Below, piece by piece: positions 1-64,000 of a stretch of 64,000 bases of DNA. The stretch is taken from the IMG/VR virus record IMGVR_UViG_3300027899_000001, positions 1 through 64,000 of that record; one strand, given 5' to 3'. How positions within the stretch are numbered: the stretch's first letter is position 1; every line of letters starts with the position of its first letter. The notes under the pieces were generated by a model. That model saw nothing but the letters and a program-made list of their open reading frames with translations. It was not told the origin of the DNA and ran no database searches. Made by a program: the position numbers and the translations under genes.

Positions 1-2
1 GT

Positions 3-1934
3 GCTCAAGGAATCCAAGGCCAACAAGGCATTCAAGGCCAACAAGGCATTCAAGGTCAACAAGGAATCCAAGGAACTCAGGGAACACAAGGAACTCAGGG
101 AACACAAGGTGCTCAAGGCATTCAAGGAATTCAGGGAACACAAGGAACTCAAGGAACACAAGGTGCTCAAGGCATTCAAGGAACTCAGGGAACACAAGGT
201 GCTCAAGGCATTCAAGGAATTCAGGGAACACAAGGAACACAAGGAACACAAGGTGCTCAAGGTCAACAAGGCATTCAAGGTCAACAAGGAATTCAAGGTC
301 AACAAGGAATCCAAGGAACTCAGGGAACACAAGGAACTCAGGGAACACAAGGTGCTCAAGGCATTCAAGGAACTCAAGGAACACAAGGAACACAAGGTGC
401 TCAAGGAATTCAAGGTCAACAAGGAATCCAAGGTGTATCAGGTACTCAAGGAACACAAGGTGCTACTGGTTCTCAAGGAATACAAGGTCAACAAGGAACT
501 CAAGGTGCTCAAGGAATAACTGGTTCTCAAGGAACACAAGGAATAACTGGTTCTCAAGGAATTCAAGGTATTCAAGGTATTCAAGGTATAGGCTTACAAG
601 GAATTCAAGGTATTCAAGGAACTTCTTTTAATGATGCGTCTTTAGCTTTATATGTAAAAGAAGCTTCTTTAGGAACTTCATTTATTTGGGAATCTGGATA
701 TCTTGATGTAAGTGTTATAGGAGGTTCTGGTGTTTCTCAAGCATATGTAGATGGTTCTCTTATTTATATTAAATCAACTTATATTCCAGATATATCTCTT
801 AATCAATCTACGTTTAAATGGGTTGGAGGTTATCTTGAACCCAGTGTATCTGGAGCTGTAGCTGGTGTATATGTAAAAGAATCTTCTTTAGGTGCAGATT
901 TTTATTGGAATATAAATAATTTATTAGAAATTTCTACAGGAAATGCAATAGATTATTTTGTTACTAATTCTTCTCTTGGAAATGATTTTTACTGGGAGTT
1001 TGGATTTCTTGAAGTAAGTGGGGGTTTTGGTGTTCAAGGAATTCAAGGAATTCAAGGAATTCAGGGTTTAGGTTCTCAAGGAATTCAAGGTGCTCAAGGA
1101 ACTCAAGGTATTCAAGGAACTCAAGGAACACAAGGTACTCAAGGTATTCAAGGTATTCAAGGTGCTCAAGGAATTCAAGGACGTCAAGGAATTCAAGGAA
1201 TTCAAGGAACTCAGGGAACACAAGGAACACAAGGAACACAAGGAACTCAGGGAACACAGGGTGCTCAAGGAATTCAAGGTCAACAAGGAATTCAAGGTAC
1301 TCAAGGAACACAAGGAACACAAGGTGCTCAAGGAATTCAAGGTCAACAAGGAATCCAAGGAACTCAGGGAACTCAAGGAACACAAGGTGCTCAAGGAATT
1401 CAAGGTCAACAAGGAATCCAAGGTGTATCAGGTACTCAAGGAACACAAGGAACTCAAGGAACACAAGGTACTCAAGGTGCTCAAGGAATCCAAGGTATAT
1501 CAGGTACTCAAGGAACACAAGGAACTCAAGGAACACAAGGTACTCAAGGTGCTCAAGGAATCCAAGGTATATCAGGTACTCAAGGAACACAAGGAATAAT
1601 TGGACCACAAGGTGTTCAAGGTATTACTGCTGATTACAATAGAGTTGTATATTCTTTTATTGCTACAGATGCACAGACCGTATTTTCTCCAGTTCAATAT
1701 ACTATTACATTATTAGATGTATATTATAATGGTGTACGTTTACAATCTACAGAATATGTAGCAACAAATGGAACTTCTGTGACTCTAGTAGTTGGAGCAG
1801 AATTAGGAGCAGTAATAGATATAATAGCATTTACTCCAGGCGCAGCAGGAATTACTACAGGATTTACTGGAACATTTTTAGCTGATGGTTCTACTGTAAC
1901 AGTTACAAACGGATTAATTATATCAGTAGTTTAA
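3..1934 (+). CDS. Collagen-like (Gly-X-Gln) virion fibre protein, 5'-truncated by window edge
   Basis: Frame +3 is open from base 3 to TAA at 1932-1934; the ORF track missed it because it has no ATG. It has two GXQ tracts separated by a ~140-aa insert with YVKExSLGxxFxW repeats. The C-terminal domain FIATDAQTVF...LDVYYNGVRL..EYVATNGTSVTL resembles a common phage fibre/structural module. Confidence 0.85.
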   Translation, partial: AQGIQGQQGIQGQQGIQGQQGIQGTQGTQGTQGTQGAQGIQGIQGTQGTQGTQGAQGIQGTQGTQGAQGIQGIQGTQGTQGTQGAQGQQGIQGQQGIQGQQGIQGTQGTQGTQGTQGAQGIQGTQGTQGTQGAQGIQGQQGIQGVSGTQGTQGATGSQGIQGQQGTQGAQGITGSQGTQGITGSQGIQGIQGIQGIGLQGIQGIQGTSFNDASLALYVKEASLGTSFIWESGYLDVSVIGGSGVSQAYVDGSLIYIKSTYIPDISLNQSTFKWVGGYLEPSVSGAVAGVYVKESSLGADFYWNINNLLEISTGNAIDYFVTNSSLGNDFYWEFGFLEVSGGFGVQGIQGIQGIQGLGSQGIQGAQGTQGIQGTQGTQGTQGIQGIQGAQGIQGRQGIQGIQGTQGTQGTQGTQGTQGTQGAQGIQGQQGIQGTQGTQGTQGAQGIQGQQGIQGTQGTQGTQGAQGIQGQQGIQGVSGTQGTQGTQGTQGTQGAQGIQGISGTQGTQGTQGTQGTQGAQGIQGISGTQGTQGIIGPQGVQGITADYNRVVYSFIATDAQTVFSPVQYTITLLDVYYNGVRLQSTEYVATNGTSVTLVVGAELGAVIDIIAFTPGAAGITTGFTGTFLADGSTVTVTNGLIISVV

Positions 1935-1958
1935 TAATAATGTATAATATAAAATTTA

Positions 1959-3176
1959 ATGGGTAATACAAGAAAAATATCAACTATAGGTGATGTAGAA
2001 ATAGATGCAAGTGGATATCTATTTTTTGATGCAAATACATCTAAATGGTATATTAGATATGATTCTTCTATAAATGTAGATGGACCTACTGGAATTCAAG
2101 GAATTCAAGGAATTGATAATGATGCACAAGGAATAATAGGAAGTCAAGGTGCTCAAGGAAGTCAAGGAATTTTAGGAAGTCAAGGAACAGAAGGTGTTCA
2201 AGGAATTTCAGGAATTCAAGGTACTCAAGGTGCTCAAGGAATTCAAGGTACTCAGGGAACTCAAGGTACACAAGGAACACAAGGTGTTCAAGGAACTCAA
2301 GGTGCTCAAGGAATTCAAGGAACTCAAGGAGCTCAAGGAAATCAAGGAATACAAGGTGCTCAAGGTATTCAAGGAACACAGGGAACACAAGGTGCTCAAG
2401 GAGTTCAAGGTTCTCAAGGAAATCAAGGAATTCAAGGAACACAAGGAACACAAGGAATTCAAGGAACTCAAGGAACTCAAGGAACACAAGGTGTTCAGGG
2501 AATTCAAGGATATCAAGGAGTTCAAGGAGTTCAAGGAACTCAAGGATATCAAGGAGTTCAAGGAATACAAGGCGCTCAAGGAACACAGGGTATTCAAGGA
2601 ATAGCTGGAGTACAAGGACTTGAAAATAGTGACAAAGGATCTCAGGGAACACAAGGAACACAAGGAACACAGGGAGCTCAAGGAACTCAAGGTGCTCAAG
2701 GAACTCAAGGTACTCAAGGAATACAAGGACTTCAAGGAATACAGGGTCAAACAGGAATACAAGGTGCTCAAGGACGTCAAGGAACTCAAGGAACTTCTGG
2801 TTCTGATATACGTCTTAAAAAGAATATACGACCTTTTTTAGAGGGTATTCAAACTGTTATGAAAATAAATCCTGTTATTTATCAATGGAATGGTTTAGCA
2901 GGACATGAATATGAAAATGAAGATATTGTTGGTATTATAGGTAATGAAATTGAAACTATATTACCGTATTCTGTTAAAAGAGCAACAGGAAAATTAGAAA
3001 TTGATGGACCAGATTCTGAAGTTATTGAGTTTAATATTGATTCAGTAGTTTTTACACTTGTTAATTCTGTAAAAGAATTAAAACTTAAACTTGAAAAACT
3101 TAAAGAAAAAACTGATAGTTTGACATTGAAAAATATTCAAAGTATTCAAAGTATTCAAAATATAAACTATTTTTAA
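1959..3176 (+). CDS. Collagen-like fibre protein with C-terminal Peptidase_S74 intramolecular chaperone (paralog 1)
   Basis: MGNTRK head, long GXQ tract, then [15 protein letters not shown]...[11 protein letters not shown] and a terminal coiled coil. Confidence 0.85.
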
Positions 3177-3178
3177 TT

Positions 3179-4363
3179 ATGGGAAATACAAGAAAATTAG
3201 GAGATGTTGGTGATGTAAAAATAGATATAAGTAGTTTTTTATATTTTGATGTAGATGTTTCTATTTGGTATAATTTATATGATGTTTCATTAGCAGCAAA
3301 GCTTCAAGGTATTCAAGGTATTCAAGGAATACAGGGAACACAAGGAACACAAGGTGCTCAAGGAAAAGAAGGAGAACAGGGAGAAGAAGGTATAGATGGA
3401 ATTCAAGGAGCTCAAGGTATACAAGGAACTCAAGGTGCACAAGGTACTCAAGGAATTTTAGGAGATGAAGGCATTCAAGGTACTCAAGGTACTCAAGGTA
3501 CTCAAGGTGCTCAGGGTGTTCAAGGTGTACAAGGTTCTCAAGGTTCTCAAGGAATTCAAGGTTCTCAAGGAATTTCAGGTATACAAGGAACTCAAGGAAC
3601 TCAGGGTTCACAAGGTATTCAAGGTCTTCAAGGAATTTTAGGAATTCAAGGTTCTCAAGGAATAATAGGTGTTCAAGGAATTCAAGGAATTTTAGGTGTT
3701 CAAGGTGTTCAAGGAACTCAAGGTGCTCAAGGAATTCAAGGTGTTCAAGGAATTCAAGGAACACAAGGATCTCAAGGTGCTCAAGGAATTTCAGGTATAC
3801 AAGGTGCTCAAGGAACTCAAGGTGCTCAAGGAACTCAAGGTGCTCAAGGAACTCAAGGTGCTCAAGGAACACAAGGAACACAAGGAACACAAGGTGCTCA
3901 AGGAACTCAGGGAACTCAAGGAACACAAGGAACACAAGGTGCTCAAGGAATACAGGGAAGACAAGGTACTCAAGGTGTACAAGGAATTCAAGGAATTCAA
4001 GGAATTCAAGGAAGAACAGGATCTTCTGATATACGTCTAAAGAAAAATATACGTCCTTTTTTAGAAGGAGTTCAAACTGTTACAAAAATAAATCCTGTAA
4101 TTTATCAATGGAATGGTTTAGGAGAATATCCACATGAAAATGAAGATATTATTGGTATAATTGGTAATGAACTTGAAAGATTTATGCCTTATGCTATTAA
4201 AAGAAGAACTGGAAAATTGGAAATAGACGGGCCAGATTCTGAAATTATGCAATTTGATATATCTCCCATAGTTTTTTCTCTTGTTAATGCAGTAAAAGAA
4301 TTAGAAGGAGAAATTATTTATATGGAACACTTGGTTCAAACATTAAATGGATCGATAAATTAA
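3179..4363 (+). CDS. Collagen-like fibre protein with C-terminal Peptidase_S74 chaperone (paralog 2)
   Basis: Same architecture as 1959-3176; SDIRLKKNI motif present. Confidence 0.85.
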
Positions 4364-4375
4364 ATATATGATATA

Positions 4376-5590
4376 ATGTACAATACTACAAAAATAGGAT
4401 TAATTGGTGATACAAATGTAGATGTAAGTGGATGTTTATATTTTAATGCTGAAGCTTCTATTTGGTATATAGTATATGATGCTTCTTTACCACAAGGAAC
4501 ACAAGGTATTCAAGGAGCTCAAGGATTTTATGGAACACAAGGAACACAAGGAACACAAGGAACACAAGGAACACAAGGTACTCAAGGAACACAAGGTGCT
4601 CAAGGTGCTCAAGGTGCTCAAGGTATTCAAGGTGAACAAGGTATACAAGGTACTCAAGGAACACAAGGTGCTCAAGGTGCTCAAGGAACTCAAGGTACTC
4701 AAGGTGCTCAAGGTGCTCAAGGTATAATAGGTTATCAAGGAATTCAAGGTATTCAAGGAATTCAAGGTATTCAAGGAATTCAAGGTACACAAGGAACTCA
4801 AGGAAGACAAGGTACACAAGGAACTCAGGGAAATACTAATACAATTCAAGGTGCTCAAGGAATTCAAGGAACACAAGGTCGTCAAGGAATTCAAGGTACT
4901 CAAGGTACTCAAGGTACTCAAGGTGCTCAAAGTGCTCAAGGAACACAAGGTCGTCAAGGAATTCAAGGAACTCAAGGTACTCAAGGTGCTCAAGGTGCTC
5001 AAGGAACACAAGGAGCGCAAGGATATCAAGGAATTCAAGGAACACAAGGAACACAAGGAACACAAGGAACACAAGGAACACAAGGAACACAAGGTACTCA
5101 AGGAGATCAAGGAGAAGAAGGAACACAAGGAACACAAGGAACACAAGGAATTCAATCACCTCAAGGAGTTGTAGGAAGTCAAGGTCGTCAAGGAATTCAA
5201 GGAAGAAGAGGTGCATCAGCATCAGATATACGTTTAAAGAAAAATATACGTCCTTTTTTAGAAGGCGTTCAAACTGTTACAAAAATAAATCCTGTTATTT
5301 ATCAATGGGTAGGATTATGGAATTATCCACATGAAAATGAAGATATTGTTGGTATTATAGGTAATGAACTTGAAAAATTTATGCCTTATGCTATTAAAAG
5401 AAGACCTGTAAATTTACAAAATGATGTACCAGATTCACAGGTTATTGAATTTAATCTTGAACCTGTAATTTATACTCTTGTTAATGCAATAAAAGAATTA
5501 AACATAGAAAAAGATAATATCAAAAAACAAATTAAAATGTTGATAAATATACAAAGAAATAAAGAATTGCAAGGAATACAAGGAATTTAA
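4376..5590 (+). CDS. Collagen-like fibre protein with C-terminal Peptidase_S74 chaperone (paralog 3)
   Basis: Same architecture; SDIRLKKNI motif present. Confidence 0.85.
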   Translation: MYNTTKIGLIGDTNVDVSGCLYFNAEASIWYIVYDASLPQGTQGIQGAQGFYGTQGTQGTQGTQGTQGTQGTQGAQGAQGAQGIQGEQGIQGTQGTQGAQGAQGTQGTQGAQGAQGIIGYQGIQGIQGIQGIQGIQGTQGTQGRQGTQGTQGNTNTIQGAQGIQGTQGRQGIQGTQGTQGTQGAQSAQGTQGRQGIQGTQGTQGAQGAQGTQGAQGYQGIQGTQGTQGTQGTQGTQGTQGTQGDQGEEGTQGTQGTQGIQSPQGVVGSQGRQGIQGRRGASASDIRLKKNIRPFLEGVQTVTKINPVIYQWVGLWNYPHENEDIVGIIGNELEKFMPYAIKRRPVNLQNDVPDSQVIEFNLEPVIYTLVNAIKELNIEKDNIKKQIKMLINIQRNKELQGIQGI

Positions 5591-5610
5591 CAATTAAAAA
5601 AATAAATATT

Positions 5611-5841
5611 ATGATTGATTTAAAACGTTATTATCGATTAAAACCACAAGGTTTATGTTGGGTAGAAAAATATAAAGAAGATTACGTTGTATTATTTAAA
5701 AGATTTGATAATGAAAACGGAAAAGAACTTACACATGAACCTAATTATGTTACTATAGAAAATCTTGAAAAAGATAAACAAGAACTTACAATACAATTAG
5801 AAGCATTAAATTCTATTTTAGAAGATATTAAGAAATTATAA
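5611..5841 (+). CDS. Hypothetical protein with C-terminal coiled coil
   Basis: 76-aa ORF; its stop overlaps the next start (TAATG). Confidence 0.65.
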   Translation: MIDLKRYYRLKPQGLCWVEKYKEDYVVLFKRFDNENGKELTHEPNYVTIENLEKDKQELTIQLEALNSILEDIKKL

Positions 5842-6323
5842 TGGCAATACCAAGATTAAATATATCATGTGCTTCAACTAATCTAAATAGTATGCCGTAT
5901 ACTTTATGGGGAAATATATATTATCCTCAAAATGGTGTTAGTTTTCGTACGCTATTTAACACAAGAAATGTTAGTACAGGACGATGTGATGTAAGTACAA
6001 TGGGTGGATTAACTGTTAGTTTTTCTACGAATCCTACTGGAACAATGCATTGGAATCAAAATAATTTTAATCCTCAAACAGTTACTGTAACTGCAAATTG
6101 TGCATGGACACCAGTTTTAACAGCAGAAAATCCATCAGGATCTTTTACAATAAATAATGTAACAGGAACAGCACAATTAGGAGGTAATTACGTAGGAGGT
6201 AACGGAAGTTTTCAGCCTAGACATATGGCAAATGGAAACGGAAGCACAGGAACAATTACTATTTATTATTCTAATGGATCTGGCGGAATATCCACACAAA
6301 CTATATTATTAGCTGTACCGTAA
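5841..6323 (+). CDS. Hypothetical N/G/T/S-rich beta-structured protein, possibly fibre-associated
   Basis: 160-aa ORF coupled to the upstream gene; composition typical of virion appendage proteins. Confidence 0.6.
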   Translation: MAIPRLNISCASTNLNSMPYTLWGNIYYPQNGVSFRTLFNTRNVSTGRCDVSTMGGLTVSFSTNPTGTMHWNQNNFNPQTVTVTANCAWTPVLTAENPSGSFTINNVTGTAQLGGNYVGGNGSFQPRHMANGNGSTGTITIYYSNGSGGISTQTILLAVP

Positions 6324-6387
6324 AATATAAAACTTTCTAAATAATTCTATATATAATAATTAAAGTTTATACTTAAAACTAATATAA

Positions 6388-9054
6388 ATGAATAGAAACC
6401 TATGTAAAAAAGTTCTATCAGAGGGTGGAAAACTTATACCATTAATCATACCTAGTTCATCTTCTAAAGGACTTGGATTAATGAATCCATCAATACTTTT
6501 AGATACAACAAAAATTTTACTTAATCTCAGAAATATAAATTATACTCTTTATCATTCTGAGAACAAACAAGTGTTTAACAACAGATTCGGACCATTAGTA
6601 TATCTAAATCCTGAAAATGATCTTCATTTAAGAACATTTAATTTTTATTGTGAACTTGATACAGAAAAATTAAATATAGTTAAACATTATCCTATTGATA
6701 CATCAACGTTTGATAAAGAACCTCTTTGGGAATTTGTAGGATTAGAAGATGCGCGTTATGTAAGATGGGATGGAAAACTTTTTGCTTGTGGTGTAAGAAG
6801 AGATACTACTACTAATGGACAAGGCCGTATGGAATTATCAGAATTAATTGAAAAAAACGAATCTGAATTAAAACCAGGAGAAAGTCCTATTAAAGAAATA
6901 AATAGATTTCGTATTGAGCCGCCAGGGCCTTCTACATATTGCGAAAAAAATTGGATGCCTATATTAGATATGCCTTATCATTTTGTTAAATGGTGTAATC
7001 CTACTCAAGTTGTTAAAGTTAATACAAAAACTCTTACATCTGAAACTGTATTTTTAAGTAATAGTCATATACCAAATATTCCTGATTTTAGAGGAAGTTC
7101 CCAAGTAATAAACTATAAAGATTATAGAATGTGTCTTATTCATGAAGTTAATCTTTTTAATAATAAGCTTCAGCAAAAAGATGCAACGTATATGCATCGA
7201 TTTGTAGTATGGGATAAAAATTGGAACATTGTTAAAATATCAGAACCATTTTCATTTATGGATGGTGAAATTGAATTTTGTTGCGGCATGGCTTTATATA
7301 AAAAAGATTTATTAATATCTTTTGGATTTCAAGATAATGCTGCATATATATTAAAAGTTCCAGAAAATATTATTGATGAAATTATTGGATTTAAACAATC
7401 AGATTTTGATTGGGGTTTAATAGAAAAAAATCCTTGGTTTAAATCTGTTCTTATAGATGAAATTTTTATAAATGATGATTATCAAAAGTTTTTTAAAGTT
7501 GAAAAAGATGACGTTGTTGTAGATGTAGGTGCAAGTGTTGGGCCATTTACATATAATATTTTAAATAAAAAACCTAAACGTGTATTTTGTTTAGAACCTT
7601 CGAGAGAATTATTTCCAACTTTATTAAAAAATGCTAAAGATCATTCAATCATATGTATAAATAAAGGAATATCAAATGAAGATGATATAGATACATTAGA
7701 TGGTGTGTATAATTCTGAATCAAATGAAATGTTTAATTCTTCATATTATGCAGATACTATTAAATTTAAAACCTTTATAAATAAATATAATATCTCAAAA
7801 ATAGATTTTCTTAAAACTGATTGTGAAGGAGGAGAATACGATATATTTAATGATGAAAATTTTGATTGGATTAAATCAAATGTTAAAAAAATAGCAGGTG
7901 AATTTCATTTATCAAATTTTAAATATAAAGAAAAATTTAAAAAATTCAGAGAGACATATTTAAAAACATTTACAAATGCTAAAATATATTCTATGGATGG
8001 AATAGATATTAAATGGGATTTATGGAGTGATCATTTTTTAGAATTTTATGGACAAATACTTGTGTATATTGATAATACAATTCCTTCAATTGAAATTAAA
8101 AAAGAAGAAATACCAGTTATTAAAAAAATTGAACCAGTTTCTCCAATTGTAAAAAAAGATAAAAAGAAAAAAAACTATTGGAAAACTGCAAAATGGGCTA
8201 CATTTGAAATAACTACAAATATCCTTTCAAAAGGATGTATAATGAATTGTGTATTTTGTCCTCAAAAAACATTATTAAGTAAATATAAAGGGGAAAGAAT
8301 GTTATCATATGATAATTTTGTAAAAATACTAGATAAAATTCCTAAAGATATTGCCATTATATTTTCAGGTTTTTCTGAACCTTGGTTAAATAAGAAATGC
8401 ACAGATATGCTTTTATATGCTCATAAAAAAGGCCATCAAATATCATTGTTTACAACAGGAATAGGTATGGAGATAGAAGATTTTGAGAAAATAAAACATA
8501 TACCATTTGCATCAGGCCCAAAAGAACCTCAAGTAGGATATCTGGGATTTCCTATTAATAATGGGGGATTTACTCTACATCTTCCTGATAATGAATTATA
8601 TGCTAAACATCCTATTACAGAAAAATATATTAAATTACTAAATCATATTAAAGAACACGAGAATGAAATAGCCAATTTTACTCTAACATGTATGGGTACT
8701 GTGCATGATAAAGTAAAAGATATATTTCCGACAGCATATAAAACAGATATATGGTCTCGTGGAGAAAATGTAGTAAAAGAAAAAACTTTTCGTCCTGAGA
8801 TAGTATCTGTAATAGATGGAAATTTTAAATCAGGATATCAATGGGAAGAACCTGCAACATGTAGATGTGATGAACATCTTTATCATAATGTGTTACTTCC
8901 TAATGGAGATGTTGTATTATGCTGTATGGATTATAGTTTAGAACATGTTCTCGGAAATTTATATACTCAAGAATATGATGAAATACTTCCTGCACCCAAT
9001 ACTACTTTTGATTTATGTAAATTGTGTGAAAATGGATTACCACTTAAAAAATAA
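6388..9054 (+). CDS. Fusion of GH130-like beta-propeller, FkbM-type methyltransferase and radical SAM/SPASM domains
   Basis: N-terminal MNPSI/GLEDAR/EKNW/EFCCG propeller motifs; VVVDVGASVG and KIDFLKTDCEGGEY methyltransferase motifs; CIMNCVFC (CxxxCxxC) plus VLLPNGDVVLCC and CKLC. Confidence 0.75.
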   Translation: MNRNLCKKVLSEGGKLIPLIIPSSSSKGLGLMNPSILLDTTKILLNLRNINYTLYHSENKQVFNNRFGPLVYLNPENDLHLRTFNFYCELDTEKLNIVKHYPIDTSTFDKEPLWEFVGLEDARYVRWDGKLFACGVRRDTTTNGQGRMELSELIEKNESELKPGESPIKEINRFRIEPPGPSTYCEKNWMPILDMPYHFVKWCNPTQVVKVNTKTLTSETVFLSNSHIPNIPDFRGSSQVINYKDYRMCLIHEVNLFNNKLQQKDATYMHRFVVWDKNWNIVKISEPFSFMDGEIEFCCGMALYKKDLLISFGFQDNAAYILKVPENIIDEIIGFKQSDFDWGLIEKNPWFKSVLIDEIFINDDYQKFFKVEKDDVVVDVGASVGPFTYNILNKKPKRVFCLEPSRELFPTLLKNAKDHSIICINKGISNEDDIDTLDGVYNSESNEMFNSSYYADTIKFKTFINKYNISKIDFLKTDCEGGEYDIFNDENFDWIKSNVKKIAGEFHLSNFKYKEKFKKFRETYLKTFTNAKIYSMDGIDIKWDLWSDHFLEFYGQILVYIDNTIPSIEIKKEEIPVIKKIEPVSPIVKKDKKKKNYWKTAKWATFEITTNILSKGCIMNCVFCPQKTLLSKYKGERMLSYDNFVKILDKIPKDIAIIFSGFSEPWLNKKCTDMLLYAHKKGHQISLFTTGIGMEIEDFEKIKHIPFASGPKEPQVGYLGFPINNGGFTLHLPDNELYAKHPITEKYIKLLNHIKEHENEIANFTLTCMGTVHDKVKDIFPTAYKTDIWSRGENVVKEKTFRPEIVSVIDGNFKSGYQWEEPATCRCDEHLYHNVLLPNGDVVLCCMDYSLEHVLGNLYTQEYDEILPAPNTTFDLCKLCENGLPLKK

Positions 9055-9060
9055 AAATTT

Positions 9061-10296
9061 ATGCTACCAAACTTAGATTCAGCTTTATCAAATTATATAT
9101 CAGACCCAAAAAATCCTGATTATAATTTTATACTTGGACAAATTTATGAAAATATGGGACATACTGCTGCAGCAGCGTCTTTTTATATAAGAACTACAGA
9201 ATTTGGAATAGAAGATTTATTATCATATGAAGCTTTATTACGATTAGCTTTATGTTTTGATAGACAAGGATCAAGAGTATTTACAGTGAAGGGTATTCTT
9301 CTACGTGCAGTTGCTTTAATTCCTACTAGACCCGAAGCATATTTTTTATTAAGTAGAATATATGAAAATTCTAGAGATTGGCAAGAGTGTTATGCTATTG
9401 CCAGTATTGCAGAACAAATGATTAAAGACCCTGATGTATTATTACAGACTAATGTTGAGTATCCTGGAAGATATGGAGTAACTTTTGAAAAAGCAGTAGC
9501 TGCATGGTGGATAGGATTATATGATGAATCTATACATATATTTAAAGAATTAGAAAAAAGATCAGATATTCAAGAAATTCATAGAATAGTATCTCGTAAT
9601 AATATAATAAATCTTGCAGGTAATTTATGGAAAAATCCTATAACATATTTTAATTATCTTTATGAACATTTACGAGTTAAATTTCCAGGAGCAGAATATA
9701 TTTCACAAAATTATTCTCAATGTTATCAAGATATGTTTGTTTTAACGATGTTAAATGGAAAAAGAGAAGGAAAATTTTTAGAAGTTGGATGTGCTGGACC
9801 TTATTTTGGAAACAATACAGCATTATTAGAAAAATCTTTTGCGTGGACAGGAATTTCCATTGATATAGATCAAAATTCTATAAACGAATTTTCATCAGAA
9901 CGAATTAGTAAAGCTATTTGTGCTGATGCTACAAAAGTAGATTATTCAAATTTATTAGAAGGAGATTATGATTATTTACAATTAGATTGCGATCCTCCTT
10001 TAATAACATATCAAACTTTATTAAAAATACCATTTGAGCAACATAGATTTGCTGTTATAACATTTGAACATGATCATTATGCAGATGAAAATAGTAAAAT
10101 TCGTGATAAATCAAGAAAATATTTAGAATCTCATGGATATGAATTAGTTGTAGCAAACATAGCGCCTGATTTATATTCTCCATATGAAGATTGGTGGGTT
10201 CATCCTGATCTAGTTGATAGATATATAATAAATATAATGAAAGATGTTTCTGATGCTCCAAAACGATCAGATAATTATATGTTAAAAAGAAAATAG
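9061..10296 (+). CDS. TPR-repeat protein fused to a SAM-dependent (FkbM-like) methyltransferase
   Basis: N-terminal TPR-like helices (PTRPEAYFLLS); C-terminal SQCYQDMFV, FLEVGCA, DYLQLDCD, ITFEHD and EDWWV motifs. Confidence 0.7.
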   Translation: MLPNLDSALSNYISDPKNPDYNFILGQIYENMGHTAAAASFYIRTTEFGIEDLLSYEALLRLALCFDRQGSRVFTVKGILLRAVALIPTRPEAYFLLSRIYENSRDWQECYAIASIAEQMIKDPDVLLQTNVEYPGRYGVTFEKAVAAWWIGLYDESIHIFKELEKRSDIQEIHRIVSRNNIINLAGNLWKNPITYFNYLYEHLRVKFPGAEYISQNYSQCYQDMFVLTMLNGKREGKFLEVGCAGPYFGNNTALLEKSFAWTGISIDIDQNSINEFSSERISKAICADATKVDYSNLLEGDYDYLQLDCDPPLITYQTLLKIPFEQHRFAVITFEHDHYADENSKIRDKSRKYLESHGYELVVANIAPDLYSPYEDWWVHPDLVDRYIINIMKDVSDAPKRSDNYMLKRK

Positions 10297-10301
10297 GATG
10301 C

Positions 10302-10547
10302 ATGATAAAACAGATATTAAAGGGTTACATTTTATGGGTATGGTATTATTTATATAAACCTTACAGAGATAAACGAAAAGAAGATGCGGAAAAACGAATA
10401 AAAATTTGTGAAGCTTGCGAATTTTTTTGGAAGTCAGGACGAAATTGTATATTGTGTGGGTGTTATATGGATGTAAAAACTAAAATGCGATTTGATTTAG
10501 ATGAACACGGAAAAAGTATAGATGGCTGTAAAGAAAAAAAATGGTAA
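10302..10547 (+). CDS. Small Cys-rich protein
   Basis: CEAC...CILCGC...C..KKW pattern seen in small phage proteins. Confidence 0.7.
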   Translation: MIKQILKGYILWVWYYLYKPYRDKRKEDAEKRIKICEACEFFWKSGRNCILCGCYMDVKTKMRFDLDEHGKSIDGCKEKKW

Positions 10548-10569
10548 GGAGCTTAACGCTCCTTTTTTT
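10546..10569 (+). terminator. Rho-independent terminator
   Basis: AAGGAGC-TTAAC-GCTCCTT hairpin followed by a T run. Confidence 0.8.
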
Positions 10570-10591
10570 ATGAATATATAACTTATAAAAG

Positions 10592-13500
10592 ATGAAATCT
10601 ATAAAAAGATTAATTTTAACAATAATTTTAACCTTTGTATTAGGAGTACAATTACTTATGGCAATATTAACAGTAACAGGACAAACAATTATTAATTCCG
10701 ATACAACATGGAACGGATATTATGTTGATCGTTATGAACCTATGACTTTCACGTTTAGTAATAATTCTATAACATCTCAAAATTATTCTAATTACATGCT
10801 TCAGGCGGGAGATGAAGATATTCAACCAACTAATAATAATCTTGCGGGAGAAGTAATAACTGGTAATAGGTTAACATGGAACGGAACCGATATGACAAGT
10901 ATTTGTCATGGAGTATTTACAGGATGTAATATCAACGTTGTAATTAAATATAATTATCTTGAAAAAGTTCCTATGGGTCTTATACGCAAATCAGCAAGTA
11001 ATATGGTTAATACTTCTGGCGGCGTTGCATATAATATACTTAATAAAACATTCATAGGAACAGTAGTTAAAGGCATATCTAATGTTAATATCTATAATAA
11101 TACTTATTATTCAGATCGTACTTTTGCTAATACTCAATACGGAAGAGCATTAATAGATGTTTATACAAATACAGATCTTGTTCCTAATTCTGTAGCACAT
11201 AATACTAAGATTAAGAATAATATATTTTATACTAAATATCAAATAAATAATATACGTGTACTTGATAATGAAAGTTTAATTGGATTTGAATCTGATTATA
11301 ATTTATTTTATTGTGAATCAGGAACTCCTATGTTTGAAATATCAGGAACACAAATAACTTTTGCACAGTGGCAGGCATTAGGATATGATACTCATTCTGT
11401 AGTAGTTAATCCCAATTTTATAGACTTTGTTAATTTTGTTCCAACTACTAGACTAAATTATGGAACTAATTTAGGTTCTACTTGGCAAACTGGCTTATCT
11501 ACTTCAGCTGTTTGGATAGTTGGTTCTACTCCTACTACAAGTGATCAAAATGGTACTTGGCAGGTTGGTGCAAGAGTTTATGCTTCTTCAGCAACTGCAC
11601 CTACAGTAACAACTACTGCTGTCACATCTATAACTAGTACTACTGCTATTAGTGGTGGAAATGTGACTAGTGATGGTGGATCTGCAGTGACTGCCCGTGG
11701 CGTTTGTTGGAACACAAGCACTAATCCCACTATTGCTAATTCAAAAACTAGTAACGGAACTGGAACAGGATCTTATAGCAGTTCATTGACAGGATTATCA
11801 AATGGCGTAACGTATTACGTAAGAGCTTATGCTACTAATTCAGTGGGAACTGCATATGGTAGTAATGTATCATTTGTAGCTGAAAATGCTGTGGCTGGAA
11901 CTTATTATGTATCAACTACTGGTAACGATGCAAATTCAGGCACAATAAGTCAACCCTTTTTTACATTAAATAAAGCATGGACAGTAATTGGCCCAGGCGA
12001 TATTGTTTATGTGAGAGGTGGAACTTACCAATATTTAACATCGCAAGAATGTGTTGGTAAAAATGGAACTGCAGGAAATCTTATAAAAATTTGGGCTTAT
12101 CCGGGAGAGACACCTGTAATAACAAAAGCAGTGGGGTGGACGTATACTCATAGAGCAGGCATTTATTTTGTAGGTAGTTATTTCCATTGGAAAGGAATTG
12201 AAGTTAGTGGATTTACACAGATAGACGATAATGAATACGCAGGTTTTAATGTAGATGATGGTACAAATCATAACATATTTGAACTTCTTAATATTCACCA
12301 TAATGGTGGAAGTAATAGATTGATAAATCAAGACTGTGATGATAATTTGGTGTTAAATTGTGACTTTCATCATAATTACGATCCTCTTACTACTGTTCCT
12401 AGCGCTTATGGAAATGCAGATGGTATGGCAGCAAATCCTAGAGCTGGAACTACTAACACTATAAGAGGTTGTAGATTTTGGTCTAATTGCGATGATGGAT
12501 TGGATTTATATGGAGCGAACGGATTAGTGATTGTTGACAAATGCTGGGCGTGGAGTAACGGTTACAGAGAAGACGGTGTTACAAAAGGAGGTGATGGTAA
12601 CGGTATTAAATTAGGAGGCACCACCGGAGATTATTCTACAACTCATTTACGAACCGTCACCAATTCTTTAGCTTTTCATAATAGAAATGCTGGATTTACA
12701 CAGAACGTAGCGCGATGCATATCTCACATTTATAACAATACAGCCTATCACAATGCTGATGGTGCTGATGTATATAATTTAGGATTTGAATTTGAAGAAA
12801 CTTCTATCGTACATATTTTAAGAAATAATGTAGCTCATGCGAACCAACATCCTACAAATTTACAAGCAAATTACGGTAACTGTATTACATCAAATAATAC
12901 ATGGAATGGTCTTGTTACAGTCACTGATGCTGATTTTACAACTATTAGCTCTACAGGAGTTGATGGAAGCAGACAGTCAGATGGAAATTTACCAGCACTG
13001 TCATTCTTGCATTTGATAACAGGATCTGATTTAATTGCAGCAGGTACAAATGTAGGATTAATAACAGATGGAGATGGTGTTGCTTGGAATAATCCACCAT
13101 CAATGGGTGCATATGAGTATGTAAGTGGAAGTGTAGTAATACCTACAGTAACAACTACTGCTGTCACATCTATAACTAGTACTACTGCTATTAGTGGTGG
13201 AAATGTGACTAGTGATGGTGGATCTGCAGTGACTGCCCGTGGCGTTTGTTGGAACACAAGCACTAATCCCACTATTGCTAATTCAAAAACTAGTAACGGA
13301 ACTGGAACAGGTTCATATGTTAGTTCATTGACAGGGTTGTCTAATGGTGTGACGTACTATGTCAGAGCTTATGCTACTAATTCAGTGGGAACTACATATG
13401 GTAGTAATGTATCATTTGTAGCTGCAAATTCTGCTCCAGGAACTTATTATGTTAAAAACGGTGGTAATAATAATTTAGATGGATTATCAGATGCTACAGC

Positions 13501-16500
13501 ATGGGAAACAATAGATAAAGTTAATTCAACTATTACAGGAGGAAATACTGTTTTATTTAAGCGTGGTAGCACATGGCGTAATCAACAAATAAGACCTGTT
13601 GCTGGTTCAGCAGGAGCTTACACGACTTATGGAGCATATGGAACTGGAGCAAAACCAAAAATTTTAGGTTCTTTAACTGCAAATTCAGGATGGACTAATG
13701 TTAGTGGTAATATATGGCAAACTACCGGATGGACAAAAGATGTGGGAAATATCATTTTTAACAATGAACAAAGCTGTGGTCGTAAATTCATGACTGCTAC
13801 ACCTACACTTACTACTCAGGGGGATTTTTGGTACGATTACGTGAATGACAGAGTACGAATGTATTCTGTAGGAAATCCTGCATCTTATTATACTAATATT
13901 GAATTTGCTTTAAGTCAAGATGCTGTTGTTACAAGTTATAATGCTCCATATATAATCATTGAAGATTTAGACTTCCGTTACTGGGGAAATTGTGTTATAC
14001 AGAATGCTCGTAATTATAGTATTTATCGTAGATTAGATATAAGTTACATAGGTGGTGGAGATGCAGGAGAAACGCAAGGCGCTGCCTGGTATGATACACG
14101 ATGGGGTAATGGAATTCAGATGTGGGAAGGCGACGGATCTTATATTACAGTAGAAAGTTGTAAAATTGATCAAGTTTATGATGCTGGTATTTCACCTCAA
14201 GGCCAAGCGGGTTCTTGGACTATGCATGATATTTTTATAAGAAATAACATTGTAACTAATTGCGAGTATAATTTTGAATTTTGGTTAAGGGCTGGAGCCA
14301 CAGCTTACAATATCTATGTTGAACATAATGTATTTGCTTATGCTGGATATGGGTTTGCACATAATCAACGTCCAGATGCAATTCAAGGGCATAATTTGCA
14401 GATGGGAGGCATGCAAGCTACCAGAAATAATATTTATTTACGTAATAATATTTTTTATATGTCTTTGAATTATAATTATAGTGCATGGTGGTATAATCCT
14501 GGGCCAGGAACAACTCCTCCGGGTCCAAGTACTTATGATGATCTATATAATATCACATTTGATTATAATTTATATTACACTCCGGGCGTATATATAGGTT
14601 TTTTTGATGCACTTCCTACTATATTTAATACATTTGCACAATGGCAAGCAGCTTTTCAAGTAGATGAATCACACGGAAAGGGTGTTGATCCATTATTCGT
14701 TGATCCAGCAAATGGAGATTTTCATTTACAACCGGGTTCTCCTGCCATTGCAGCCGGATTAGCAGTAGCAGGAGTAACAACAGATTTTGATGGAGTTTCT
14801 TATGCAAGTACTCCATCAATGGGAGCGTTGGAATATGTTAGTCCTACTAATAATACTTATTATGTAAAAAATGGAGGAAATGATAATTTAAATGGATTAT
14901 CTGATTCTACAGCATGGGAAACTATATCTAAAGTAAATTCATTTATTAAAGGTGGTGATAAGGTTTTATTCAAACGCGATAGTGTTTGGCGTAATGAAGC
15001 TATATCTGTTGTTAATGGTTCAGCTGGAGCTTATACCACTTATGGAGCATATGGAACTGGGGCAAAACCTCGTATATTAGGCTCTGTTCAATTAAACTCT
15101 GGATGGACAAATGTAAGTGGTAATATATGGCAAAATAGTAATGCTGCTGTGTTAGCTAAACAAGTAGGAAATCTTATTTTTAATAATGAACAAAGTGTAG
15201 GTGTAAAAGTTGCCTCTGAAGCATTATTAAACGCACAGGGCAGATTTTATTGGAATTTTAGTACAGGTGTATTAAGAATGTACTCTGTAGGCAATCCTGC
15301 TCTTTATTACTCTAACATTGAAGCAGCTTTACAACAACAGACGGCTGATGTGTACGGACATTCATATATTAAGTTTGAAAATCTTGATTTTAGATATAGC
15401 GGTGAAGGGACTATTTTTGGGGATAGTAATTATATACAAGTGTATGATTGCAATATAAGCTATAACGGAGGAGCTTATACAGATGTAGGAGGGGGCACAA
15501 GAATAGGAGGAGGAATTGGTACATGGGATAATGCATCATATTGGGAAATATTAAGATGTAGGATTAGTAACGAATATGATGCAGGAATAACCATGCAAGG
15601 GACTGGTGTTACATTAATTCATGATATGATAATAAGAAATAATATTATTGAAAAATGTGAATATAATTTTGAATTTTGGGAAAGACCCAATACTGGACAA
15701 ATGTATAATATATGGTTTGAACACAATACGTTAGCATATGCAGGATATGGTTGGTCTCACACTCAACGTCCAGATTCTCAACAAGGGCATAGCATATATA
15801 TGGGAGGAATGTCAGTTCAAAGACATGACATATACATAAGAAATAATATTTTTTATTCAAGTATCAATGATAATATAGCGTTCTCTTATTACAATGATGG
15901 TTCTTATGATGATTTAATAAATATCACCTTTGATTATAATTTATATTACAATCCTGGAGTTAATACTGCTTTTGCAGATGCTCATGATATCATTTTTCTT
16001 ACATTTGCAAATTGGCAAGCAGCTGTAAGTGTAGATGAATCGCATGGAATAGGAACTAATCCTTTATTTGTTAATGCTGCTGGAGGTGATTATCATCTAA
16101 GTATAGGTTCGCCCGCTATTGCAGCTGGATTAGCAGTAACAGGAGTAACTACTGATTTTGATGGAGTTTCTTACAACTCTTCACCTGCAATGGGCGCATA
16201 TGAATATGTTCCAGGATCTTCTAACATATATTACATAGATCCAACTGGCGCAGATTCTGCAGGAAGAAATGGATCAAATGTAGCAGGACAACAATGGCTT
16301 ACACTTGCATATGCTATAAGTCGTGTTACTACAGGCGATACTATTCATGTTAATCCGGGAACATATAATATAAGTTCGCAAATTACTGTTCCTATTGGAA
16401 TAAGTATAGAAGGAGATGGAATTACTTCAATTTTACGTTCTACATATACAAGTGGTCCTACATTAAATTTAGCTAATTCAGTATTGGGAAGTGGAAATCA

Positions 16501-19500
16501 ATATATAGCTAATATTAAAATGGATGGTGTTTCTACTACCGCGCATACTGCTGTAAATGTATATAGAAGATCAAATGTATCAATATATAATTGTACATTT
16601 GTAGATTTTTTACAATGGGGTGTAAGATATAGAGGGCAAGATGCTGGTGAAGTAGAACCTACTTTGTGGGCAACTGGTAATTCATTTCATGATAATTCTG
16701 TTAATAATTGCTCTATGTATTATTATCCAGGTGGAGATGCTGATGTTGATAAACGAAACGGAAATGGACAAGGTCTTTTAGAAATAAGTGAACAACAAGG
16801 AATGAGAGTATATAATAATACTCTTATACAAACAGGTAGAACTACTTGGCATAATGGATACTGTATAAAAGGCATAATGGGTTATAATAAAGATATTAAG
16901 ATTTATAATAATATCATGACTAAAGCTGCATATACAGAAGCATATGGAATAACATGGGATTTTGTTTTAGAATTTTGGGAAAGTCGAGGAGGAATAGAAG
17001 TTTATGGAAATACTATTACTGGTGGATCTCTTGATTTTTCAGGAAGTGGAACTGAAAATGATACTACAACTCAAAAAGGAATATATGATTATGCTGTATG
17101 GATTCATGATAATTCTATAATGAATACTACTTTAAGCGCATACTCTAATACTCATGGAATATTAATAGAACAAAGCGCAACAGATGTAATTATTGAAAGA
17201 AACTGGATAGAAAATGTATGGGCTGGAATTTATTTTCCACTTACACCAAAAAGTAATCCTATGTATGGAACTATATTTAATAACATAACTGTAAGATATA
17301 ATGTAATAAAAAATGTAGGAACATCTGGAAATAATTTACAAGGGTTTGGAATTCATGGGCCTTATGCTGTTACAAATATGACAGGCAATAACATTCAATA
17401 TTATAATAATACTATAATTGGAAGAAGTGGTTCTAATTCATGGGGTATTCAAATTCCTGTATTAGGAACTTTAACAAATGTGTATGTAAGAAATAATATT
17501 GTACAAGGATTCTCAGGTGCTGGAAGTGCTGGTATATATTGCTATAACTATGGTACAGTTAACTATGCTTGGGTGCAATATAATAATTTGTATCAATGCG
17601 CAAATAGTAATGCACCATTATATGGTTTAAGTATATCTAATCTTACATCAGAAAGTGCGTATGCTGGTACAGTTCCTCCATTCGTATCTACTACAGATTA
17701 TCATTTAACTACAAGTAAAGATGGAATATATATAACTTCAGGCTTGACAGATAAAGATGGCGTTACGCCATCAAATCCTCCAGACATAGGAGCATATGAA
17801 TATGCACTAGTAAATGGTGTTTATTATATAGATCCAACTGGCGCAGATTCTGCAGGAAGAAATGGATCAAATGTAGCAGGACAACAATGGCTTACACTTG
17901 CATATGCTATAAGTCGTGTTACTACAGGCGATACTATTCATGTTAATCCGGGAACATATACAGTAACTACTCAAACAAGTGTACCAATAGGCATAAATAT
18001 TGAAGGAAATGGCATAGGTAGTTCTATTATTAGATCGCATTATATAGCAGGTGATGGAAATCTAAATAACGCATGTTTAGTGTTATCTGGAGGAACAAAT
18101 ACTGATCAACATATTAGTGGACTTACATTAGATGGAGATTCTTTATGGGGAGATAACGCTATAGTTGTATATAATAGAAGTAATGTAAGCATTTATAATT
18201 GTCAAGTAGTTAATTTTTTAACTCAAGGAATTAGATTTGATGGAAGTTCTCCAAGTTTAAGTGTAAATAACAGTCTTTATGGTTGCACAATAACTAATTC
18301 TGGCGGTATAGATACATCTGATAGACGAGCTAATATATTTATAAGAAATAATACAAGCCTACGTATTTATAATAATACTCTTAATCAAACTCTTAGAGTT
18401 TCAAATACAGGGTTAGGAATTAGATTAGAAGATGGAGTTTATGGTTGTAAGATATACAATAATTATTTATATGGAATACAACCTGGCGCTGATTGGTCAT
18501 TTACAATGGAATGTTGGTGTGCTGATACTGTTAATGGTGTAGGTTGGGGATTAGAAATATATGGAAATACTATAACAGGATTAATTGACTTTGGTTCTGG
18601 AGTAAGTAAAGGAACAGGTTCTTATACTTATGCTGTAAGTTTTCATGATAATGTAATGGGAACAGATGTTGCTCATGCTGTTACAGATTATCAACACGGT
18701 TTATTATTTGAATTAAATGGAAGCGATATTATTATTTATAATAACGAATTTAAATTTCTTGATCGTCCTATTTATTTTACATCAGGACAATTTAGTAATA
18801 TAGATATACATTCTAATATAATTAGAAATGTTCCAGCCAGTTATTCTGATGGAGCAGGTATTTTATTTATCGGAAGTGGGTCGCCTACATCAGAACAGAA
18901 TGTATATATACGAAATAATACTATTATTGCTCATACTGGTGGAGTAGGACCGGCACAATATGGCATTTTATTTGATGCAAGAGGTACAGTAAATAATTTT
19001 TACATACAAAATAATATTATTCAAGGATTTTCTTCTGCTCCGTATGAAAGTTATGGAACCACAGGATCTATAGGAACTTTGGTTGTTCAAAAAAATGTTC
19101 TTTATCTTAATGGAAATAGTAATAATATTAAATTAACATTAACACCTACATCTCTTACAAATGATTTAGGGCTTAAATATGATCCAGTGTTTGTAAATGC
19201 AGCTGCATATAATTTTCATATACAATCAACATCGCCTGCATTAAGAGCAGGTTTATATGTAGGATTAGTTTTTGATTATGATGATCAGTTTTGGAATAAT
19301 CCACCTTCTATAGGAGCATATGAATATATGGGTGCTCTTCCTTCATCTATTCCATCAGTTACAACTTCTTCTATTACTAATATTCTTGCAACTACTGCTT
19401 CTGGCGGTGGTACTGTAACACATGACGGAAGTTTAGCATTATCTTCTAGAGGTATATGTTGGAATACTTCAACAAATCCAACTGTGTTAAATTCTTCAAC

Positions 19501-22500
19501 AAATAATGGAGTATCAGAAGGGGTATTTACGAGTTCACTTGTAGGATTAAATCCAAGTACTCATTATTATGTTAGAGCATATGCTGCAAATTCATTAGGA
19601 GTAGGATATGGAGCAAATGTTGAATTTGATACTCTAAAAAATACATCAATTCCAATTGTTACTACTACAGCAATTACTGATATAAGTACTTTTACTGCAA
19701 CTGGAGGCGGAAATGTAACTCATGATGGAAGTTTAGCAGTAACTTCAAAGGGTGTTTGTTGGTCTGTTTTACCAAGTCCTACTATTGATAATACATTTAA
19801 TACTAGTGGTACAGGAGAAGGGTCGTATGTTAGTTATTTAACTGGATTAAATGCATCAACACATTATTATGTAAGAGCATACGCTATTAACGCAGAAGGA
19901 GTTGGATATGGATATGATGTTTCATTTAATACATTAGGTTCAGGAATTTCTTTAGTTAATGGACTTATGGGATATTGGAAATTAAATGAAACAACAGGAA
20001 GCGCGTTAGATTCTGTAGGAAGCATAAATGGTGCCGTTTTTGGTGCTACACAAGGAGTTCCTGGTAAAATAAGTACTGCATATCGTTTTAATGCAGCAAC
20101 AAATAGTTATATTGATTTAGGAATTTCTTGTAAACCTACAACTGCAATATCTTTTGCCGTATGGCTTAATCCAAGCACATTTAACGATATTTATTCAGGA
20201 GTAATAAATAATACTACTTGGGTTAATCCGACAGAACAATATGGCTATAATGTATTTCTTGATAGTAGTAAAATGTTATTTGAATTATTTAATGGCGATG
20301 TTCAAAATTCATTATGGAGCAATGCTACAATAACACCAAATACTTGGCATTTTATTGTTGGAACATGGGATGGCGCAAAAATGAAACTTTATATTAATAA
20401 TGTACTTGATGCAAGCCAAGCTAGAACAACTACTATAGGATACGATCTAGCATCTGTTTTAAGATTTGGTTCTCATTCTGCACCATATGATTATACAGGT
20501 GTTATTGATGAAATAGGAATTTGGAATAGAGCTTTGACTATTTCTGAAGTATCTACATTATATAATAGTAGTAACGGATTAACTTATCCATTCGATGCTT
20601 CAACCAATATTAGTATTCCTACTGTTACAACTTCTTCAGTTACAAATATATTTACAACTAGTGCATCTTGTGGTGGTAATGTAACTCATGATGGAAGCAC
20701 TGCAGTAACAGCTAAAGGTGTATGTTGGAATACATCAATAAATCCAACTGTATTAAATTCTTCAACAAATAATGGAACAGGAACAGGAGTATTTACAAGC
20801 GCAATAACAGGATTAAATCCGAGCACACATTATTATGTTAGAGCTTATGCAACTAACGCAGTTGGAACTGCTTATGGTTCTAATGTTCAATTTGATACAT
20901 CTACATCTCCTATAGTAACCTCAATTCCTACCGTTACAACTTCTTCAGTTACAAATATATTTACAACTAGTGCATCTTGTGGTGGTAATGTAACTCATGA
21001 TGGAAGCACAGCAGTAATAGCTAAAGGTGTATGTTGGAGTATTTTATCAAATCCAACTATTAGTAGTGCATTAACTAATGATGGCACCGGTGAGGGATCA
21101 TTTACAAGCGCAATAACAGGATTAAATCCGAGCACACATTATTATGTTAGAGCTTATGCAACTAATGCAGTAGGAACGGGATATGGAAATCAAATTACAT
21201 TTGATAGTAGTATTCCAGTTTCAGTTATTTCAACTTATTACATAAATGCTATAAATGGAAATGATGCTAGTGCAGGAACTACACAAAATACAGCCTGGAA
21301 AACAGTTGCAAAAGTTAATGCATATACATTTATTCCAGGAGATACTGTTTTATTTAGAAGAGGTGATACATGGAATGAAAGATTGGTTGTAGCACAAAGT
21401 GGTATAAGTGGATATCCTATAACATATTCTAATTATGGTGTTGGCGCTAATCCTATATTTAATGCACAAAATATTCGTCCTAATGGAATTAGAATTGAGG
21501 GCGTATCTTATATAATCATTGATGGTATTGATACCATAAATAGTACTGAAGAAGGAATTGTAGTATTTGACTGGAATGAAATAGGATCATCTAATGTAAC
21601 AATTAAAAACCTTACATCTTTTAATAATGTAAAGGCTGGAATTTATATGTCTATACCTTATGGAACAATAATGGATTGTTCTACAATAAATAATGGTCTT
21701 ACTACACAACATCATGGTATATATATGGGAAGATCTTCTATCTTAAATAATATATATGCTGATAATTGGTTAATAGAAAGATGCCATTCATATGGCAATA
21801 CCGGTGCAGGATATCAAATTTATAATAGTGGATCCGGCACACTAAGATATTCTGTAACAAATAATAATGGGGGCACATCTGGTGGATGGGGTGCAGTAAT
21901 TGATACATTAGCTCCTAATAAAAATGTAAATGTTTATTATAATGTTTTATATAACAATGATTATTGGGGATTAGAAGTAGCTAATCTTAATAGTGGTGAT
22001 GCTGTAAACATTTATAATAATGTTATGTATAATAATGGACAAGCAGATTATGGCGCAGGTTTACATGTAGCTAACAATGATAATGTAACTGATGGCTCAA
22101 TTAAAATAAAAAATAATTTAATTTTTTCAAATGTATATTATGATTTTCAACAATCACAAAGTATATCAAAATATACAGTATCTAATAATGATTATTGGAA
22201 ATCCTTTGGAAATATAATTGTATGGAATTCAATTACATATCCACAAACTCAATTTGCATCATATCAAGTTGCATCTGGCGATATATTATCAATATCAAAA
22301 GATCCTTCAGTTGTAAATGCTGCAGCTTATAATTTTAATTTAACTTCTTCATCTTCATGTAAAAATGCAGGAGTAAATGTAGGATTAACTACAGATTTTA
22401 TTGGAACTGGAATAATAAATTTCCCAGATATTGGTGCTTATGAATTTATAGAACTTAATATTTCAACCCCTACTGTTACTACATCTTTAATAACAAATAT

Positions 22501-25500
22501 TGCAATTACTAGTGCATCTTGTGGTGGTAATGTATCTCATGATGGAAGTACAGCAGTTACAGCTAAAGGTATTTGTTGGAATACTTTTTCAAATCCTACA
22601 ATATACGATTCTTCTACAACAAATGATGGAATAGGAGAAGGAATATTTTATAGCGCGCTAACTAACTTAAATCCAAGTACTCATTATTATGTTAGAGCTT
22701 ATGCAACAAATGAAATGGGAACAGCATATGGAAACGAAGTAACTCTTGATACAAGTAAAAATTCATATTATGTAAATATTGTTAATGGAAATGACTTAAA
22801 TAGTGGAACTACAGAAAATACTGCGTGGAAAACTATAACAAGAGTTAACACAGCATTAACAACTCTTCCTGCTGGTTATGCTATACGTTTTAGAAAAGGA
22901 GATACATGGTATGGAACAATAAATATTGGAAAATCCGGAGCTGCTAATTTTCCAATTACTATAGGTTCTTATGGAACTGGCGCTAATCCAGTAATAACTG
23001 GATTTACTACAGCATCCTCATGGACAAATGCAGGAAATGGTATATATTATACGTCTTTAACTGCGGAATCTTCAACGTTAATGGTATCATTAGATGGTTA
23101 TCAAGCACAAATGGGTAAATGGCCTGCAATAGGTTGGAATCATATAGAAAGTACAAATGGAACAAGTACAATAACTGACACAGCTATAACAAGTACTTAT
23201 AACTGGATAGGTGCACAAGTAGTTATAAGAAAAAATCGTTGGGTTATTGATAAATGTATAATAACTAATCAAAGTGGAAATACAATAACATACAATGATC
23301 CAGATGCGGGATCTTATCAAGCAGTAGCAGGATGGGGATATTTTATACAAGCAGATTTAAGTACATTAGTATCTTATGGAAATTGGTATCATGATCATAG
23401 TGCAAATAGATTTTATATGTATTTTGGCGCTGAACTTCCCGCAAATCATGTTGTAAAAATAAGTTCTTTAGATAGATGTATTTATAATAGTAATTATGAT
23501 CATATAACAATTGATGGTCTTACGCTTGAAGGTGCTAACATAGATGGCTACTATGGATATAATAGTGCATCAAATCATATTATTCAAAATTGTAATATTG
23601 GTTTTTCTGGTCGTCATGGAATATATTTACAATATCCATCAAATTGTATTGTACAAAATTGTAGTATTTATAGTTCAAATGATCATGCCGTTTATTCAAC
23701 TTCTCAAGTTGGTGTAAGTGGACCGTTTACTATTAGTAGAAATACTATCACAAATACTTTTATATTTCCTGGAACTACAGATAGCGGTGATAATCATGGA
23801 AATGCATTATATTCTTGTGCAGATAATACATTAATTCAAAATAATAGAATTCTTAATACAGGACATCTTCCAATTAATTGGGGAGGAACTAATTCAATAA
23901 TAAGAAATAATATTATAGATACATTTTGTTTTACAACTGATAATGGTGCGGGTATTTATACTTATGGTGATAGAAATACTGGAAAACAAGTTATTGGTAA
24001 TATAGTATTAAATGCTATTAGTGCTACAGACGGTACCGATATAAATGATCCTTTATATCCTAATACTCATTTTTCTCATGGCTTATATACTGATGGATTT
24101 AGTGCACATGTTTCATTTATAGGAAATACTGTTGGCAATGTAAATGCATTTGGTATTCGTATGAGTGCTAGTACTAATATTGTACTTAAAGATAATACAT
24201 TTTATCAATCTTATGGATTTGTTTCAGTTTTAAGATCTGATACTCTTATAAGAGATATAAGTGTGTATAATAATGTATTTATATCTAATAATTTAGATGA
24301 ACATTCTCCAGAAGGTATTAAATATGAATCTTATTTTACTCCTATTTCTAGTTCAACTGCAACATCTGAAATTCAAGGATGGGGCTATTGGAATAATAAT
24401 TATTATTATACAAATACTGAAACTGCAATGGTAGTATATGGTACAGATACTGGTCAATGTGCTCCAAAAAGTTTAGAAAAATGGAAAACAAAATATAATC
24501 ATGACACAACTTCTGTATTTTATCCTAAGTTTTCAAGCTATACAATAAATTCATCAGGAACGAACATGTTATCTAATTCTAGATTTGATTCAGATATTAA
24601 TAACTGGACAGGAACATCATTAGCTTCAATATCTTGGGTATCTAATTCTAGTCTTGATGGTGGTGCATTGAAACTTAGAACAAATAAAAAAGATTATAAT
24701 TGGAATTGGTGGGATTCTGATGATTATTTCTATTCATCAATTGGCGCAGTGGAAAGTAATAAAACATATATAATTAAGCTTTTAGGAAAATCTGAATTAG
24801 CAAATAAAACTATTTCTGTTCGTATGTATCAAACAAGTACGGGAAATTCTATTCAACAATTTTTTACTTTACCAAGCACAAGTGTCAATAAAGAGATATT
24901 ATTCAAATATCCTCAAACAGATCCTGCTGCTTCATTACGTTTTGCTGGTGGAGACGGTGATGCATCAGTATATTTTGATAATATTTATTGCTATGAAGCA
25001 AGTGTAAATCTTATAGACGTTGCTGCTACTAATTTTCATTTTATTTATAATACATCAGAAAATATAAATAAGACATATAGTTTAAGCGCTCCAATGAATG
25101 ACATAAAAGGTAATTATTATGCTGCTGGAATGTTAGATTTATCTACATGGAATTCATTAGTTCTTTTTGGAACAGGTACTGTTACTGAAGGAAGCACTGC
25201 AATTACATATGTTCCTACTGTTACTACATCTCCAGTTACAAATATATTTTTAACTAGTGCTTCTACTGGAGGTAATGTAACTAATGGTGGCGGATTAACT
25301 GTTACATCAAGAGGCGTATGTTGGAATACATCTATAAATCCAACTATATTAAATTCTTCAACAAATAATGGAACAGGAACCGGAGTATTTACAAGTGCAT
25401 TAAGTAACTTAAATCCAAGTACTCATTATTATGTTAGAGCTTATGCTGAAAATTCACAAGGTATAGGATATGGTTCTAATGTTCAATTTGATACGTCACC

Positions 25501-27163
25501 AAATATTTCACTTGCAACTGTTACAACTGGAACAATATCTAATATATTTACAACTAGCGCTTCTTCAGGAGGTACAGTTGTACATGATGGAAGTACATTA
25601 GTTACAGCTAGAGGAGTATGTTGGAATAATTTAATTAATCCTACAATATTAAATAGTAAATCTATAGATGGTACCGGAGAAGGTGTATTTACAAGTGCTT
25701 TAATTAATTTGAATGCAAGTACACATTATTATGTTAGGGCATATGCAACTAATGCGGTTGGAACTGCTTATGGTTCTAATGTTCAATTTGATACAAGTAC
25801 ATTAGATGTCTCCATTAGTATTTCGCTTCCTGTTGTTAGTACAATTGCAGTAACAAACATATTATTAACTAGTGCTTCTTGTAGATGTGATATAACATCA
25901 GATGGCAGTGCTAGTGTTACAGCTAGAGGTGCATGTTGGAATACATCAATAAACCCAACAGTTTCTAATTCTCACACAGTAGATGGATCTGGAACAGGAA
26001 TATACACAAGTTCTTTATTAGCATTAAATCCAAGCACACACTATTATGTTAGAGCTTATGCTACAAACGTAGCAGGAACAGCATATGGACTCAATGTTCA
26101 ATTTGATACTAATGCTATTTCCGTTCCTACTATATTTACAAATATTATAACAGATATTAGTTTATTTACAGCAACTGGAGGAGGAAATGTAACTCATGAT
26201 GGAAGTTCTGCTGTAATAACAAAAGGAATATGTTGGTCAATTTCTTCAAATCCTACAATCTTAAATCCGTCAACAAATGATGGAAGTGGTACAGGTTCTT
26301 ACATTAGTTATTTAACAGGATTAAATTCAAGCACTTATTATTATGTTAGAGGTTATGCTACAAATTCTGCAGGTGTTGGCTATGGACAAGTTGTAACATT
26401 TAGTACTTTATCAGCACCAGGAAATTCTTTATTTAGTGGGCTTATGGGATATTGGGCATTAGATGAAATTTCTGGACCTGTGTTAGATTCTTATGGAAGT
26501 ATAAATGGAACAAATTATGGAGCAACGCCAAATGTTCCTGGAAAACTTAATACTGGATATTATTTCGATGCATTAGAACATGATTATATTTCATTTGGAA
26601 ATGTATGTAAACCAACAGCAGGTTTAAGTTTTTCTATGTGGATAAAGGCTCCCGCTCAAAATGATATATTTGCCGGTGTAATAAATAATAATTATTGGTA
26701 TAGCGCCGGAAATCAGGCAGGCTATAATATTTTTATAGATAGTAGCAAATTATTGTTTGAATTATCTAATGGCGCATCAACTTCTTTATATAGTAATAAA
26801 CTAGTTGATGATAATGAATGGCATTTTGTAGCTGGAACTTGGGATGGTTCAATAATGAAAATTTATATTGATAGTTCTGTTGCTGATGCTAGTTTAAGTA
26901 GAACAACTCCATTGGCATATGATGTAACATCAACATTGCGTTTTGGATCTCATTCTGCACCATACGATTATACAGGTATTCTTGATGAAGTTGGAATATG
27001 GAATAGAGCATTAACTCCAACAGAAATAGGTACTTTATATAATGATGGAAATGGTTTAGGATATCCATTTGCAACTCAGGAAGTTAGTACATCATTACGT
27101 TTCTTAACAAATGATGGAAAATACTTAACCTCGAATGATAAAATGATATTCGCAAATACATAA
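10592..27163 (+). CDS. Giant 5523-aa mosaic protein: about 8 right-handed beta-helix modules (one PL9-like), 11 FN3-like repeats and 2 LamG domains
   Basis: Eleven PTVTT...GGNVT.DG...VT..GVCW...NPT...YYVRAYA.N..G..YG repeats; beta-helix NN ladders with GAYEY ends; two GIIDE(I/V)GIWNRALT-type LamG ends; hydrophobic N-terminus. Confidence 0.85.
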   Translation: MKSIKRLILTIILTFVLGVQLLMAILTVTGQTIINSDTTWNGYYVDRYEPMTFTFSNNSITSQNYSNYMLQAGDEDIQPTNNNLAGEVITGNRLTWNGTDMTSICHGVFTGCNINVVIKYNYLEKVPMGLIRKSASNMVNTSGGVAYNILNKTFIGTVVKGISNVNIYNNTYYSDRTFANTQYGRALIDVYTNTDLVPNSVAHNTKIKNNIFYTKYQINNIRVLDNESLIGFESDYNLFYCESGTPMFEISGTQITFAQWQALGYDTHSVVVNPNFIDFVNFVPTTRLNYGTNLGSTWQTGLSTSAVWIVGSTPTTSDQNGTWQVGARVYASSATAPTVTTTAVTSITSTTAISGGNVTSDGGSAVTARGVCWNTSTNPTIANSKTSNGTGTGSYSSSLTGLSNGVTYYVRAYATNSVGTAYGSNVSFVAENAVAGTYYVSTTGNDANSGTISQPFFTLNKAWTVIGPGDIVYVRGGTYQYLTSQECVGKNGTAGNLIKIWAYPGETPVITKAVGWTYTHRAGIYFVGSYFHWKGIEVSGFTQIDDNEYAGFNVDDGTNHNIFELLNIHHNGGSNRLINQDCDDNLVLNCDFHHNYDPLTTVPSAYGNADGMAANPRAGTTNTIRGCRFWSNCDDGLDLYGANGLVIVDKCWAWSNGYREDGVTKGGDGNGIKLGGTTGDYSTTHLRTVTNSLAFHNRNAGFTQNVARCISHIYNNTAYHNADGADVYNLGFEFEETSIVHILRNNVAHANQHPTNLQANYGNCITSNNTWNGLVTVTDADFTTISSTGVDGSRQSDGNLPALSFLHLITGSDLIAAGTNVGLITDGDGVAWNNPPSMGAYEYVSGSVVIPTVTTTAVTSITSTTAISGGNVTSDGGSAVTARGVCWNTSTNPTIANSKTSNGTGTGSYVSSLTGLSNGVTYYVRAYATNSVGTTYGSNVSFVAANSAPGTYYVKNGGNNNLDGLSDATAWETIDKVNSTITGGNTVLFKRGSTWRNQQIRPVAGSAGAYTTYGAYGTGAKPKILGSLTANSGWTNVSGNIWQTTGWTKDVGNIIFNNEQSCGRKFMTATPTLTTQGDFWYDYVNDRVRMYSVGNPASYYTNIEFALSQDAVVTSYNAPYIIIEDLDFRYWGNCVIQNARNYSIYRRLDISYIGGGDAGETQGAAWYDTRWGNGIQMWEGDGSYITVESCKIDQVYDAGISPQGQAGSWTMHDIFIRNNIVTNCEYNFEFWLRAGATAYNIYVEHNVFAYAGYGFAHNQRPDAIQGHNLQMGGMQATRNNIYLRNNIFYMSLNYNYSAWWYNPGPGTTPPGPSTYDDLYNITFDYNLYYTPGVYIGFFDALPTIFNTFAQWQAAFQVDESHGKGVDPLFVDPANGDFHLQPGSPAIAAGLAVAGVTTDFDGVSYASTPSMGALEYVSPTNNTYYVKNGGNDNLNGLSDSTAWETISKVNSFIKGGDKVLFKRDSVWRNEAISVVNGSAGAYTTYGAYGTGAKPRILGSVQLNSGWTNVSGNIWQNSNAAVLAKQVGNLIFNNEQSVGVKVASEALLNAQGRFYWNFSTGVLRMYSVGNPALYYSNIEAALQQQTADVYGHSYIKFENLDFRYSGEGTIFGDSNYIQVYDCNISYNGGAYTDVGGGTRIGGGIGTWDNASYWEILRCRISNEYDAGITMQGTGVTLIHDMIIRNNIIEKCEYNFEFWERPNTGQMYNIWFEHNTLAYAGYGWSHTQRPDSQQGHSIYMGGMSVQRHDIYIRNNIFYSSINDNIAFSYYNDGSYDDLINITFDYNLYYNPGVNTAFADAHDIIFLTFANWQAAVSVDESHGIGTNPLFVNAAGGDYHLSIGSPAIAAGLAVTGVTTDFDGVSYNSSPAMGAYEYVPGSSNIYYIDPTGADSAGRNGSNVAGQQWLTLAYAISRVTTGDTIHVNPGTYNISSQITVPIGISIEGDGITSILRSTYTSGPTLNLANSVLGSGNQYIANIKMDGVSTTAHTAVNVYRRSNVSIYNCTFVDFLQWGVRYRGQDAGEVEPTLWATGNSFHDNSVNNCSMYYYPGGDADVDKRNGNGQGLLEISEQQGMRVYNNTLIQTGRTTWHNGYCIKGIMGYNKDIKIYNNIMTKAAYTEAYGITWDFVLEFWESRGGIEVYGNTITGGSLDFSGSGTENDTTTQKGIYDYAVWIHDNSIMNTTLSAYSNTHGILIEQSATDVIIERNWIENVWAGIYFPLTPKSNPMYGTIFNNITVRYNVIKNVGTSGNNLQGFGIHGPYAVTNMTGNNIQYYNNTIIGRSGSNSWGIQIPVLGTLTNVYVRNNIVQGFSGAGSAGIYCYNYGTVNYAWVQYNNLYQCANSNAPLYGLSISNLTSESAYAGTVPPFVSTTDYHLTTSKDGIYITSGLTDKDGVTPSNPPDIGAYEYALVNGVYYIDPTGADSAGRNGSNVAGQQWLTLAYAISRVTTGDTIHVNPGTYTVTTQTSVPIGINIEGNGIGSSIIRSHYIAGDGNLNNACLVLSGGTNTDQHISGLTLDGDSLWGDNAIVVYNRSNVSIYNCQVVNFLTQGIRFDGSSPSLSVNNSLYGCTITNSGGIDTSDRRANIFIRNNTSLRIYNNTLNQTLRVSNTGLGIRLEDGVYGCKIYNNYLYGIQPGADWSFTMECWCADTVNGVGWGLEIYGNTITGLIDFGSGVSKGTGSYTYAVSFHDNVMGTDVAHAVTDYQHGLLFELNGSDIIIYNNEFKFLDRPIYFTSGQFSNIDIHSNIIRNVPASYSDGAGILFIGSGSPTSEQNVYIRNNTIIAHTGGVGPAQYGILFDARGTVNNFYIQNNIIQGFSSAPYESYGTTGSIGTLVVQKNVLYLNGNSNNIKLTLTPTSLTNDLGLKYDPVFVNAAAYNFHIQSTSPALRAGLYVGLVFDYDDQFWNNPPSIGAYEYMGALPSSIPSVTTSSITNILATTASGGGTVTHDGSLALSSRGICWNTSTNPTVLNSSTNNGVSEGVFTSSLVGLNPSTHYYVRAYAANSLGVGYGANVEFDTLKNTSIPIVTTTAITDISTFTATGGGNVTHDGSLAVTSKGVCWSVLPSPTIDNTFNTSGTGEGSYVSYLTGLNASTHYYVRAYAINAEGVGYGYDVSFNTLGSGISLVNGLMGYWKLNETTGSALDSVGSINGAVFGATQGVPGKISTAYRFNAATNSYIDLGISCKPTTAISFAVWLNPSTFNDIYSGVINNTTWVNPTEQYGYNVFLDSSKMLFELFNGDVQNSLWSNATITPNTWHFIVGTWDGAKMKLYINNVLDASQARTTTIGYDLASVLRFGSHSAPYDYTGVIDEIGIWNRALTISEVSTLYNSSNGLTYPFDASTNISIPTVTTSSVTNIFTTSASCGGNVTHDGSTAVTAKGVCWNTSINPTVLNSSTNNGTGTGVFTSAITGLNPSTHYYVRAYATNAVGTAYGSNVQFDTSTSPIVTSIPTVTTSSVTNIFTTSASCGGNVTHDGSTAVIAKGVCWSILSNPTISSALTNDGTGEGSFTSAITGLNPSTHYYVRAYATNAVGTGYGNQITFDSSIPVSVISTYYINAINGNDASAGTTQNTAWKTVAKVNAYTFIPGDTVLFRRGDTWNERLVVAQSGISGYPITYSNYGVGANPIFNAQNIRPNGIRIEGVSYIIIDGIDTINSTEEGIVVFDWNEIGSSNVTIKNLTSFNNVKAGIYMSIPYGTIMDCSTINNGLTTQHHGIYMGRSSILNNIYADNWLIERCHSYGNTGAGYQIYNSGSGTLRYSVTNNNGGTSGGWGAVIDTLAPNKNVNVYYNVLYNNDYWGLEVANLNSGDAVNIYNNVMYNNGQADYGAGLHVANNDNVTDGSIKIKNNLIFSNVYYDFQQSQSISKYTVSNNDYWKSFGNIIVWNSITYPQTQFASYQVASGDILSISKDPSVVNAAAYNFNLTSSSSCKNAGVNVGLTTDFIGTGIINFPDIGAYEFIELNISTPTVTTSLITNIAITSASCGGNVSHDGSTAVTAKGICWNTFSNPTIYDSSTTNDGIGEGIFYSALTNLNPSTHYYVRAYATNEMGTAYGNEVTLDTSKNSYYVNIVNGNDLNSGTTENTAWKTITRVNTALTTLPAGYAIRFRKGDTWYGTINIGKSGAANFPITIGSYGTGANPVITGFTTASSWTNAGNGIYYTSLTAESSTLMVSLDGYQAQMGKWPAIGWNHIESTNGTSTITDTAITSTYNWIGAQVVIRKNRWVIDKCIITNQSGNTITYNDPDAGSYQAVAGWGYFIQADLSTLVSYGNWYHDHSANRFYMYFGAELPANHVVKISSLDRCIYNSNYDHITIDGLTLEGANIDGYYGYNSASNHIIQNCNIGFSGRHGIYLQYPSNCIVQNCSIYSSNDHAVYSTSQVGVSGPFTISRNTITNTFIFPGTTDSGDNHGNALYSCADNTLIQNNRILNTGHLPINWGGTNSIIRNNIIDTFCFTTDNGAGIYTYGDRNTGKQVIGNIVLNAISATDGTDINDPLYPNTHFSHGLYTDGFSAHVSFIGNTVGNVNAFGIRMSASTNIVLKDNTFYQSYGFVSVLRSDTLIRDISVYNNVFISNNLDEHSPEGIKYESYFTPISSSTATSEIQGWGYWNNNYYYTNTETAMVVYGTDTGQCAPKSLEKWKTKYNHDTTSVFYPKFSSYTINSSGTNMLSNSRFDSDINNWTGTSLASISWVSNSSLDGGALKLRTNKKDYNWNWWDSDDYFYSSIGAVESNKTYIIKLLGKSELANKTISVRMYQTSTGNSIQQFFTLPSTSVNKEILFKYPQTDPAASLRFAGGDGDASVYFDNIYCYEASVNLIDVAATNFHFIYNTSENINKTYSLSAPMNDIKGNYYAAGMLDLSTWNSLVLFGTGTVTEGSTAITYVPTVTTSPVTNIFLTSASTGGNVTNGGGLTVTSRGVCWNTSINPTILNSSTNNGTGTGVFTSALSNLNPSTHYYVRAYAENSQGIGYGSNVQFDTSPNISLATVTTGTISNIFTTSASSGGTVVHDGSTLVTARGVCWNNLINPTILNSKSIDGTGEGVFTSALINLNASTHYYVRAYATNAVGTAYGSNVQFDTSTLDVSISISLPVVSTIAVTNILLTSASCRCDITSDGSASVTARGACWNTSINPTVSNSHTVDGSGTGIYTSSLLALNPSTHYYVRAYATNVAGTAYGLNVQFDTNAISVPTIFTNIITDISLFTATGGGNVTHDGSSAVITKGICWSISSNPTILNPSTNDGSGTGSYISYLTGLNSSTYYYVRGYATNSAGVGYGQVVTFSTLSAPGNSLFSGLMGYWALDEISGPVLDSYGSINGTNYGATPNVPGKLNTGYYFDALEHDYISFGNVCKPTAGLSFSMWIKAPAQNDIFAGVINNNYWYSAGNQAGYNIFIDSSKLLFELSNGASTSLYSNKLVDDNEWHFVAGTWDGSIMKIYIDSSVADASLSRTTPLAYDVTSTLRFGSHSAPYDYTGILDEVGIWNRALTPTEIGTLYNDGNGLGYPFATQEVSTSLRFLTNDGKYLTSNDKMIFANT
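11599..11769 (+). repeat. 171-bp exact direct repeat (second copy 13141-13311)
   Basis: FN3 copies 1 and 2 are nucleotide-identical over this span by manual alignment. Confidence 0.85.
16235..16367 (+). repeat. 133-bp exact direct repeat (second copy 17828-17960)
   Basis: Identical N-caps (IDPTGADSAGRNGSNVAGQQWLTLAYAISRVTTGDTIHVNPGTY) of two otherwise divergent beta-helix modules. Confidence 0.85.
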
Positions 27164-27165
27164 TC

Positions 27166-27180
27166 GAATATATAAATAAA
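27166..27180 (+). promoter_or_regulatory. Putative phage late promoter GAATATATAAATAAA (representative of at least 14 copies)
   Basis: GA(A)TATATAA recurs upstream of starts on both strands; this copy contains the T4 late consensus TATAAATA. Confidence 0.65.
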
Positions 27181-27190
27181 ATCATTATAT

Positions 27191-28921
27191 ATGGCTGAAT
27201 CATGTCCAGATAACAATAAACCTTTAAGTGTTGCATATCCTGACACAACAAAAAGTTCAATAGTAGCAGATCCAAAAACTATATCTGCTGCTACTCCGTT
27301 ATATGATGTTGTGAATAAAATGTCCTCAGCAGCAAGAGATTATTCAGCAATAAATGGAGTAGTAAATCAATTACTTGGATATGATGTAAGATGGTTTAGA
27401 GCAATTCCACAACAACGTTCAAAAGATGTTATATTTCAAGAATATACATTGTCAAATGTTGAAGAACAACCATTATGTGTAAAAACAATTCTTCCCACAG
27501 GAATGCCGCCTGATAGCAAATATAATTTTGATTTAATGGGTCTTGAGTATGAAGTTCCTTTAGAAATACAAATTGATAAAAAATACTGGGAATCTATTGC
27601 AGGATTTGGATCAGCACCACAGAAAAAAGATATTGTATATTTTGTTATATCTAATAAATTATATGAAGTAGAATCTTCATATTTGTTCAGAGGATTTATG
27701 GAACAAGAAACAACATGGAAATGTAATCTTATTAAATATCAGCCAAAAGCTTCCAGAAAAGAATCTGCAGCACTTCAAGAAACTATTGATCAATACACTG
27801 TTAGCGTTGAAGAATTATTTGGTCAAGCAATTGATAATGATGTTGCAAAATTAGTAGATGATCAACAAATGAATGCACTCAATTCAACTTCTAAAGATAA
27901 ATATAAATCATTTGATGTATCATTGAATACTATTAACAAAACAATGAGTATATACGGAACTGTGGTTGCACAATCATTTTATGATATGCAATCTCCTATT
28001 TGGTATAATGCTGTAACATATAATACTGAAGATCTTCTCGGTACTACTTCAAATAGAGCAGTAATGGCTTGGATTCAACCTCGTACTATACCTGCAATTC
28101 ATAAAGAATACAATGTCAGTTCAATAACTCCAATTGTAGGAACATTAGATATTTCAACTATGTATCAATATGATGCATCTTTATATAGTGCTGCTAACTA
28201 TACTATAACACTTAACACTCCTATATCATTATCTAACATTCAAATAGGAAATACTGTAGTTGTATCTCGTCAAGGAGCTCTTAATTTTTATGCAAAAGTT
28301 GTAGCTATAAGTATAAATCCATTAAAACTTTATTGTGCAATAAACGCATTTGTTTTAGAAGATTTAAATACTATTAAATCAGATTGGAATATTCAAACCG
28401 GATATAAATTAATGCTCAAAGAACCTATTTCTGTTATAGATGGCGTTAATGATTTTGGCGAACATGTGTTATCTGTGAATATTTGTGCTAATCAATATAT
28501 TGCTATTAGTTATGGACATACTTGGAATGATAGTAATGATTCATATAACGCATATGTTGTAAGAATGGATGATAAATTAAATGATAGCGAATGGTATGGA
28601 ATTGTAGTAAATATTGGTAATAGCTGGAAACAATATAGTGCGTATGTTTGGAAAAGACACGATTCAGATAAAAATGCTAAGTTACAAAATATATTTTATG
28701 AAACTCTTAGGCTTTATCCAGAAGATATTGCAGTAAATCAATATTCGATAAACAAATCTCCTTCTTATTTAACTAATTTAAGATTATTTAATACAACAAT
28801 TGAGCAAGAAAAACAAAGTTTAGAGCTTCTTTCTTATTTTACTCGCGATGCCGATCAAGCTATAATTTTAGATAATGCAGATCCACTAATGCACATACCT
28901 TATATTTCACGTCAAAGATAA
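27191..28921 (+). CDS. Virion structural protein, possibly neck/head-closure (T4 gp14-like N-terminus) with C-terminal beta-sandwich
   Basis: PQKKDIVYF...LYEV...W.CNL.KY segment resembles head-closure proteins; lies in the structural operon before terminase. Confidence 0.45.
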   Translation: MAESCPDNNKPLSVAYPDTTKSSIVADPKTISAATPLYDVVNKMSSAARDYSAINGVVNQLLGYDVRWFRAIPQQRSKDVIFQEYTLSNVEEQPLCVKTILPTGMPPDSKYNFDLMGLEYEVPLEIQIDKKYWESIAGFGSAPQKKDIVYFVISNKLYEVESSYLFRGFMEQETTWKCNLIKYQPKASRKESAALQETIDQYTVSVEELFGQAIDNDVAKLVDDQQMNALNSTSKDKYKSFDVSLNTINKTMSIYGTVVAQSFYDMQSPIWYNAVTYNTEDLLGTTSNRAVMAWIQPRTIPAIHKEYNVSSITPIVGTLDISTMYQYDASLYSAANYTITLNTPISLSNIQIGNTVVVSRQGALNFYAKVVAISINPLKLYCAINAFVLEDLNTIKSDWNIQTGYKLMLKEPISVIDGVNDFGEHVLSVNICANQYIAISYGHTWNDSNDSYNAYVVRMDDKLNDSEWYGIVVNIGNSWKQYSAYVWKRHDSDKNAKLQNIFYETLRLYPEDIAVNQYSINKSPSYLTNLRLFNTTIEQEKQSLELLSYFTRDADQAIILDNADPLMHIPYISRQR

Positions 28922-28922
28922 T

Positions 28923-29013
28923 GAATATATAAAATATAGTAGTTAGATTAATGCTAGAACATTAATCAACACTTGGATAGATTGAAATGCTGTCCTACTA
29001 TAATCTATATATT
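28923..29013 (+). ncRNA. Structured leader/inverted-repeat element A upstream of an HNH gene
   Basis: AATATATA..TATAGTAG pairs with CTACTATA..TATATATT; internal hairpin GATTAATG/CATTAATC; homologous to 55127-55213 with compensatory changes. Confidence 0.55.
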
Positions 29014-29034
29014 TTAAAATAACGGATAGAAATC

Positions 29035-29772
29035 ATGAATCATCAAAAAGTCTATGATGCTATAATTCAGAAAGCAAAATCTGAAAATAGAATTAAATTA
29101 CAAAAAAATCAAGAAGGTTATGTTTATTATGAAAATCATCATATATTACCAAAATGTTTAGGCGGAAGTAATGATGAAGAAAATTTAGTTTTATTAATCG
29201 CAAAAGAACATTTTGTTTGCCACAAATTACTTACATATATCTACAAAGAAAATATATCATTAATATATGCGTTTTTTATGTTATCTCATTTTGAAAAATA
29301 TAAAATATACATTTCATCAAGAGATTATGAAAATATAAGAAATTTAATTGCAATTACCCCTATAACTGATGAAAAAAGAATAAATTTAAAATTAGGTGTT
29401 AAAAAAAGAAAACCTATTTCAGAAAATACTCGTAAAAAGATGAGTGATTTAAAAAAAGGAAAAATACCTTGGAATAAAGGAAAAAAACATTCTGAAGAAT
29501 CAAAGAAAAAAATGAGTGAATCACAATTGAAACGTGAAAGTTTTTCGCAAAAAACACGGGAAAAAATGAGCGAATCACACAAAGGAAAACCCATAGGTAA
29601 AGGACGACAATTATCAAAAAAACATAAAGAAAATATAAGTAAATATAGAAAAGGAAAGATTGCAAATAATAAAGGAAAAATTGCTATATATAAAGATAAT
29701 AAAAAATATTTTATAAATGAAAATAGATTAGAAGAATATATACAAAAAGGCTATATTACAAAACAACGTTAA
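29035..29772 (+). CDS. Free-standing HNH homing endonuclease with NUMOD3-type repeats
   Basis: YYENHHILPKCLGGSNDEENLVLL.AKEHFVCH; KGKKHSEESKKKMSES repeats. Confidence 0.85.
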   Translation: MNHQKVYDAIIQKAKSENRIKLQKNQEGYVYYENHHILPKCLGGSNDEENLVLLIAKEHFVCHKLLTYIYKENISLIYAFFMLSHFEKYKIYISSRDYENIRNLIAITPITDEKRINLKLGVKKRKPISENTRKKMSDLKKGKIPWNKGKKHSEESKKKMSESQLKRESFSQKTREKMSESHKGKPIGKGRQLSKKHKENISKYRKGKIANNKGKIAIYKDNKKYFINENRLEEYIQKGYITKQR

Positions 29773-29774
29773 TA

Positions 29775-30173
29775 ATGAGAGCAAAATTCATATATGAAAA
29801 ATTTTCAGAAGATTCAGATCCTGTTCATGATTTAGGAATTGGTATAATGCATGCTATTAAACATTTTCTTACAAAAGAATCTCGATATAAAACAGAACCA
29901 ATCATATATCCTAAAGATTATTTATGGATGTGTGCAGCTGAAGAAAAAATAGACTATATTAAAGCTTTACTTAATATGGGTTATGATGTAAATGACGATG
30001 GATCTAGAGCTCTTCGTTGTGCTATAGTTACTCAAAATGCACCATTAGTAAAATTTTTATTACAAAAAGGCGCTGGATTTGAACCCAATGATAAATGGCA
30101 TCGTGATTGGTCTTATGAAACAGCTGAACGTAATGAAGAAATTACAAGATTATTGAAAGAATATAATATATAG
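29775..30173 (+). CDS. Ankyrin-repeat protein with shared EKF-SDP-DMGIG leader
   Basis: MRAKFIYEKFSEDSDPVHDLGIG leader; ALLNMGYDVN...ALRCAI...LVKFLLQKGA ankyrin-like repeats. Confidence 0.7.
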   Translation: MRAKFIYEKFSEDSDPVHDLGIGIMHAIKHFLTKESRYKTEPIIYPKDYLWMCAAEEKIDYIKALLNMGYDVNDDGSRALRCAIVTQNAPLVKFLLQKGAGFEPNDKWHRDWSYETAERNEEITRLLKEYNI

Positions 30174-30195
30174 TATACAATTAAAATAAAATATT

Positions 30196-30852
30196 ATGAA
30201 AATTCGAGAAGAACGAGAAGATTTAAGAAAAATGTTAGATAATTCTCCTGAAAAAATTAACAAAAATGTTGCAGTTACAGGAGAAGATATACCTGAATTA
30301 CAGCCAGAACCGTTAATGAATGTCAATCTTGGCGATGTTAAAAAACAATGTGAAAAAGAAGCACGAACAATGATAAAAAATGCCATCTCTTTTATGGTAC
30401 CTATGGATATGATTAAATCTAACAAATATCTAAAAGATAAATTTAAAGTAGATGTTATGTCATTAGCAGGTATGATTTATCAACTTAGAAGTAATGAAAT
30501 TATGCAAAAGGCTCTTATGGAACAAATTAACCTTGGCCTTACACATCCAAGATATTGGGAAGTATATTCTGGGATGTCAAAAACTATTGGAGATTTGAAT
30601 AAACAATTATTACAAACAGTAGAAGCTATACGAGAAACATATAGAAATTTTAAAAATGATGTTAAAGAACAAAGAACTGAAGCACTGGGTCCCCAAATGA
30701 ATAATTCTTCAGGTATGTTAACTGCTGGAGATGGAAGTGTAGTTACAAGAGGAACTAAGGAATTAATAAATCGCGTTAAACAATTTAAAAATGATAAAAA
30801 TAACGCTCAGTATATTGATTCGGAAAAATTAATTCCAAATATCCCCATATAA
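30196..30852 (+). CDS. Helical protein, candidate terminase small subunit
   Basis: Helical/coiled-coil 218-aa ORF directly upstream of terL, separated only by an HNH gene; the assignment is positional. Confidence 0.4.
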   Translation: MKIREEREDLRKMLDNSPEKINKNVAVTGEDIPELQPEPLMNVNLGDVKKQCEKEARTMIKNAISFMVPMDMIKSNKYLKDKFKVDVMSLAGMIYQLRSNEIMQKALMEQINLGLTHPRYWEVYSGMSKTIGDLNKQLLQTVEAIRETYRNFKNDVKEQRTEALGPQMNNSSGMLTAGDGSVVTRGTKELINRVKQFKNDKNNAQYIDSEKLIPNIPI

Positions 30853-30854
30853 AA

Positions 30855-31403
30855 ATGAATCATTTAAAAATTTATAATTCAATAATTGATAATGCTAAAT
30901 TAAAAAATAGAGTTAAATTTAACAAATCTAATGCAAATTATGTTTATTATGAAAATCATCACATTATTCCGAAGTGTTTAGGCGGAAATGGTAATAAAGA
31001 AAATTTAATTTTATTAACAGCAAAAGAACATTATGTATGTCATAAATTATTAACCTATATCTATAAAGAAAATAGAAAAATTGTTAATGCATTTCATAGA
31101 ATGACTTTTGATAAAAAAGGAAAACATAATATTTCATCAAGAGATTATGCTTATGCACGAGAATTAAAATCAAATACTCCCGTTTCTGAAGAATCAAAAG
31201 AAAAAAATCGTCAAACACATTTAAAAAACCCTCTTTACGAAGAAAAGAAACAAAAACAAAAAGAAAACAATTTTAGAGAAAATAATCCAATGTATGGAAG
31301 AAAACAGTCGAAAGAAACGATAGAAAAAAGAAAAAAAACTTGCGAAGAAAGATATGGAATAAATTGTTCTTTAAATTTTAGAAAAATAAATAAAATAAAA
31401 TAA
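30855..31403 (+). CDS. HNH homing endonuclease
   Basis: YYENHHIIPKCLGGNGNKENLILLTAKEHYVCH; NPMYGRKQSKETIEK tail. Confidence 0.85.
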   Translation: MNHLKIYNSIIDNAKLKNRVKFNKSNANYVYYENHHIIPKCLGGNGNKENLILLTAKEHYVCHKLLTYIYKENRKIVNAFHRMTFDKKGKHNISSRDYAYARELKSNTPVSEESKEKNRQTHLKNPLYEEKKQKQKENNFRENNPMYGRKQSKETIEKRKKTCEERYGINCSLNFRKINKIK

Positions 31404-31406
31404 TTT

Positions 31407-33371
31407 ATGGAATCATCATCGCCTGTATGGAACAGCATGCTTATACAGCAATGTCTAGAAAAACTTAGAATGGGAATGCCTGTTAATATGGGAGCATTTC
31501 ATATGAATGATATTGAGTTAAAAGCAGATAATATATTATATCAATTAACAGCAGACGAAGTAGAAGAATTTCATAAATGTTCTGAAGATATTGTATATTT
31601 TGTTGAAACATATTGCAGATTTATGACAGATAAAGGACGTAAAACTGTTCCATTAAGAGAATATCAGAAAAAAATTCTTAGAGCATTAGCAGAAGAAGGC
31701 TATATTAAAATTCTTGATGAACTTGGACCTAAAAATAGAAATTTAATAATTATGGCTTCACGTCAAACAGGAAAAACAACTACAATATCTGCATTTTTTT
31801 CTTGGTATATGTGTTTTCATAATGATAGAAATTTAGCTATTCTTGCTAACAAACAAGAAACTGCATTTGAAATTGTAAAAAAAGTTACTGATGTATTTAA
31901 AGGATTGCCATTCTTTTTAAAACCCGGAATAACACATATTACAGGAGGAGGCATGAGACTTGATAATGGATGTCAGTTAATGTCTCAAGCAACAACAAAA
32001 ACTGCACAAATCGGTTATACGATTCACGTTCTTTATGCTGATGAATTTGCTCATATTCAACCAGGAATTGTAAATGATTTTTGGAGATCAGTTTATCCTA
32101 CTCTTGCTTCTTCTGAAATATCACAGTGTATAATAACATCGACCCCTTTTAGTGAATATGATTTATTTTATGAAATTTGGAGCAAAGCATTATTATCACA
32201 AAATTCCTTTAAAGCTTTTAGAGTTGATTATAATGAAGTGCCAGAGCATGATGATGCATGGGCAGAAAGAACTCGACGAGATTTTGGTCCAGAAAGATTT
32301 GCACAAGAATTTGAACTTTTATTTAATAGAGGCGATTCTTTATTATTGAGTGCAAGTGATTTTAATTTACTTACAAAAATAGAAACAGAATATATTTTTC
32401 ATGATTTAAATAAAACTGATTTAGATGAAAGTTTATATCGTAATCTTAAATGGCATCCATCTTTTGATCCTAATGCAGAATTTGACAAAAAAACTACAAG
32501 ATTTGTTTTAAGTATAGATACAGGAGAAGGAAAAGAAGAAGATGAAAAAAAAGATAATGATTACAATGTTTGTAATATATTTAAAGTAGAAGTAAGAAGT
32601 TTATCGCAATTAAAAAGACTTAGAAAGGATGAGTATAAGCTCAAGAATATGTTCAGACTGTCGCAAGTAGGTCTGTATAGGGATAATATAAAAGATGAAG
32701 AAAATTGCGCCAAGGTCGCTAGATCACTTATTTTTGATCAATTAGGAGAAGACTTTTGTAAAGTTTTAGTTGAAATGAATTTTAATGGAAAACATTTTCT
32801 TGATAAATTTTCAGATCATGATAAATTTGATGATAATGTTTTATTAAAAACTTATCATACAAAACCTATTGTTGGAGAAAAGCCTCCTCATAAAAAAGCA
32901 GGATTTAGAGTTGGACAAGATAAAGAATTTTTCTGCAAATTAGGAAAACAGTTAATGACAAAAAAACTTTTACTTGTTAATGAAACAGAAACAGCAAAGG
33001 AATTTAGAGGATTTGGAAAAGATAAAAGAGGAAAATACAGGGGAATAGGAACTCATGATGATATCGTAATGAGCACATTAAATATAGCCCGTTTATATGA
33101 AGAAACGCAATATGAAGAATGGTTAAATGATTTTTTTGAAGACATGCCTATTAGTAAAACTAAACAATTAATAAGTACTTTAATAGAAGAATATGTTGAA
33201 ACAAATGAAATTGAAGATAATTTATTTAAAATGATGCATGAAGAAGCTGAAAAAGAAATGACTGAAGCAAGTATTTTAAAAATGATAAATAATAACGAAG
33301 GGAATATACGATATACTCCTAGTTCTACTTTGAATAGAAGCGGATACAATTTTCCATGGAGAAAAAGTTAA
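31407..33371 (+). CDS. terL: Terminase large subunit (T4 gp17-like)
   Basis: DIVYFVETYC, LREYQ, Walker A SRQTGKTT, ILANK, Walker B LYADEFA; nuclease SIDTGEG and DDIVMS. Confidence 0.92.
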   Translation: MESSSPVWNSMLIQQCLEKLRMGMPVNMGAFHMNDIELKADNILYQLTADEVEEFHKCSEDIVYFVETYCRFMTDKGRKTVPLREYQKKILRALAEEGYIKILDELGPKNRNLIIMASRQTGKTTTISAFFSWYMCFHNDRNLAILANKQETAFEIVKKVTDVFKGLPFFLKPGITHITGGGMRLDNGCQLMSQATTKTAQIGYTIHVLYADEFAHIQPGIVNDFWRSVYPTLASSEISQCIITSTPFSEYDLFYEIWSKALLSQNSFKAFRVDYNEVPEHDDAWAERTRRDFGPERFAQEFELLFNRGDSLLLSASDFNLLTKIETEYIFHDLNKTDLDESLYRNLKWHPSFDPNAEFDKKTTRFVLSIDTGEGKEEDEKKDNDYNVCNIFKVEVRSLSQLKRLRKDEYKLKNMFRLSQVGLYRDNIKDEENCAKVARSLIFDQLGEDFCKVLVEMNFNGKHFLDKFSDHDKFDDNVLLKTYHTKPIVGEKPPHKKAGFRVGQDKEFFCKLGKQLMTKKLLLVNETETAKEFRGFGKDKRGKYRGIGTHDDIVMSTLNIARLYEETQYEEWLNDFFEDMPISKTKQLISTLIEEYVETNEIEDNLFKMMHEEAEKEMTEASILKMINNNEGNIRYTPSSTLNRSGYNFPWRKS

Positions 33372-33452
33372 TTTTATCTTATGAAAATTATGATATATAA
33401 TAAAAAAGAGCATTCTTTTCAAGAATAAATAGAATAAAAATAATAGAATAAT

Positions 33453-35912
33453 ATGGCAAAAATAGCATTAGACTTATCACAATTTAAATCCGCTGGAGTT
33501 TATACGGTTGAAATTGACAATTCAGAACGTATAACTGTTTCCACTCAATCTTTGAGATTGGTGCCGGGTTTTGCAATGCAAGGACCATTTAACACACCTG
33601 TTTTTATAAGATCAACAAGAGACATTGAAAAATTTTATGGACCAAATGATATTAAATTAGAAAGAAAAGGCTCCTTTTTTCAAAGATCACTTACGACATG
33701 TTTGTTAACTGCTCCAGTATTTGCTATTAACTTATTAAAAGTAGATGAAGATCCTGCAACAAGCACAGATAAAGTAGATTTAATAGGATTTGGATTAGAT
33801 TCAAGTGCAGTAGCACCAACAATTTATGATGATCTATTTGTTAATTTCTTTAATCGTCAAAGATTTTGGACACCTGATACTGAATATCTTCAAGGAGTAG
33901 TTGTTAATAAATATGGATCAAGTGATATCTATAACGCACCTTTATTACAATTAGTTAATGTTGGAACTAAAACTCTATCATTTATAATTAGAAAAGCGCA
34001 AAATTTAACACAATATAGTGTTTATGCAACACAATGGTATGGCGGAGTAGCAAATATTCCTTATGAATGGATTCGTGAATATGATTATATTAAAGATTAT
34101 TTTATTCAAGTTATTGCAATAGAAGGCGATTGGACTAATTATGATAGTTTATCGACAGATCCATATTATTCACAGTTCTTTAGTATAGATGGTGTTATAC
34201 CAACACAACTTAATAACTTTATGAATTCTGCAAATGTTAATTTAGTAGGTTCATGGACTGGATGTATTATACCTGATTTTAAAGATCAAACTGGTTCAGA
34301 ACAATATATTGAAACTGTTATTAACGCAGCTACTGCTTTAACAGGTATTTTATGTAATGTTAATCAACAAGCTCTTGATCAATTAAATTGGAATGAAGAT
34401 GTTAACCTATGGACTCTTGGAGAAGGAACAACAGCAGCTCCATATAAAGTAGATTTAGTTGGACATGATTTAATAACACAAACAAGCGGTATACACAGTT
34501 CATTTTTAAGCTATGATATTAGCATACTTGATGCTGATATTCATGATTATATACAACTTTCTGTTTATCCAAGCGATACTACATATAGAAAATTTGTTGT
34601 TAGTCCAGATAATTCTACACTTGCAGCATTTGTAACTGTGGGTTCTCTTATTCAAAAATCATCAACAGAAATTCAAGGAGTAACTCGTGTAACAGAAAAA
34701 TATTTTGTTAATAATACAGATGTTTCTAGTTCTTATGTTATTGAAACTGCTGAAGCATTAGATCCTGCTTTATTAACAAGCATAGCTATTCAAAAACCAA
34801 TAGATGATCCATCAGTATGTATAGCATATAAATTCAAAAAACTTGATGGATTAACACTTGGTTACAAACATCTTCCAGGATTCGATGAACATGGCGCACC
34901 AAATGCAGAAGAAGGCGTTAGAAAAGTATATGGAATGTTAGAAGATCCTGGTGTTAATAGAGGATTACTTAATCCTGATATGATAAATTATCGTTATATT
35001 GTTGATACAATGGCGTATGGACTTCAATATGAAATGGGAGGCAAATCTTATCTTTCTAAATTAGCAAAAGAAAGAGGCAAGACAACTGCTATTCTTAATG
35101 CTCCTGCAATTTCACAATTTGTATCTTCTACAAATCCTTATTTTTGCGATACATTTGTAAACGGTGTAGATCCTACTCCAATATTCAATACAGAATATAT
35201 TCCAATGGGTGGAAACCCTGATATGCCAAGATCATTTAGATTTAGTTTTCCAACAGAAGAAAACGGTTCTAAATATTGTGGAGTATTTGGTCCATTCCTT
35301 AAGTATAATGAAGGCGGAAAGCTTATTAATATTCCTCCTGCTGCAGATGTTGCTAATGCTTATGTAAGAAAATTCTTAGGTGGCAATCCATTTGCAATTA
35401 TAGCTAATAGAAATGGTATTCTTTCGAATCCAAATCTTGCTGGTGTAGAATATATGATTGATAAAGTTGACAGAGATTCACTTGAACCTTTTGGATACAA
35501 TTCAATTATTGAAAGACCTGCTACAGGACAAATAATGATTTACTCTAACGCAACAGCATTCCAAGTTGTTAAAAGCGATTTTAATAATTTACATGTTAGA
35601 GAATTACTTAACACTATAGAATTACAAGTTGAAGAAGTACTTAAACAATATGTATTTGATTTCAACAATCCAATAACTAGATTAAACATTATCAATTCAG
35701 TAACTCCAATTCTTGAAACAACAAGAGATGCTGGCGCACTTACAAAATATGAAGTTGTTATGGATGAAACCAATAACACACCAGAATTAATTGCTGATGG
35801 ATTTGGAATAATTGATATTAATCTTTGGGTAACTGGAGCTCTTACTAAGATTATTAATAGAATTACTGTTAATAAAAATACAGGAGTTAGTTCAGGAGGA
35901 TTTGTATTTTAA
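33453..35912 (+). CDS. Tail sheath protein (gp18-like)
   Basis: SAGVYTVEID N-terminus; IPPAADVA, LHVRELL, FDFNN and DETNNTPELI C-terminal sheath motifs. Confidence 0.92.
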   Translation: MAKIALDLSQFKSAGVYTVEIDNSERITVSTQSLRLVPGFAMQGPFNTPVFIRSTRDIEKFYGPNDIKLERKGSFFQRSLTTCLLTAPVFAINLLKVDEDPATSTDKVDLIGFGLDSSAVAPTIYDDLFVNFFNRQRFWTPDTEYLQGVVVNKYGSSDIYNAPLLQLVNVGTKTLSFIIRKAQNLTQYSVYATQWYGGVANIPYEWIREYDYIKDYFIQVIAIEGDWTNYDSLSTDPYYSQFFSIDGVIPTQLNNFMNSANVNLVGSWTGCIIPDFKDQTGSEQYIETVINAATALTGILCNVNQQALDQLNWNEDVNLWTLGEGTTAAPYKVDLVGHDLITQTSGIHSSFLSYDISILDADIHDYIQLSVYPSDTTYRKFVVSPDNSTLAAFVTVGSLIQKSSTEIQGVTRVTEKYFVNNTDVSSSYVIETAEALDPALLTSIAIQKPIDDPSVCIAYKFKKLDGLTLGYKHLPGFDEHGAPNAEEGVRKVYGMLEDPGVNRGLLNPDMINYRYIVDTMAYGLQYEMGGKSYLSKLAKERGKTTAILNAPAISQFVSSTNPYFCDTFVNGVDPTPIFNTEYIPMGGNPDMPRSFRFSFPTEENGSKYCGVFGPFLKYNEGGKLINIPPAADVANAYVRKFLGGNPFAIIANRNGILSNPNLAGVEYMIDKVDRDSLEPFGYNSIIERPATGQIMIYSNATAFQVVKSDFNNLHVRELLNTIELQVEEVLKQYVFDFNNPITRLNIINSVTPILETTRDAGALTKYEVVMDETNNTPELIADGFGIIDINLWVTGALTKIINRITVNKNTGVSSGGFVF

Positions 35913-35938
35913 TTAATAAATAAAATAAAGAAACACAC

Positions 35939-36535
35939 ATGGCAGATTTTACTTCCCAAGGCTCATTCGGCTTATCACATTTTAGAAATTCTCGTGCATC
36001 ACAGGAATTATTCGAACCCGTATATTTGAACTTGTTCACAGTACAGCTTCAATTACCAGATGGTGTTGGATCTACTCCTGAGAATACTAATCTATTATTA
36101 GAGAATGTTCAGAAAATTAGTGGATTAGTTTCACATAAGTTTCCTTCTTCACCCCTTTCACAGTATTACAAGTGGGCAGCTAGAAGATTTGCTGGTGCTA
36201 AGCCTGATACAACAACTATGGACTTAACTTTAGATTTTGAAGTTAACATAGATAAAACTCAAAGTGCTTATGTACTTAAAACACTTCGTAAATGGTGTGA
36301 TTTAGTATATGATCCACTTACTGGACGTACTGGTATTAAAGCTGATTATGTTGCACCTTGGATGTTAATTACAATGTATGACAGAGCAGCTAGGCCATTC
36401 TGGCAATGGAAATGTTACAACGTATTTCCAATGACTGCATTACCTGCACCTGAATTAGATTATCAAGCAACTGAATTATATAAGATAGCAGGATTTGGAA
36501 TTGCAGTAGATTACTGGGATGAAACTATTGTATAA
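35939..36535 (+). CDS. Tail tube protein (gp19-like)
   Basis: Follows sheath; EPVYLNLFTV, LRKWCDLVYDPLTG and WKCYNVFP motifs. Confidence 0.85.
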   Translation: MADFTSQGSFGLSHFRNSRASQELFEPVYLNLFTVQLQLPDGVGSTPENTNLLLENVQKISGLVSHKFPSSPLSQYYKWAARRFAGAKPDTTTMDLTLDFEVNIDKTQSAYVLKTLRKWCDLVYDPLTGRTGIKADYVAPWMLITMYDRAARPFWQWKCYNVFPMTALPAPELDYQATELYKIAGFGIAVDYWDETIV

Positions 36536-36568
36536 TTTAGAAAAACATCAAACAAAATTATATATTTT

Positions 36569-36594
36569 AGGGATAAAGAAATTTATCCCTTTTT
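36569..36594 (+). terminator. Rho-independent terminator
   Basis: AGGGATAAA-GAAA-TTTATCCCT followed by TTTT. Confidence 0.8.
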
Positions 36595-36642
36595 GTGTCT
36601 ATTTGCTAAAACTTTATGTGGGATGAGATATATAAAATAAAA

Positions 36643-37356
36643 ATGAATCATCTAAAAATCTACTACTCTATAATTAAAAAAGCAAAATCTGAAAATAGAA
36701 GTAAAAGTTGTGATATTTATTACGAAAATCATCATATAATTCCAAAATGTTTAAGCGGTAATAATGATAAAGAAAATTTAGTTTTATTAACTTCACGAGA
36801 GCATTATATATGTCATAAATTACTAACATATATTTATCCTAAAAATAGAAAAATTGCATGTGCATATCATAAAATGACATATGGAAATAGCAACAAATAT
36901 ATTAAATCTTCAAGAGATTACGCATATGCAATAGAATTAATTAAAACTACTATAATTTCTGAAGAGACACGAATTAAAAAAAGTACTTCTCTTGGTAATA
37001 TTTTAGCTAAACAAGGTGATATTAACCCAGCTAAACGTTTAGATGTTAAACAAACTATATCAAAAAAGCTCAAAGGAAAATTTCTTGGTGAAAAAAACCC
37101 AATGGCTAAAACTTCAAGAAAACGAAATAATCTAAAAAATTTAGAAAATAATGGCATAATATTAAAGGGTGATATACATGAATATCTTCGTAAAAAAATT
37201 AAATGTGTCAATATAGAAACAAATGAAATTATTATTTTTGATGGAGTGCAAGAATTATTAAAAATACTAAAAATAAATAAACGAAAATATTATTCTCATC
37301 TAAAAAATAAAAAACCAATTCTTAACAAATTTACGTGTGAAGTATTGAATATATAA
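36643..37356 (+). CDS. HNH homing endonuclease (start moved to MNHLK)
   Basis: YYENHHIIPKCLSGNNDKENLVLLTSREHYICH; the N-terminus matches its paralogs from 36643, and the promoter motif lies just upstream. Confidence 0.85.
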   Translation: MNHLKIYYSIIKKAKSENRSKSCDIYYENHHIIPKCLSGNNDKENLVLLTSREHYICHKLLTYIYPKNRKIACAYHKMTYGNSNKYIKSSRDYAYAIELIKTTIISEETRIKKSTSLGNILAKQGDINPAKRLDVKQTISKKLKGKFLGEKNPMAKTSRKRNNLKNLENNGIILKGDIHEYLRKKIKCVNIETNEIIIFDGVQELLKILKINKRKYYSHLKNKKPILNKFTCEVLNI

Positions 37357-37373
37357 AATAAAATATATTTAGT

Positions 37374-37730
37374 ATGAAATATGTTAAAGAATATTTAAAC
37401 GAAGAATGGATTTCCACAGATACGGGAATAGATCGTTATGCAGATTCTTTTTCACAACACGGCGAAATGGAAGAGCCTTCAGATTTCAAAGAAATGGTTC
37501 CTCCATCTACTATGAAATTTACAGCTGAAGATTTTGAAGAATACATACAGGGTTTAATAGAAGAAGTAATACCGCAGTCTCCTGTATTAGCTCTTAACAT
37601 TTTTAAAGAAGTAATAAAAGAACATCCTTATTTGAAAAAAAGACCCATAGGATTTAACGCAGTTAATCCTTATGAACCAACAATTCATAAATTTTTACAA
37701 ACATTCGAAAAAGTAATAAAAGGAGTTTAA
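37374..37730 (+). CDS. Hypothetical protein with MKYVKEYLNE leader
   Basis: 118-aa ORF with its own promoter motif and terminator. Confidence 0.7.
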   Translation: MKYVKEYLNEEWISTDTGIDRYADSFSQHGEMEEPSDFKEMVPPSTMKFTAEDFEEYIQGLIEEVIPQSPVLALNIFKEVIKEHPYLKKRPIGFNAVNPYEPTIHKFLQTFEKVIKGV

Positions 37731-37742
37731 ACTCCTTTTTTT
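37718..37742 (+). terminator. Rho-independent terminator
   Basis: AAAAGGAGT-TTAA-ACTCCTTTT followed by further Ts. Confidence 0.8.
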
Positions 37743-37808
37743 ATGAAACTTTGACGGTTTTTCACTATACTATAATATATAAACTATACTAATATAAAAA
37801 ATATAAAT

Positions 37809-38759
37809 ATGAGTACAGAAAAATCAGATCAAGAAAAAATATTAAAAGATTTTGTCGAAAAACAAGAAGGAACTGGAGTACCACAAGTAGGACCTAAAAT
37901 AACAGAAATTCCGGGCGCACAATTGCCTTGGCAAAAAGAACAACGCCCTATAGCAAATCAAATTGGATGGATTCCTTTACCTATTGGTGATCTTCCAACG
38001 AGAGGATTATTTTATCCAACTGATACAGTTATAGCTATTCGTTCTGCTACAGGAGGAGAAATTAGACACTGGTCTACATTACAAGAAGAAGATCTTTCAG
38101 CATTAGATGATATGCTTAATTATGTTATTGAACGTTGTGTTACAATAAAATCGGGAAATGATCAAGGATTACGTTTATCATGGAAAGATATTAAAGAAGT
38201 GGATAGATTTTATCTTCTTTTAGCAGTTCACGAATTAACATTTCCAAGCGGAGAAAATAAACTTGAAATTAAACTTTCAGAAACAAAAAAAATAGATGTT
38301 AAAAAGGATATGGTGAATTATATTTCACTTGATCCTAAATTAATGCAATATTATGATGAAGCTGAAAGATGTTTTATTCTTAAATTTAAAGATGGCAGAG
38401 AACTTAAATTAGATATTCCAAGTGTAGGAGTAACGCAATGGTTGAAACAATATATAATTAAGAAACAAAGAGCTCAAGAAACTTTTGATGAAGATTATTT
38501 ATCATTTGCGCCATTTGTTATTAGAAACTGGAGAGGTCTCTCTGATGATTCATATCATAAATTTGTTGAAGATTCTCACGGATGGGATATAACTGTTATA
38601 TCTTTATTAGTTCATGTTAGAAAACTTTTTAGTGACACTATAAACCCAGTTGTTAAATATATTGATGAAGGGGGTACGGAGCAATCAGCTCCCTTGAACT
38701 TTCAGGGCGGGATTAAATCTATTTTCCTTATTTCAGATCCATTTGGACAATTGGAATAG
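37809..38759 (+). CDS. Baseplate-hub/tail assembly chaperone (T4 gp26-like)
   Basis: LPTRGLFYP...IRSAT..E motif; lies between tail tube and tape measure. Confidence 0.65.
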   Translation: MSTEKSDQEKILKDFVEKQEGTGVPQVGPKITEIPGAQLPWQKEQRPIANQIGWIPLPIGDLPTRGLFYPTDTVIAIRSATGGEIRHWSTLQEEDLSALDDMLNYVIERCVTIKSGNDQGLRLSWKDIKEVDRFYLLLAVHELTFPSGENKLEIKLSETKKIDVKKDMVNYISLDPKLMQYYDEAERCFILKFKDGRELKLDIPSVGVTQWLKQYIIKKQRAQETFDEDYLSFAPFVIRNWRGLSDDSYHKFVEDSHGWDITVISLLVHVRKLFSDTINPVVKYIDEGGTEQSAPLNFQGGIKSIFLISDPFGQLE

Positions 38760-39009
38760 TATTGAATTTATTTTTACTTTCAAACTTCATATATCTCCAA
38801 AAGAATTAGAGAGATTAGAATTTTATAGAATAGAATATATTCTTAAAAAATATGAAGAACATGTAGAAAAAGAAAATAAAGAATACGAAAAACAACAAAA
38901 AGAAGCAGATAAACAATCTAAATCTTCAGGTTCTTCTGCTCCTAATTATGGACAATCGTATAAGCTTCCAAAATATGAAATGCCTAAATTTACACTACCT
39001 AAATTTTAA
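38743..39009 (+). CDS. Small tail chaperone partner (gp51-like); no good ATG, possibly reached by frameshift
   Basis: F.F..H.S..ELE.L.FY..EY pattern; +1 frame relative to the upstream gene, open from 38698. Confidence 0.6.
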   Translation: MDNWNSIEFIFTFKLHISPKELERLEFYRIEYILKKYEEHVEKENKEYEKQQKEADKQSKSSGSSAPNYGQSYKLPKYEMPKFTLPKF

Positions 39010-39030
39010 AGACGCTACGGCGTCTTTTTT
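39008..39030 (+). terminator. Rho-independent terminator
   Basis: AAAGACGC-TACG-GCGTCTTT followed by TTT. Confidence 0.8.
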
Positions 39031-39068
39031 ATTTTGTATAGATATATAAAATAAATTAAATAGTATTG

Positions 39069-41978
39069 ATGAAAACATCTCCTGAATTATTAAGTGATAT
39101 ATTAAATGTACTTGGGAAAATAAATTCTAATATAGAATCTATAAAAGGTACAGGAGGAAAATCTTCAACAGGAAAAGAAACAAAGGGTTCAAAAGAATCA
39201 AAAGCTGCAGCAGGAATGAGTATGAATTTGGGAGATCTTGCAAGTGGTAAAAAAACACACGAAGGAGTAAAAGATACTGCATCAGCTATAAAAGATTTAT
39301 CAACTTCATTGGGCCCATTATCATCAGGCCTTATAAAATTTGGTTTAGTTCCCAATAGATATAAATTAGGCCTTACTGATTTTATTAATACATTATTACA
39401 GCAATCCACTATTAATAATATCAACGCTAAAGTACGTGCTAAAGAAATTGCTGAGGCAATAGGCATTATATCTGATTCTTTACCAAAATTAGTTAAAGGA
39501 CTTTTTATGTTTGGGCTGCTTCCTGGAAGTTTTAAACGATCATTATTTGTTTTTATGAAAGATATATTGCAGTTAGGAACTTCATCAACTGTAAAAAAGG
39601 CAAAAACTTCAGCAGAAGCAATGAATATTTTAGGAGAAGCATTACCTAAATTAGCTAAAGGCGTATTTGTATTTGGAATAGCACAAAAAATAGGATTGGT
39701 AAGTGCTACTAGTAAAGGATTAAAATCTTTATATGATGTATTTCTTTTTATAGGTAATCCGGCAACTCAAGAAATTGTAGTTGTAGCTGCTTTATCAATA
39801 GCAGCAGTGGGTGTTGCATTAATAGGACTTTCAAAAGTATTGAGTAGTATAGCAAAAGTTATTCTTGCATTTTCTGCTGCTATAGTGATTATAGTAGGAG
39901 CAATATGGTTAGCAACAAAATTATTTACTACAGCAGAAGGAAAAAAAATAGGTCCATTAGCAGCCATGGGAATAATAATAGGTTCCATTGGCATACTTGC
40001 TGCTGGCTTTGCTATTATAGGTGCATTGGGCGGCCTTATTGCATTAGGAGGAATAGCAATAGCATCAATGGGAAAAGGCTTAATGTGGGCAGCAGGAGGT
40101 TTATTATCAATAGTAGGCGCGTTTTGGTTAATGAATAAAATGACAAAAGATGACACTGGTGAAAAAGCAAAAGAGTTTTTATGGATAGGTGCTGGTGCGA
40201 TAGGATTATTTGGTTTAATGTTTGTAGGATTAGGTTTATTTCACGGAAAAATAAAAGATGGTGGTAAAGCAACACAAGAAATGGGCAAAGGCATGGTTTG
40301 GATTGCTGGAGGATTATTAGCTTTAGGCGGCGTATATGCATTATTGACTAAAGTATTTAAATTAGATTTTGGAGAAACCATATCAAATTTAGCAGTAGGA
40401 ATAGCAATATTAGGTCTAACATTCGCAGGATTGGGGCTATTTAGTCTTTTAATAATTCCTGGAACTGTAGCATTAATTGCTATGGGAATTTCTATTGGTA
40501 TATTTGCGTTAATAGCATGGGGTGTAGGTGCAGTTATTAAAGAAATAGGTGGAACAAAAGGATTAGAAGATATGTCTACTAATATTGAATTATTAATTGG
40601 AGGTGTTTTAACAGGAGTAATAAAAGGAGTTAAAAAAGGATTATTAGGAGATACAAGTTCAACAGGTATATTCAAAATTTTTGATGTAGCAAAAAATGTT
40701 GCAGTTCTTATTGGCGCAGTTTTTATGTTAATGGCAGTTTCATATGCTCTTATGATGTTTGCATTTACTATAAAAGCATTTACAACAGCAGGAGTAATAA
40801 AAACTGTTACAGGATATGATGCTAATGGTAATCCAATATATGGTGATTCTGTTAATGTAGTTTCTGCTGGAGAAAATATTGCAAAATCTATAGGAGCGTT
40901 CTTTTCAACATTAACAAAAACATTTAAAGATCCTACTATTATTCCTAAAAAGGAAGATATGATAAAAATAAGTGATATTTTAATAGGAGAACAAGGCGCT
41001 CGTTATTTATTTAGTCAAAAACGAGTTCAAAAAACTCCAAGTTTAATTGATGTTTTAGCTAAATTTGCAAATGTAATTTCAATATTTGCAAAAGTTAAAC
41101 AGATGCCGGTATATGATATAGATGCAAAAGGAAATACGAAATTAGTTGGATATGTTAAGCCTGAAACTATAGCTACAAATATGGTTGATACTATTAAAGC
41201 ATTTTTTAAAGCATTTGATGGTAAAAAAACAGAATTATCAAATTTATCTACTGAAACATCATATAATATTGCTGAAGTTCTTTTAGGAAAATCTGCGTTT
41301 AAACTTTTTGGTTTAAAATTTGGAAGAGCTGAAGGCAAACCTGGAATTATAGATGCTCTTCAGAAATTTTCAGAAGTTATTATGACATATTCAAGATTTG
41401 GAACTGAAAATAAAATATATACAGAATTTAATGATGATGGAACGCCTAAGCCGGGAAGTGGCGTAGCAGTTACTGATGTTGCAAATAATATGGTCAAAGG
41501 AATTTCTTCTTTTTTAAGCGCATTCCTTAATGCATTTAGCATAAATAGAATGGGTCAAAATAGTAGTATAGAAACTGTATCTCAAACTATAATTTCAAAG
41601 ATGACAAAATTTTCAGATATGATTAGTAAACTTAATGATGTTGGAAAAAATGTAGATGGTATTGATAAACTTGCAGCATCATTAGGAGCATTAGGAACTA
41701 ATATAGGTGTATTGCAAACAAATATGGGAGCATTGAATACAGATAATCTTGAAAAATTGTCTAAAGTTACTGCAGAATATGCTATAAAAACTAAAGGAAT
41801 TACTCCCGTTACTATTGAGCAATCACAAACTGCTATTCAAGCATCTCAACCTGATTGGGATGCAATTGCTGAAAAAATTGGACAAAAAGTTGCTGAAAAA
41901 ATGGTTGGACTTAATACTGGAGAATTCAAATTTCAGTTCATGGATACTAATGTAGGTAATTTATCAATTAAACGATAA
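39069..41978 (+). CDS. Tape-measure-like protein
   Basis: About 970 aa, Ala/Gly/Ile-rich amphipathic helices with a hydrophobic middle; follows the tail chaperones. Confidence 0.7.
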   Translation: MKTSPELLSDILNVLGKINSNIESIKGTGGKSSTGKETKGSKESKAAAGMSMNLGDLASGKKTHEGVKDTASAIKDLSTSLGPLSSGLIKFGLVPNRYKLGLTDFINTLLQQSTINNINAKVRAKEIAEAIGIISDSLPKLVKGLFMFGLLPGSFKRSLFVFMKDILQLGTSSTVKKAKTSAEAMNILGEALPKLAKGVFVFGIAQKIGLVSATSKGLKSLYDVFLFIGNPATQEIVVVAALSIAAVGVALIGLSKVLSSIAKVILAFSAAIVIIVGAIWLATKLFTTAEGKKIGPLAAMGIIIGSIGILAAGFAIIGALGGLIALGGIAIASMGKGLMWAAGGLLSIVGAFWLMNKMTKDDTGEKAKEFLWIGAGAIGLFGLMFVGLGLFHGKIKDGGKATQEMGKGMVWIAGGLLALGGVYALLTKVFKLDFGETISNLAVGIAILGLTFAGLGLFSLLIIPGTVALIAMGISIGIFALIAWGVGAVIKEIGGTKGLEDMSTNIELLIGGVLTGVIKGVKKGLLGDTSSTGIFKIFDVAKNVAVLIGAVFMLMAVSYALMMFAFTIKAFTTAGVIKTVTGYDANGNPIYGDSVNVVSAGENIAKSIGAFFSTLTKTFKDPTIIPKKEDMIKISDILIGEQGARYLFSQKRVQKTPSLIDVLAKFANVISIFAKVKQMPVYDIDAKGNTKLVGYVKPETIATNMVDTIKAFFKAFDGKKTELSNLSTETSYNIAEVLLGKSAFKLFGLKFGRAEGKPGIIDALQKFSEVIMTYSRFGTENKIYTEFNDDGTPKPGSGVAVTDVANNMVKGISSFLSAFLNAFSINRMGQNSSIETVSQTIISKMTKFSDMISKLNDVGKNVDGIDKLAASLGALGTNIGVLQTNMGALNTDNLEKLSKVTAEYAIKTKGITPVTIEQSQTAIQASQPDWDAIAEKIGQKVAEKMVGLNTGEFKFQFMDTNVGNLSIKR

Positions 41979-42039
41979 TCTTTTAACAATTTCTTAAAAC
42001 TCTTTTTCATGTCTTTATATAATATTTAAATGATATTAT

Positions 42040-43113
42040 ATGAAACAATATTTAGATTTGTTACAAAATATACTTGATAATGGAGTAGAAAAAGAGTCAG
42101 GACGTACTAATATGCCAAATACTATAGGTATTTCTTATGGAAATATTCGTATGGATATGGCTGATGGATTTCCATTATTGACTACAAAGAAAATGTATCT
42201 TAAGGGTATTATTCATGAACTTCTTTGGTTCTTAAGAGGAGATACAAACATCAAATATCTTATAGATAATAACGTAAACATCTGGAACGGAGATGCATAC
42301 AGATGGTTTTTAAAACATTATGAAGAAGAATATGGAGATAAAGAATATAGAGAAGAACCTATTTCTCAAGAAGAATTTGTTAAAGTAATTAAAGAATGTG
42401 ATTATCCATTTGAATCTAATTCTAAAACTGGATATATGTTGGGTGATCTTGGAAAAGTTTATGGCTACCAATGGAGAAACCAAAATGGTGTCGATCAAAT
42501 TAAAGATGTTGTTGAAGGATTAAAAACAAATCCTTATTCTCGTTATCACATCATTGATGGTTGGAATAAAGCAGATTTTCCAGAAATGGCGCTTCCTCCA
42601 TGTCACTTACTGTATCAATTTATTGTAAGACCGTTAAGTCTTAAAGAGAGGAGTGATCTTGTAAAATCTAATATACTTGAAGTAAGTGAAAATATAAAAT
42701 GGCAACTAAGAGTTAGCCATGATGATCCATTTCATAAAATTTTAGATGAACAAAATATTCCTAAGTTTTATCTTGATCTTAATATGTATCAAAGATCTTG
42801 TGATACTTTCCTTGGAGTTCCTTTTAATATTGCATCGATGTCTACGCTTCTTATGATTATGGCAAAAGTATCTAATATGATACCAGGTATTGCAAATTGG
42901 ATAGGCGGAGATACTCATCTTTATGTTGATCACATTCCACAAGTAAAAGAACAATTAACAAGAGAACCTATTGATTTACCAACATTAATAATTGCTAAAA
43001 ATTTAAAAAATTTGGAAGATATACTTTCTTTAACAGTTGATGATTTTAAATTATTAGCATATGTAAGCCATGATACAATTAAAGCTGAATTATTTACAGG
43101 ATTAAAAAAATAA
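42040..43113 (+). CDS. thyA: Thymidylate synthase
   Basis: FPLLTTKK, ELLWFLRG, DLGKVYGYQWR, ALPPCH, YQRSCD and GDTHLY motifs. Confidence 0.95.
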   Translation: MKQYLDLLQNILDNGVEKESGRTNMPNTIGISYGNIRMDMADGFPLLTTKKMYLKGIIHELLWFLRGDTNIKYLIDNNVNIWNGDAYRWFLKHYEEEYGDKEYREEPISQEEFVKVIKECDYPFESNSKTGYMLGDLGKVYGYQWRNQNGVDQIKDVVEGLKTNPYSRYHIIDGWNKADFPEMALPPCHLLYQFIVRPLSLKERSDLVKSNILEVSENIKWQLRVSHDDPFHKILDEQNIPKFYLDLNMYQRSCDTFLGVPFNIASMSTLLMIMAKVSNMIPGIANWIGGDTHLYVDHIPQVKEQLTREPIDLPTLIIAKNLKNLEDILSLTVDDFKLLAYVSHDTIKAELFTGLKK

Positions 43114-43118
43114 AAAAT

Positions 43119-43295
43119 ATGGCGGCAGAAGAAATGGACAAATGCGTTATATGCAAACAGGATACTATTTATCCAAAAAATATGCATATTGATTTTCGTG
43201 AATATTATATTGAAGGGGCTGGACAACTTTGTAAGAATTGTCACGATAAGATATATAACATAAACGATGTTAGAAAGGATATTTCAAGCGATTAA
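43119..43295 (+). CDS. Small zinc-ribbon protein (58 aa, below ORF track cutoff)
   Basis: Translated manually: MAAEEMDKCVICKQDT...HIDFREYYIEGAGQLCKNC, with two CxxC motifs. Confidence 0.7.
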   Translation: MAAEEMDKCVICKQDTIYPKNMHIDFREYYIEGAGQLCKNCHDKIYNINDVRKDISSD

Positions 43296-43503
43296 AGAAT
43301 TCTATATTAGCCACGCACAACATTCATGGTTAGAAAGACATTTGTTATATTTTTTTATATTAGGCGCAATCGCAGCAATTATTTTAATTGCAATTATAAT
43401 TTTAAAAACAAATAGAGAAATTAAAAAAATGAATAAAGAAAAAAGAAGAAGAGATAAAAATCTTTTAAAATTTTTAAGTGATAAAAAAAATAAAACATGG
43501 TAA
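43267..43503 (+). CDS. Small single-pass membrane protein
   Basis: Hydrophobic segment LLYFFILGAIAAIILIAIIIL followed by a basic tail. Confidence 0.6.
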   Translation: MLERIFQAIKEFYISHAQHSWLERHLLYFFILGAIAAIILIAIIILKTNREIKKMNKEKRRRDKNLLKFLSDKKNKTW

Positions 43504-43528
43504 AAAATAAAACACTAATAATTAAAAT

Positions 43529-44359
43529 ATGGCAAAAATAAAAAAACTTGCAATGACCATAAATGCGTTTGACGCGTCAGAGCTTCTTGAATCATTAATA
43601 TCAGAAATACGCGATCAACTTGATTATGTTGCAGCATTTTATCAAAAAAGATCATATTGTGGAAATCCAATGGACCCTAAAGATTTTGAAGAATTGAAAC
43701 GTTTAAATTCTTTAGGATTAATTGATGAACTAATAGAATTTCCAACAAATTTTAATAAGCCTCATAGAGAACAAGAGACGGATAAAAGAAATATGGGTAT
43801 TAATATGATGAAAGAAAAAGGATTTTCTCACATATTAAATATCGATGCAGATGAATTTTATGATAAAGATCAATTTAGAGAAGCTAAAAAACAAATAGAT
43901 GAAAATGGATGGCCAATTACTTATTGGAGTTATGTAAATTATTATCGAGATTTTGAACATTATCTAGTTTATCCATTTAGACCTTTCGTTCCAGGTATAC
44001 ATTCAACGTACTTTACATATACCTTCAACGGGCCAGCTCCAGGACCCACAGACCCCACTCGGCGCATCTTAAACCCTATGAATATAGGTACATACCTCTT
44101 CCCAGACGAAGTGATTAGAATGGGGCACGGTGCATGGGTGCGTAAAGATATTAGAAAGAAATTAGAGAACTGGAGTGCTAAAGATCATTTTCCAAAATCG
44201 CTTATCGATACTGCGGTACACAGATGGGAGAATTGGAAAGAAGGTGATAATGCTATCATGTTATTCAATGTCCCTGATAACAATGTATATGTACGAAAAT
44301 TAGATGTTAAAATACATAAATTTGAAGTACCATGGTTAAAACAAACAAAAGAGGCTTAA
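43529..44359 (+). CDS. GT-A fold (family 2-like) glycosyltransferase
   Basis: N-terminal Rossmann-like strand, ETDKRN and ILNIDADEFY (DxD) motifs. Confidence 0.7.
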   Translation: MAKIKKLAMTINAFDASELLESLISEIRDQLDYVAAFYQKRSYCGNPMDPKDFEELKRLNSLGLIDELIEFPTNFNKPHREQETDKRNMGINMMKEKGFSHILNIDADEFYDKDQFREAKKQIDENGWPITYWSYVNYYRDFEHYLVYPFRPFVPGIHSTYFTYTFNGPAPGPTDPTRRILNPMNIGTYLFPDEVIRMGHGAWVRKDIRKKLENWSAKDHFPKSLIDTAVHRWENWKEGDNAIMLFNVPDNNVYVRKLDVKIHKFEVPWLKQTKEA

Positions 44360-44370
44360 TCCTCTTTTTT
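44347..44370. terminator. Bidirectional terminator at the convergence of the + and - gene blocks
   Basis: AAAAGAGG-CTTAAT-CCTCTTTT with A and T runs on either side. Confidence 0.7.
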
Positions 44371-44832
44371 CTTTAATGGAAGTTCTATTCCAAGTTCCTT
44401 ACATTTTTTATTAAATTTCCAGTCTAAACTGTGTATTGTTCTTGCACCTATATTTCCTTCCCATCTACCAGTATTTTCTATAATTTGAATATAAATCATT
44501 TTTCCTGGACCAGAAGTTTGAAAATTAAATGTATGCCCTTTTAATTCAACTGATGCAAATGTGCTTCCCATTTCAGCATTAGGATTATTTTTAAGATAAA
44601 AGGCGTATTTTCTATTAAAATAAAATGCAACACTATATCTAACTATTTTTTTAAGATTATCTAAGGTTTCTATGACTTCTGAAAAATCTAAATCATCTAC
44701 TTGCAATCCTATATATTGTTCTAGTTTTTTATGATTATCTTGCATTTCTGCATATTCAGGGTGTCCAATACCCATATCATGAATAGCATCAGATTCTTCT
44801 GTAAATTTTTCGTTTATATAACGTGCTTTCAT
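44356..44832 (-). CDS. Hypothetical protein with shared EKF-SDP-DMGIG leader
   Basis: MKARYINEKFTEESDAIHDMGIG N-terminus. Confidence 0.75.
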   Translation of the reverse strand: MKARYINEKFTEESDAIHDMGIGHPEYAEMQDNHKKLEQYIGLQVDDLDFSEVIETLDNLKKIVRYSVAFYFNRKYAFYLKNNPNAEMGSTFASVELKGHTFNFQTSGPGKMIYIQIIENTGRWEGNIGARTIHSLDWKFNKKCKELGIELPLKKKED

Positions 44833-45371
44833 TAAATTTTTTTGATTTTCATTGATTCGTCCAACGATTCAGGAACTAATTTATTTTCTTTAACTGGGCC
44901 TTTTTTTCTTTCCAGTCTTCTACTTGGAGTAACATCAGTTGCATCTGCATAATATTGTATTGGTTCTGGTATAATAAGTTTAACTGTTAAAGGATCTATT
45001 TTTATATTTCTTTGCGTTGCTTCATCTTGAATAACATAATATTTAATAGCACCATTATCAGTAATAATTATTTTATTAACAATACCTTTCACTTCTTTCT
45101 TTGATGGATTTGCGTTAGATCTTATAGGCTGTCCTGTAATAACTGAACCTATTTGTATTTGTGAAACTTGATCATTTGTAACTGTAGGCAATTGTTCTAA
45201 TGTATGATTAAGAGGTTTAATTTCATAAGTATACATTAAATTTGGCCCACCCATATTAGAGGCTCCACCGAATCCTCCACGAGAAGTTGCACCCATTCCA
45301 CCAATTCTTCCTGATGTAAATGAGAATCCAGCGCCGTAACCTTCTTTAAGTTTCTTTTTCTTCTTAATCAT
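44832..45371 (-). CDS. Hypothetical Gly-rich protein with SH3-like region (start moved to MIKKKKKLKEG)
   Basis: The promoter motif at 45391-45399 lies inside the longer ORF call, so the ATG at 45371 is preferred. Confidence 0.65.
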   Translation of the reverse strand: MIKKKKKLKEGYGAGFSFTSGRIGGMGATSRGGFGGASNMGGPNLMYTYEIKPLNHTLEQLPTVTNDQVSQIQIGSVITGQPIRSNANPSKKEVKGIVNKIIITDNGAIKYYVIQDEATQRNIKIDPLTVKLIIPEPIQYYADATDVTPSRRLERKKGPVKENKLVPESLDESMKIKKI

Positions 45372-45418
45372 TGATAAAAAGTATTTTTTATATATATTCT
45401 TTTCTTTATGATTCAAAT

Positions 45419-45445
45419 AACAAAAGGATCCGAAGATCCTTTGTT
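45419..45445 (-). terminator. Terminator hairpin with UUCG loop
   Basis: Minus strand AACAAAGGATC-TTCG-GATCCTTTTGTT. Confidence 0.8.
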
Positions 45446-45464
45446 AATATTTTAAGAATAAATG

Positions 45465-47117
45465 TTATTGCATTACATCTTCTCTTTTTCCCATTTTAAA
45501 TCCCGGAAATGCTTGTCTAAACATATCCATAGCTTTTTTGTACTTATCATGTTTACCATCTTTAATATCACCGGTTTGTTCGTGTATATAATCATGTGTT
45601 TCAACAATAAGGAATAAAGCTTTAGCTGCTAATGATGCATCTCCAAGATCAATGAAATATTGAACATAATTCTCAAGTTGTTGAGCAGTTAATGTCATAT
45701 CTCTTGAATTAGAACAAGCTGCTCCAATTAAAGCGTTTGCTTGTGCAATATCAAATCCTGTTCCTTTTTTCTTTGGTTTGGGTGCTTTCGCAGGATTGGT
45801 AAAGATTAATTTAATTTCTTCGGGTCTAAATGATTCAAGAAGAGTTAAAAATGCCATAAATGATTCAACTGTTTTTGAATGAATTGTTCCACCAATTAAA
45901 TCTTCCATATCAGCTCTGTTAAATACAATATCACCATATTCTTGACAAGCACCTAACATATCTGAAAGTGCTTCCCATGTACGAGGAGTTGTATTAACTT
46001 TAGTTTGGTTATCAAATAGATAGAAATGATCACGGTTAAAATCGATAAAGTCTGTGATTCTTGAATCAATTTTCTTTCCTTTTGCCCATGTAATCCATTC
46101 GTCTACGGTAGGAACAAAGTTAAAGTGTTGGAAACGGTTTGCAAGTGCAGAACCAATTTCTGTTTGGCCGCCTTCCGGGTCATCTAATGGACGGTTTGTT
46201 GCAGCAACTATAGCCCATTTGCTTCCTAATACTCTATCACCAATAACTCTTTCATTAACAAGTTTTAAGCAAGTATTTTGTACTTCTTCTTTAGCTCTTG
46301 AAAGTTCATCTAAGAATATAATTCCGCCATTACCCATATTAGCTACATCATTTCTTCTTGCATTTTCTTCAGGATCATCACTTGGTTCATAAACTGGAAG
46401 CCAGTTTTTAGGAATATCAATAGCCATTTTTGTTCCTGTATCTGTAACACTTACAATTGCGGGAAGTGCCCAGTCATCTGGCATCATCTTTGCAGTTTGA
46501 ACGTCTATAAGTCTATAGCCAGGTCCTAATGATTTAATAACTCCACCAGTGATAGCTGTTTTTCCAATTCCAGGAGCGCCCCAAAGAAGTGGAGGCATAA
46601 GTTTTGGATTTCTAACTTGCATGATAATTCTTTTAACAAGAAAATCCGAATGCACGTTTCTCATTTTATCTTCACCTGAATATTTTGTTCCAACAACTGC
46701 TTCAAAAAGTTTTGCTTCTCTTCTATAAGATGTACTTTCTCTTAGTTTAAGTCTTCCTCTTGTTTTATTTTTTGCAGCTTGTTCTAGATATTCTTTATGA
46801 ACTCTATCCATAATAGCCTGTCCACTTTTATATTTAGCTAAAGCGGGTTCTAATTTAATATCTTCATCATTTGGTATGTAATCAACAAAGCCATCTATTT
46901 TTCCTTGTGAATATAATATACCTATATTTACTGGAGCCATAGCGGGAATAGCTTTATCACCAAAAAATCCGATAAAGAATTTTCCGATTTTCTTAAAAAG
47001 CCCTCCAATAAGACCTTTAGCTTTACCAACCACATCTCCAAATTTACCTTCATTAAGGGATTGTCCTCCTTTTATTTGTAAGGTTTCTTCAATTGATTCA
47101 GGAACAAGTTTTTTCAT
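45465..47117 (-). CDS. MoxR-like AAA+ ATPase
   Basis: Walker A GAPGIGKT, Walker B IIFLDE, sensor AATN, ANRF arginine finger and TPRTWE. Confidence 0.85.
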   Translation of the reverse strand: MKKLVPESIEETLQIKGGQSLNEGKFGDVVGKAKGLIGGLFKKIGKFFIGFFGDKAIPAMAPVNIGILYSQGKIDGFVDYIPNDEDIKLEPALAKYKSGQAIMDRVHKEYLEQAAKNKTRGRLKLRESTSYRREAKLFEAVVGTKYSGEDKMRNVHSDFLVKRIIMQVRNPKLMPPLLWGAPGIGKTAITGGVIKSLGPGYRLIDVQTAKMMPDDWALPAIVSVTDTGTKMAIDIPKNWLPVYEPSDDPEENARRNDVANMGNGGIIFLDELSRAKEEVQNTCLKLVNERVIGDRVLGSKWAIVAATNRPLDDPEGGQTEIGSALANRFQHFNFVPTVDEWITWAKGKKIDSRITDFIDFNRDHFYLFDNQTKVNTTPRTWEALSDMLGACQEYGDIVFNRADMEDLIGGTIHSKTVESFMAFLTLLESFRPEEIKLIFTNPAKAPKPKKKGTGFDIAQANALIGAACSNSRDMTLTAQQLENYVQYFIDLGDASLAAKALFLIVETHDYIHEQTGDIKDGKHDKYKKAMDMFRQAFPGFKMGKREDVMQ

Positions 47118-47163
47118 AATGTTATTTTTATTATTTTTATTTTATATATTCTTTATTTATTTA

Positions 47164-49200
47164 TTAAATATCACTAACAGATGTATGTATTACCTTTCCG
47201 AATGGTGCTTCCCACTGGAAGTTATCGTATATAACCCAAATGAATTTTCTAAAATATTTAGGAACTCTTGGATTTGATGCATAACCATCAGTTAAGAAAA
47301 TACAAAGATTAATAGCATCATTGAAATTATCTCTAATCCAATCAAGTGGTTTCTGGAAGTCTGTGCCTCCACCACCTTTGATATTCTTTGGTCTCCACAC
47401 TTTAGCACCATGAGGTTTAACTGTTTGAACAGAACCTGGATCTACTCCATCATCAAAGAATATAACTGTAACTTCTTTAATTTTCTTTGCAAATATGATA
47501 TCATTCACTTCACCAATAAGTTTATCAAATGTATTTCCATGAAACATTGATCCTGAAACGTCTACAGCTACAACAACTTTCTTTATTGCATCTACTTTAG
47601 GTTTCATACCACGTTTTAGATATTCATCGCTTTTATATAAGTGTTTTTTAGCACCAATTCTAAATTGTTTTTCTGGTGATAATGCACTTCCTACGAATAG
47701 TTTTAATTGTGCTCTCCAGTCTACAGTTCCTTTAAGGAGTTTTCCTAATTTATTAATAAGAGCATCGCCTCTACCACTTCCAGCTTGTTTTAGTTTTTCA
47801 GCAGTTTTTTGAATTTCTCTTGCATTTGATTCCCATTTAGCTCTTCCAGATTCGCCAGCTTTCATTTCTTCATCATCATATCCAGAAGCTCTTGCTATTT
47901 GTTCTCCTAATTTAGGATCAATAAATCCCCCCGCTCTACCGCGATCTGCATTTTGCATTCTTCTTGAAAGACCAGCTTGTTCTTCAGTTAATCCAGATTT
48001 TTTATCTGCTATTTGCATTTCGCCCGTTTGACTAGCAATTGCTTTAGCAGTTTCTTTAGATCCACCGGGTTTACTTTCTTTTCCTTCACCTTTGTCTCCG
48101 CCTTCGCCTTCTCCTGAACCGCTACCTTTACCTGGTTTTGATTCACCCGGTTTTGGTTCTCCTTTTTTACCCTTACCTTGGCCTTCACCTTCACCGCCTT
48201 CTTCACCTTCTTCTCCTGGCTCTTGTTCATATTCACCTTGAATATCTATGCCGCCACCACCGCCACCGCCACCTTGTGATTTAGGTGGAGGAGGAAGAAT
48301 AGGTATAAGATCTTCTGCTTTATAGCTTTCATTAATAAATGGGTGCATTATATAAGCTTCATTAATAGGATCAACTTCAAATGTTCCATCAGGATTAATA
48401 CTTTTAATAATACCCTTTCCACCTGTAGCTTTAATTCTAACTTTAGTTCCTGGAGTTAATTCAATTTCACCTTTTTGTGGTGGTTGAGGAGGTCCTGGAG
48501 GTCCTGGAGGTGGAGCGGTTTTAGGTAATTTAGTAGGATCAATCTTAATTGGAGGAGGCGGTGGAGGCAATGGAGGCATATTTTTAATTATGTCATGATA
48601 AATTTGCTCCACAGGAAGATTAAGATATTTTTTATCATATAATCCTTTAATTTCATCTTTAACAAATTTTTCGTCAAAGTCATCAGTTGTATCAACAATG
48701 ATTGTATTAATTTCAAAATCTCCTGCAATATTAAATACTTCTTGATTAAATCCCGCTCCTCTTTCCATATGCATTAAAATACAATGGTAAATTTCATGAA
48801 TAAGAACAAATATCTTAGCCATCCAAGAAAGACTATCTGCGAATTCTGGATTAACAAATAATCTAACTCCATCAGTTGCCATTGTCTGAACTGCCCAAGT
48901 ATAGATAATTGGATCAAATTCATGAATAAAGGGACGATAAAGAGGAGATTGAGTTACGATTTTATATTTAGCAGCTTCCATATCCTTTTTAACTTTCTTT
49001 ACATTTATAGTTTTTCCAGTATAAGGTGAAACACATTCTTCCATATCCTCAATTCTTGGAATTTTAGCAGCTTGATCTGCTAACATCGCTCCAGTCATTT
49101 TTGGTTGTGTTGCTTCATTAATCTTTCCAGAAGGATTTAACTTTTTTAGAAAGTCCTCTAACAATGGATAAAAATTGTAATTTATTTCTTCTTTTTTCAT
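47164..49200 (-). CDS. DUF2201-like metallopeptidase plus VWA domain protein (MoxR partner)
   Basis: TMATDG, HEIYH (HExxH), Pro/Gly-rich linker, MIDAS DVSGS, GGGTDF and LTDG. Confidence 0.85.
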   Translation of the reverse strand: MKKEEINYNFYPLLEDFLKKLNPSGKINEATQPKMTGAMLADQAAKIPRIEDMEECVSPYTGKTINVKKVKKDMEAAKYKIVTQSPLYRPFIHEFDPIIYTWAVQTMATDGVRLFVNPEFADSLSWMAKIFVLIHEIYHCILMHMERGAGFNQEVFNIAGDFEINTIIVDTTDDFDEKFVKDEIKGLYDKKYLNLPVEQIYHDIIKNMPPLPPPPPPIKIDPTKLPKTAPPPGPPGPPQPPQKGEIELTPGTKVRIKATGGKGIIKSINPDGTFEVDPINEAYIMHPFINESYKAEDLIPILPPPPKSQGGGGGGGGIDIQGEYEQEPGEEGEEGGEGEGQGKGKKGEPKPGESKPGKGSGSGEGEGGDKGEGKESKPGGSKETAKAIASQTGEMQIADKKSGLTEEQAGLSRRMQNADRGRAGGFIDPKLGEQIARASGYDDEEMKAGESGRAKWESNAREIQKTAEKLKQAGSGRGDALINKLGKLLKGTVDWRAQLKLFVGSALSPEKQFRIGAKKHLYKSDEYLKRGMKPKVDAIKKVVVAVDVSGSMFHGNTFDKLIGEVNDIIFAKKIKEVTVIFFDDGVDPGSVQTVKPHGAKVWRPKNIKGGGGTDFQKPLDWIRDNFNDAINLCIFLTDGYASNPRVPKYFRKFIWVIYDNFQWEAPFGKVIHTSVSDI

Positions 49201-49209
49201 TTTTATTTT

Positions 49210-49860
49210 TTATTTTTCAATTGATATTAGCATTCCTCCGATTTTACAACCACGAGTTATTATTTCTTTTGTTAAATATTCTGATTCTGTAAAAAGTATA
49301 TTTCCTGTAACTTCTCCAGGAAAATGTTTTAGTGATTGTATAGGATTATTAAATATATGTAAATCTCCTGTCACACGTCTAGGAATATATTTAAGATCTG
49401 TTAAATTATTATCATTTATATAAATTGATCCAGTTATTATTTCTGCTATTCCTTGAAGAGTTTCTAATTGATTATGACTTGCGCCATAAGATTCTTTAAC
49501 TATTCTAGGACTAAATTTTAATGTAGTTAATTTATTATTGCTACACATAAAAGATCCTGAAACACTATAAGGAACTCCTTGTAAAGATATTAAATTATTA
49601 TTACTTATATGAAATCCCCCCATAATATGATTAAATATTATATAATCTGGAAGATTATTTAAATTTTTATGATCTAATAAAACAGATTTATATACATTTA
49701 TTAAAAATTTTTTGGTTAATTTATATTCGTCTATGTTCATAGAATCTAACCAATTCTCAATACTTTTTTTAGCGCCTATTCCCATATCGTTAACAGGATC
49801 GCCAGTTTCTGTAAAGCTCATATAATTATTTTCATATAATATTTCTTTTACCAATTTCAT
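49210..49860 (-). CDS. LRR-like/pentapeptide-type repeat protein with degenerate shared leader
   Basis: SFTETGDPVNDMGIG leader; repeats of L.SL.G.P..V.G.F.C..N. Confidence 0.7.
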   Translation of the reverse strand: MKLVKEILYENNYMSFTETGDPVNDMGIGAKKSIENWLDSMNIDEYKLTKKFLINVYKSVLLDHKNLNNLPDYIIFNHIMGGFHISNNNLISLQGVPYSVSGSFMCSNNKLTTLKFSPRIVKESYGASHNQLETLQGIAEIITGSIYINDNNLTDLKYIPRRVTGDLHIFNNPIQSLKHFPGEVTGNILFTESEYLTKEIITRGCKIGGMLISIEK

Positions 49861-50867
49861 TATAATATAGTCATGTATTCAATTTGAACTGCAAATGTTT
49901 GTGGATTAAATAAATAAAAGCCTTTAATTAAGTTTTTAGTATTTGAATTCTCCGGATCTTGAGCAGCTAACCATGCTCTCAATATTCCTACTTTTTCCCA
50001 TTTTTGATTTGTTTGTACATAATCAAGATAATCTGCTGCAGACATTACTTCATCTGTGCTTTGTGCATTCATTCCAACATCTACTTGTTTTTCATATCTT
50101 ACATAAGAATCAGTAAGTCCTGTACTTGGTTCATAATAAACTAACGTATCAGGAGTATGATTAATATCAATATATAATGTTGCTTCATCAGTTATTGAAG
50201 TAGGATAAGTCACTTTAAGTAAATAACCTAACATTGCACCATTTGAATATTTAAAAGCAGGAATAGCAGATGATGCATCTTCATTTAATAATTGGCTTGC
50301 AATCGATGTATCTGGTAAGAATAAACTTACATCTACTCCTGTTATATTATAATTGTAACCTAATTGTGTACCTGTAAAAGATAAAGAACTTGCATCATAA
50401 GTTGCTGTTACACTTATTCCTCTTGTTCCAAATTCAATATTAAGAGCATCTTCTATATCTATACCATTTACATAATCTCCAGTAGCATGTATTAATGTTT
50501 GATAATATCTAAAATTAGTATAGTAGTTAATAGAAAGATCTACACTCATATAAAAAGCATCATCGGAACCTACATAAGCAACTGATCCATCTAATAAAAA
50601 TTTTTGATATTTATAAGAAATTCCTTTTGTTAGTCCTTGAATATAAATAACTTCTCCTGGTTGTAAAACTTGAGTTTGTTTAACCCAAGATGTTACAATT
50701 TGAGATATGTCTGATAAATCTATCGCGCCTAAAATAGAACTTCCCGATACTATTCCAGCTTGACGATTAGGTAAAAATTCAAAATTCATAGAATCTGAAT
50801 CGCCTGGGCATGATGGTAAATCAGGATTAATATAATCATTAGAAGTGTTATTGAATAAATCTGCCAT
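49860..50867 (-). CDS. Hypothetical beta-rich protein, probably structural
   Basis: 335-aa ORF rich in D-x-S, like the virion proteins of this window. Confidence 0.6.
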   Translation of the reverse strand: MADLFNNTSNDYINPDLPSCPGDSDSMNFEFLPNRQAGIVSGSSILGAIDLSDISQIVTSWVKQTQVLQPGEVIYIQGLTKGISYKYQKFLLDGSVAYVGSDDAFYMSVDLSINYYTNFRYYQTLIHATGDYVNGIDIEDALNIEFGTRGISVTATYDASSLSFTGTQLGYNYNITGVDVSLFLPDTSIASQLLNEDASSAIPAFKYSNGAMLGYLLKVTYPTSITDEATLYIDINHTPDTLVYYEPSTGLTDSYVRYEKQVDVGMNAQSTDEVMSAADYLDYVQTNQKWEKVGILRAWLAAQDPENSNTKNLIKGFYLFNPQTFAVQIEYMTIL

Positions 50868-50905
50868 AATGGTTTAATTATTTTATTTATTTATTCAAAT
50901 TCTAA

Positions 50906-51262
50906 TTACATATCTGAATCATTTTTTAGAGTAATATATTTCATTGAAGAAAACCATTTTCTAGTTTTTAAATAATTATAATTATTTTCATTTTTATATG
51001 CTTCTCTTTCAAAAGAAATATTCCTATATCCTTTTTTTCCATATATTATTGTTTTATAAACCCATTCTATTAAATACCATATATAAAAAGGAATTATTAA
51101 CATTTCTATTTGTTGTTTCCAGTGTATAGATTCATGAATAATCATATTTTGATGATTTAAATATTTGGATCTAAGAAAAATTCCAAAGGGTGCTAATGTT
51201 ATTCCTATAACATTTTCTTTAAGAAGAAACAAAAGAAAATTTCCCATTTTTTTAATTTTCAT
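50906..51262 (-). CDS. Small HExxH protein (putative zinc metallopeptidase-like)
   Basis: GITLAPFGIF...IHESIHWKQQ.E...ISFEREAY. Confidence 0.65.
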   Translation of the reverse strand: MKIKKMGNFLLFLLKENVIGITLAPFGIFLRSKYLNHQNMIIHESIHWKQQIEMLIIPFYIWYLIEWVYKTIIYGKKGYRNISFEREAYKNENNYNYLKTRKWFSSMKYITLKNDSDM

Positions 51263-52227
51263 AATAACGATTTTATATATTTTACAAATAAACCGTGTTC
51301 TTTTTCTCTTCTACTTTTTAATCCAGGAAATTTCTTTGATACGCTAGTAGTTTTTATACTATCAGCTGCTCCTTTATAATCTTTTTTTCTTAATTGTTGA
51401 GCAAATTGTGTTTGTCTAAATTTTGATACTCCCATATTAAATGCCATTGATACCATTGCATCAAACATACCTTGAGTTATTTTTGGCTTTATTCCTTTTT
51501 CTTGCCAATCTAATAACATCCTTTTTACTCCCTTTTCAGCTAATGATAAATCGCCTTTAAATAATTCTTCAGCTTGTTCTTTAGTAATTTTATCACCTTC
51601 TTTATAATTAGCGCTTGTTGCTGGCTCTGCGTGACCCCATCCAATAGTTATCATTCCATCTGATTTTTCTTTTATCTCGCCCGTTTTCTTATCTTTTACT
51701 TTATATCTATTTACATATGCAGTTAAATGAAGTTCTTCATGATATTTTATTAAATCTATTCCTTCTTGAGAAGTTTTTGCAGAATTAATATTTATGACCT
51801 TAATAGCTATATCTTTTTTAGTTTCACCCTTTATATCTCGTATTGCTTTTGGATTTATTAATGAAGAAGCAACATTTTTTACTTCTTTTATATTAATTTG
51901 ATTTGATTTTGAAAGTTTTTCAGCAGCTTGTTCTATTTTAATTTTTTGTGCGGGTCCAGTATTTGAAAGAACACTATTCTTGTTTATCATGTTCATTGAA
52001 AACAAGAATATTAAAATAGTAATTATATATTTTTTTGTTGTAAAATTATGTTCTTTATTGAACTGATTAATAAGTTTTTGTGCTGCAGCTTTTTTATCAG
52101 ATATCTTATTTAATAAATTAGTTATTTTAGTAAAATCCAAACTTTCGTTTAAAGATTCTTGTAATAATAAATTTAAATAATATTCATCATTTTGAATTGT
52201 ATATTCTTTATAAGAAATAAACTTCAT
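51259..52227 (-). CDS. GH24 phage lysozyme with long N-terminal extension
   Basis: TSQEGIDLIKYHE...DGMITIGWGH, FDAMVSMAFNMG and GLKSRREKE motifs. Confidence 0.88.
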   Translation of the reverse strand: MKFISYKEYTIQNDEYYLNLLLQESLNESLDFTKITNLLNKISDKKAAAQKLINQFNKEHNFTTKKYIITILIFLFSMNMINKNSVLSNTGPAQKIKIEQAAEKLSKSNQINIKEVKNVASSLINPKAIRDIKGETKKDIAIKVININSAKTSQEGIDLIKYHEELHLTAYVNRYKVKDKKTGEIKEKSDGMITIGWGHAEPATSANYKEGDKITKEQAEELFKGDLSLAEKGVKRMLLDWQEKGIKPKITQGMFDAMVSMAFNMGVSKFRQTQFAQQLRKKDYKGAADSIKTTSVSKKFPGLKSRREKEHGLFVKYIKSLL

Positions 52228-52249
52228 CGTTTTATTTTATTTATCTCAT

Positions 52250-52275
52250 AAAAAAAAGAGGCATTACGCCTCTTT
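52250..52275 (-). terminator. Rho-independent terminator
   Basis: Minus strand AAAGAGGC-GTAAT-GCCTCTTT followed by a T run. Confidence 0.8.
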
Positions 52276-52341
52276 ATATTCTATCAAAATTTTTACGTTC
52301 TCCTGGTCTTATTGGAATACCAAATTTATCTACTTCAGATT

Positions 52342-53538
52342 TTAATTTTTTTTTACTTCAGGCTTTGGAACTGCCTTAGCATCTATAACTTCTACTCCTC
52401 CTTGAACATATGGAGTACGGAGTTCAGGCGGTATCAGTATTGATTCCTGTGATATCTGTTCATCTTTTGTAGATTCAATAATAGATTCCATTTCTTTTTC
52501 TTTTTCTATGTTCTCGAGTAATTTAATGACTTCTTCTCCTTTAGAAGGTTTCATTATATCATCGATTTTAATAGTCTGTGTTTTAGTTTTCTTATTTAGA
52601 GGGTTTACGAATCTTCTTCTTTTTTCCGGAACCTTTACTTCCTCGACTGGTAGAGGCTCCTGCTCTTTTTTTGGTTCGACCACCGGTTCTTTTTCTTTAG
52701 GTGGTCGCCCTCGTTTTTTAATTTCAGCTTGTAATTTTTCTGCTTCTTGATGAGCTATTTGTTGTTCAAGAACTTTTTCTAATTTTGGATTAATTAAAGG
52801 CGATTGGTAATTCATAGGATACGAAAAATTTTCAACATCTCTATCTAAATTATCGCTTGCTTCTTCATCATATATTTCTTTCATAGTTTTAGTAAAATCT
52901 GGTCCAAATTTATCTTCATATTTTGATGGAACATGAAATTCTTCAACCGTCTTTTCTTTTAAAACTTCTTCTACTTTTTTATCAACTTCATTATTAATAA
53001 TCTCTTCTACTTGTTCATCTGGAATACTACCAACCTTTTCTGGTTCTTTTTCATATTCTTCTGTAGCCATTTTAATATTTTGTGCTACTAAAGCTGTCAT
53101 TCCTAAAGCAATAATTGGAAGTAAAGCACCTGATATCCAAGATATAATTACTTGATACATTTCAGGAGAAGTTGCTTGAACTCCAAACAATATTGATTTT
53201 TGCCAATATTGCCAATCTGTGCTTCCACTTGTCATCATATGTTTAAACGATGCATATACGTTCGCGGTTATTTGTAAACCTGTCAAAAGAAACATTAATG
53301 CCCAAGGTAAAAATCTTTCTTTATTTTTTGTCATTAAAATGCTAAATAATACAGATGCTTGACCAACTTCATATGCTACACCTAACAATATTGCTAAACT
53401 TATTGGATTTGCTAACTTAAAGAAATCTATTGCATGCAATGTTGATACAAAAGCAACAAAGACATAAAGTAATAAAAATGTTATTATTAAACCCCAATAA
53501 AGTCCTTTATTTGTTATTTTTAATTTTTGTAAATTCAT
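52342..53538 (-). CDS. Multi-pass membrane protein with long charged C-terminal region (possible -1 frame extension to 52274)
   Basis: Four hydrophobic helices in the first 150 aa, then an E/K/P-rich tail. Confidence 0.75.
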   Translation of the reverse strand: MNLQKLKITNKGLYWGLIITFLLLYVFVAFVSTLHAIDFFKLANPISLAILLGVAYEVGQASVLFSILMTKNKERFLPWALMFLLTGLQITANVYASFKHMMTSGSTDWQYWQKSILFGVQATSPEMYQVIISWISGALLPIIALGMTALVAQNIKMATEEYEKEPEKVGSIPDEQVEEIINNEVDKKVEEVLKEKTVEEFHVPSKYEDKFGPDFTKTMKEIYDEEASDNLDRDVENFSYPMNYQSPLINPKLEKVLEQQIAHQEAEKLQAEIKKRGRPPKEKEPVVEPKKEQEPLPVEEVKVPEKRRRFVNPLNKKTKTQTIKIDDIMKPSKGEEVIKLLENIEKEKEMESIIESTKDEQISQESILIPPELRTPYVQGGVEVIDAKAVPKPEVKKN

Positions 53539-53543
53539 AAATT

Positions 53544-53831
53544 TTATTTATTTTTCTGTTGTATTTCTACTAATTTATTTATTTCGTCTAAAGGATTTTC
53601 TGTGATATCTTTATCGCTAAATGCAACTAAATCATGTAGAATTATATCTTTTAAACTATCTATCCACACGTCATTTTCTTTAATATCATTTTTATTTGCG
53701 CCAAATATAATATCATCTTTAGCTTCTATAACAAGTGCATTATCAGCATTAGATAAAAATCCCTCGCTCCAATAATAATAGTCTCCTAATAATAATCTCC
53801 CCTTTATGACTATAATTGGATATTTTTTCAT
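53544..53831 (-). CDS. Hypothetical protein
   Basis: 95-aa ORF within the operon. Confidence 0.6.
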   Translation of the reverse strand: MKKYPIIVIKGRLLLGDYYYWSEGFLSNADNALVIEAKDDIIFGANKNDIKENDVWIDSLKDIILHDLVAFSDKDITENPLDEINKLVEIQQKNK

Positions 53832-53869
53832 ATCAATTGATATTTGTAATTTATTTACAGTATTATTTA

Positions 53870-54016
53870 TTAAAAAACATATATAATTGATACGTCATAA
53901 GTTTCTTTAATTACATTTTTCTTATCCTTACAACTACAGGATAAATCTAAATCATGATCTATACCCATTTCTTTTGCATCACGAGTAATTTTTTCACAAA
54001 AAATACATTTATTCAT
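53870..54016 (-). CDS. Small Cys-containing hypothetical protein (48 aa)
   Basis: Translated manually: MNKCIFCEK...SCSCK...; it fills the gap and starts 1 nt after the upstream stop. Confidence 0.4.
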   Translation of the reverse strand: MNKCIFCEKITRDAKEMGIDHDLDLSCSCKDKKNVIKETYDVSIIYVF

Positions 54017-54017
54017 A

Positions 54018-54374
54018 TTATTTTTTTATTTTAATTGTATCTAATTGTGCTCCACGAATATTAACAGTAGTATTAGATTTAAGTTTTTCAGCAACTGATT
54101 GAACTGCTGTTGCTTTTTCATTAGTTAATTTAGCAAATTGATTAGAAAGTTCTAACTCTTTTTGTAATTCACTGATTGTTTTAGACGTCTCTTTTTCCAA
54201 TATACTGTATTTATTTGTCAAAGAATCTATTGTATACGTATATTGTTTTCTTTCTAATGATAAAGTTACATTACGATTACAACTTTGCATTTTTGTAAGC
54301 GCTAATAAAATTAAGAGTGCAAGAGCAATCCATTTCATATTTTTTTCAAAAAATTGTTGAGGAGTCTGTGCCAT
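54018..54374 (-). CDS. Membrane-anchored coiled-coil protein (i-spanin-like architecture)
   Basis: N-terminal TM segment WIALALLILLAL followed by a coiled coil. Confidence 0.5.
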   Translation of the reverse strand: MAQTPQQFFEKNMKWIALALLILLALTKMQSCNRNVTLSLERKQYTYTIDSLTNKYSILEKETSKTISELQKELELSNQFAKLTNEKATAVQSVAEKLKSNTTVNIRGAQLDTIKIKK

Positions 54375-54468
54375 AATAAATGTTTTTTGTTATTATATAT
54401 TCTTCCTGAATATTATATAAAAACAAAAGGCCTAAGTTTTAGACCTTTTTATTTTTACATGAAAATAT

Positions 54469-55074
54469 TTATTCTTTTTTTGTTACATCTATTTCAACAG
54501 TATTTCCTTCTACTTGTGGAACTTCTTCTTTAGTGGGCTCAAGATCTGAAAGATAAAATCCCTGTTCAGCTGCTGCCCATCGTTCTTGAAGATATTGAAG
54601 ATTTTTTAATTCTACCCTAGCTTCTTCTACTTTAGTTCCAACCACTATTCCAATTTTAGAAAATTTATCAGCTTGTGCTTCAAATTCTTTTGCTTGTTTA
54701 AGTCCATATCCTCCGGGATTTGATAACATATATGCACAATATTCAAGCGCCTGATAGCCTAATCTAAATCCAGTAGTGTCATCAGCAAGTGCAATTGCTT
54801 TATCTATTTCTATTTCTAATTTAAGCATACCCATCCATTCCATTTTTGACCAGAATGCATATTTATTCATAAAATCTTTAAGATATAATCCTACATCATT
54901 GGCACCAAATTTTCCTATTTCACTAAGCTCCCATTTTTTTTCATCAAATTCTTTTAATGCAGCAGTAAATTCTTCTTTGTATTGCTGAACTTCTTCGGGA
55001 GTCGGTTTATTTAATTCTTGTTTAGGTTCTTCTTCTTTAACTACTGTTAACGGTGTATTTTTTTCTCTTGCCAT
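54469..55074 (-). CDS. Hypothetical acidic helical protein
   Basis: 201-aa ORF with a downstream hairpin at about 54425-54450. Confidence 0.7.
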   Translation of the reverse strand: MAREKNTPLTVVKEEEPKQELNKPTPEEVQQYKEEFTAALKEFDEKKWELSEIGKFGANDVGLYLKDFMNKYAFWSKMEWMGMLKLEIEIDKAIALADDTTGFRLGYQALEYCAYMLSNPGGYGLKQAKEFEAQADKFSKIGIVVGTKVEEARVELKNLQYLQERWAAAEQGFYLSDLEPTKEEVPQVEGNTVEIDVTKKE

Positions 55075-55126
55075 TTTTTATAAATTTATTTTTATTTTAT
55101 ATAATGTTTTGTTAAAAAGTTTTAAT

Positions 55127-55213
55127 GAATATATAATAAAAGCAGTAATCTTTACCTGACAAATAAAGAAACCGAAGAGGGATCAACGGCTGTCCTGCTT
55201 AAATTATATATTC
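55127..55213 (+). ncRNA. Structured leader/inverted-repeat element B upstream of an HNH gene
   Basis: GAATATATAAT..AAGCAG pairs with CTGCTT..ATTATATATTC; internal hairpins TCTTTA/TAAAGA and CCG/CGG; homologous to 28923-29013. Confidence 0.55.
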
Positions 55214-55233
55214 TTAAAATAATAGAGGGAATC

Positions 55234-55998
55234 ATGAATCATCAAAAAACTTATGACTATATAATTCAAAAAGCAAAATCTGAAAATAGAATTAAATTAA
55301 GAAAAAATCAAGAAGGTTATGTTTATTATGAAAATCATCATATTTTGCCTAAATGCTTAGGCGGAAATAATAATGAAGAAAATTTAGTTTTATTAACTGC
55401 AAAAGAACATTTTGTTTGTCATAAAGTATTAACATACATTTATAAAGAAAATAGAAAAATAGCCTGTGCTTTTCATAAAATGTCATTTGGAATACATAAT
55501 ATAGCATATAAAATATCTTCAAGAGATTATGCATATGCAAGAGAATTAATATCTATAACTCCAATTTCTAATGAAACTAGAGAAAAATTAAGTAAAGCTA
55601 CAAAAGGAAAACCTAGTAAAAAACGAGGCACTCATCTTTCAGATGAAACTAAAAGAAAATTAAGTGAAAAGGGAAAGGGAAGAAAGGTATCTCTTCAAAC
55701 TAGACAAAATATCAGTAACGGACAAAAAGGAAAAAAATTATCACAAGAACATAAAGAAAAATTACGTAAAACTAAATTAAGTAAACCTGGACATAAACAT
55801 ACTGAAAAATTTAAAAACAAAATATCAGAAAATAACAAAAAATATAAAACAGGAATTAAAGTTTCTACCCAAACTAGAATTAAAATGTCAATTACACGAA
55901 AGGGAGTTAAAAAAACAGAAGAGCACAAACGAAAAATACTTGAAGGACGTAAAAAATATTTTGAAAAAAGAAGACAAGAAAAATTATTACACGATTAA
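55234..55998 (+). CDS. HNH homing endonuclease with NUMOD3 repeats, inserted against the local gene orientation
   Basis: N-terminus nearly identical to 29035-29772; repeated LS.ET(K/R).K(L/I)S motifs. Confidence 0.88.
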   Translation: MNHQKTYDYIIQKAKSENRIKLRKNQEGYVYYENHHILPKCLGGNNNEENLVLLTAKEHFVCHKVLTYIYKENRKIACAFHKMSFGIHNIAYKISSRDYAYARELISITPISNETREKLSKATKGKPSKKRGTHLSDETKRKLSEKGKGRKVSLQTRQNISNGQKGKKLSQEHKEKLRKTKLSKPGHKHTEKFKNKISENNKKYKTGIKVSTQTRIKMSITRKGVKKTEEHKRKILEGRKKYFEKRRQEKLLHD

Positions 55999-56760
55999 AT
56001 ATTCTTGTGAATGTTTAATATGATATTCTTTGACTAATTCAATAAATTTTTGTTCATATGTTTCAAGTTCTACACCAGATAATATTATTTCTTGTAAAAT
56101 ATCAGATTGCTTATCAACACAAAGTATAGATGCTTTGTTTATTATTAAACCTTTTTCTTTATACATTTCTCGTAAACAATTTGCATATCCTCCTAACTGA
56201 TAGAAATATTTAATTTCTTTTGTGCTTCCTTTTTTAATTTTTCCATTAGAAGATTTAAAATCAGTAAGAGCTAAACCAAATATTTTATCTTTATAAAGAA
56301 TATCTAATTTTCCTCGATAAAATAAAGAAGGTGAATAAATTCCTAATTCTATTGCTAACATATCATTATACTGATTGGAGTAATCTGAATAATAGAATTT
56401 ATAGAATAAATTTCTCCCTTCTTCTATTTTATCGTTTGGAATATTATCTTCTTTTAATATTTTAGGACTTTCTTCTTGAGTATATTTTAATGCTTCGGAA
56501 ACATCTTTTGATAAAGAATATTTGGATATAAAGTTTTCTACAAATGTGTGCATAGATGAGCCTCTGTTACCTGCCGCGGTCATTATTTTATCTACTGCAG
56601 CTTGACCCATAGTTTCTACCCATTTATCATATTCTGGATCAGGAATCATCTCACCAAGAATTGTTGATACCGATGGAATTTTAATTTTATAGACTGCCTC
56701 CGGCAATCCATAAGATCCCTTTATCCATTTTACATTGTTTAAGTCAAATTCGAAACCCAC
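55987..56760 (-). CDS. PD-(D/E)XK exonuclease (RecB/Cas4-like superfamily)
   Basis: IPSVSTIL, RGSSMH, YRGKLDIL, LTDFKSS and YQLGGY motifs. Confidence 0.8.
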   Translation of the reverse strand: MGFEFDLNNVKWIKGSYGLPEAVYKIKIPSVSTILGEMIPDPEYDKWVETMGQAAVDKIMTAAGNRGSSMHTFVENFISKYSLSKDVSEALKYTQEESPKILKEDNIPNDKIEEGRNLFYKFYYSDYSNQYNDMLAIELGIYSPSLFYRGKLDILYKDKIFGLALTDFKSSNGKIKKGSTKEIKYFYQLGGYANCLREMYKEKGLIINKASILCVDKQSDILQEIILSGVELETYEQKFIELVKEYHIKHSQEYLIV

Positions 56761-57224
56761 GTTATTAAAAGGGGTATTAGTTTAAATTTAAGAACTACAA
56801 ATACTATTAATCCGTTAATAATAATAAATTTTAATAACCAAGATAAAGAAAGTTTATTAAAAATAAATCGATATACTATAAAATATGATAACGTTGGATT
56901 TCCTTTATCATCTTCAAATTGATTAAATTCACAACTTAAACATTCAGCAAATCCAAGTTCTTCATCTAAATAACGATTAAGGAGGTTTAAAGATTCTAAC
57001 ACCTTTGTACGTTTAATTACATCTGGCAAAACAGAATCAGAATCATCTAAAGTAATCGTAACAAAAATATCATATAATTTTGTACGTTCTAATTTCCATT
57101 TATTATATTTAGAATTAGGATTTGATTCTTCTTTTCGAATTATTCTTTTCCAGTCAGAAAAATTTTCAAAATCTCTATAGACTTTAACAATTCCCCAATT
57201 TCTTGGTTTTAAAAAATCTAACAT
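56739..57224 (-). CDS. Hypothetical protein with C-terminal hydrophobic segment
   Basis: 161-aa ORF within the operon. Confidence 0.65.
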   Translation of the reverse strand: MLDFLKPRNWGIVKVYRDFENFSDWKRIIRKEESNPNSKYNKWKLERTKLYDIFVTITLDDSDSVLPDVIKRTKVLESLNLLNRYLDEELGFAECLSCEFNQFEDDKGNPTLSYFIVYRFIFNKLSLSWLLKFIIINGLIVFVVLKFKLIPLLITWVSNLT

Positions 57225-57225
57225 G

Positions 57226-57426
57226 TTATTTTTTAATTTTTAATTTTCTTTTAATAAAAAAATCTACTCTTGCTTCAATTTCTTTTCTGAGAGCTGGTTT
57301 TTTAAATTTAAGTCCATATGTTTCTACATGGCCTTTTATATCACATCCATCATAACCTTCTTCCATCATTAATTGAGTTGCAAGAATTTTAAATTCTTTA
57401 GATTTAAGAACGTCTTCTTTTTTCAT
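57226..57426 (-). CDS. Small basic hypothetical protein (start moved to MKKEDV)
   Basis: The ATG at 57426 directly follows the sigma factor stop. Confidence 0.55.
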   Translation of the reverse strand: MKKEDVLKSKEFKILATQLMMEEGYDGCDIKGHVETYGLKFKKPALRKEIEARVDFFIKRKLKIKK

Positions 57427-57427
57427 G

Positions 57428-58060
57428 TTATTCTTCATTTTCATTTCCAAAATACGAATCCACTAAATCTGGATATTTTTTATAAAGACCATCAGCCACA
57501 TCTTTACGAGCTTTACGAAGTCTTGTTTTAACAGTTGAAAGATTCCAACCTAAATCATCTGCTATATCATTCAATTGTTTTTGATTAATTTCTCTTTCAA
57601 TCATTACAGTTTTATATGGTTCTTCTAATTGATTTATTGCAGAAATTGATGCATCAAATAATTGTTGTGTTAATTCTTCTCCGCTTGGACCCATACATTC
57701 AGTATTCATATTAAATACTGGATTATAATTTTGAAGTAATTTAGAATGATTACTCATATATCTATCATAAGATAGATTTCTACTGCCATTTCTTATAATA
57801 CCGAGCGCTTCATTTTTTGCAATTGCATATACCCATGTAGAGAAATTATATTGAATTTTATATTGTTCAATTTTTTCCCAAATAGCTATAAAAGTTTGTG
57901 CTACTACTTCTTTAGCTAAATCTCTATCTCTAACGTATTTGTATGCGAATGATGAAAGGCCTGGTTTTAAACGATTAATTAAGATTTCAAAATTTTTGTT
58001 ATTTTTTTCTTCTATAAAATTTAATGCAATAGTTTGGATACTAGGATTTTTCTTACTCAT
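57428..58060 (-). CDS. Sigma-70 family (ECF-like) RNA polymerase sigma factor
   Basis: Region 2: LAKEVVAQTFIAIWEKIEQY...FSTWVYAIAKNEAL. Region 4: LNDIADDLGWNLSTVKTRLRKAR. Confidence 0.88.
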   Translation of the reverse strand: MSKKNPSIQTIALNFIEEKNNKNFEILINRLKPGLSSFAYKYVRDRDLAKEVVAQTFIAIWEKIEQYKIQYNFSTWVYAIAKNEALGIIRNGSRNLSYDRYMSNHSKLLQNYNPVFNMNTECMGPSGEELTQQLFDASISAINQLEEPYKTVMIEREINQKQLNDIADDLGWNLSTVKTRLRKARKDVADGLYKKYPDLVDSYFGNENEE

Positions 58061-58112
58061 ACAATAATTTTAATTTAGTTTATGTGTTTATGTATTATGT
58101 TATCATAGAAAA

Positions 58113-58415
58113 TTAATCTTCTATAATTTGTTCTACGAAATTATTGATATTTTTCATCATAGCTTCTACTCTTACAAATGGAAATTGTCCAATAGCATTA
58201 ACAATTTGAGTTAAAGTTTGATGATCCATTTTTTCAACATCAATTGCTTGAATAAGTCCAGCGATTTCATTAAAAGGACGATCTCCTACTGCTTGTAAAA
58301 GAGCCTTTTTAAAATCGGGTTTAATTCTATATGTTGGAACATAAGCATTTGTTTCAACTTTTTGAGTTGCATCTACAGTAGGAGTAGCTGATACGGTTGG
58401 TTTTTCATTTGCCAT
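58113..58415 (-). CDS. Hypothetical protein
   Basis: 100-aa ORF with an internal duplication (RPFNEI / QFPFVRV). Confidence 0.65.
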   Translation of the reverse strand: MANEKPTVSATPTVDATQKVETNAYVPTYRIKPDFKKALLQAVGDRPFNEIAGLIQAIDVEKMDHQTLTQIVNAIGQFPFVRVEAMMKNINNFVEQIIED

Positions 58416-58542
58416 AATAATCTTTATTTTAGTTTTAAGTTTATATTTATTTTATTTTTATATATAAAAAATGTTAAAAAGTTTTGATTTGATATAATAC
58501 AATATAATACAAATGTGTGTTAATGATTTTTAATTTTGTTAA

Positions 58543-58821
58543 TTATTTGTTATTTTTAACTATATAGCCACTATTTTTTATATGTGATAGCCAATCTTCA
58601 ACATCTTTTTTAATTATCATACTAGAATCAGTAACTTCTCCAGATTTTGTTTTATAATACTTCACATGAACAAACCATTCATCATATTTATCTTCTATAA
58701 ATAATACTGATAAAGAAGAGTGCGGTTTACTTAACAGATATAACTGTTTATTATTTGAAAAATCTTTTATGTTTTCTGTAAGTTTTGTTTTTACTTTTGG
58801 TATAAGTTTTTTATAAGCCAT
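58543..58821 (-). CDS. Hypothetical protein
   Basis: 92-aa ORF within the operon. Confidence 0.6.
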   Translation of the reverse strand: MAYKKLIPKVKTKLTENIKDFSNNKQLYLLSKPHSSLSVLFIEDKYDEWFVHVKYYKTKSGEVTDSSMIIKKDVEDWLSHIKNSGYIVKNNK

Positions 58822-58822
58822 A

Positions 58823-59530
58823 TTATCGTATTAATAAAGTTTTATCTAATAAATATTTATATTCATCAAAAAGTTCAGTTGGTGTATACGTTTTTAAGTT
58901 TTCAATATTAGATTCTTCAGCTGATATACGTCGAGCACAATCAACAACTTCAAAATTATCATATGTTTTCAATGCAAGATAATTATCTCTAACTCTACTT
59001 TGAAATTCTATATCTGCTTCATGAATATCTTTTAAATGAGATTCATTTTCACTTCTATGCTGTAATCTTTCTTTGATAATATCAATAGGAACATCAAAAA
59101 AGATATTTAAATCTGGATATGGTAATTCTAAAAATCCAAATTCAAATTCATCAATCCATTCTCTTATTATACTAGATTGTATACTAGTATTATATTTAGC
59201 TCCTTGAAAAGCCATATTACAAAATACATATCTATCTAATAAAAGAACATCATTTTCTGCTAATTGTTTATTAAGAGTGGGAAGATATAAAAATCTATCC
59301 ATTGCATACATGTTTGCTATAAATACAGGATCTACTTTCTTTACATCACCATATTCTCCTCTTAAATAAGATGATATAACAATACTCGCTTCATTATCTC
59401 CATATTTTGGAAAATGAACATATTCAAATTTAAGATTTTTATCTGTGAGATATTGTTTTATTAATTCTACTTGTGTACTCTTGCCTGAAGCATCAAGACC
59501 TGATACGGCGATAAGTGTTGCGTTATACAT
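58823..59530 (-). CDS. tmk: Thymidylate kinase
   Basis: GLDASGKSTQ P-loop, HFPKY, LLDRYVFCN and PYPDLNIFFDV motifs. Confidence 0.92.
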   Translation of the reverse strand: MYNATLIAVSGLDASGKSTQVELIKQYLTDKNLKFEYVHFPKYGDNEASIVISSYLRGEYGDVKKVDPVFIANMYAMDRFLYLPTLNKQLAENDVLLLDRYVFCNMAFQGAKYNTSIQSSIIREWIDEFEFGFLELPYPDLNIFFDVPIDIIKERLQHRSENESHLKDIHEADIEFQSRVRDNYLALKTYDNFEVVDCARRISAEESNIENLKTYTPTELFDEYKYLLDKTLLIR

Positions 59531-59547
59531 AAAAAAAGTATTAAAGA

Positions 59548-59832
59548 TTATGGTTTATAAAAAATGTTTTCTATATATTGAAAAATAAAAACAACGGAAA
59601 GGCCTATGCACAATAGGCCCCAAATGTTCCAATCCGTTTTAAATATAAGTTTTAATGTGTATCCAAAAATAAAAGATTTAAATGGTATAATAAATAATAG
59701 GATAAATGAAGTAAAAAGATCTGCTAATGTATTAGTAAACTGTGTTTTAGTAGACTCAGTTTCTATAGATTTTTCACCTTTATTTTTAAATTCATTTAAT
59801 TTATTACTTAATGAATTATTACTCAGCGTCAT
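59548..59832 (-). CDS. Small membrane protein
   Basis: Two hydrophobic segments in the C-terminal half. Confidence 0.6.
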   Translation of the reverse strand: MTLSNNSLSNKLNEFKNKGEKSIETESTKTQFTNTLADLFTSFILLFIIPFKSFIFGYTLKLIFKTDWNIWGLLCIGLSVVFIFQYIENIFYKP

Positions 59833-60464
59833 TATTTTTTTGTTTTAAGATCTAATTTTTTTACTTTTGTATCGCCAGGAGCAGCTTTCTTTTCTTCTTT
59901 TTCTTCTTTTTCTTCAGATTCACCTGCTTCGTGTTCTTCTTTAGCTTCTTTTTCTTTAGATTCACCAGCTTCATGTTTTTCATGAGCTTTATCTTCTGGA
60001 GCTTTTCCTTTATCTTTTATATCACCGGGTTTGCCATCAGTTTTCGCTGCAGGACCTTTTTCACCTTCTCCTTTTGAAAAATTGGGAGATTCTTTCTTAG
60101 GATCGAGATTTCCTTTTTTCTCTGGTTCTTTTTCACCAGGAGCTCCATCTTCTTTTTCTCCAGGTTTTCCGCCAGCAGTTTTAACTTCACCAAACATTCC
60201 GGGTTTAAAGTCTTTAACTGAGTCAAGATCTGTTTGAAGATCGTATCCAGGTTCAAATTTAGAACCGCCCATATTCATTTCTACTTTAACTTCGACTTTT
60301 CCCTTTTGAAATTCTTTTTTAAGCCAATCATAAGATTTCTTATTTGTATCTGGAATAACTATTCCATCAGCATCAGTTAAGCCTTCGCCACCACTCATCA
60401 TTTGAGTAGATTCTTCGTAAAGTTTTTCTAAATAGTCGTTGATGTTAAAATTACCTGCTTTCAT
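59832..60464 (-). CDS. Highly charged E/K-rich protein, possibly prohead core/internal
   Basis: LEKLYEE N-terminal motif, low-complexity EK tail and its own promoter motif. Confidence 0.6.
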   Translation of the reverse strand: MKAGNFNINDYLEKLYEESTQMMSGGEGLTDADGIVIPDTNKKSYDWLKKEFQKGKVEVKVEMNMGGSKFEPGYDLQTDLDSVKDFKPGMFGEVKTAGGKPGEKEDGAPGEKEPEKKGNLDPKKESPNFSKGEGEKGPAAKTDGKPGDIKDKGKAPEDKAHEKHEAGESKEKEAKEEHEAGESEEKEEKEEKKAAPGDTKVKKLDLKTKK

Positions 60465-60496
60465 ATAATTAGTTTTATTTTATATATCTTATATAT

Positions 60497-60913
60497 TTAT
60501 CGTCCAAAAAGATTTTCTCCTGGTTTTGGCATTCTTTTTAATACCCACTTCTTTGTAATTGGATTTTTTACACAATATTTTGGTAATAAACCTGCTTGTC
60601 TATATGTTCCATAGAGTTGATCAGTCCAATAGCCTCTTTGTTGTCTTTGTTCTCCAATTTGACGTTGATATCCGTTGCTCCAATCGTATTTTGGTTCTTT
60701 TTTATAAAAGTCAGCTTTTGAATGTCCATTTAAAGTTACAAAAATATATTTCTGTATATCTGTAAAGCTTGCGCCTTCTTCTCTGTATTTTGCAATAAAC
60801 TGTAATAGTTTAAACGCTTTTGTTTTAACCATTTTTTCTCCATATCCTATATTCATATCTCTTATAGGATCTGATTCTTCTGAGAACTTTTCAAATACTC
60901 TTCTAGCCTTCAT
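60497..60913 (-). CDS. Hypothetical protein with shared leader and wHTH-like domain
   Basis: MKARRVFEKFSEESDPIRDMNIG; domain shared with the C-terminus of 61404-62234. Confidence 0.75.
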   Translation of the reverse strand: MKARRVFEKFSEESDPIRDMNIGYGEKMVKTKAFKLLQFIAKYREEGASFTDIQKYIFVTLNGHSKADFYKKEPKYDWSNGYQRQIGEQRQQRGYWTDQLYGTYRQAGLLPKYCVKNPITKKWVLKRMPKPGENLFGR

Positions 60914-60991
60914 TTAATAAATCCTGCATTTTTTTAGTTGTATATAAATAACTTTCGTATTTTTTTATAGATCTATCAAAACTCGATGCTG

Positions 60992-61396
60992 TTATTTTTT
61001 TATTTTAAAAATTTCTTTTATAACGCCTTTCATATCATATATATTTTTAATATAATAATATTTTCCTTCTGTGTTATAAATCCACCCCCATCTAGCGCCT
61101 TTTAATATAGCATTTCCCGCTTTATTATTCATAGCAAAATCTAATTGATTTGTTTCACTGTAAAGTAATTTAGCAGCTGGATGACTTCCATTTTCACAAA
61201 CAATAGTCATAACATCGTCTGTATTTATATCATAATAATGACCTACTTCATCATAATAAATATCCTTAAATTTAAAATATTCAGAAAAATCTTCAATAAA
61301 TTTTTCTAATATCTGTATGGGCTTTATTCCTATACCCATATCTCTTATAGGATCTGATTCTTCTGAAAACACTTCGTATATGTATTTAGATTTCAT
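60992..61396 (-). CDS. Hypothetical protein with shared leader
   Basis: MKSKYIYEVFSEESDPIRDMGIG N-terminus. Confidence 0.75.
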   Translation of the reverse strand: MKSKYIYEVFSEESDPIRDMGIGIKPIQILEKFIEDFSEYFKFKDIYYDEVGHYYDINTDDVMTIVCENGSHPAAKLLYSETNQLDFAMNNKAGNAILKGARWGWIYNTEGKYYYIKNIYDMKGVIKEIFKIKK

Positions 61397-61403
61397 TCAT
61401 TCT

Positions 61404-62234
61404 TTAATATTTTATTCCATCATCAAAATAAGGTCTATATTGATCTAAATAATTTTGTCCACTAGTATCAAGAATATAATTACCCGCTGAGTTTTTTCTT
61501 GTTTTGCCATTAATTAATCCATATGCAAATGCGCCAGAATAATATCCTCTATTAAGATTTTTATCAAATTTTCCCCTTCCGCTAGACATTTCATATGCAA
61601 ATTTTATTATATCTGTGTATCTTCTGCCTTCAAGCCCAGCTTCTTCAATAAATTCTAATATTTTCCAGATTTTATATCCTCTTGAAAAGGTTTTATCTCC
61701 CCATGATTTTTTTCCTGTAAGATGTGTTTTTCTTTGTTCTATAGGGCCCAACTCTTTATATCTTTTTCTACTTTCTTTTTTCTGTTCATAATCCCAATCA
61801 TGTATAGTTACTTTACCACCAACTTTGCAAATATTTCTTAATTTTTCTTCTGATGGTCTTATACCATTTTTAATAAAAACTAAATCACCCGTTACTTCTT
61901 TAGGAAAACCATGTAGAGATTTGAAGTTTTTTGAATTTGTAATAGAAAAATCTCCATTTATTTTATTAAATTCAATGAATTCAGGAAAATTATCAAATAG
62001 AAAAAATTGTATAGAACAATTATCAACATTTAATGTTCCATCTAAATTTATTGTTACATAATTCATTACGTCGAAATCATCAAAACCACTACGATCATTG
62101 GGTTTAAAATATTTATGTAAACCTGAGTTAATTTGATTTAGCCATTTTTTAATTTTTTGAGCTAAACCAATTCCCATATCCCATACAGGATCTGAATTTT
62201 CTACAAATTTTTCAAATACATATTGAGCTTTCAT
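61404..62234 (-). CDS. Shared-leader protein with LRR-like and wHTH-like domains
   Basis: MKAQYVFEKFVENSDPVWDMGIG; middle similar to 49210-49860, end similar to 60497-60913. Confidence 0.75.
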   Translation of the reverse strand: MKAQYVFEKFVENSDPVWDMGIGLAQKIKKWLNQINSGLHKYFKPNDRSGFDDFDVMNYVTINLDGTLNVDNCSIQFFLFDNFPEFIEFNKINGDFSITNSKNFKSLHGFPKEVTGDLVFIKNGIRPSEEKLRNICKVGGKVTIHDWDYEQKKESRKRYKELGPIEQRKTHLTGKKSWGDKTFSRGYKIWKILEFIEEAGLEGRRYTDIIKFAYEMSSGRGKFDKNLNRGYYSGAFAYGLINGKTRKNSAGNYILDTSGQNYLDQYRPYFDDGIKY

Positions 62235-62284
62235 AGAATGAATTACTTTTATTTATATATTCTTTATGTCTAAATTGAATTGAC

Positions 62285-62310
62285 AAAAAACCCCCACTGA
62301 GGCTGGGGGT
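62285..62310 (-). terminator. Terminator of the tmRNA transcript
   Basis: Minus strand ACCCCCA-GCCTCAG-TGGGGGT followed by TTTTT. Confidence 0.85.
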
Positions 62311-62434
62311 AAATCTCCTACCAACGAGTGCTTCTTAAGCAGCCATTTGTAATGCGTAACTATTTTCGCCGTTTACTTGCGTGTTGAGACATTCATTATT
62401 TCCCTTAGTATACAATCTAAACCAAATCATCCCC
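62311..62434 (-). ncRNA. ssrA: tmRNA coding piece (5' acceptor strand, P2 strand and tag ORF GENSYALQMAA*) of a permuted ssrA
   Basis: Starts GGGGATG-ATTTGGTTTAGA-TTGTATAC; tag ORF 62370-62335 follows GCAAGTAAAC; stop codon lies in hairpin TGCTT-AAG-AAGCA. Confidence 0.88.
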
Positions 62435-62466
62435 ATTAAAAGCAATATCTCTTTTATAAAGATTTG

Positions 62467-62545
62467 TGGAGATGGTGGGATCCGACCCCACGTCTTGCAT
62501 ACCTACTCTATAACTAGCTCTTGCGAGCATTCTCAATATCTTAAA
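62467..62545 (-). ncRNA. ssrA: tmRNA acceptor piece (P2 strand, GAC, T arm, 3' acceptor strand), upstream of the coding piece; 5' boundary approximate
   Basis: GTATGCAA-GAC-GTGGG-GTCGGAT-CCCAC-CATCTCC-A; forms a 7-bp acceptor stem with G3:U70 and an 8-bp P2 with the coding piece. Confidence 0.88.
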
Positions 62546-62548
62546 GAA

Positions 62549-62556
62549 CAAATATA
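62549..62556 (-). promoter_or_regulatory. Bacteroidota-type -7 promoter box TAnnTTTG (TATATTTG)
   Basis: Exact match to the consensus immediately upstream of the tmRNA acceptor piece; the -33 box is not clear. Confidence 0.55.
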
Positions 62557-62600
62557 ATACAAAATCTTACAATTTGTATCATATCTTTGTTAATTATTTG

Positions 62601-62951
62601 TTAAACTTTAGCTTTTGTTGCTCTTTTTCTTGGAGCTGTAACAGGTTTAACAGTTTCAACTGGTTGTGTTGGAGGTGCTGGAGGTGCTGGAGGATTAACT
62701 ACTTGAGGATCTTCAGTAGGCGTATTAAATAATTTATTAAGACCAAAAAATCTCCAAAGTACATAATAAATAACAAATATTGCTAACCAAATTCCTAATA
62801 CTCCATGAAGTAATCCTTTAGTAGCTACAAATGCAAAAAATAATATTAATATATTAACATATTGTACCCAATATTTTTTAAATTCCGGCAATGCTGTATT
62901 TATTGCCCATCCTTTTAATACTTCCCATAATTTTGTTAAAAAGTTTTTCAT
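62601..62951 (-). CDS. Two-TM membrane protein with Pro/Lys-rich tail (holin-like architecture possible)
   Basis: Two hydrophobic helices and a basic C-terminus. Confidence 0.55.
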   Translation of the reverse strand: MKNFLTKLWEVLKGWAINTALPEFKKYWVQYVNILILFFAFVATKGLLHGVLGIWLAIFVIYYVLWRFFGLNKLFNTPTEDPQVVNPPAPPAPPTQPVETVKPVTAPRKRATKAKV

Positions 62952-62973
62952 AGTTTTAAGTTTATTTTAAAGA

Positions 62974-63069
62974 TTATTTTTCTGATACTTTATCCCATAT
63001 AATAACTGCTAATAGGATAACTATTATACCCCCTAAGATAATAATAGTTTTTAAAAATGTTGTGTCCAT
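62974..63069 (-). CDS. 31-aa single-TM peptide
   Basis: Translated manually: MDTTFLKTIIILGGIIVILLAVIIWDKVSEK; fills the gap between the portal and the next gene. Confidence 0.5.
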   Translation of the reverse strand: MDTTFLKTIIILGGIIVILLAVIIWDKVSEK

Positions 63070-63086
63070 GCTATTAAATTTTAATT

Positions 63087-64000
63087 TTAAATTCCTAATG
63101 TTGTTCCACCGGCTTCAGGTGCTGTTTCTGTTCCTCCTGTTTCAGTGCCAGGTTCAGTAGGAGCGCCAAGGCCAAGATCTTCTCCCCCGCCACCCATACC
63201 TAAACCGCCGCCAAGATCCATTCCTCCGCCCATTCCACCAGTTGAAGTTCCAGGAACTCCTCCTTCTTCGCCTTGAGCTGCATTAATACGTTTAACATTT
63301 TGAGCAATACGAGTAAGTTGTTCTCTTCTTTCTTTCTTATATCTTTCATTTAATTTCATATCTTCTTCAGTAAAATCCATATATTTTTCAACTAAAAATT
63401 TTGGATCAAAATACATTCCATCTACTGTTATATTTCCTTCAGCATCAACTTCTTGTTGTTTAATATTCATTAATTCACCAACTATACCAGATCCTTGTCT
63501 AGCTATGTCTCTTTTCTTAGCCTCAGTAAATAAGTTTTCTTCAATGAATTCAAGACCAATAGCACCTTTTAATGCTTTATCTTTTGCAAACTCTGGATGT
63601 TTTAAACAAAATTGAATCCAAGTAGGTTTTAATAATATATCTTGAAGTATAGAACGAATACGATTAATAAAATAATTAAATCTTATTTCTTCTCTTGCAA
63701 TGCTTTCTCCGCCAGTTGTCCAATTAGAACCGCCAGATGCACCTTCTTCTCCACTACTTGAAAATCTATCTTTTGGAATTTTTGTTTCAATAATAAATCT
63801 TTTCCAAAAATAATCAAGAGCCATTGTTCCTGTTAAATCAAATCCCTGAGGAGCAAAAGAATCCACTTCAACTTGTCCACCACCTTCTTTTGATGGAAAG
63901 ATATATTGTTTTGCAAATGAAAAATTTGGAGTTCCATTAATTGTTACTTCACCACTGTGATAATCTATTGTAACATCTTCTTTATACATTGCACGTAATT
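63087..64000 (-). CDS. Portal protein (T4 gp20-like), C-terminal part; runs off the window
   Basis: QYIFPSKEGGGQVEV..., DYFWKRF...KIP.DR and REEIRFNYFINRIR align with gp20 motifs; the frame is open to the window edge. Confidence 0.85.
   Translation of the reverse strand, partial: LRAMYKEDVTIDYHSGEVTINGTPNFSFAKQYIFPSKEGGGQVEVDSFAPQGFDLTGTMALDYFWKRFIIETKIPKDRFSSSGEEGASGGSNWTTGGESIAREEIRFNYFINRIRSILQDILLKPTWIQFCLKHPEFAKDKALKGAIGLEFIEENLFTEAKKRDIARQGSGIVGELMNIKQQEVDAEGNITVDGMYFDPKFLVEKYMDFTEEDMKLNERYKKERREQLTRIAQNVKRINAAQGEEGGVPGTSTGGMGGGMDLGGGLGMGGGGEDLGLGAPTEPGTETGGTETAPEAGGTTLGI

Follow-up and report, generated by a model that had tools for sequence, protein, structure and literature searches.

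A 5,523-residue chain of beta-helix, FN3-like and LamG modules, probably glycan-targeting, in a freshwater jumbo phage genome

The usual phage strategy is to mount one depolymerase on each tailspike and to widen the range with extra spikes, and in such multi-tailspike systems each depolymerase is, as far as is known, trimeric. Polyvalent depolymerase arrays have hitherto been known only as many separate tailspikes of this kind. The jumbo Klebsiella phages (phiKp24; RaK2/phiK64-1) and CBA120 are large myophages with many beta-helix polysaccharide-degrading units against a wide set of surface glycans, present as separate depolymerases that branch from an anchor via adaptor domains. Of the 14 RBPs of phiKp24 (vB_KpM_FBKp24), depolymerase activity has been confirmed for 11 (PMC13385381; PMC9700779; PMC10253068).

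Compared with these arrays, the gene analysed here places its modules on a single polypeptide. It lies in a window of 64,000 nt (the whole stretch of DNA that was analysed) from a genome of 405,016 bp and 28.8% GC, and occupies 10592..27163 (+), an open reading frame of 5,523 aa (P0001) with zero stops under table 11, which confirms both the intact frame and the exact coordinates of the original prediction. It is the longest frame of the genome; the runners-up encode 5,002 and 2,304 aa, and the former, which is PKD-rich and unrelated, was discarded as a relative of the giant gene. An alternative genetic code was likewise dropped, since table 11 gives 85.5% coding density and an open frame. With a probability of roughly 0.6, this is a real accessory glycan-targeting gene encoding a chain of FN3-spaced modules captured from Bacteroidota-type proteins, for which the exported reading is favoured.

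Genomic setting and module map

The genome carries phage genes for TerL, sheath, tube and fibres, with 35% identity between its TerL and the TerL proteins of Prevotella Lak phages, in agreement with the phage origin originally assigned. The features of the locus are as follows.

6388..10296 (+): 888-aa FkbM-methyltransferase/radical-SAM/SPASM protein and 411-aa TPR protein, syntenic in relatives
10302..10547 (+): Cys-rich 81-aa ORF (CxxC...CxC) between the TPR and giant genes
10546..10571 (+): terminator-like hairpin (AAGGAGC-TTAAC-GCTCCTT) and T-run, closing the upstream unit; 2 sites where shuffled sequence would give 0.1
10571..10582 (+): promoter-like motif TGAATATATAAC, ending 10 nt before the ATG
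10592..10684 (+): N-terminal signal-peptide/signal-anchor-like segment, assigned by eye: MKSIKR, a 22-residue hydrophobic run and TGQ; no lipobox Cys
10592..11593 (+): N0 (aa 1-334), beta-helix-like; 63% identity to the N-terminus of P0002; no Pfam match
11594..11881 (+): FN3-like F1; matches the N-terminal domain of BT0360 model NF049889
11882..13135 (+): module A, predicted PL9 beta-helix lyase (PF22842, NF041899, 1ru4, 5olq)
12419..12610 (+): predicted PL9 catalytic centre, D610, D634, D635, D638 and K673, by alignment to Pel9A (1ru4)
13136..13423 (+): FN3-like F2; 96% aa identity to F1, with a 171-nt exact DNA repeat
13424..16210 (+): B1 (13424-14839) and B2 (14840-16210), tandem paralogues of an uncharacterised 'choice-of-anchor Q' beta-helix family
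16211..19327 (+): C1 (16211-17803) and C2 (17804-19327), tandem paralogues of a large uncharacterised beta-helix family
19346..19933 (+): FN3-like F3 and F4, by repeat motifs
19934..20611 (+): LamG/ConA-like domain 1; PF13385, E 2.8e-21
20612..21208 (+): FN3-like F5 and F6, a tandem pair with 86% DNA-level matches
21209..22462 (+): module D, beta-helix; PF13229, 37 bits; GH136-resembling N-cap
22463..22753 (+): FN3-like F7, by repeat motifs
22754..25207 (+): module E, a beta-helix (~22754-24268) and a 313-aa region (24269-25207); PF13229, 32.7 bits
25208..26407 (+): FN3-like F8-F11, four tandem copies, by repeat motifs
26408..27160 (+): LamG/ConA-like domain 2 (PF13385, E 2.7e-22) and a short C-terminal tail (LRFLTNDGKYLTSNDKMIFANT, 27095-27160)
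27191..28921 (+): neck domain resembling T4 gp13/gp14, with ConA/BoNT-Hc-like lectin folds fused to it; 43-73% identity to 61 viral relatives

The position originally described, between fibre and glyco genes and a neck gene, is borne out by the flanks: three collagen-like fibre genes, the radical-SAM/methyltransferase gene and the TPR gene lie upstream, and the gp13/14-like gene follows downstream. The neck assignment draws on similarity to the T4 neck fold and on position by the TerL, sheath and tube genes. In Foldseek, the N-terminal ~230 aa of the AF2 model of this neighbour, whose pLDDT is only 76, match 9mkb_0 (E 5.3e-7, TMt 0.47) and 9lu5_M (TMt 0.59), and this part of the protein is common to Lak and Tenacibaculum phages. 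The giant gene thus stands in a block of structural genes, where virion proteins are expected. Its own promoter motif, another element of the original prediction, also holds: a promoter-like motif GAATATATAA is found genome-wide, with (G)AATATATAA 14-fold enriched upstream of genes, and the 8-mers ATATATAA and AATATATA show a 14-fold excess within the 60 nt upstream, where they precede 66 and 64 of ~350 genes, respectively. The copy 10 nt ahead of the giant ATG comes just after the hairpin and T-run, and the neck gene is also preceded by such a motif, at 27167.

Eleven FN3-like repeats and two LamG domains were claimed, and both counts stand. The motifs YYVR[AG]YA and GxCW each occur 11 times, and the repeat copies are 54-96% identical to the first; PF00041 gives 43.8 bits summed over the repeats, with individual repeats below threshold, and a profile of all 11 finds only FN3 domains in the PDB, weakly (best E 0.0027). 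The LamG domains match PF13385 at 76.7 and 80 bits (cut-off 27.6) and are 58% identical to one another. The number of beta-helix modules, eight, is likewise upheld, whereas their description as eight distinct modules is not, as they fall into six core families with common ground only in the N- and C-terminal caps. In a tblastn search with every module, no paralogue was found elsewhere in the 405-kb genome.

The best defined of the eight is module A, which matches PF22842 at 106.6 bits (cut-off 25.2), NF041899 (PelN) at E 1.6e-72 (244.7 bits, under the NCBIfam equivalog cut-off of 740), and the structures 1ru4 (E 2.5e-36 over query residues 7-396) and 5olq (E 1.1e-34). All four Ca ligands are kept (D610, D634, D635 and D638, corresponding to Pel9A D209, D233, D234 and D237), and K673 (GIKLGG) aligns with the Pel9A catalytic base K273 (GFKLGG); this residue numbering is, we presume, that of Jenkins et al. 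2004. The same columns are kept in the A modules of P0002 and in bacterial homologues and are lost in the A-like module of L002. As judged by alignment, module A is a PL9 lyase with an intact Ca/Lys centre and predicted activity.

Modules B and C belong to larger families. B1 and B2 are 57.6% identical, and C1 and C2 40.7%. The B family numbers 475 relatives, many with a T9SS C-terminal domain (CTD); the nearest, 69% identical to B1, is in a bacterial context, and one relative is encoded alongside GH53, GH123, GH172, GH51, sulfatase and T9SS-tagged lyase genes in a bacterial cluster. (In five Bacteroidota genomes with PL9/FN3 relatives B1 gave only cap matches; the family was found later by word search.) The C family comprises 1,042 clusters at E<1e-3, and E254 and D275 are invariant across 92 of its sequences. 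Acidic and basic residues are invariant or near-invariant over 70-90 diverse sequences in both families, a pattern that suggests catalytic competence. The AF2 model of C1 (pLDDT 93.8) folds as a right-handed beta-helix and superposes on beta-helix lyases, epimerases and tailspikes at Z 24-28, with Z 24-27 for the Sf6, HK620, CBA120 (TSP3), phi29 gp12 and Pam1 spikes; it also matches BFVD phage structural proteins and is akin to the beta-helix adhesin PfbA, and in Foldseek its best matches are GH136 enzymes.

The remaining modules are less sharply defined. D and E exceed the PF13229 cut-off (37 and 32.7 bits), and E has a sub-threshold match to NosD (20.0 bits against a cut-off of 23.6). The C-terminal 313-aa region of E, which has no Pfam match, is possibly CBM4/9-like, an identity kept only as a lead given an Atlas feature score of 0.80 (beta-helix and CBM_4_9 clusters). 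N0 is a putative beta-helix on the strength of 29% identity (E 2.6e-13) to the C-terminal half of D. Membership of GH136 was considered for B, D and E and ruled out by alignment: the N-terminal ~90 and C-terminal ~130 residues, which form the end caps, match, and the central catalytic coils do not; the GH136 lacto-N-biosidases LnbX, BsaX and TnX thus have end caps in common with these modules and differ in their central coils.

The variable slot and the origin of the modules

The position of the gene is a site of difference among more than 60 related phage contigs, and the comparison of module content originally proposed reveals a slot of highly variable content. It is empty in at least 12 relatives, the closest ones included, holds LamG-only proteins in three (L012, L033 and L064), and holds a protein of 1,911 aa (L002) or 4,824 aa (P0002) in which N0, A, C, LamG and FN3 units appear reordered. 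In other phage contigs, B-like, LamG and PL9-like units are separate adjacent genes, and in one of these (L099) the B-like and LamG genes start with signal-peptide-like N-termini. The term cassette-like is therefore apt, as the module types recur reordered and in different numbers at the slot in related phages and as separate genes elsewhere. Beyond these relatives, tblastn against 50,697 phage records, with the first 3,000 aa as query, returned only short FN3 or N-cap matches. P0014, the top match to C1 and without a signal peptide, was dropped as evidence on the slot, about which it is uninformative because its contig (40% GC) has no other gene in common.

The nearest cellular relatives of the FN3-like repeats and of the PL9, B and C modules are secreted proteins, mostly of Bacteroidota and many with a T9SS CTD, which supports the earlier proposal of capture from surface proteins of the host type. 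The FN3-like repeats are 56-73% identical to those in Bacteroidota proteins. F1-A-F2 as a unit is matched by 26 bacterial loci (20/26 named Bacteroidota), in proteins with signal peptides and T9SS-type or FISUMP-type ends. Within the giant gene, module A is bracketed by the 171-nt exact repeat of F1 and F2, and GC3 is 0.16-0.19 over F1-A-F2-B1-B2 and 0.07-0.13 in the remainder; the GC3 contrast and the exact repeat fit a recent insertion.

These observations can be assembled into a model in which the gene would be an accessory late-region gene of a 405-kb jumbo myophage akin to the Lak/Mahaphage group and most likely infecting a bacterium of the freshwater Bacteroidota. The product would resemble beads on a string, with eight beta-helix carbohydrate-active modules, FN3-like spacers and two LamG lectin-like domains, and could have been built by capture of modules of a type exported by Bacteroidota (frequently as T9SS cargo), by tandem duplication (B1/B2, C1/C2 and the FN3 runs) and by recombination between FN3 repeats. 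Multiple glycan-binding or -cleaving sites on one flexible chain might then attack acidic or complex polysaccharides of the host envelope or matrix, such that capsule or EPS would be cleared or gripped. What the phage gains, which substrates are attacked, and that the protein is multi-specific and exported are all inferred; coverage of several capsule types and the link to capsule phase-variation, as put forward in the original prediction, are purely conjectural, and the source is a freshwater metagenome and not a gut Bacteroides system.

Export, virion display and other readings

Where such a protein would act depends on its ends. The N-terminus shows, by eye, a signal-like n/h/c pattern with a long h-region (22 aa), and hydrophobic N-termini are also present in the homologues P0002, L002, L001 and P0165; translation could instead begin at M23 (M20 in P0002, where it is conserved), with loss of the signal. 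Among the N-terminal residues no adaptor or anchor domain was recognised, residues 1-31 being hydrophobic and residues ~40-334 the beta-helix-like N0, without a Pfam match. A search of the full-length protein, and of its last 251 aa with E allowed up to 5, found no T9SS CTD (PF18962). From these sequence features, an exported or lysis-released enzyme has about an even chance of being correct and stands ahead of a fibre displayed on the virion, the lean to export arising because the hydrophobic N-terminus is kept in phage homologues and an adaptor domain is missing. A Sec signal without a T9SS CTD would bring the protein only as far as the periplasm of a Bacteroidota host. A polysaccharide enzyme of 5,523 aa would be out of place there unless lysis set it free.

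The rival that survives best, and one that we hold to be a serious if lesser prospect, is a polyvalent depolymerase fibre displayed on the virion, at the neck or collar like T4 fibritin or in a fibre network, and penetrating several capsule or EPS types. The gene ends the fibre block immediately 5' of the gp13/14-like neck gene, a position that in the T4 gene order is, we assume, held by wac; it has a promoter-like motif in common with this neighbour, which itself bears lectin-like domains; and in some relatives the gene preceding the neck gene encodes a fibre protein without a signal peptide. The beta-helix is moreover the canonical tailspike fold, as the Z scores of C1 to phage spikes (24-27) and its matches to BFVD structural proteins illustrate. 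A C-terminal tail motif common to the giant protein, P0002 and L002 could be a docking peptide. This motif was absent from the rest of the phage genome, was found only in L002 among loci L001-L092, and is enriched in the C-termini of the B and C families (15% versus 4%); as a repeated docking signal it was rejected, and its occurrence in both bacterial and phage settings makes it uninformative about docking to the virion. Against a fibre, the phage homologues conserve a signal- or anchor-like N-terminus, and Sec export would remove the protein from cytoplasmic virion assembly; the beta-helix begins at about residue 40, with no adaptor or anchor domain found before it; and the FN3-linked architecture points, like the closest homologues, to secreted enzymes of bacteria, which are presumably monomeric, and not to trimeric spikes. 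Finally, the slot is empty in the closest relatives, and the protein is for that reason dispensable for the virion.

An unlikely alternative to the favoured glycan-targeting reading is that the gene serves auxiliary metabolism, as a multi-enzyme that degrades environmental plant or algal polysaccharides (pectin/RG-I-like) and feeds the cell during a long infection, and is not directed at the host surface. PL9 is a pectate/rhamnogalacturonan lyase family, of which BT4170 (5olq) is a rhamnogalacturonan lyase; the modules resemble secreted glycan-degrading enzymes of Bacteroidota, a B-family relative sits in the GH53/GH123/GH172/GH51/sulfatase/T9SS-lyase cluster described above, and the metagenome is from freshwater, all of which would accord with such a role. 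Yet the protein has no T9SS CTD or lipoprotein signal for the cell surface, where the substrates would be met, its gene is in the structural block and not among metabolic genes, and a module set so variable among close relatives is a better fit to an arms race or a host-surface target than to a housekeeping role in nutrition.

We similarly doubt that the protein is mainly an adhesin, with most of its beta-helices catalytically dead and glycan binding serving as a decoy or to tether particles or infected cells to mucus, biofilm or particles. The eleven FN3-like and two LamG units are binding or spacer modules, catalytic residues were not identified in D, E and N0, which could be purely binding modules, and the C1 model resembles PfbA. 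In addition, the A-like module of L002 is without Ca ligands, and inactive copies therefore occur among A-type modules. The presence of all PL9 catalytic residues in module A and the invariant or near-invariant acidic and basic residues of B and C speak against this view.

Least probable is an assembly artefact in which separate genes or host DNA were stitched together via FN3 repeats, a reading prompted by assembled contigs that stop at FN3 repeats and by the exact 171-nt repeat of F1 and F2, and countered by a frame that stays open over 16.6 kb of 29-37% GC DNA, by GC3 as low as elsewhere in the phage, by an assembly graph that offers a single path for F1-A-F2, and by the proteins of 4,824 and 1,911 aa, of the same design and independently assembled from other samples. 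Reads address the possibility of misassembly in part. Logan contigs from a single freshwater metagenome run, which probably represents the source sample, show 0 mismatches over 19300-25299 (6 kb) at an even depth of ~34-39x, but they end at every FN3 repeat, and the order of the modules is for this reason only partially checked by reads; one small contig, possibly from a deletion variant, fuses F5 to F7 in register (20804 to 22659), omitting 1,854 nt. Most FN3 copies have at most 42 nt of exact sequence in common, and ordinary reads therefore span them; only F5/F6 reach 77 nt.

Significance and comparison with known systems

A bolder extension of the favoured reading, which we offer tentatively, is that Bacteroidota megaphages maintain a 'cassette rack' by the neck gene, in which host-derived beta-helix enzymes, LamG and FN3 units are fused to ~5,500 aa, the FN3 repeats act as crossover points, and the product acts either as a polyvalent fibre mounted on the neck or, after export by Sec, as an enzyme that destroys receptors or clears matrix. 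If true, this would be a single-chain route to multi-glycan specificity undescribed for phages: the giant protein suggests, beside the addition of spikes, a second route in which enzyme and lectin modules are carried on one chain and re-dealt by recombination, and the empty, short and giant versions of the slot would form a natural series for the growth of the array. Should the signal-like N-terminus be functional, the protein would be a rare giant exported phage enzyme, which might affect superinfection, progeny release and biofilm structure in freshwater Bacteroidota. The B and C families (the latter with >1,000 clusters) are probably a reservoir of new polysaccharide-degrading activities.

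Among cellular proteins, the nearest counterparts are the secreted and T9SS enzymes of Bacteroidota (annotated 'choice-of-anchor Q' or 'T9SS type A sorting domain-containing'), with which the phage protein has in common the beta-helix caps (YYV...G.D at the N-terminus and DIGAYEY at the C-terminus), FN3-like repeats, LamG/CBM add-ons and, putatively, a signal peptide. It differs from them in the missing PF18962 CTD, in its place within a phage structural gene block and in its length, which is 4-10x that of most retrieved relatives (typically 0.5-1.3 kaa; largest 2.8 kaa). Dickeya Pel9A (1ru4) and Bacteroides thetaiotaomicron BT4170 (5olq) align with module A over ~390 residues, with catalytic residues in common, whereas module A is one of eight in a phage protein and of only moderate identity to them.

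Among phage systems, T4 fibritin (wac) with gp13/gp14 provides the same order, a variable fibrous or accessory gene followed by the neck gene; the analogy is positional only, as fibritin is without sequence or fold similarity to the giant protein. The arrays of phiKp24, RaK2 and CBA120 are the closest in apparent purpose and differ in construction: here no adaptor was found, attachment to the virion is putative, and eight modules follow a signal-like N-terminus on one FN3-joined chain.

Module organisation and integrity of the giant gene

The window (64 kb) lies at the start of a single 405,016-bp contig (GC 28.8%), of which the giant ORF is the longest; in DNA so rich in AT, an open frame of 16.6 kb is not due to chance. 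The gene lies in a slot between a TPR gene and a phage neck gene and is listed here with the features that precede it:

6388-10296 (+), fusion of FkbM-type methyltransferase and radical-SAM/SPASM (888 aa), and TPR protein (411 aa), upstream of the slot
10302-10547 (+), Cys-rich, zinc-ribbon-like ORF of 81 aa, between TPR gene and terminator
10546-10564 (+), terminator-like hairpin, directly upstream of the giant gene
10571-10582 (+), promoter-like motif TGAATATATAAC, ending 10 nt before the giant-gene ATG
10592-27163 (+), giant ORF of 5,523 codons, uninterrupted

Windowed self-comparison and all-against-all BLAST of the modules gave a map that runs, in its first half, from a signal-like N-terminus through N0, F1, A, F2, B1, B2, C1 and C2, and in its second through F3, F4, LamG1, F5, F6, D, F7, E, F8-F11 and LamG2 (F, FN3-like repeat; N0 and A to E, beta-helix modules). 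The predicted counts of eight beta-helix modules, eleven FN3-like repeats and two LamG domains (both clear, PF13385) are borne out; the description of the eight as distinct holds in part, as BLAST places them in six core families, with identities of 57.6% between B1 and B2 and 40.7% between C1 and C2, and with likeness outside these pairs confined to the N- and C-terminal caps. The motifs YYVR[AG]YA and GxCW each occur eleven times, and alignment yields eleven repeats of ~96 residues, 54-96% identical to the first copy. These give partial fn3, NAR2 and DSCAM-FN3 matches only in Pfam, and FN3 domains are the sole, weak matches of their profile in the PDB; ‘FN3-like’ is therefore the correct term. 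Modules D and E score at or above the Beta_helix gathering score, the final 313 aa of E provide a weak CBM4/9 lead, and N0 is beta-helix-like solely in that it matches the C-terminal half of D at 29% identity.

It is very improbable that the frame is a misassembly. In one freshwater metagenome run (2017), probably the source sample, 98% of the words sampled from 19300-25299 are present, and over this stretch the Logan contigs of the run, which are not independent of the assembly, show zero mismatch and an even depth of ~34-39x. These contigs end at every FN3 repeat, and one small contig fuses F5 to F7 in register (20804 -> 22659), omitting F6 and module D; the exact match between F5 and F7 is just 27 nt long, and the junction could come from a deletion variant present in a minority or be an artefact of the repeats. 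Exact matches between FN3 copies reach 171 nt for F1/F2 and 77 nt for F5/F6 but do not exceed 42 nt in the remaining copies, so that ordinary reads span these, and the assembly graph permits a single path through F1-A-F2.

Enzyme-like modules and their bacterial relatives

Module A is, as judged by residue conservation, a PL9 lyase with a catalytic centre that is predicted to be intact. It scores 106.6 bits against PF22842 and matches the PelN model (E 1.6e-72) and the PDB entries 1ru4 (E 2.5e-36) and 5olq (E 1.1e-34). In the alignment to Pel9A, D610, D634, D635 and D638 fall on its four Ca ligands and K673 on its catalytic lysine. Three A modules of the homologous giant protein P0002 and six bacterial homologues keep these columns, whereas the A-like module of the related locus L002 has lost them.

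For module C1, Pfam and PDB sequence searches gave no match; its relatives, collected in an exhaustive search, form 1,042 clusters (E<1e-3), mostly proteins of 530-750 aa in which a signal peptide precedes the module. Structures were predicted for C1 and for the neck neighbour. The AF2 model of C1 is a right-handed beta-helix (pLDDT 93.8, pTM 0.94) that matches AlgE4, RbmB, alginate lyases and inulin fructotransferases, as well as the Sf6, HK620, CBA120, phi29 gp12 and Pam1 spikes, at Z 24-28, with no one family above the others; comparison with viral predicted structures gave the same picture. E254 and D275 are invariant among 92 aligned C-family sequences, which also show an Asn ladder. A word search found 475 relatives of module B, many with a T9SS CTD (PF18962) or the name ‘choice-of-anchor Q’; an assignment of B to GH136 was rejected, its profile matching GH136 enzymes in the two end caps only. 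Conservation in the B and C families appears to be of an enzyme-like kind.

The proposed capture from host surface proteins would fit the F1-A-F2 matches, since 20 of 26 bacterial loci are named Bacteroidota (Bacteroidales, Bacteroidia, Tangfeifania, Chitinophaga, Saprospiraceae), with two unnamed chromosomes and four loci from other phyla, and the proteins start with a signal peptide and end in a T9SS-type CTD or FISUMP-type motif. B1 is 69% identical to a bacterial protein adjoining katG and fur, and the gene neighbours of a further B relative form a CAZyme cluster (GH53, GH123, GH172, GH51, sulfatase, T9SS-tagged lyase). Within the giant gene, GC3 is 0.16-0.19 across F1-A-F2-B1-B2 (11594-16210) and 0.07-0.13 elsewhere, compared with 0.04-0.14 in other phage genes, and the F1 and F2 copies that bracket module A are 96% identical, including their 171-nt exact repeat. 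From both features we infer that the A/B segment may have been inserted comparatively recently, via FN3 repeats.

The variable slot and its phage setting

The genes around the giant gene include three collagen-like fibre genes, TerL, sheath and tube. TerL is 34-35% identical to that of Prevotella Lak megaphages, and Bacteroidetes are the predicted hosts of this Mahaphage lineage (PMC7162821); we infer a Bacteroidota host here. Three paralogous homing endonucleases (phrog_655; 29035-29772, 30855-31403, 36616-37356) are scattered across the neck, terminase, sheath and tube block. The fibre block (genome 386691-405016, L094, plus window 1-5590) contains a PKD and DUF285 protein of 2,290 aa and a collagen-repeat ORF of 1,722 aa, which is cut off by the end of the contig; a second copy of the contig's initial 100 nt lies at 403955. 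A second giant ORF (5,002 aa; genome 198289-213297 (-), L093:290-15298) is PKD-rich and unrelated to this one.

The motif core (G)AATATATAA is enriched 14-fold upstream of genes on both strands of the 405-kb genome and occurs at 10571-10582, at 27166-27175, before the neck gene, and at ~60 further sites, mostly 5-26 nt ahead of an ATG; very short leaders are therefore implied. Because of this enrichment and the copy before the next gene, the claim that the giant gene has its own promoter motif is reasonable for a putative promoter. The core resembles the T4 late promoter, TATAAATA, yet non-structural genes follow some copies.

The neck gene (27191-28921) has 61 IMG/VR relatives (identity 43-73%). 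In the protein model (pLDDT 76), the N-terminal third (~230 aa), common to Lak and Tenacibaculum phages, matches the T4 neck chains gp13/gp14, which supports the original naming. Unexpectedly, the rest (~330 aa, C-terminal) adopts ConA/BoNT-Hc-type lectin folds in the model, resembling legume lectins, ERGIC-53 and the clostridial neurotoxin receptor-binding domain (ConA-type jelly rolls); a lectin on a phage neck would be unusual.

With the neck gene as anchor, upstream genes were inspected in related contigs. The backbone of radical-SAM/methyltransferase, TPR protein and neck gene is kept; the first two, which may modify fibres or glycans, adjoin the slot on its upstream side in most relatives. 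By this comparison the slot is both dispensable and highly variable: in at least 12 relatives, including the closest by neck-protein identity (L006, 73%), nothing separates the TPR gene from the neck gene that follows.

Content of the slot in other related contigs
L033: 653-aa double-LamG protein
L012, L064: LamG protein
L002 (= L065 contig, 71.8 kb): 1,911 aa; C-like, F, F, A-like, five F, tail
L009, L035: contig ends within B/C-like-plus-F fragments
L026, L029, L063: fibre protein without signal peptide as the gene before the neck gene, with homologues among the fibre genes of the studied genome (386-405 kb)

Giant relatives were sought by word search, which yielded P0002 (4,824 aa; 17-kb contig, with a 549-aa gene next); this protein reads N0 (identity 63%), F, F, A, F, A-fragment, F, A, F, A, then five F, LamG, F, gap, F, C-like and six F. 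Two more phage contigs carry the same unit types as separate genes within a few kb: in L099, a LamG gene and a B-like one (identity to B1 63%) lie beside tail-fibre genes and begin with signal peptides, and a contig from the sample of P0002 has LamG, B-like and PL9-like genes beside a GIY-YIG endonuclease. The protein is thus one extreme of a reshuffled modular family, in keeping with its earlier description as cassette-like.

Location, action and known systems

The giant protein combines at least one lyase with intact catalytic residues, two enzyme-like families, lectin-type domains and spacers, and would bind and cleave a number of different polysaccharides, located in the host envelope or in the matrix around it. 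We favour export or release, with a probability of about 0.5. A hydrophobic signal/anchor-like N-terminus, kept in nature rather than in sequence in P0002, L002, L001 and P0165, the failure to find an adaptor domain in the protein, the secreted-enzyme architecture and the dispensable slot would all argue for it. No T9SS CTD was found with Pfam, and an exported protein would therefore stay periplasmic until lysis. Huge phages encode membrane- or surface-localised proteins that may alter susceptibility to other phages (PMC7162821).

Display on the virion is a tentative alternative, consistent with the location inside the structural block, the promoter-like motif common to giant and neck genes, the tailspike fold, the C-terminal tail motif shared with P0002 and L002, and a position matching that of wac in T4; the conserved N-terminus, the lack of a recognised adaptor and the dispensable slot that point to export count against it. 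Other readings are unlikely. The tail (27095-27160) has a tandem ‘G-K-hydrophobic-hydrophobic’ pattern (e.g. NDGKYLTSNDKMIF, NGKIVMYNGKIVRR), which ends ~15% of B/C-family proteins (15% of tails versus 4% of internal windows) and sits at the extreme end of signal-peptide-bearing beta-helix proteins without a T9SS CTD; a role in sorting or docking, as a signal so far unrecognised, is conceivable.

Polyvalent depolymerase arrays as such are already known, as separate tailspikes on branched fibres, in phiKp24 (14 RBPs), RaK2/phiK64-1 and CBA120 (PMC13385381, PMC9700779, PMC10253068), and searches of this literature found no chain described as carrying catalytic beta-helices in tandem. Taken singly, each module of the giant protein is unremarkable within its known or widespread family. 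In contrast to the many separate tailspikes of those phages, its beta-helices share one chain, and it is this single-chain design, with its size, its signal-like start and its cassette slot adjoining the neck gene, that is new.

Follow-up and report, generated by a model that had tools for sequence, protein, structure and literature searches.

A covarying structured leader of phage homing-endonuclease cassettes, one loop of which repeats the ribosome-binding region

Why do two homing-endonuclease genes in a freshwater jumbo phage carry the same elaborate fold between a promoter-like box and their start codons? The window analysed here is the first 64,000 nucleotides of the complete, 405,016-bp virus record IMGVR_UViG_3300027899_000001, which has direct terminal repeats and 28.8% G+C. 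The only sequencing run that contains it is a freshwater DNA metagenome, in which we saw only assembly breaks at endonuclease paralogues. An initial annotation, made from the sequence alone, proposed that two copies of a covarying three-way junction, each starting at a promoter motif and bounded by an outer inverted repeat, lie upstream of two HNH genes. It inferred an unrecognised HNH-associated RNA that could be a translational switch of the T4 type, an antisense pair, a ribozyme or an RNA partner of the nuclease. Every feature it listed is present in the sequence, so the observation holds. Its interpretation was partly supported: a conserved, covarying and unrecognised structured element next to a promoter-like box is confirmed, but the restriction to HNH genes is too narrow, and of the four functions the antisense pair fits best. 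The layout of both copies, from box to endonuclease gene, is given in Table 1; in both, the RBS region is purine-rich.

Table 1. Coordinates of the two element copies and of other features within the 64,000-nt window.
Position	Strand	Feature	Details
28923-28932	+	Copy A, phage promoter-like box GAATATATAA	Also the 5' arm of outer helix P0 (pairs with 29006-29014); scores 19.3 with a PWM built from 68 ORF-proximal sites
28935-29002	+	Copy A, core three-way junction	P1 28935-28942/28995-29002; J12 TTA 28943-28945; P2 28946-28953/28960-28967; J23 AA 28968-28969; P3 hairpin 28970-28989, region with GGAT; J31 CTGTC 28990-28994; covariance-model hits of 80.3 bits (R1) and 70 bits (R2)
28975-28981	+	Copy A, P3-loop core GGATAGA	Identical to the RBS core 49 nt downstream
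29006-29022	+	Copy A, 3' arm of P0, then conserved TAAAATAA	Inverted, imperfect promoter copy (minus-strand box scores 8.4); TAAAATAA at 29015-29022
29024-29034	+	Copy A, RBS region	Core GGATAGA 29024-29030 plus spacer AATC before ATG 29035
29035-29772	+	HNH + NUMOD3 homing endonuclease gene	245 aa; phrog_655; together with the element an insertion relative to related phages
55127-55137	+	Copy B, promoter-like box (55127-55136)	5' arm of P0, a perfect 11-bp inverted repeat with 55203-55213; box score 14.2
55138-55202	+	Copy B, core three-way junction	P1 55140-55145/55195-55200; J12 TAA; P2 55149-55154/55164-55169; J23 AA; P3 55172-55174/55187-55189; J31 CTGTC 55190-55194; covariance-model hit of 61.9 bits
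55176-55182	+	Copy B, P3-loop core AGAGGGA	Identical to the RBS core 48 nt downstream
55204-55213	-	Copy B, inward-facing promoter-grade box GAATATATAA	3' arm of P0; score 13.1; candidate start region for an antisense transcript that would carry the complement of the P3 loop but not of the RBS
55215-55233	+	Copy B, TAAAATAA and RBS region	TAAAATAA 55215-55222; RBS core AGAGGGA 55224-55230; spacer ATC
55234-55998	+	HNH + NUMOD3 homing endonuclease gene	254 aa; lies antisense between minus-strand genes; 3' end overlaps gene 55987-56760 by 12 nt
10592-27163	+	Single ORF of 5523 aa	Many internal repeats (beta-helix-like and repeated T/S-rich domains); directly behind a consensus box at 10572
27191-28921	+	Conserved 576-aa gene	Precedes copy A
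29775-30173	+	Member of a multi-copy gene family	Has ankyrin repeats
30855-31403	+	Third HNH + NUMOD3 gene of the window	Neither box nor junction; starts 3 nt after the stop of ORF 30196-30852, so it may be translationally coupled
45128-45135	+	Third exact GCTGTCCT	Inside a minus-strand coding region with none of the surrounding motif; a chance match
57428-58060	-	Sigma-70-family gene	
62244-62556	-	Permuted (two-piece type) tmRNA	Rfam RF04321, 64.5 bits; ARAGORN predicts the tag peptide GENSYALQMAA*

Each copy folded better than shuffled sequence on both strands, the minus strand somewhat better than the plus strand (plus z -3.0 and -2.9, minus z -4.4 and -4.7). To test the structure comparatively we collected homologues. 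MAFFT alignments of all copies were structurally wrong, so a covariance model was seeded from 11 equal-length members with a hand-drawn structure and iterated. A pattern search and two rounds of covariance modelling identified seven copies in this genome, all on the plus strand, with CTGTC at 28990, 55190, 98089, 126406, 178548 and 271089, plus a variant with GTGTC at about 82040. A pattern scan of viral contigs, scored with the models, gave 33 distinct elements in all; three more came from later loci and ten more from metagenome contigs, making 45 distinct sequences with complete leaders, 7 of them in this genome and the rest in related viral and metagenome contigs. HNH relatives outside this phage clade carried no element. 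In an unrelated 32-kb phage contig, the spacer between a terminase-like gene and an HNH gene gave a weak, unconfirmed hit (22.6 bits; locus L108, 1156-1216, minus strand; L numbers denote loci outside this genome) with a poor P3 and in the reverse orientation relative to the HNH gene.

All three helices covaried strongly. Among 31 distinct homologues, 93.3% of cells were standard pairs, against 35-58% when the 3' partners were slid by 1-3 columns (35-62% in slid controls overall); 17 of 20 pairs had changes on both sides, and the covariation score was 0.623 against 0.174 in shuffles (0 of 500). That alignment was fitted to the model, but RNAalifold predicted the same three helices on its own, with 14 of 16 pairs compensated, and the metagenome set, which played no part in model building, repeated the result (93.8% paired; 0.648 against 0.186). 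About 11 junction bases were invariant or nearly so: the closing G-C of P1, the linkers T-N-A and AA, and CTGTC. The exceptions were the CA and AG linkers of L076 and L131, and the GTGTC of L131. The octamer GCTGTCCT shared by the two window copies shrinks across the family to CTGTCC, that is, CTGTC plus the first base of the 3' strand of P1 (P1').

No known RNA family accounted for this structure. At gathering threshold the only Rfam 15 match in the window was the permuted tmRNA, and at E<=10 nothing was found at the element in the four loci searched, with models including hammerhead, twister, twister-sister, pistol, hatchet, HEARO and c4 antisense RNA. ARAGORN likewise recognised only the tmRNA in the window. 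The architecture, about 60-68 nt with three helices of free sequence around about 11 conserved junction bases, is typical of small ribozymes and aptamers such as the hammerhead and the purine riboswitch, but the junction (G-UNA / AA / CUGUC-C) fits none of them, does not match the hammerhead core on direct reading, and comes with no conserved kissing loops. A new self-cleaving or processing ribozyme, or a junction bound by a phage or host protein, could mature, cap or stabilise the endonuclease mRNA, as the GIR1 lariat-capping ribozyme does upstream of a homing-endonuclease gene (HEG) in twin-ribozyme introns. This reading is neither supported nor excluded and we consider it unlikely; beyond the architecture nothing speaks for it. 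Functional RNAs usually tolerate G.U pairs, which are avoided here, and this reading does not explain the loop/RBS identity described below.

We next asked what the element goes with. All 45 elements precede HEGs of three unrelated kinds or their decayed remnants: HNH + NUMOD3 (phrog_655), GIY-YIG + NUMOD3 (phrog_314), and C2H2 zinc finger + DUF7487, a PD-(D/E)xK-like endonuclease (phrog_15137/3339). The ORFs of L060 and L064 are truncated, and in L196 (430-490, minus strand) the junction and a recognisable RBS copy remain while the ORF is reduced to ATG GGT TGA. One leader type can serve different families; for example, loop AGAGGGA occurs with HNH in copy B and L076, and with GIY-YIG in copy C, L047 and L056. 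Other HNH, GIY-YIG and DUF7487-type genes of the same genome lack the element, including the third HNH gene of the window, which follows the preceding ORF by 3 nt, and the genes at 238690, 267929 and 364832, which sit directly behind a plain box. The short leader of a GIY-YIG gene at genome position 339914-339950 (+) reads, after the box, like the 5' strand of P1, TAA and the start of P2 (AAAAGTAG-TAA-GTTTTATG), and may be the remnant of an element fused to the start codon. The sharing of the element among three nuclease folds argues against an RNA partner or guide of the nuclease, like the HEARO/omega RNA of IscB; adjacency to nuclease genes only is all that favours it, and we regard it as very unlikely.

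The element is part of the inserted cassette. Relatives place the conserved 576-aa gene 4-8 nt from the MRAKF... gene, or directly before the next conserved gene; box, junction and HNH gene of copy A are therefore one insertion, and the element is its 5' edge. A multi-copy gene family whose products start M(R/K)A(K/Q/H)..(E/N)EKF..SDP..D(L/M)GIG has members at window 29775-30173 (+), in the window 62253 (-) region, and at genome 81895, 148162, 178440, 219948, 267780 and 271018, often next to endonuclease cassettes. Copy A is co-oriented with its neighbours, but the other six of the seven cassettes in this genome lie antisense within runs of minus-strand genes, and their 3' ends overlap the convergent neighbour by 4-64 nt (window 55987-55998; genome 82916-82979, 98857-98884, 127219-127255, 179504-179538 and 271813-271816). 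In L203 and L196 a gene on the other strand, in L196 a conserved 658-aa structural gene, starts about 35 nt from P1 in a mirrored layout. Transcription across the junction in both directions is therefore plausible, and a structure that folds on both strands makes sense.

The consensus of the box, atgAATATATAAAATAAA, occurs at 68 ORF starts in the genome, including window positions 10572, 27166, 37347, 47142(-), 54393(-) and 62253(-). The ATG follows only 5-19 nt after the motif, usually without a Shine-Dalgarno sequence, and the phage encodes a sigma-70-family protein. We infer, without mapped start sites, that the box is a phage promoter giving leaderless or very short leaders. In 31 of 33 elements a promoter-grade box lies in the 5' arm of P0, 1-4 nt before P1. 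A phage promoter is similarly embedded in the 5' arm of the translational-control hairpins of T4-type HEGs (I-TevI, I-TevII, I-TevIII, segB, Aeh1 mobE, and seg43(25) of Aeromonas phage 25; PMC2988022), and, as with seg43(25), the helix ends just upstream of an RBS that it does not cover. Those are simple hairpins, however, whereas this is a three-way junction with conserved junction bases, a loop that copies the RBS, and a spread across three nuclease classes and many loci.

On the T4 logic, a sense-strand leader would tell read-through transcripts, which form P0, P1 and the full junction, from transcripts started inside the 5' arm, which cannot, and the freed 3' arm would change access to the RBS. 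The element does not sequester its RBS: this lies about 10-20 nt beyond the last helix, and its core has a predicted unpaired probability of 0.70 with the 5' arm present and 0.39-0.49 without it, so the RBS is predicted to be more open in read-through RNA, opposite to T4. In some copies CTGTCC or P1' pairs with the RBS once it is freed, but a cis switch of this kind, with CTGTCC or P1' alternating between loop and RBS, was rejected because predicted pairing was no better for cognate than for non-cognate partners (-5.59 v -5.73 kcal/mol, P = 0.73) and was near zero in several members. In six of the seven loci of this genome there is no co-oriented upstream gene to supply read-through. This reading, which explains neither the loop/RBS identity nor the avoidance of G.U described below, is unlikely, although somewhat less so than the other alternatives.

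Two further properties had not been noted in the initial annotation. First, pairing was almost purely Watson-Crick. Of about 610 stem cells, 572 were Watson-Crick, 2 were G.U and 7 were A.C, which would be G.U on the other strand; the rest were mostly A.A at helix ends. The second set had one G.U in 208 cells. Structured RNAs normally tolerate G.U, so its avoidance on both strands suggests that both strands must fold, or that the structure forms in DNA.

The symmetry would also suit an insulator at the cassette edge, a bidirectional terminator or RNA-processing or stabilising structure with a restart promoter in each arm, where transcription entering from either side would be stopped or cut and then re-initiated, letting cassettes sit in either orientation inside operons. 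P1 is flanked by an A-run upstream and often a T-run downstream, and both co-oriented (copy A) and antisense (copies B-G) cassettes occur. However, a scan found no canonical intrinsic terminator on either strand, the plus-strand T-run is absent in many members, and since a plain hairpin would suffice, the conserved P2 and P3, the junction bases and the loop/RBS identity would be left unexplained; an insulator is not excluded but seems unlikely. A DNA-level element, such as a cruciform or branched structure or an inverted-repeat-bounded segment used in recombination or cassette shuffling, appears more doubtful still, as conserved internal hairpins and single-stranded junction bases are hard to justify in DNA. 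An invertible switch, in which inversion would place the complement of the loop upstream of the RBS, was not supported: a scan of viral contigs for flipped copies returned only L196 and L203, both normal-orientation elements next to a gene on the other strand, and all 45 members have the same orientation relative to their HEG.

Second, the 5' part of the P3 loop is a direct repeat of the 7-11 nt that precede the start codon by 1-7 nt, the two copies lying 45-53 nt apart. The longest common block averaged 7.45 nt for cognate loop/RBS pairs and 4.3 nt for non-cognate pairs, and 39 of 45 elements had a perfect block (mean length 7.8 nt). The core differs widely between elements (GGATAGA, AGAGGGA, AAAGGTAAA, AGTTTGGA, GATTTGGA, ACTGTTA, AGAGTTAA, ATCGGT, AAGGACGT, AACAGTT, ACGATTAA and others), yet close relatives show paired changes at both sites (GGATAGA/GGGTAGA, AAAGGTAAA/AAAGGTGAA, AGAGTTA/ACTGTTA, AGTTTGGA/GATTTGGA), which cannot come from independent drift after an old duplication. 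The similarity often extends upstream, where the AA linker plus the 5' strand of P3 aligns with AA-TAAA of TAAAATAA. Three internal loop/RBS mismatches are loop A to RBS G, which an antisense U would tolerate, but they amount to perhaps two independent events, too few to count.

Other readings were considered and rejected. A target-site duplication of a small inserted element is contradicted by one repeat lying inside a loop rather than at an element end, and by helices P1 and P3 straddling the would-be boundaries. The spacing fits the matched take-off and landing sites, about 50 nt apart, of T4 gene 60-type translational bypass, but no ORF carries ribosomes into the loop: in copy A the upstream ORF stops at 28921, before the box, and copy B lies in a divergent non-coding spacer. 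Nor was a leader peptide conserved, as an ATG in the 3' strand of P3 exists only in the A-type, and frames and stops are not conserved.

We then asked what could pair with the repeat. No complement exists on the same strand, and a search of the genome for trans targets of the loops found only chance 10-mers, so only an antisense transcript of the element would pair with the ribosome-binding region. The complement of the loop is predicted to pair with the RBS at -10.3 kcal/mol for cognate and -4.6 kcal/mol for non-cognate partners (0 of 10000 permutations reached the cognate mean). Such an RNA would have to start between the two repeats, where the inverted box lies. On the minus strand this box was promoter-grade in 17 of 33 elements, intermediate in 6 and poor (score below 4) in 10 that still keep the loop/RBS identity, while only about 157 of 810,000 genome positions score as high as the promoter-grade boxes; it can, however, also be explained as the complement of the plus-strand promoter within P0. 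The variant GAATAAATAT, recurring in weaker boxes, also precedes a few ORFs.

The explanation we favour, tentatively, is that the element is the 5' regulatory module of free-standing HEG cassettes in a clade of freshwater jumbo phages, transcribed and folded on both strands. In this view the sense RNA is the HEG leader, and an antisense RNA, starting between the RBS and P1' at the inward-facing box or being the 5' UTR of the divergent neighbouring gene, would pair through its loop with the HEG translation-initiation region, as well as with the leader itself, and so hold down translation of the selfish nuclease. The variable loop/RBS pair would make each cassette type separately addressable and keep the several cassettes of one genome distinct. 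The analysis itself establishes the structure, its covariation and strict Watson-Crick character, the loop/RBS identity and its co-variation, the exclusive link with HEGs, and membership of the inserted cassette; that the boxes are promoters, that an antisense transcript exists and that it represses translation we infer from sequence alone. Several points weigh against this explanation. If transcription starts about 7 nt after the box, as the 5-9-nt box-to-ATG distances of other genes suggest, transcripts from either box would lack one arm of P1, yet P1 covaries strongly, and the full junction would then form only in read-through RNA. The conserved junction bases are not explained by simple antisense pairing, no canonical terminator bounds a small RNA, and since six of the seven HEGs in this genome already lie antisense to their neighbours, long antisense RNA may exist without any special loop.

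The logic has a precedent in par of plasmid pAD1 (RNA I/RNA II, a type I toxin-antitoxin system; PMC7472228), where DNA direct repeats transcribed in opposite directions give an antisense RNA complementarity to the target's translation-initiation site, and where repeat sequences vary between paralogues, which then do not cross-react. In par, however, the promoters are convergent across the whole locus and share a bidirectional terminator, and the target is a toxin peptide, whereas here the candidate antisense start lies inside the leader and no terminator was found. In IS10, the element's own transposase gene is held down by RNA-OUT, an antisense RNA made from an inward/outward promoter pair at the 5' end, with a loop that pairs with the RBS region. 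RNA-OUT overlaps the RBS it blocks; here the candidate antisense segment does not, and would reach the RBS through a duplicated copy 45-53 nt away.

Regulatory RNA structures at phage HEGs and antisense control of mobile-element nucleases are thus already known. The motif itself is absent from Rfam and was not found in full-text literature searches; its undescribed features are the three-way junction with a conserved core, the spread across nuclease families, and the loop that copies the RBS. Homing endonucleases are the commonest selfish genes of large phages, but how their expression is restrained is known almost only from T4. This element is a defined RNA (or RNA/antisense) motif of about 65 nt, or about 110 nt with its flanks, and its loop/RBS co-variation by identity is an unusual signature that makes the mechanism directly testable. 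If the mechanism holds, the element is a ready-made set of orthogonal scaffold-plus-address riboregulators.

A more far-reaching possibility, which we hold with somewhat less confidence, is a natural family of modular, mutually orthogonal riboregulators, in which a fixed scaffold folding on both strands presents a freely variable address loop that must match the ribosome-binding region of its own cassette, and which jumbo phages, or the selfish nucleases themselves, would use to throttle each homing endonuclease separately. Alternatively, the conserved junction could be the core of a new small ribozyme or ligand-binding RNA that matures endonuclease mRNAs.

The element also marks the 5' boundary of mobile cassettes, and the promoter-like consensus found alongside it, with its near-leaderless genes, helps to annotate this clade of uncultivated freshwater jumbo phages; within the window, one such consensus box directly precedes the 5523-aa repeat-rich ORF listed in Table 1.

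Follow-up and report, generated by a model that had tools for sequence, protein, structure and literature searches.

Here we describe a short peptide that an uncultured huge tailed phage (IMG/VR record IMGVR_UViG_3300027899_000001) places in front of about 88 protein modules, most of them very different from one another. The peptide occurs both at gene starts and between the modules of long bead-like proteins. It resembles a capsid-loading and protease-cutting tag of the T4 kind, on a far larger scale than is known, although this reading is tentative and the packaging and cleavage of the tagged proteins are inferred from sequence alone. The region first examined (the window) consists of the first 64,000 nucleotides of the 405,016 bp genome, which is that of a complete huge myophage. 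A preliminary description of the window reported a leader of about 23 residues on six otherwise unrelated proteins and interpreted these as effectors packaged in the head.

Results

Copies of the tag in the window

The observation of six leaders is confirmed, as all six copies begin open reading frames (ORFs) at the reported positions. A profile built from the five strong leaders scores each of them at 63 to 64 bits (domain E about 1e-18) in a six-frame scan of the window. The copy at 49860 scores 20 bits (E 2e-5) and nothing else in the window passes, so this is not chance. The features of the window are as follows.

29775..30173 (+), module gene of 132 aa: 8-residue leader MRAKFIYE, acidic core and ankyrin payload (tag 29775-29843; 63.6 bits). 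The payload is 41% identical to a bead of the multi-module protein P0034.
44356..44832 (-), module gene of 158 aa: 8-residue leader MKARYINE, core with SDA in place of SDP, and a payload of unknown fold with no Pfam hit (tag 44764-44832; 63.9 bits).
49210..49860 (-), module gene of 216 aa: intact 10-residue leader MKLVKEILYE, 5-residue insert, core FTETGDPVNDMGIG and LRR-like repeat payload (tag 49774-49860; 20.3 bits). The payload matches other LRR-like modules at E down to 6e-21.
60497..60913 (-), module gene of 138 aa: 8-residue leader MKARRVFE, core (MNIG variant) and a payload related to the C-terminal part of the 62234 protein (tag 60845-60913; 62.8 bits). There is a weak Pfam B-block_TFIIIC hit (E 0.018), and the gene product is 48% identical to a bead of P0033.
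60992..61396 (-), module gene of 134 aa: 8-residue leader MKSKYIYE, core and payload of unknown fold (tag 61328-61396; 63.2 bits). It is 40% identical to a bead of P0104, and no standalone homologue was found.
61404..62234 (-), module gene of 276 aa at the head of the three-gene array 62234>61396>60913: 8-residue leader MKAQYVFE, core, helix, predicted LRR-like beta-solenoid and C-terminal helical part (tag 62166-62234; 63.3 bits). It is 39% identical over its full length to the last part of P0029.
62250..62265 (-), late-type promoter box (GAATATATAAATAAA) about 26 nt upstream of the 62234 gene.
37374..37730 (+), gene of 118 aa in the tail/structural cluster: 10-residue leader MKYVKEYLNE alone, without the acidic core, preceded by the same promoter box about 25 nt upstream.

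Several points of the preliminary description require correction. The 49860 copy was called degenerate, but its 10-residue leader is intact and is separated from the core by the 5-residue insert. The payloads are not all unrelated. The 49860 protein and the N-terminal part of the 62234 protein share an LRR-like payload, and the 60913 payload matches the C-terminal part of the 62234 protein (E 1e-5). The payloads of 44832 and 61396 are unrelated to each other. The gene at 37374-37730 was missed.

The ankyrin assignment of the 29775 payload is confirmed by Pfam (Ank_2, E 5e-7, 30.6 bits against a curated cut-off of 27.3), and other modules reach Ank_2 at 45.6 bits. The LRR and wHTH labels rest on weak evidence. 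For the 49860 and 62234 payloads there is no Pfam LRR hit. AlphaFold2 gives a confident beta-solenoid, and the top Foldseek hits are LRR domains, but the best of these has an E of only 0.3. The wHTH label depends on the Pfam hit at E 0.018.

Distribution in the genome and in metagenomes

The six genes are a small sample of the family. Genome-wide, a profile finds 88 copies in about 62 to 64 genes, or 10.7% of the proteome. Of the 64 open frames that carry a copy, 18 carry 2 to 6 copies, so many copies are internal and are spaced about 90 to 146 aa apart. The tag is therefore not only an N-terminal leader. The copies always sit at module boundaries and lie in tandem arrays.

A profile search of metagenomes finds 1,676 cluster representatives, with up to 10 copies per protein, and every context examined is phage-like. 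None of these protein clusters has a name. There is no Pfam model of the tag, no deposited phage has it, and no real match exists in prokaryote genomes. A tblastn search of module proteins against 50,697 phage records finds no T4-like phage, and thus no homology to the T4 internal proteins IPI/IPII/IPIII or Alt. Only LRR-like payload matches appear, in two Vibrio phages and one uncultured phage. The tag is also absent from a distant 436-kb relative that keeps the same capsid and protease type, so it is not needed for head assembly as such.

The payloads are extremely diverse, with at least 117 similarity groups among 580 modules. Standalone payloads of the window recur as beads in the multi-module proteins of other phages, and modules move between standalone and fused states in different phages. 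Payloads are mildly basic, with a median pI of 8.6 against 6.8 for other proteins (p 0.03).

Structure of the tag

The tag has two units. The first is a pre-Glu peptide of exactly 10 or 8 residues ending in [ILV]-[NYF]-E. At gene starts it reads MK[ILV]V[KR]E[HY][IL]NE (10 residues) or M[KR]Ax[YFR][IV]xE (8 residues), and at internal junctions it reads phi-K-E-S-phi-N-E. In this genome 29 genes have exactly 10 and 16 genes exactly 8 residues before the invariant Glu. The second unit is the acidic core KFxEESDPIxD[ML]GIG.

The units are separable. Unit 1 occurs alone on the 37374 gene, on the gene g80951 and on the scaffold-like gene g157439, and in the protein P0045 a bare KESINE precedes a ligase-like domain. 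However, loose N-termini with I8-x-E10 outside the family are not enriched over shuffles, and [ILV]-x-E is a short and common pattern.

The Glu is invariant in 86 of 86 copies in this genome. In outside motifs it is Glu in 495 of 498 and never Asp, while neighboring acidic positions exchange E, D and Q freely. The residue two positions before it is I, L or V in 96%. Other residues of the tag (F, the D of SDP and the final G) are as invariant as the Glu, so this strictness is not specific to the putative P1 position. Eight or more positions are invariant or above 90% across the 86 copies and hundreds of distant proteins. Synonymous codons vary freely at conserved residues (third-position identity is 0.65 at identical residues and Ser uses six codons), so the conservation is at the protein level.

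AlphaFold2 places both N-terminal and internal copies in low-confidence linkers (pLDDT 42 to 60) between confidently folded, unrelated payloads (pLDDT 90 to 98). In the model of the 62234 protein, residues 1 to 23 are coil at pLDDT 55 to 60 and the solenoid at residues 60 to 145 is above 90.

Head genes, the shared triplet and the promoter class

The phage is a T4-type myophage with TerL and tail sheath. It encodes a Peptidase_S77 prohead protease of the gp21 type (61 bits) fused to a scaffold-like tail, and a gp23-type major capsid protein (MCP; Gp23 family at 101.9 bits) that matches solved T4 gp23 at E 2e-5.

The triplet [ILV]NE is most enriched genome-wide in the protease-scaffold gene (10 sites, P 1e-6). 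Asn as the middle residue of [ILV]xE occurs in 10 of 29 triplets in this gene against a 7.8% background (p 4e-5), in 5 of 13 in g157439 and in 3 of 7 in the MCP. The site in the MCP N-terminus, HFHA-LNE-AAMGG, is conserved in about 20 relatives and as INE in a group with about 30% MCP identity; its variants are Y and T. Asn and Tyr are also the two commonest middle residues in module junctions. However, when aligned to gp23, the MCP site lies about 21 residues further upstream than Glu65/Ala66 of T4.

A promoter box similar to the T4 late box precedes 10 of 17 module-array heads against 36 of 164 other gapped genes (p 0.002). It also precedes the protease-scaffold gene and a tail-fibre gene. 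The same promoter class drives many genes that do not look like virion genes, and its late timing is inferred from the likeness to the T4 box. Module genes are mostly not next to head genes, and none lies within 10 kb of the MCP in the relatives examined.

Discussion

A possible capsid-targeting and processing signal

The explanation that we favor, tentatively, is that the peptide is a bipartite cargo tag of a clade of huge T4-related phages. Unit 1 would be a propeptide similar to the T4 capsid targeting sequence (CTS), ending in a site for the gp21-type prohead protease, and unit 2 would stay on the payload after cutting. In this view the module proteins are made late, together with virion proteins, and the exposed tag brings them into the assembling prohead core. 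The protease would cut after the invariant Glu, which would remove the N-terminal peptide and dice multi-module proteins into single modules. The modules (ankyrin, LRR-like and many unknown folds) would stay in the head and enter the host with the DNA. In favor of this view are the head machinery, the exact spacing before the Glu, the strict Glu with I/L/V two residues before, the shared triplet, the predicted disorder of the tag, the independence of the modules, the separable units, the promoter class shared with virion genes and the mildly basic payloads. Against it are the shortness of [ILV]-x-E and the lack of enrichment of loose I8-x-E10 N-termini, the equal strictness of other tag residues, the distance of module genes from head genes, the wide use of the promoter class and the shifted position of the MCP site.

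The analysis establishes the anatomy, scale and distribution of the tag, its disorder in models, the presence of the protease, the shared triplet and the shared promoter class. Targeting, cleavage, retention and ejection are inferred. The role of unit 2, perhaps docking to the scaffold or the shell interior, or a signal on the mature protein, is the weakest step.

The interpretation offered in the preliminary description is partly supported. The tag is portable across different folds and is not part of one shared folded domain, the phage has the protease, and the Glu lies in a triplet that fits the gp21 rule. The suggestion that the part after the cut is a second signal fits the two-unit anatomy. 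The anti-defence role proposed for the payloads is pure inference.

The T4 CTS, which the prohead protease gp21 removes from the internal proteins IPI/IPII/IPIII and Alt, is the 10-mer MKTYQEFIAE (PMC8442874), with processing determinants at residues 8 and 10 and cutting after L/I-X-E (PMC9026906). In T4, Asp in place of the Glu blocks processing. The 10-mer described here shares M1, K2, E6, I8 and E10, although this is 5 of 10 residues and two of these (M1 and K2) are nearly trivial. There is precedent in the internal proteins of T-even phages, which are diverse payloads that share only a CTS (PMC3012670), and in giant phage heads, which hold paralogue families of up to 20 members (PMC5694885). 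Here, as in T4, the payloads are diverse and fast-evolving. The system differs from that of T4 in several respects. There are about 88 modules rather than a handful, and the tag also occurs internally as the junction of multi-module proteins. The most conserved part of the tag lies after the proposed cut and has no counterpart in the T4 CTS. In addition, 62 genes and about 10.7% of the proteome is a very large cargo set for one capsid.

If the tag is a capsid-loading and processing signal, this phage clade delivers an unusually large and modular set of proteins with its DNA, and one tenth of the proteome would be injected cargo. That would change how the unexplained coding capacity of huge phages is read. 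The tag would be a simple sequence handle for finding ejected effectors in metagenomes, and could also serve as a compact tag for loading foreign proteins into large capsids. The internal copies would be the first case of cargo polyproteins diced by a prohead protease.

Alternative explanations

A less likely alternative is that the tag is a short linear docking motif for a common partner unrelated to the capsid, either a host machine or a phage hub protein. Each module would be brought to that partner, and multi-module proteins would be multivalent scaffolds that stay intact. The tag is disordered in the models yet very strongly conserved, which is typical of linear motifs, and its best conserved residues (F, SDP and D[ML]GIG) lie outside the putative cleavage triplet. 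The large size of the family, the ankyrin and LRR-like payloads, which are classic protein-binding modules, and the absence of the tag from the 436-kb relative are also consistent with this view. However, it does not explain the exact spacing of 8 or 10 residues from Met to the Glu, the strict Glu with I/L/V two residues before, the triplet shared with the protease-scaffold gene and the MCP, unit 1 occurring alone, or the promoter class shared with virion genes, and no partner has been identified. Even if the capsid reading is wrong, a 20-residue disordered peptide kept nearly invariant on hundreds of unrelated domains points to one important, as yet unidentified, partner.

It is unlikely that the tag is mainly a neutral or structural inter-domain joint that marks cassette boundaries and has no signalling role of its own, retained because it allows modules to be shuffled, duplicated, fused and split by recombination. 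The movement of modules between standalone and fused states, the tandem arrays, the diversity of the payloads and the position of the tag at module boundaries would fit. However, the free synonymous sites show that selection acts on the peptide and not on DNA homology, and the conservation is far more than a passive linker needs.

It is more doubtful still that the tag is a self-processing element, at or near which the chain would break without the prohead protease, for example at the Asp-Pro bond, releasing modules from polyproteins in the cytoplasm. The invariant Asp-Pro in an exposed linker and the functional independence of the modules would fit, and the bead-on-a-string architecture suits a polyprotein. 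However, no catalytic fold is predicted around the tag and no similarity to known autoproteolytic domains appears in Pfam. Asp-Pro cleavage normally needs acid conditions, N-terminal copies would gain nothing from self-cleavage, and neither the [ILV]-x-E rule nor the shared triplet is explained.

That the tag is simply the N-terminal part of one shared folded domain is already largely refuted: some payload classes share a helix right after GIG (consensus IKxWL), which links the ankyrin and LRR-like classes in BLAST clustering, and there are two large paralogue groups of 26 and 11 members, but the payloads include ankyrin repeats, a beta-solenoid, a small beta-rich domain and many unrelated sequences, the tag is modelled as coil with the lowest confidence in both models although it is the most conserved segment, and a pTM of 0.50 against a mean pLDDT of 85 indicates independent domains.

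Relationship to other cargo systems

The core of the tag ends in D-[LM]-G-I-G, which matches DLGI or LGIG of the encapsulin family 1 cargo targeting peptides (GGDLGIRK, GSLGIGSLR and GSLxIGSLK; PMC10960027). These are also short disordered peptides that load unrelated cargo into a shell of the HK97 fold. Only 4 to 5 residues are shared, which could be chance, and the S-L-K/R that follows in encapsulin peptides is absent here. Encapsulin peptides are C-terminal, whereas the tag is N-terminal or internal, and the context is a tailed phage genome with no encapsulin operon. A speculative and improbable extension is that the clade has a two-signal cargo system that loads dozens of different effector domains into the capsid. 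A T4-like N-terminal or junction peptide would bring proteins into the prohead and be cut by the prohead protease, which would also dice multi-module polyproteins into single cargo units inside the head, and the retained acidic D[LM]GIG peptide would dock each unit on the inner face of the HK97-fold shell until ejection. This would be the first phage cargo polyprotein system and a mechanistic link between phage internal proteins and encapsulin cargo loading.

The long ORFs also resemble viral polyproteins that are processed by a virus protease, as they consist of independent domains separated by a conserved exposed junction containing a candidate site for the phage's own protease, and the same domains are encoded as separate genes in relatives. 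To our knowledge, processing of cargo polyproteins by a prohead protease has not been described for tailed phages, and here it is inferred.

Giant phages such as phiKZ, 201phi2-1 and SPN3US have large genomes with expanded paralogue families of head proteins of up to 20 members (PMC5694885), multiply cleaved ejection proteins, a gp21-related protease that cuts after Glu in a short motif, and propeptides with redundant cleavage sites (PMC5694885, PMC9026906). However, their motifs differ (A/S/G-X-E) and their families are true paralogues of one fold, not one tag on many folds. Among the 20 module proteins scanned, none matches a Pfam family of those proteins (for example pfam12699 of phiKZ/SPN3US). 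By its terminase this phage is T4/Lak-related and not phiKZ-like.

The leader peptide in the window and its genomic context

The six ORFs named in the preliminary description all begin with the peptide reported there, and the observation is therefore confirmed. A profile built from the five strong copies scores each of them at 63-64 bits in a six-frame scan of the window. The same profile scores the copy at 49860 at 20 bits, and nothing else in the window passes.

The window is the first 64 kb of a single 405,016-bp contig with 28.8% G+C, which IMG/VR classes as a complete virus with direct terminal repeats. It is a tailed phage with a T4-type large terminase and a tail sheath. The nearest deposited relatives by terminase are the Lak megaphages, at only about 35% identity. 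Megablast and tblastn searches against deposited phages found no near relative and no phage bearing the motif.

Scale and anatomy of the tag

Genome-wide, the profile finds 88 copies in 64 open frames, which by our own gene calls correspond to 62 genes and 10.7% of all residues. Eighteen frames hold 2-6 copies that are about 90-146 residues apart, and one 754-aa protein has six copies. The peptide is therefore not only an N-terminal leader, as it had been described, but precedes every module of bead-on-a-string proteins.

The 18-residue conserved core is [ILV]-[NYF]-E-K-F-x-E-[ED]-S-D-P-[IV]-x-D-[ML]-G-I-G. The Glu, the Phe, the Asp of SDP and the last Gly are invariant in 86 copies. Synonymous codons vary freely, so selection is on the peptide. 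At gene starts the Met lies exactly 10 residues before the putative cut-side Glu in 29 genes (MK[ILV]V[KR]E[HY][IL]NE) and exactly 8 residues before it in 16 genes (M[KR]Ax[YFR][IV]xE). All five strong window copies are of the 8-residue type. Internal copies keep the pattern phi-K-E-S-phi-N-E before the core.

The tag has two separable units, referred to here as unit 1 (the leader) and unit 2 (the acidic core). The window gene at 49860, which had been described as carrying a degenerate form, has a perfect 10-mer followed by a 5-residue insert and then the core. In P0045, a protein from outside this genome, a bare KESINE precedes a ligase-like domain. In addition, the 10-mer occurs without the core on gene 80951 and on the following genes:

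Window 37374-37730 (+): small gene in the tail/structural cluster that starts with the 10-residue leader MKYVKEYLNE but lacks the acidic core; a candidate CTS-only virion protein
Genome 157439-157984 (-): g157439, a 181-aa helical, acidic, scaffold-like protein with a bare leader-like start and five [ILV]NE sites, lying among module arrays; it may be a core/scaffold protein of the gp67/gp68 kind

Bare leaders are nevertheless rare, because loose I8-x-E10 or I6-x-E8 N-termini outside the family are not enriched over shuffles.

P0045 (1,339 aa, on a JGI contig of 26.9 kb) has four tagged modules inserted between an N-terminal nucleotidyltransferase-like region and a C-terminal KxDG ligase-like domain (Pfam DUF6267). 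The gene lies next to gp32 and a helicase, and the genome of the window has a partial homologue at 167659-169563.

Payload diversity

With the tag removed, the 88 payloads form two larger paralogue groups (26 and 11 members) and many singletons. The classes are ankyrin (supported by Pfam), a short LRR-like repeat class, a third class of unknown fold, and many others. Pfam found nothing for the larger non-repeat payloads. Adding modules cut from outside proteins gives 580 payloads in at least 117 similarity groups, 84 of them singletons.

The six payloads in the window had been presented as otherwise unrelated, which holds only in part. The gene at 49860 and the first part of the 62234 protein share the LRR-like payload, and the 60913 payload resembles the C-terminal part of the 62234 protein. 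The payloads of 44832 and 61396 are unrelated to each other, and a homologue search with the 61396 protein retrieved only the protein itself. Standalone window payloads reappear as internal beads of multi-module proteins in other phages at 39-48% identity. Modules therefore move freely between separate genes and fusions. The LRR-like payload, but not the tag, also matches deposited phages. Residues 648-736 of the frame at 9587-11848 (locus L001) match hypothetical proteins of two Vibrio alginolyticus phages (54% over 50 aa) and a 735-kb uncultured phage, LR756501.

Predicted structure

Two AlphaFold2 models were made with paralogue alignments. In the 62234 protein, residues 1-23 are coil at pLDDT 55-60, the next helix is at about 80, and the predicted beta-solenoid (residues 60-145) is above 90. 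In the two-module protein encoded next to the protease gene, both payload domains reach pLDDT 90-98, while the N-terminal tag (47-54) and the internal tag (42-54) are the least confident parts. The pTM is only 0.50 against a mean pLDDT of 85. In these models the tag therefore behaves as an exposed, flexible linker. This largely excludes the tag being part of one shared folded domain, the possibility that had been named beforehand as one that would refute the leader interpretation.

A Foldseek search of the 62234 model against the PDB found nothing significant (best E 0.3), so "LRR-like" remains a description and not a family assignment. A search of the Atlas with residues 1-40 gave no usable feature hit, and the structural matches were uninformative for so short a stretch. 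Complex prediction of the protease domain with a 40-residue leader gave a score of 0.00 and counts neither for nor against binding.

Distribution of the family

A 42-position profile searched against 1.84 billion representative proteins finds 1,676 with E at most 0.001 and 764 with E at most 1e-10, with up to 10 copies per protein. Those that were looked up are unnamed metagenomic proteins. Loci recovered from IMG/VR lie on many viral contigs, and one contig shows T4-like neighbours such as gp32. No Pfam model covers the tag. Scans of 185,579 prokaryotic species genomes with two DNA patterns gave zero hits with one and a single chance hit, in Spirulina subsalsa, with the other. Searches of the literature for the motif strings found only unrelated GIGYF papers.

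A close relative carries the tag, but a 95%-complete 436-kb phage with about 30% MCP identity does not. The family is therefore a lineage-specific expansion. The relative contig G002 proved to be a fragment of the same phage and is not independent evidence.

Head machinery and candidate protease sites

The phage encodes a gp21-type prohead protease (Peptidase_S77, 61 bits) and a gp23-type capsid protein, both outside the window:

Genome 306658-309003 (-): prohead protease, whose domain takes up the first ~215 residues, fused to a roughly 570-residue scaffold-like tail with ten [ILV]NE sites
Genome 304803-306575 (-): the adjacent MCP, which begins MKQ-LNE and has a second LNE at residues 40-42, conserved in relatives

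According to the literature, gp21 cuts after L/I-X-E, and the T4 CTS is the first 10 residues of the internal proteins (MKTYQEFIAE), with processing determinants at residues 8 and 10. Asp at residue 10 blocks processing, and T-even internal proteins share only the CTS. The 10-mer described here shares M1, K2, E6, I8 and E10 with the T4 CTS. In 498 outside motifs the Glu is never Asp, although the two nearby acidic positions exchange E, D and Q freely. The residue two positions before the Glu is I/L/V in 96%.

The triplet [ILV]-N-E is more enriched in the protease-scaffold gene than in any other gene (10 sites, Poisson P about 1e-6). Asn is over-represented as the middle residue there (10 of 29 against a 7.8% background, p 4e-5), in g157439 (5 of 13) and in the MCP (3 of 7). 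The MCP N-terminus carries HFHA-LNE-AAMGG, which is conserved in about 20 relatives and appears as INE in the distant group; its variants are Y and T. N and Y are also the two commonest middle residues in the module tags. Aligned to solved T4 gp23, this site lies N-terminal of the first conserved helix, about 21 residues further upstream than the T4 cut, a position that is compatible but not exact. None of the MCP neighbourhoods examined in relatives holds module genes.

A promoter class shared with virion genes

A promoter-like box, ATATATAAA(A)TAAA (also written GAATATATAAA(A)TAAA), extends the T4 late box TATAAATA. It occurs 116 times in the genome, and 64 genes have a copy within 70 nt upstream of their start, peaking at 15-30 nt and often just after a terminator hairpin. 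Copies in the window include:

Window 62250-62265 (-): promoter-like box preceding the 62234 array
Window 37345-37360 (+): promoter-like box about 25 nt upstream of the bare-leader gene 37374

The box also precedes the protease-scaffold gene, a collagen-like tail fibre gene and g157439. Exact TATAAATA showed no enrichment for module genes (4/62 against 23/414). However, when the longer box was restricted to genes with an upstream gap of at least 40 nt, it was found to precede 10 of 17 module-array heads against 36 of 164 other genes (odds ratio 5.1, p 0.002). In total, 38 of the 62 module genes lie behind such a box. Payloads are also mildly more basic than other proteins.

Interpretation

The preliminary description proposed a capsid-targeting leader on head-packaged effectors, and this interpretation is supported in part; the reading that we favour is an extension of it. 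In this view the tag is a bipartite cargo signal. Unit 1 would work like the T4 CTS and end in a prohead-protease site, while internal copies would make multi-module proteins into polyproteins that the protease would dice. Unit 2 would be a second signal that stays on the mature module. We hold this reading only tentatively because, whereas the anatomy, number and distribution of the tag are observed in the sequences, every functional step, including targeting to the head, cleavage and the role of unit 2, is inferred. The main objections are that the strongest conservation lies after the putative cut, the cargo set would be very large, and the triplet is short. The chief rival, which we consider less likely, is a docking motif for some other common partner. 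It explains the conservation of unit 2 but not the fixed Met-to-Glu spacing, the Glu-never-Asp rule, the shared triplet or the shared promoter class. A passive shuffling joint is unlikely, being contradicted by free synonymous sites together with near-invariant residues. Self-cleavage and a shared fold have little support.

A possible parallel for unit 2 is found in the encapsulin family 1 targeting peptides (GGDLGIRK, GSLGIGSLR, GSLxIGSLK), which bind the inner face of an HK97-fold shell (PMC10960027). Unit 2 ends in D-[LM]-G-I-G. This is a resemblance of 4-5 residues in a parallel functional setting, and the position in the protein and the operon context do not fit the encapsulin family. Binding of unit 2 to a shell would be inferred from this resemblance alone, and it is offered only as a testable idea.

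CTS-type tags on diverse internal proteins are known in T-even phages, and large head paralogue families are known in giant phages. What is new here is the bipartite form of the tag, its use at internal junctions, the number of modules per genome and the size of the unnamed family. The polyprotein-cargo and encapsulin-like readings would be more novel still, and neither is ruled out by the evidence.

Other features of the genome

A phage-encoded permuted tmRNA lies directly upstream of the 62234 module gene. Rfam tmRNA_permuted scores 64.5 bits against a gathering score of 47, and ARAGORN predicts the tag peptide GENSYALQMAA. A dispersed set of genes, many of about 300-340 aa, have Cys-x2-Cys near the N-terminus (for example MKSNIKCQICNEEF and MEKIRCLICGKEVT), and all carry the promoter-like box described here. 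These may be another expanded paralogue family or homing-endonuclease-like genes. The first 4 kb of the genome has 38.5% G+C, against about 29% elsewhere. The locations of these and other features are:

Window 62335-62516 (-), ARAGORN span 62244-62556: permuted tmRNA
Genome 91888, 108266, 110134, 112497, 115254, 267947, 326680, 329459, 333979, 355961 and 360256 (gene starts): genes with Cys-x2-Cys near the N-terminus
Window 1-4000: region of raised G+C
Genome 213301-218556 (-): 1,751-aa collagen-like tail fibre protein with very strong PHROG tail-fibre hits
Genome 304273-304710 (-): 145-aa collagen-like protein next to the MCP gene
Window 47164-49200 (-): 678-aa protein with HNH endonuclease PHROG hits, flanking the 49860 module gene
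Window 51259-52227 (-): endolysin, likewise flanking the 49860 module gene

What the first reader, a model, noticed from the sequence alone, without database searches (positions are those of the whole stretch)
62285..62556. Circularly permuted, two-piece tmRNA gene in a phage
Seen on the minus strand, in transcription order: a promoter box; an acceptor piece ending GTATGCAA-GAC-GTGGG-GTCGGAT-CCCAC-CATCTCC-A (62467); a 32-nt spacer; a coding piece starting GGGGATG (62434); the tag ORF; a terminator. GGGGATG/CATCTCC gives a 7-bp acceptor stem with the G3:U70 alanine determinant and A73, and TTGTATAC/GTATGCAA gives an 8-bp P2. The tRNA 3' end therefore precedes the 5' end. CCA is not encoded. Known: two-piece tmRNAs are described from Alphaproteobacteria (and some mitochondria), some Cyanobacteria and some Betaproteobacteria; the Bacteroidota and phage ssrA genes I know are one-piece. 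Inference: a possible independent permutation event in a Bacteroidota phage lineage, processed by host RNase P and 3' maturation enzymes. I cannot confirm novelty without a search.
Basis: partly seen in the sequence, partly recalled or inferred. Interest (0 to 1): 0.92.

Follow-up and report, generated by a model that had tools for sequence, protein, structure and literature searches.

The report
Two-piece tmRNA gene in a megaphage
A giant phage related to the Lak megaphages carries a real, conserved "back-to-front" (two-piece) gene for tmRNA, the ribosome-rescue RNA. Such genes are already on record in other phages of Bacteroidota, so this is a divergent new member of a little-studied group, not a first.

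Summary
ARAGORN calls a permuted tmRNA at 62244-62556(-) with tag GENSYALQMAA. Rfam's tmRNA_permuted model scores 64.5 bits against a threshold of 47.

The gene is not an assembly artefact. Two assemblies carry it identically. A related megaphage contig (L356) carries a 78%-identical copy at the same syntenic place, with compensatory changes in the stems, an in-frame indel in the tag and an unconserved spacer.

The host phage is a Lak-like megaphage (contig 405 kb). Its structural proteins match almost only phages of Bacteroidota.

The novelty claim fails. Two-piece tmRNA genes in phages were surveyed in 2022, including Cellulophaga phage phi4:1 and 13 crAss-like phages. RefSeq annotates them in crAss-like genomes, and Chryseobacterium phage MA9V-3 has one.

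What remains interesting:
- The gene reaches no threshold of the alpha, beta or cyano models.
- It belongs to a "short-form" set of phage genes with only 57-64 nt before the resume codon.
- Some of that set carry a Bacteroidota signature.

Whether this set arose by an independent permutation is unresolved; the trees are unstable and the AU test gives p = 0.44. I rate it a new variant of a known kind, of moderate interest.

The parts
62548..62564 (-). AT-rich block upstream of the RNA; candidate promoter. It contains TATATTTG, which resembles the Bacteroidota -7 element.
   Evidence: 10 of 17 positions are conserved in L356, against 31% further upstream. It is unique in the window. It has no statistical support as a promoter.
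62531..62536 (-). Leader strand UUGAGA of the acceptor piece. Proposed to pair with UCUCAA at 62384-62389 as a distal P2 helix that helps hold the two pieces together.
   Evidence: The fold pairs these two segments. The same helix is 9 bp in L356 (5 of 1000 shuffles reach it). Positionally equivalent helices with other sequences occur in the crAss-like, GEQVE, L100 and MA9V-3 genes. In this gene alone it is not significant (106 of 1000).
62517..62528 (-). Leader hairpin GCUC-GCAA-GAGC with a GNRA loop.
   Evidence: L356 has a longer hairpin of different sequence at the same place, so the structure is kept while the sequence is not.
62495..62502 (-). P2a strand of the acceptor piece, GUAUGCAA.
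   Evidence: It pairs with 62408-62415. 7 of 8 pairs change on both sides across 16 genes.
62475..62491 (-). T arm: stem GUGGG/CCCAC with loop GUCGGAU.
   Evidence: Two stem pairs are compensated in L356. The loop is unusual, with G at positions 54 and 58. All 15 relatives in A3 and L356 have UUCGA or UGCGA in the loop.
62467..62474 (-). 3' strand of the acceptor stem, CAUCUCC, plus discriminator A (62467). No CCA is encoded.
   Evidence: It is 100% identical in L356.
62435..62466 (-). Intervening spacer of 32 nt with a small hairpin. Predicted to be removed during maturation.
   Evidence: It is only 41% identical to L356, with 13 gap columns, and L356's spacer is 19 nt.
62408..62434 (-). Start of the coding piece: acceptor 5' strand GGGGAUG (G3 pairs with U70), D-loop analogue AUUUGGUUUAGA, and P2a strand UUGUAUAC.
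   Evidence: It is 93% identical in L356.
62371..62407 (-). Short region before the tag, too short for a full pseudoknot 1. It contains UCUCAA (62384-62389).
   Evidence: The distance from G1 to the resume codon is 64 nt, against 93-99 nt in 98 Bacteroidota one-piece tmRNAs. It is 84% identical in L356.
62335..62370 (-). Tag reading frame: GGC resume codon to UAA, encoding GENSYALQMAA.
   Evidence: L356 encodes GDTVYNEMKMAA and differs in length by an in-frame 3-nt indel.
62318..62352 (-). Hairpin analogous to helix 5, with the stop codon at its apical loop.
   Evidence: Folds of this gene and of L356 give the same arrangement, with a compensated inner stem.
62285..62310 (-). Intrinsic terminator: a 7-bp G+C-rich stem followed by a U run.
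   Evidence: L356 has a terminator of different sequence at the same place.

Best explanation
This is a working two-piece tmRNA (ssrA) gene of a Lak-like megaphage whose host is probably in Bacteroidota.

Shown:
- The gene order is acceptor piece, spacer, coding piece.
- The tRNA-like domain has all the alanine identity elements.
- The gene is conserved at a syntenic site in a diverged relative, in a pattern that fits selection on a structured RNA and on a translated tag.

Inferred from what is established for Caulobacter and other two-piece tmRNAs:
- One precursor of about 260 nt is transcribed from just upstream of 62545 to the terminator at 62285.
- Host RNase P cuts 5' of G62434.
- The 3' end of the acceptor piece is trimmed to A62467, and the host CCA-adding enzyme adds CCA.
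- The two RNAs stay paired through the 7-bp acceptor stem, the 8-bp P2a and probably distal helices.
- Host AlaRS charges the RNA through G3:U70 and A73.
- With host SmpB and EF-Tu it enters stalled ribosomes, and translation resumes at GGC. This adds Ala-GENSYALQMAA, a tag close to the host-type GENNYALAA, so host proteases should degrade the product.

For the phage, this would keep ribosomes free while host and phage mRNAs are being cut during infection.

On origin, the gene was inherited within this megaphage lineage. It belongs to a loose set of short-form phage-borne permuted tmRNAs that fit none of the three described lineages. The ultimate origin of that set is open.
For: Identity:
- ARAGORN calls a permuted tmRNA.
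- RF04321 scores 64.5 bits against a threshold of 47.
- The unconstrained fold recovers the helices of the tRNA-like domain.
- The helices covary across 16 genes, with 0 of 500 shuffles reaching the observed score.

Not an artefact:
- Two IMG/VR assemblies are 100% identical over 13.5 kb.
- L356 has the same gene order.

Selection:
- L356 is syntenic with window 54078-64000, and its proteins are about 55-73% identical.
- The two RNAs align at 78% mean column identity. The acceptor 3' strand is 100% identical, the 5' tRNA-like part plus P2a 93% and the pre-tag region 84%. The spacer is 41% and the upstream region 31%.
- The T stem, leader hairpin, helix 5 and terminator carry compensatory changes.
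- The tag has an in-frame indel.

Phage and host:
- Terminase, sheath, portal and fibre genes are present.
- The sheath is 40-45% and the terminase 35% identical to the Prevotella Lak phages.
- Of 25 portal hits with a named host, 23 are phages of Bacteroidota.
- In a sample of species genomes, the tag-prefix codons matched almost only Bacteroidota records. All 101 tmRNAs called in those loci are one-piece.

No SmpB was found among 10 small or neighbouring ORFs, which fits dependence on the host protein.
Against: - No expression, processing or charging data exist.
- The T loop reads GUCGGAU. Positions 54 and 58, which normally form the U54-A58 pair, are both G. Every relative examined, including L356, has the usual loop. 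This copy could therefore be weakened.
- Pseudoknot 1 appears to be missing or replaced. In E. coli it is important, though it can be replaced by a hairpin (from my knowledge of the literature, not tested here).
- The promoter is not established.
- The leader-to-coding helix is not significant in this gene alone.
- The host phylum is inferred, not shown.
- Only 64 kb of a 405-kb genome was examined for smpB.
Confidence: 0.8

Rival explanations
1. The gene, or the phage-borne set it belongs to, arose by a separate circular permutation of a Bacteroidota-type or phage one-piece tmRNA. That would be a fourth origin beside the alpha, beta and cyano lineages.
For: - The gene fails all three lineage models. 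Beta scores 44.1 bits against 84, and the others are lower. Its sister L356 scores best on a different model, cyano at 51.3 against 70, so the labels carry no meaning here.
- The tag GENSYAL... matches the Bacteroidota tag GENNYALAA.
- The GEQVE, crAss-like, L100 and L052/L224 phage genes carry UUUGAC in the D-loop analogue. 95 of 98 Bacteroidota one-piece tmRNAs have it; most other viral permuted genes have UUCGAC.
- A tree that includes the tag groups GEQVE, crAss-like, L100, L187 and MA9V-3 with the Bacteroidota one-piece genes (SH-aLRT 93).
- The AU test does not reject adding this gene to that group (p = 0.44).
- Lak-B4, a relative of this phage, has a one-piece tmRNA about 200 nt upstream of its portal gene. 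Its acceptor stem is the same and its tag ends in MAA.
Against: - This gene has UUUAGAU, not UUUGAC.
- Its first P2 pair is U:A, as in the beta-type genes, not C:G.
- Outside the tag codons it resembles phage permuted genes more than Bacteroidota one-piece genes. Coding-piece scores are 33-40 for GEQVE and 29-31 for ANANTYA, against 19 on average (26 at most) for Bacteroidota, and much of the Bacteroidota score comes from the tag.
- In both trees it falls outside the Bacteroidota cluster, nearest to L204, which passes the beta threshold.
- Deep nodes have bootstrap support of 14-49.
- Beyond the tRNA-like domain, the Lak-B4 tmRNA is no more similar to this gene than shuffled sequence. It also lies on the other side of the portal gene.
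- The sister tag GDTVYNEMKMAA is not Bacteroidota-like in its middle part, so GENSYAL may be convergent.
Confidence: 0.28
2. The gene descends from one of the three known permuted lineages, most likely beta-like. It spread among phages by horizontal transfer, was shortened, and its tag was reshaped to suit a Bacteroidota host.
For: - The best lineage model is beta.
- The nearest sequences by identity and by tree path are L204, which passes the beta threshold at 93.7 bits, and the ANANTYAIAA group.
- It shares the U:A first P2 pair and the AAGACG junction with beta-type genes.
- The GEGNFALAA viral genes pass the alpha threshold clearly yet have a GE- tag. This shows that tags can drift within a lineage.
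- Melnitz is a published case of a phage carrying a tmRNA of a lineage foreign to its host.
Against: - 44.1 bits is far below the beta threshold of 84, and most beta-specific helices are marked as unpaired in the alignment.
- The sister gene's best model is cyano.
- A no-tag tree groups it with crAss-like genes as well (97/87).
- Similarity to the GEQVE group in the pre-tag region is at least as strong.
Confidence: 0.35
3. The copy in this phage is decaying, or acts as a decoy that soaks up SmpB, rather than as a tagging tmRNA.
For: - Both partners of the T-loop 54-58 pair are changed in this copy only.
- There is no pseudoknot 1 of normal size.
- Genes holding only the tRNA-like domain exist in phages. 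DS6A is reported to inhibit host tmRNA (PMC4131195), and similar mini-genes turned up.
Against: - The tag frame is intact, with a resume codon and a stop codon in the loop of the helix-5 analogue.
- The promoter-side block and the terminator are kept.
- The core is 84-100% identical to L356.
- The change hits both 54 and 58 at once, which looks like a paired change rather than decay (inference).
Confidence: 0.1
4. An assembly misjoin, or an attachment-site fragment of a host one-piece ssrA.
For: Phages often integrate into ssrA and carry its 3' part (general knowledge; PMC4383910 is listed).
Against: - Two assemblies are identical.
- The diverged syntenic relative has the same order.
- Both halves are present, with their own terminator.
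- 122 distinct viral genes with the same order were collected.
- A blastn search found no similarity in the deposited phage collection, and similarity to the sampled Bacteroidota one-piece tmRNAs is weak outside the tag.
Confidence: 0.01

Closest known systems
L356: permuted tmRNA of an uncultured related megaphage (IMGVR_UViG_3300010338_001826, 5161-5462 minus strand)
   Same: Same gene order, the same syntenic site beside the portal-side gene block, and 78% mean column identity. It shares the leader, P2, the D-loop analogue UGGUUUAGAUUG and the pre-tag region. Its tag also starts G[DE] and ends MAA.
   Different: It has the canonical T loop, a 19-nt spacer, a 12-residue tag GDTVYNEMKMAA ending in UAG, and a longer leader hairpin. 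Its best lineage model is cyano rather than beta.
Short-form permuted tmRNAs of phages with known or likely Bacteroidota hosts: crAss-like phages (RefSeq cr53_1, cr60_1, cr115_1 and others), Chryseobacterium phage MA9V-3, and the marine GEQVE[LMY]AMAA group
   Same: They are permuted and have only 57-64 nt between G1 and the resume codon. They have a leader helix plus a hairpin ahead of P2 and tags that start with G. They reach only RF04321, at about 55-73 bits, and no lineage threshold.
   Different: Identity to this gene is at most about 65-68% over 160-220 nt. They have UUUGAC and a C:G first P2 pair. The GEQVE and crAss-like genes keep a pseudoknot-like element after the tag, which this gene lacks.
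Beta-type two-piece tmRNA (Rfam RF01850) and the phage gene L204 (tag ANANTYALAA)
   Same: It is the best-scoring lineage model. It shares the U:A first P2 pair, the AAGACG junction and AAGUAAAC before the resume codon.
   Different: The score is 44.1 bits against a threshold of 84. The distal beta helices are not formed. The tag starts with G rather than A, and the 5' region is shorter (64 nt against 78 in L204).
Alpha-type two-piece tmRNA (Caulobacter; Rfam RF01849) and phage examples such as Melnitz and pelagiphages
   Same: The principle is the same: an acceptor piece precedes a coding piece, the precursor is processed into two base-paired RNAs, and phages carry it (PMC9004378).
   Different: The score is below beta's 44.1 bits and so below the alpha threshold of 50. 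There is no ANDN-type tag, and no glutamine riboswitch hit in the Rfam scan.
One-piece tmRNA of Bacteroidota (tag GENNYALAA) and of Prevotella phage Lak-B4
   Same: The tag prefix GEN-YAL matches the Bacteroidota genes. The acceptor stem GGGGAUG/CAUCUCC, the MAA tag end and the nearness to the portal gene match Lak-B4.
   Different: Those genes are colinear, about 395-410 nt long, with a 93-99 nt 5' region (measured in the Bacteroidota genes) and pseudoknots. They show no specific sequence similarity outside the tRNA-like domain and the tag.

Membership tests
tmRNA (functional class) | A tRNA-like domain with a 7-bp acceptor stem, G3:U70 and discriminator A73 | tested here: met
   GGGGAUG pairs with CAUCUCC and is followed by A62467. 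G3:U70 is present in 16 of 16 relatives and the stem is 100% paired.
tmRNA (functional class) | A T arm with a canonical T loop (U54 U55 C56 R57 A58) | tested here: inconclusive
   The stem is present and covaries. The loop is GUCGGAU, with G at 54 and 58, while L356 and the 15 relatives in A3 have the usual loop.
tmRNA (functional class) | A short tag reading frame without a start codon, ending in hydrophobic residues and a stop codon in or near helix 5 | tested here: met
   The tag GENSYALQMAA is followed by UAA at the apical loop of a hairpin. The frame is conserved in L356 with an in-frame indel.
tmRNA (functional class) | Pseudoknot 1 between P2 and the tag | tested here: not met
   Only 64 nt separate G1 from the resume codon, against 93-99 nt in Bacteroidota one-piece genes. 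No pseudoknot was identified. The same holds for 25 short-form viral genes.
tmRNA (functional class) | Alanylation, SmpB binding and trans-translation | not testable with these tools
   No experimental data are available.
Permuted (two-piece) tmRNA, Rfam RF04321 | The acceptor 3' half lies upstream of the 5' half, and the score reaches the gathering threshold | tested here: met
   64.5 bits against 47, covering the full model 1-213. ARAGORN also flags the gene as permuted.
Permuted (two-piece) tmRNA, Rfam RF04321 | The precursor is processed into two RNAs, with CCA added | not testable with these tools
   This is inferred from the unconserved spacer (41% identity, differing length) and the missing CCA.
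beta_tmRNA RF01850 | Gathering score of 84 bits, with the distal P2 helices and 3' hairpin of the family | tested here: not met
   44.1 bits. Several helices are marked as not paired.
alpha_tmRNA RF01849 | Gathering score of 50 bits | tested here: not met
   No alpha match is listed. Four overlapping same-clan matches scoring below beta's 44.1 bits were dropped, so any alpha match is below 50.
cyano_tmRNA RF01851 | Gathering score of 70 bits | tested here: not met
   No cyano match is listed; any dropped same-clan match scores below 44.1 bits. The sister gene L356 reaches 51.3.
Standard one-piece tmRNA RF00023 | Colinear 5' half, pseudoknots and 3' half, with a gathering score of 47 bits | tested here: not met
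   There is no hit at gathering, and any dropped same-clan match scores below 44.1 bits. ARAGORN makes no standard call.
Short-form phage-borne permuted tmRNAs (informal set defined here) | 57-64 nt from G1 to the resume codon, a leader helix plus hairpin ahead of P2a, only RF04321 reached, and carried by phages | tested here: met
   The distance is 64 nt. UUGAGA/UCUCAA and the GNRA hairpin are present. The Rfam behaviour matches. The set itself is not shown to be one clade.

The most novel reading that the evidence does not exclude
This gene would belong to a fourth, independent origin of tmRNA gene permutation. The other members would be L356 and the short-form genes of crAss-like phages, Flavobacteriia phages and Chryseobacterium phage MA9V-3. 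The origin would lie in Bacteroidota-type or phage one-piece tmRNAs, and the lineage would be maintained only in phages. It would have a reduced architecture in which pseudoknot 1 is replaced by a helix formed between the two pieces.
Probability: 0.28. Interest if true: 0.7.

Novelty: new variant of a known kind. Interest (0 to 1): 0.42.

Why it matters
Two-piece tmRNA is a textbook case of RNA gene permutation, and it is said to have arisen three times. The public tools and the 2025 tmRNA database sort every permuted gene into alpha, beta or cyano.

This gene and the phage genes around it fit none of the three. Some of them carry a signature of Bacteroidota tmRNA. A proper phylogeny could therefore add a fourth, phage-borne origin. 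It might also explain the few dozen 'alpha/beta/cyano' permuted calls listed for Bacteroidota assemblies in that database.

The gene also adds to the evidence that very large phages, and crAss-like phages, bring their own ribosome-rescue RNA. Its minimal form, about 80 plus 145 nt without a normal pseudoknot 1, is a compact natural test case for what trans-translation needs.

For this window alone, the finding is a well-supported annotation rather than a surprise.

Tried and rejected
- blastn of the gene against 50,697 deposited phage genomes found no match. L356's copy gave only hits to the tRNA-like domain; the best was a crAss-like Bohxovirus at 78% over 72 nt.
- The metagenome scan with the unusual T arm returned only the source contig and three unrelated sequences.
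- Of the 14 viral hits to the D-loop-analogue pattern, only L356 and the two source-phage contigs (L001, L002) carry this tmRNA. The rest were coding sequence or mini-genes holding only the tRNA-like domain.
- The Bacteroidota promoter motif TTTG...TAnnTTTG occurs 4 times against 4.3 expected, so it gives no host evidence. The upstream 17-mer is not a repeated phage promoter.
- I looked for SmpB among 10 ORFs and found none. The rest of the window and of the 405-kb genome was not scanned.
- I tested whether Lak-B4's one-piece tmRNA is the direct ancestor. The acceptor-piece score was 22, like any other tmRNA. The coding-piece score was 17, within the range of shuffled sequences (maximum 18). 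Direct ancestry is therefore not supported.
- Trees with and without the tag codons gave conflicting, weakly supported placements, and the AU test was uninformative. I do not claim a clade.
- The leader-to-coding helix is significant on its own only in L356 and L100, so I present it as probable, not shown, for this gene.
I cite it only from Table S1 of PMC9004378.
Full report
**1. The observation**

- The acceptor piece ends with the P2 strand GTATGCAA, then GAC, a T arm (GTGGG / GTCGGAT / CCCAC), CATCTCC and the discriminator A at 62467.
- A 32-nt spacer follows (62466-62435).
- The coding piece starts GGGGATG at 62434.
- The tag frame runs from GGC at 62370 to TAA at 62335.
- A G+C-rich hairpin with a T run closes the gene at 62310-62285.
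- CCA is not encoded.

ARAGORN reports one RNA gene in the 64-kb window: a permuted tmRNA at 62244-62556(-) with tag GENSYALQMAA. Rfam 15 gives one match at gathering level, RF04321 tmRNA_permuted, at 64.5 bits against 47 with E = 3.7e-10. An unconstrained fold of the 261-nt precursor recovers the acceptor stem, the T arm and the 8-bp P2.

**2. The gene is real and under selection**

The exact T-arm and acceptor string occurs in two IMG/VR contigs from different metagenomes, L001 (35 kb) and L002 (405 kb). L001 is 100% identical to the window over 13.5 kb. The 405-kb contig also appears in the metagenome collection (L365).

A scan with the unusual D-loop analogue found a true relative, L356, on a 44-kb viral contig.
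- L356 is syntenic with window 54078-64000, with proteins about 55-73% identical.
- Its permuted tmRNA sits at the corresponding place.
- The two RNAs align at 78% mean column identity, and the pattern is that of a selected structured RNA:

| Segment | Identity to L356 |
|---|---|
| Acceptor 3' strand | 100% |
| 5' tRNA-like part plus P2a | 93% |
| Pre-tag region | 84% |
| Tag | 62%, with a 3-nt in-frame indel |
| Spacer | 41%, different length |
| Upstream DNA | 31% |

The T stem changes at two pairs on both sides. The leader hairpin, the hairpin that holds the stop codon and the terminator all keep their structure with different sequences.

Across 16 related phage genes:
- the acceptor stem is paired in every cell;
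- G3:U70 is invariant;
- the T arm is 98.8% paired;
- 7 of 8 P2a pairs show changes on both sides;
- no shuffle out of 500 reaches the observed covariation, and slid controls fall to about 50% pairing.

**3.

The acceptor piece has a conserved leader. It starts with UUGAGA (62536-62531), followed by a GNRA hairpin (62528-62517). A conserved single-stranded stretch then leads into P2a.

UUGAGA is complementary to UCUCAA (62389-62384), 13 nt upstream of the resume codon, and the fold pairs them. In L356 this helix is 9 bp (5 of 1000 shuffles reach it) and in L100 at least 10 bp (3 of 1000). Helices of other sequence occupy the same position in other groups:
- crAss-like: UUGACU/GGUCAA;
- GEQVE: UGACC/GGUCA, with UGAUC/GAUCA in L113;
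- MA9V-3: UUCGUC/GACGAA.

In this gene alone the helix is not significant (106 of 1000), so I call it probable. It would be a distal P2 helix that ties the two pieces together.

The distance from G1 to the resume codon is 64 nt. It is 93-99 nt in 98 Bacteroidota one-piece tmRNAs. Among the viral permuted genes the distribution is bimodal, at 57-64 or 75-110 nt. A pseudoknot 1 of normal size cannot fit.

One oddity is the T loop, GUCGGAU, with G at both 54 and 58. L356 and all 15 relatives in A3 have the usual loop. Both partners of the 54-58 pair changed together, which may be compensatory or may weaken this copy.

**4. The genome around it**

The window is phage DNA. It encodes a large terminase, a tail sheath, collagen-like fibres, an endolysin, a sigma-like factor, a portal fragment and a 5523-codon ORF.
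- The sheath is 40-45% and the terminase about 35% identical to the Prevotella Lak megaphages. These are the best hits among 50,697 phage records.
- Of 25 portal hits with a named host, 23 are phages of Bacteroidota: Prevotella, Tenacibaculum, Chryseobacterium and Flavobacterium.
All 101 tmRNAs called in those loci are one-piece, and 96 have the tag GENNYALAA.

A Bacteroidota host is therefore likely but inferred. No SmpB was found among ten small or neighbouring ORFs.

**5. Comparison with what is known**

- Buchholz et al. 2022 (PMC9004378) described the two-piece ssrA of phage Melnitz. They counted 53 distinct two-piece calls among 18,146 phage genomes.
- Their Table S1 lists 'Permuted' for Cellulophaga phage phi4:1 and 13 crAss-like phages. 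The main text does not discuss these entries.
- The GNTSY-tagged genes I collected are those of RefSeq crAss-like genomes, where they are annotated as SsrA.
- Chryseobacterium phage MA9V-3 (PV245944.1) has an annotated tmRNA that ARAGORN calls permuted. It behaves in Rfam like this gene: RF04321 at 64.7 bits and beta at 40.7.

The 2025 tmRNA database paper (PMC11915505) recognises three permuted clades and built RF04321 from them. Its phylum table lists 18 alpha, 23 beta and 7 cyano permuted calls among 29,415 Bacteroidota assemblies. I found no paper that treats Bacteroidota-phage permuted tmRNAs as a group.

**6. Lineage**

Most viral permuted genes pass the alpha or beta threshold. This gene does not. 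Beta is its best model at 44.1 bits against 84, and alpha, cyano and standard are lower. L356's best model is cyano, at 51.3 against 70. The label is therefore arbitrary.

The same behaviour is seen in several other groups:
- the marine GEQVE[LMY]AMAA group, whose neighbouring gene is closest to Flavobacterium phage immuto;
- the crAss-like group;
- the ANANTYAIAA group;
- L100, L187 and MA9V-3.

The closest sequences to this gene, apart from L356, are L160 (68.6% over 159 nt) and L209 (65% over 222 nt).

Segment scores show that the coding piece resembles the GEQVE genes (33-40) and the ANANTYA genes (29-31). It resembles Bacteroidota one-piece genes less (mean 19, maximum 26), and much of that score comes from the tag.

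Some evidence points to a Bacteroidota origin for part of this set:
- UUUGAC in the D-loop analogue occurs in 95 of 98 Bacteroidota one-piece genes. Among viral permuted genes it is found only in the GEQVE, crAss-like, L100 and L052/L224 genes.
- A tree that includes the tag groups these (apart from L052/L224), together with L187 and MA9V-3, with the Bacteroidota genes (SH-aLRT 93).

This gene, however, has UUUAGAU and a U:A first P2 pair, as beta-type genes do. It falls outside that cluster, nearest L204, which passes the beta threshold. Without the tag codons it joins the ANANTYA, crAss-like and L187 genes (97/87), and all deeper nodes are unresolved. The AU test does not reject placing it with the Bacteroidota cluster (p = 0.44).

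The related Lak-B4 phage has a one-piece tmRNA (RF00023 at 47.3 bits against 47) about 200 nt upstream of its portal gene. It has the same acceptor stem and a tag that I read as ending in MAA. It lies on the other side of the portal gene and shows no specific similarity beyond the tRNA-like domain.

An independent permutation is therefore possible but not supported for this gene.

**7. Mechanism**

Shown: the gene order, the identity elements and the conservation.

Inferred from established two-piece tmRNA biology (Keiler et al. 2000, cited):
- one precursor is made;
- RNase P cuts before G62434;
- the acceptor piece is trimmed to A62467 and receives CCA from the host enzyme;
- the pieces stay paired through the acceptor stem, P2a and the distal helix;
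- AlaRS charges the RNA;
- host SmpB and EF-Tu deliver it to stalled ribosomes;
- the tag AGENSYALQMAA marks products for host proteases.

The phage would gain ribosome recycling during infection.

**8. Verdict**

This is a real, conserved two-piece tmRNA gene in a Lak-like megaphage. It is a new and divergent member, with L356, of a poorly described short-form class of phage-borne permuted tmRNAs that the three lineage models do not capture. It is not the first permuted tmRNA in a phage, nor the first in a phage of Bacteroidota. Interest is moderate. It would rise if a proper phylogeny showed a fourth origin.

Noticed in passing
window 10592-27163 (+): A single ORF of 5523 codons in the structural region of the phage. 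It was not analysed.
   Followed up: no
window 28989-29254 and about 55189-55453: A 267-nt stretch is repeated at 87% identity in two genes (ORFs 29035-29772 and 55234-55998), so these look like paralogues.
   Followed up: no
window 1959-5590 (+): Three tandem ORFs of about 400 codons each. The first two match collagen-like tail-fibre families; the third (4376-5590) was not scanned.
   Followed up: no
L353 about 4002-4100, also L355, L358 and L360: A gene of about 80 nt made only of a tmRNA-like tRNA domain. It starts GGGGGTG and ends CGCCTCCA, has the tmRNA D-loop analogue and no tag. It sits next to tRNA-like sequence in several viral contigs and resembles the DS6A mini-tmRNA.
   Followed up: no
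NC_055896.1 (cr113_1) 6517-7370 and NC_055890.1 (cr56_1) 6721-7561: In these two crAss-like genomes the match to the permuted tmRNA is split into two pieces about 850 bp apart, with an annotated endonuclease between them. This may be an intron or a homing-endonuclease insertion in a phage tmRNA gene.
   Followed up: no
L366 (Lak-B4) 18483-18892 and 16555-16627: Lak-B4 has a one-piece tmRNA that only just reaches the Rfam threshold and that ARAGORN misses. It lies just upstream of the portal gene. A tRNA with anticodon CTA lies 2 kb away, which fits the TAG recoding reported for Lak phages (the recoding is from my knowledge of the literature).
   Followed up: partly
L183 1756-1935 and L141 2188-2360, 3789-3924, 5546-5672: In crAss-like contigs the permuted tmRNA lies close to RAGATH-9 RNA and Hatchet ribozyme copies. 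In L183 the RAGATH-9 match abuts the tmRNA gene.
   Followed up: no
PMC11915505, Supplementary Table S2: The tmRNA database lists 48 permuted calls (18 alpha, 23 beta, 7 cyano) in Bacteroidota assemblies. These might be phage-borne genes like this one, forced into the nearest lineage label. This is speculation.
   Followed up: no
L005 8240-8274: A DUF805b RNA motif scores above its Rfam threshold 1.5 kb from the GEQVE-type tmRNA. A weak sub-threshold hit of the same motif overlaps the leader of the window's tmRNA at 62500-62522.
   Followed up: no
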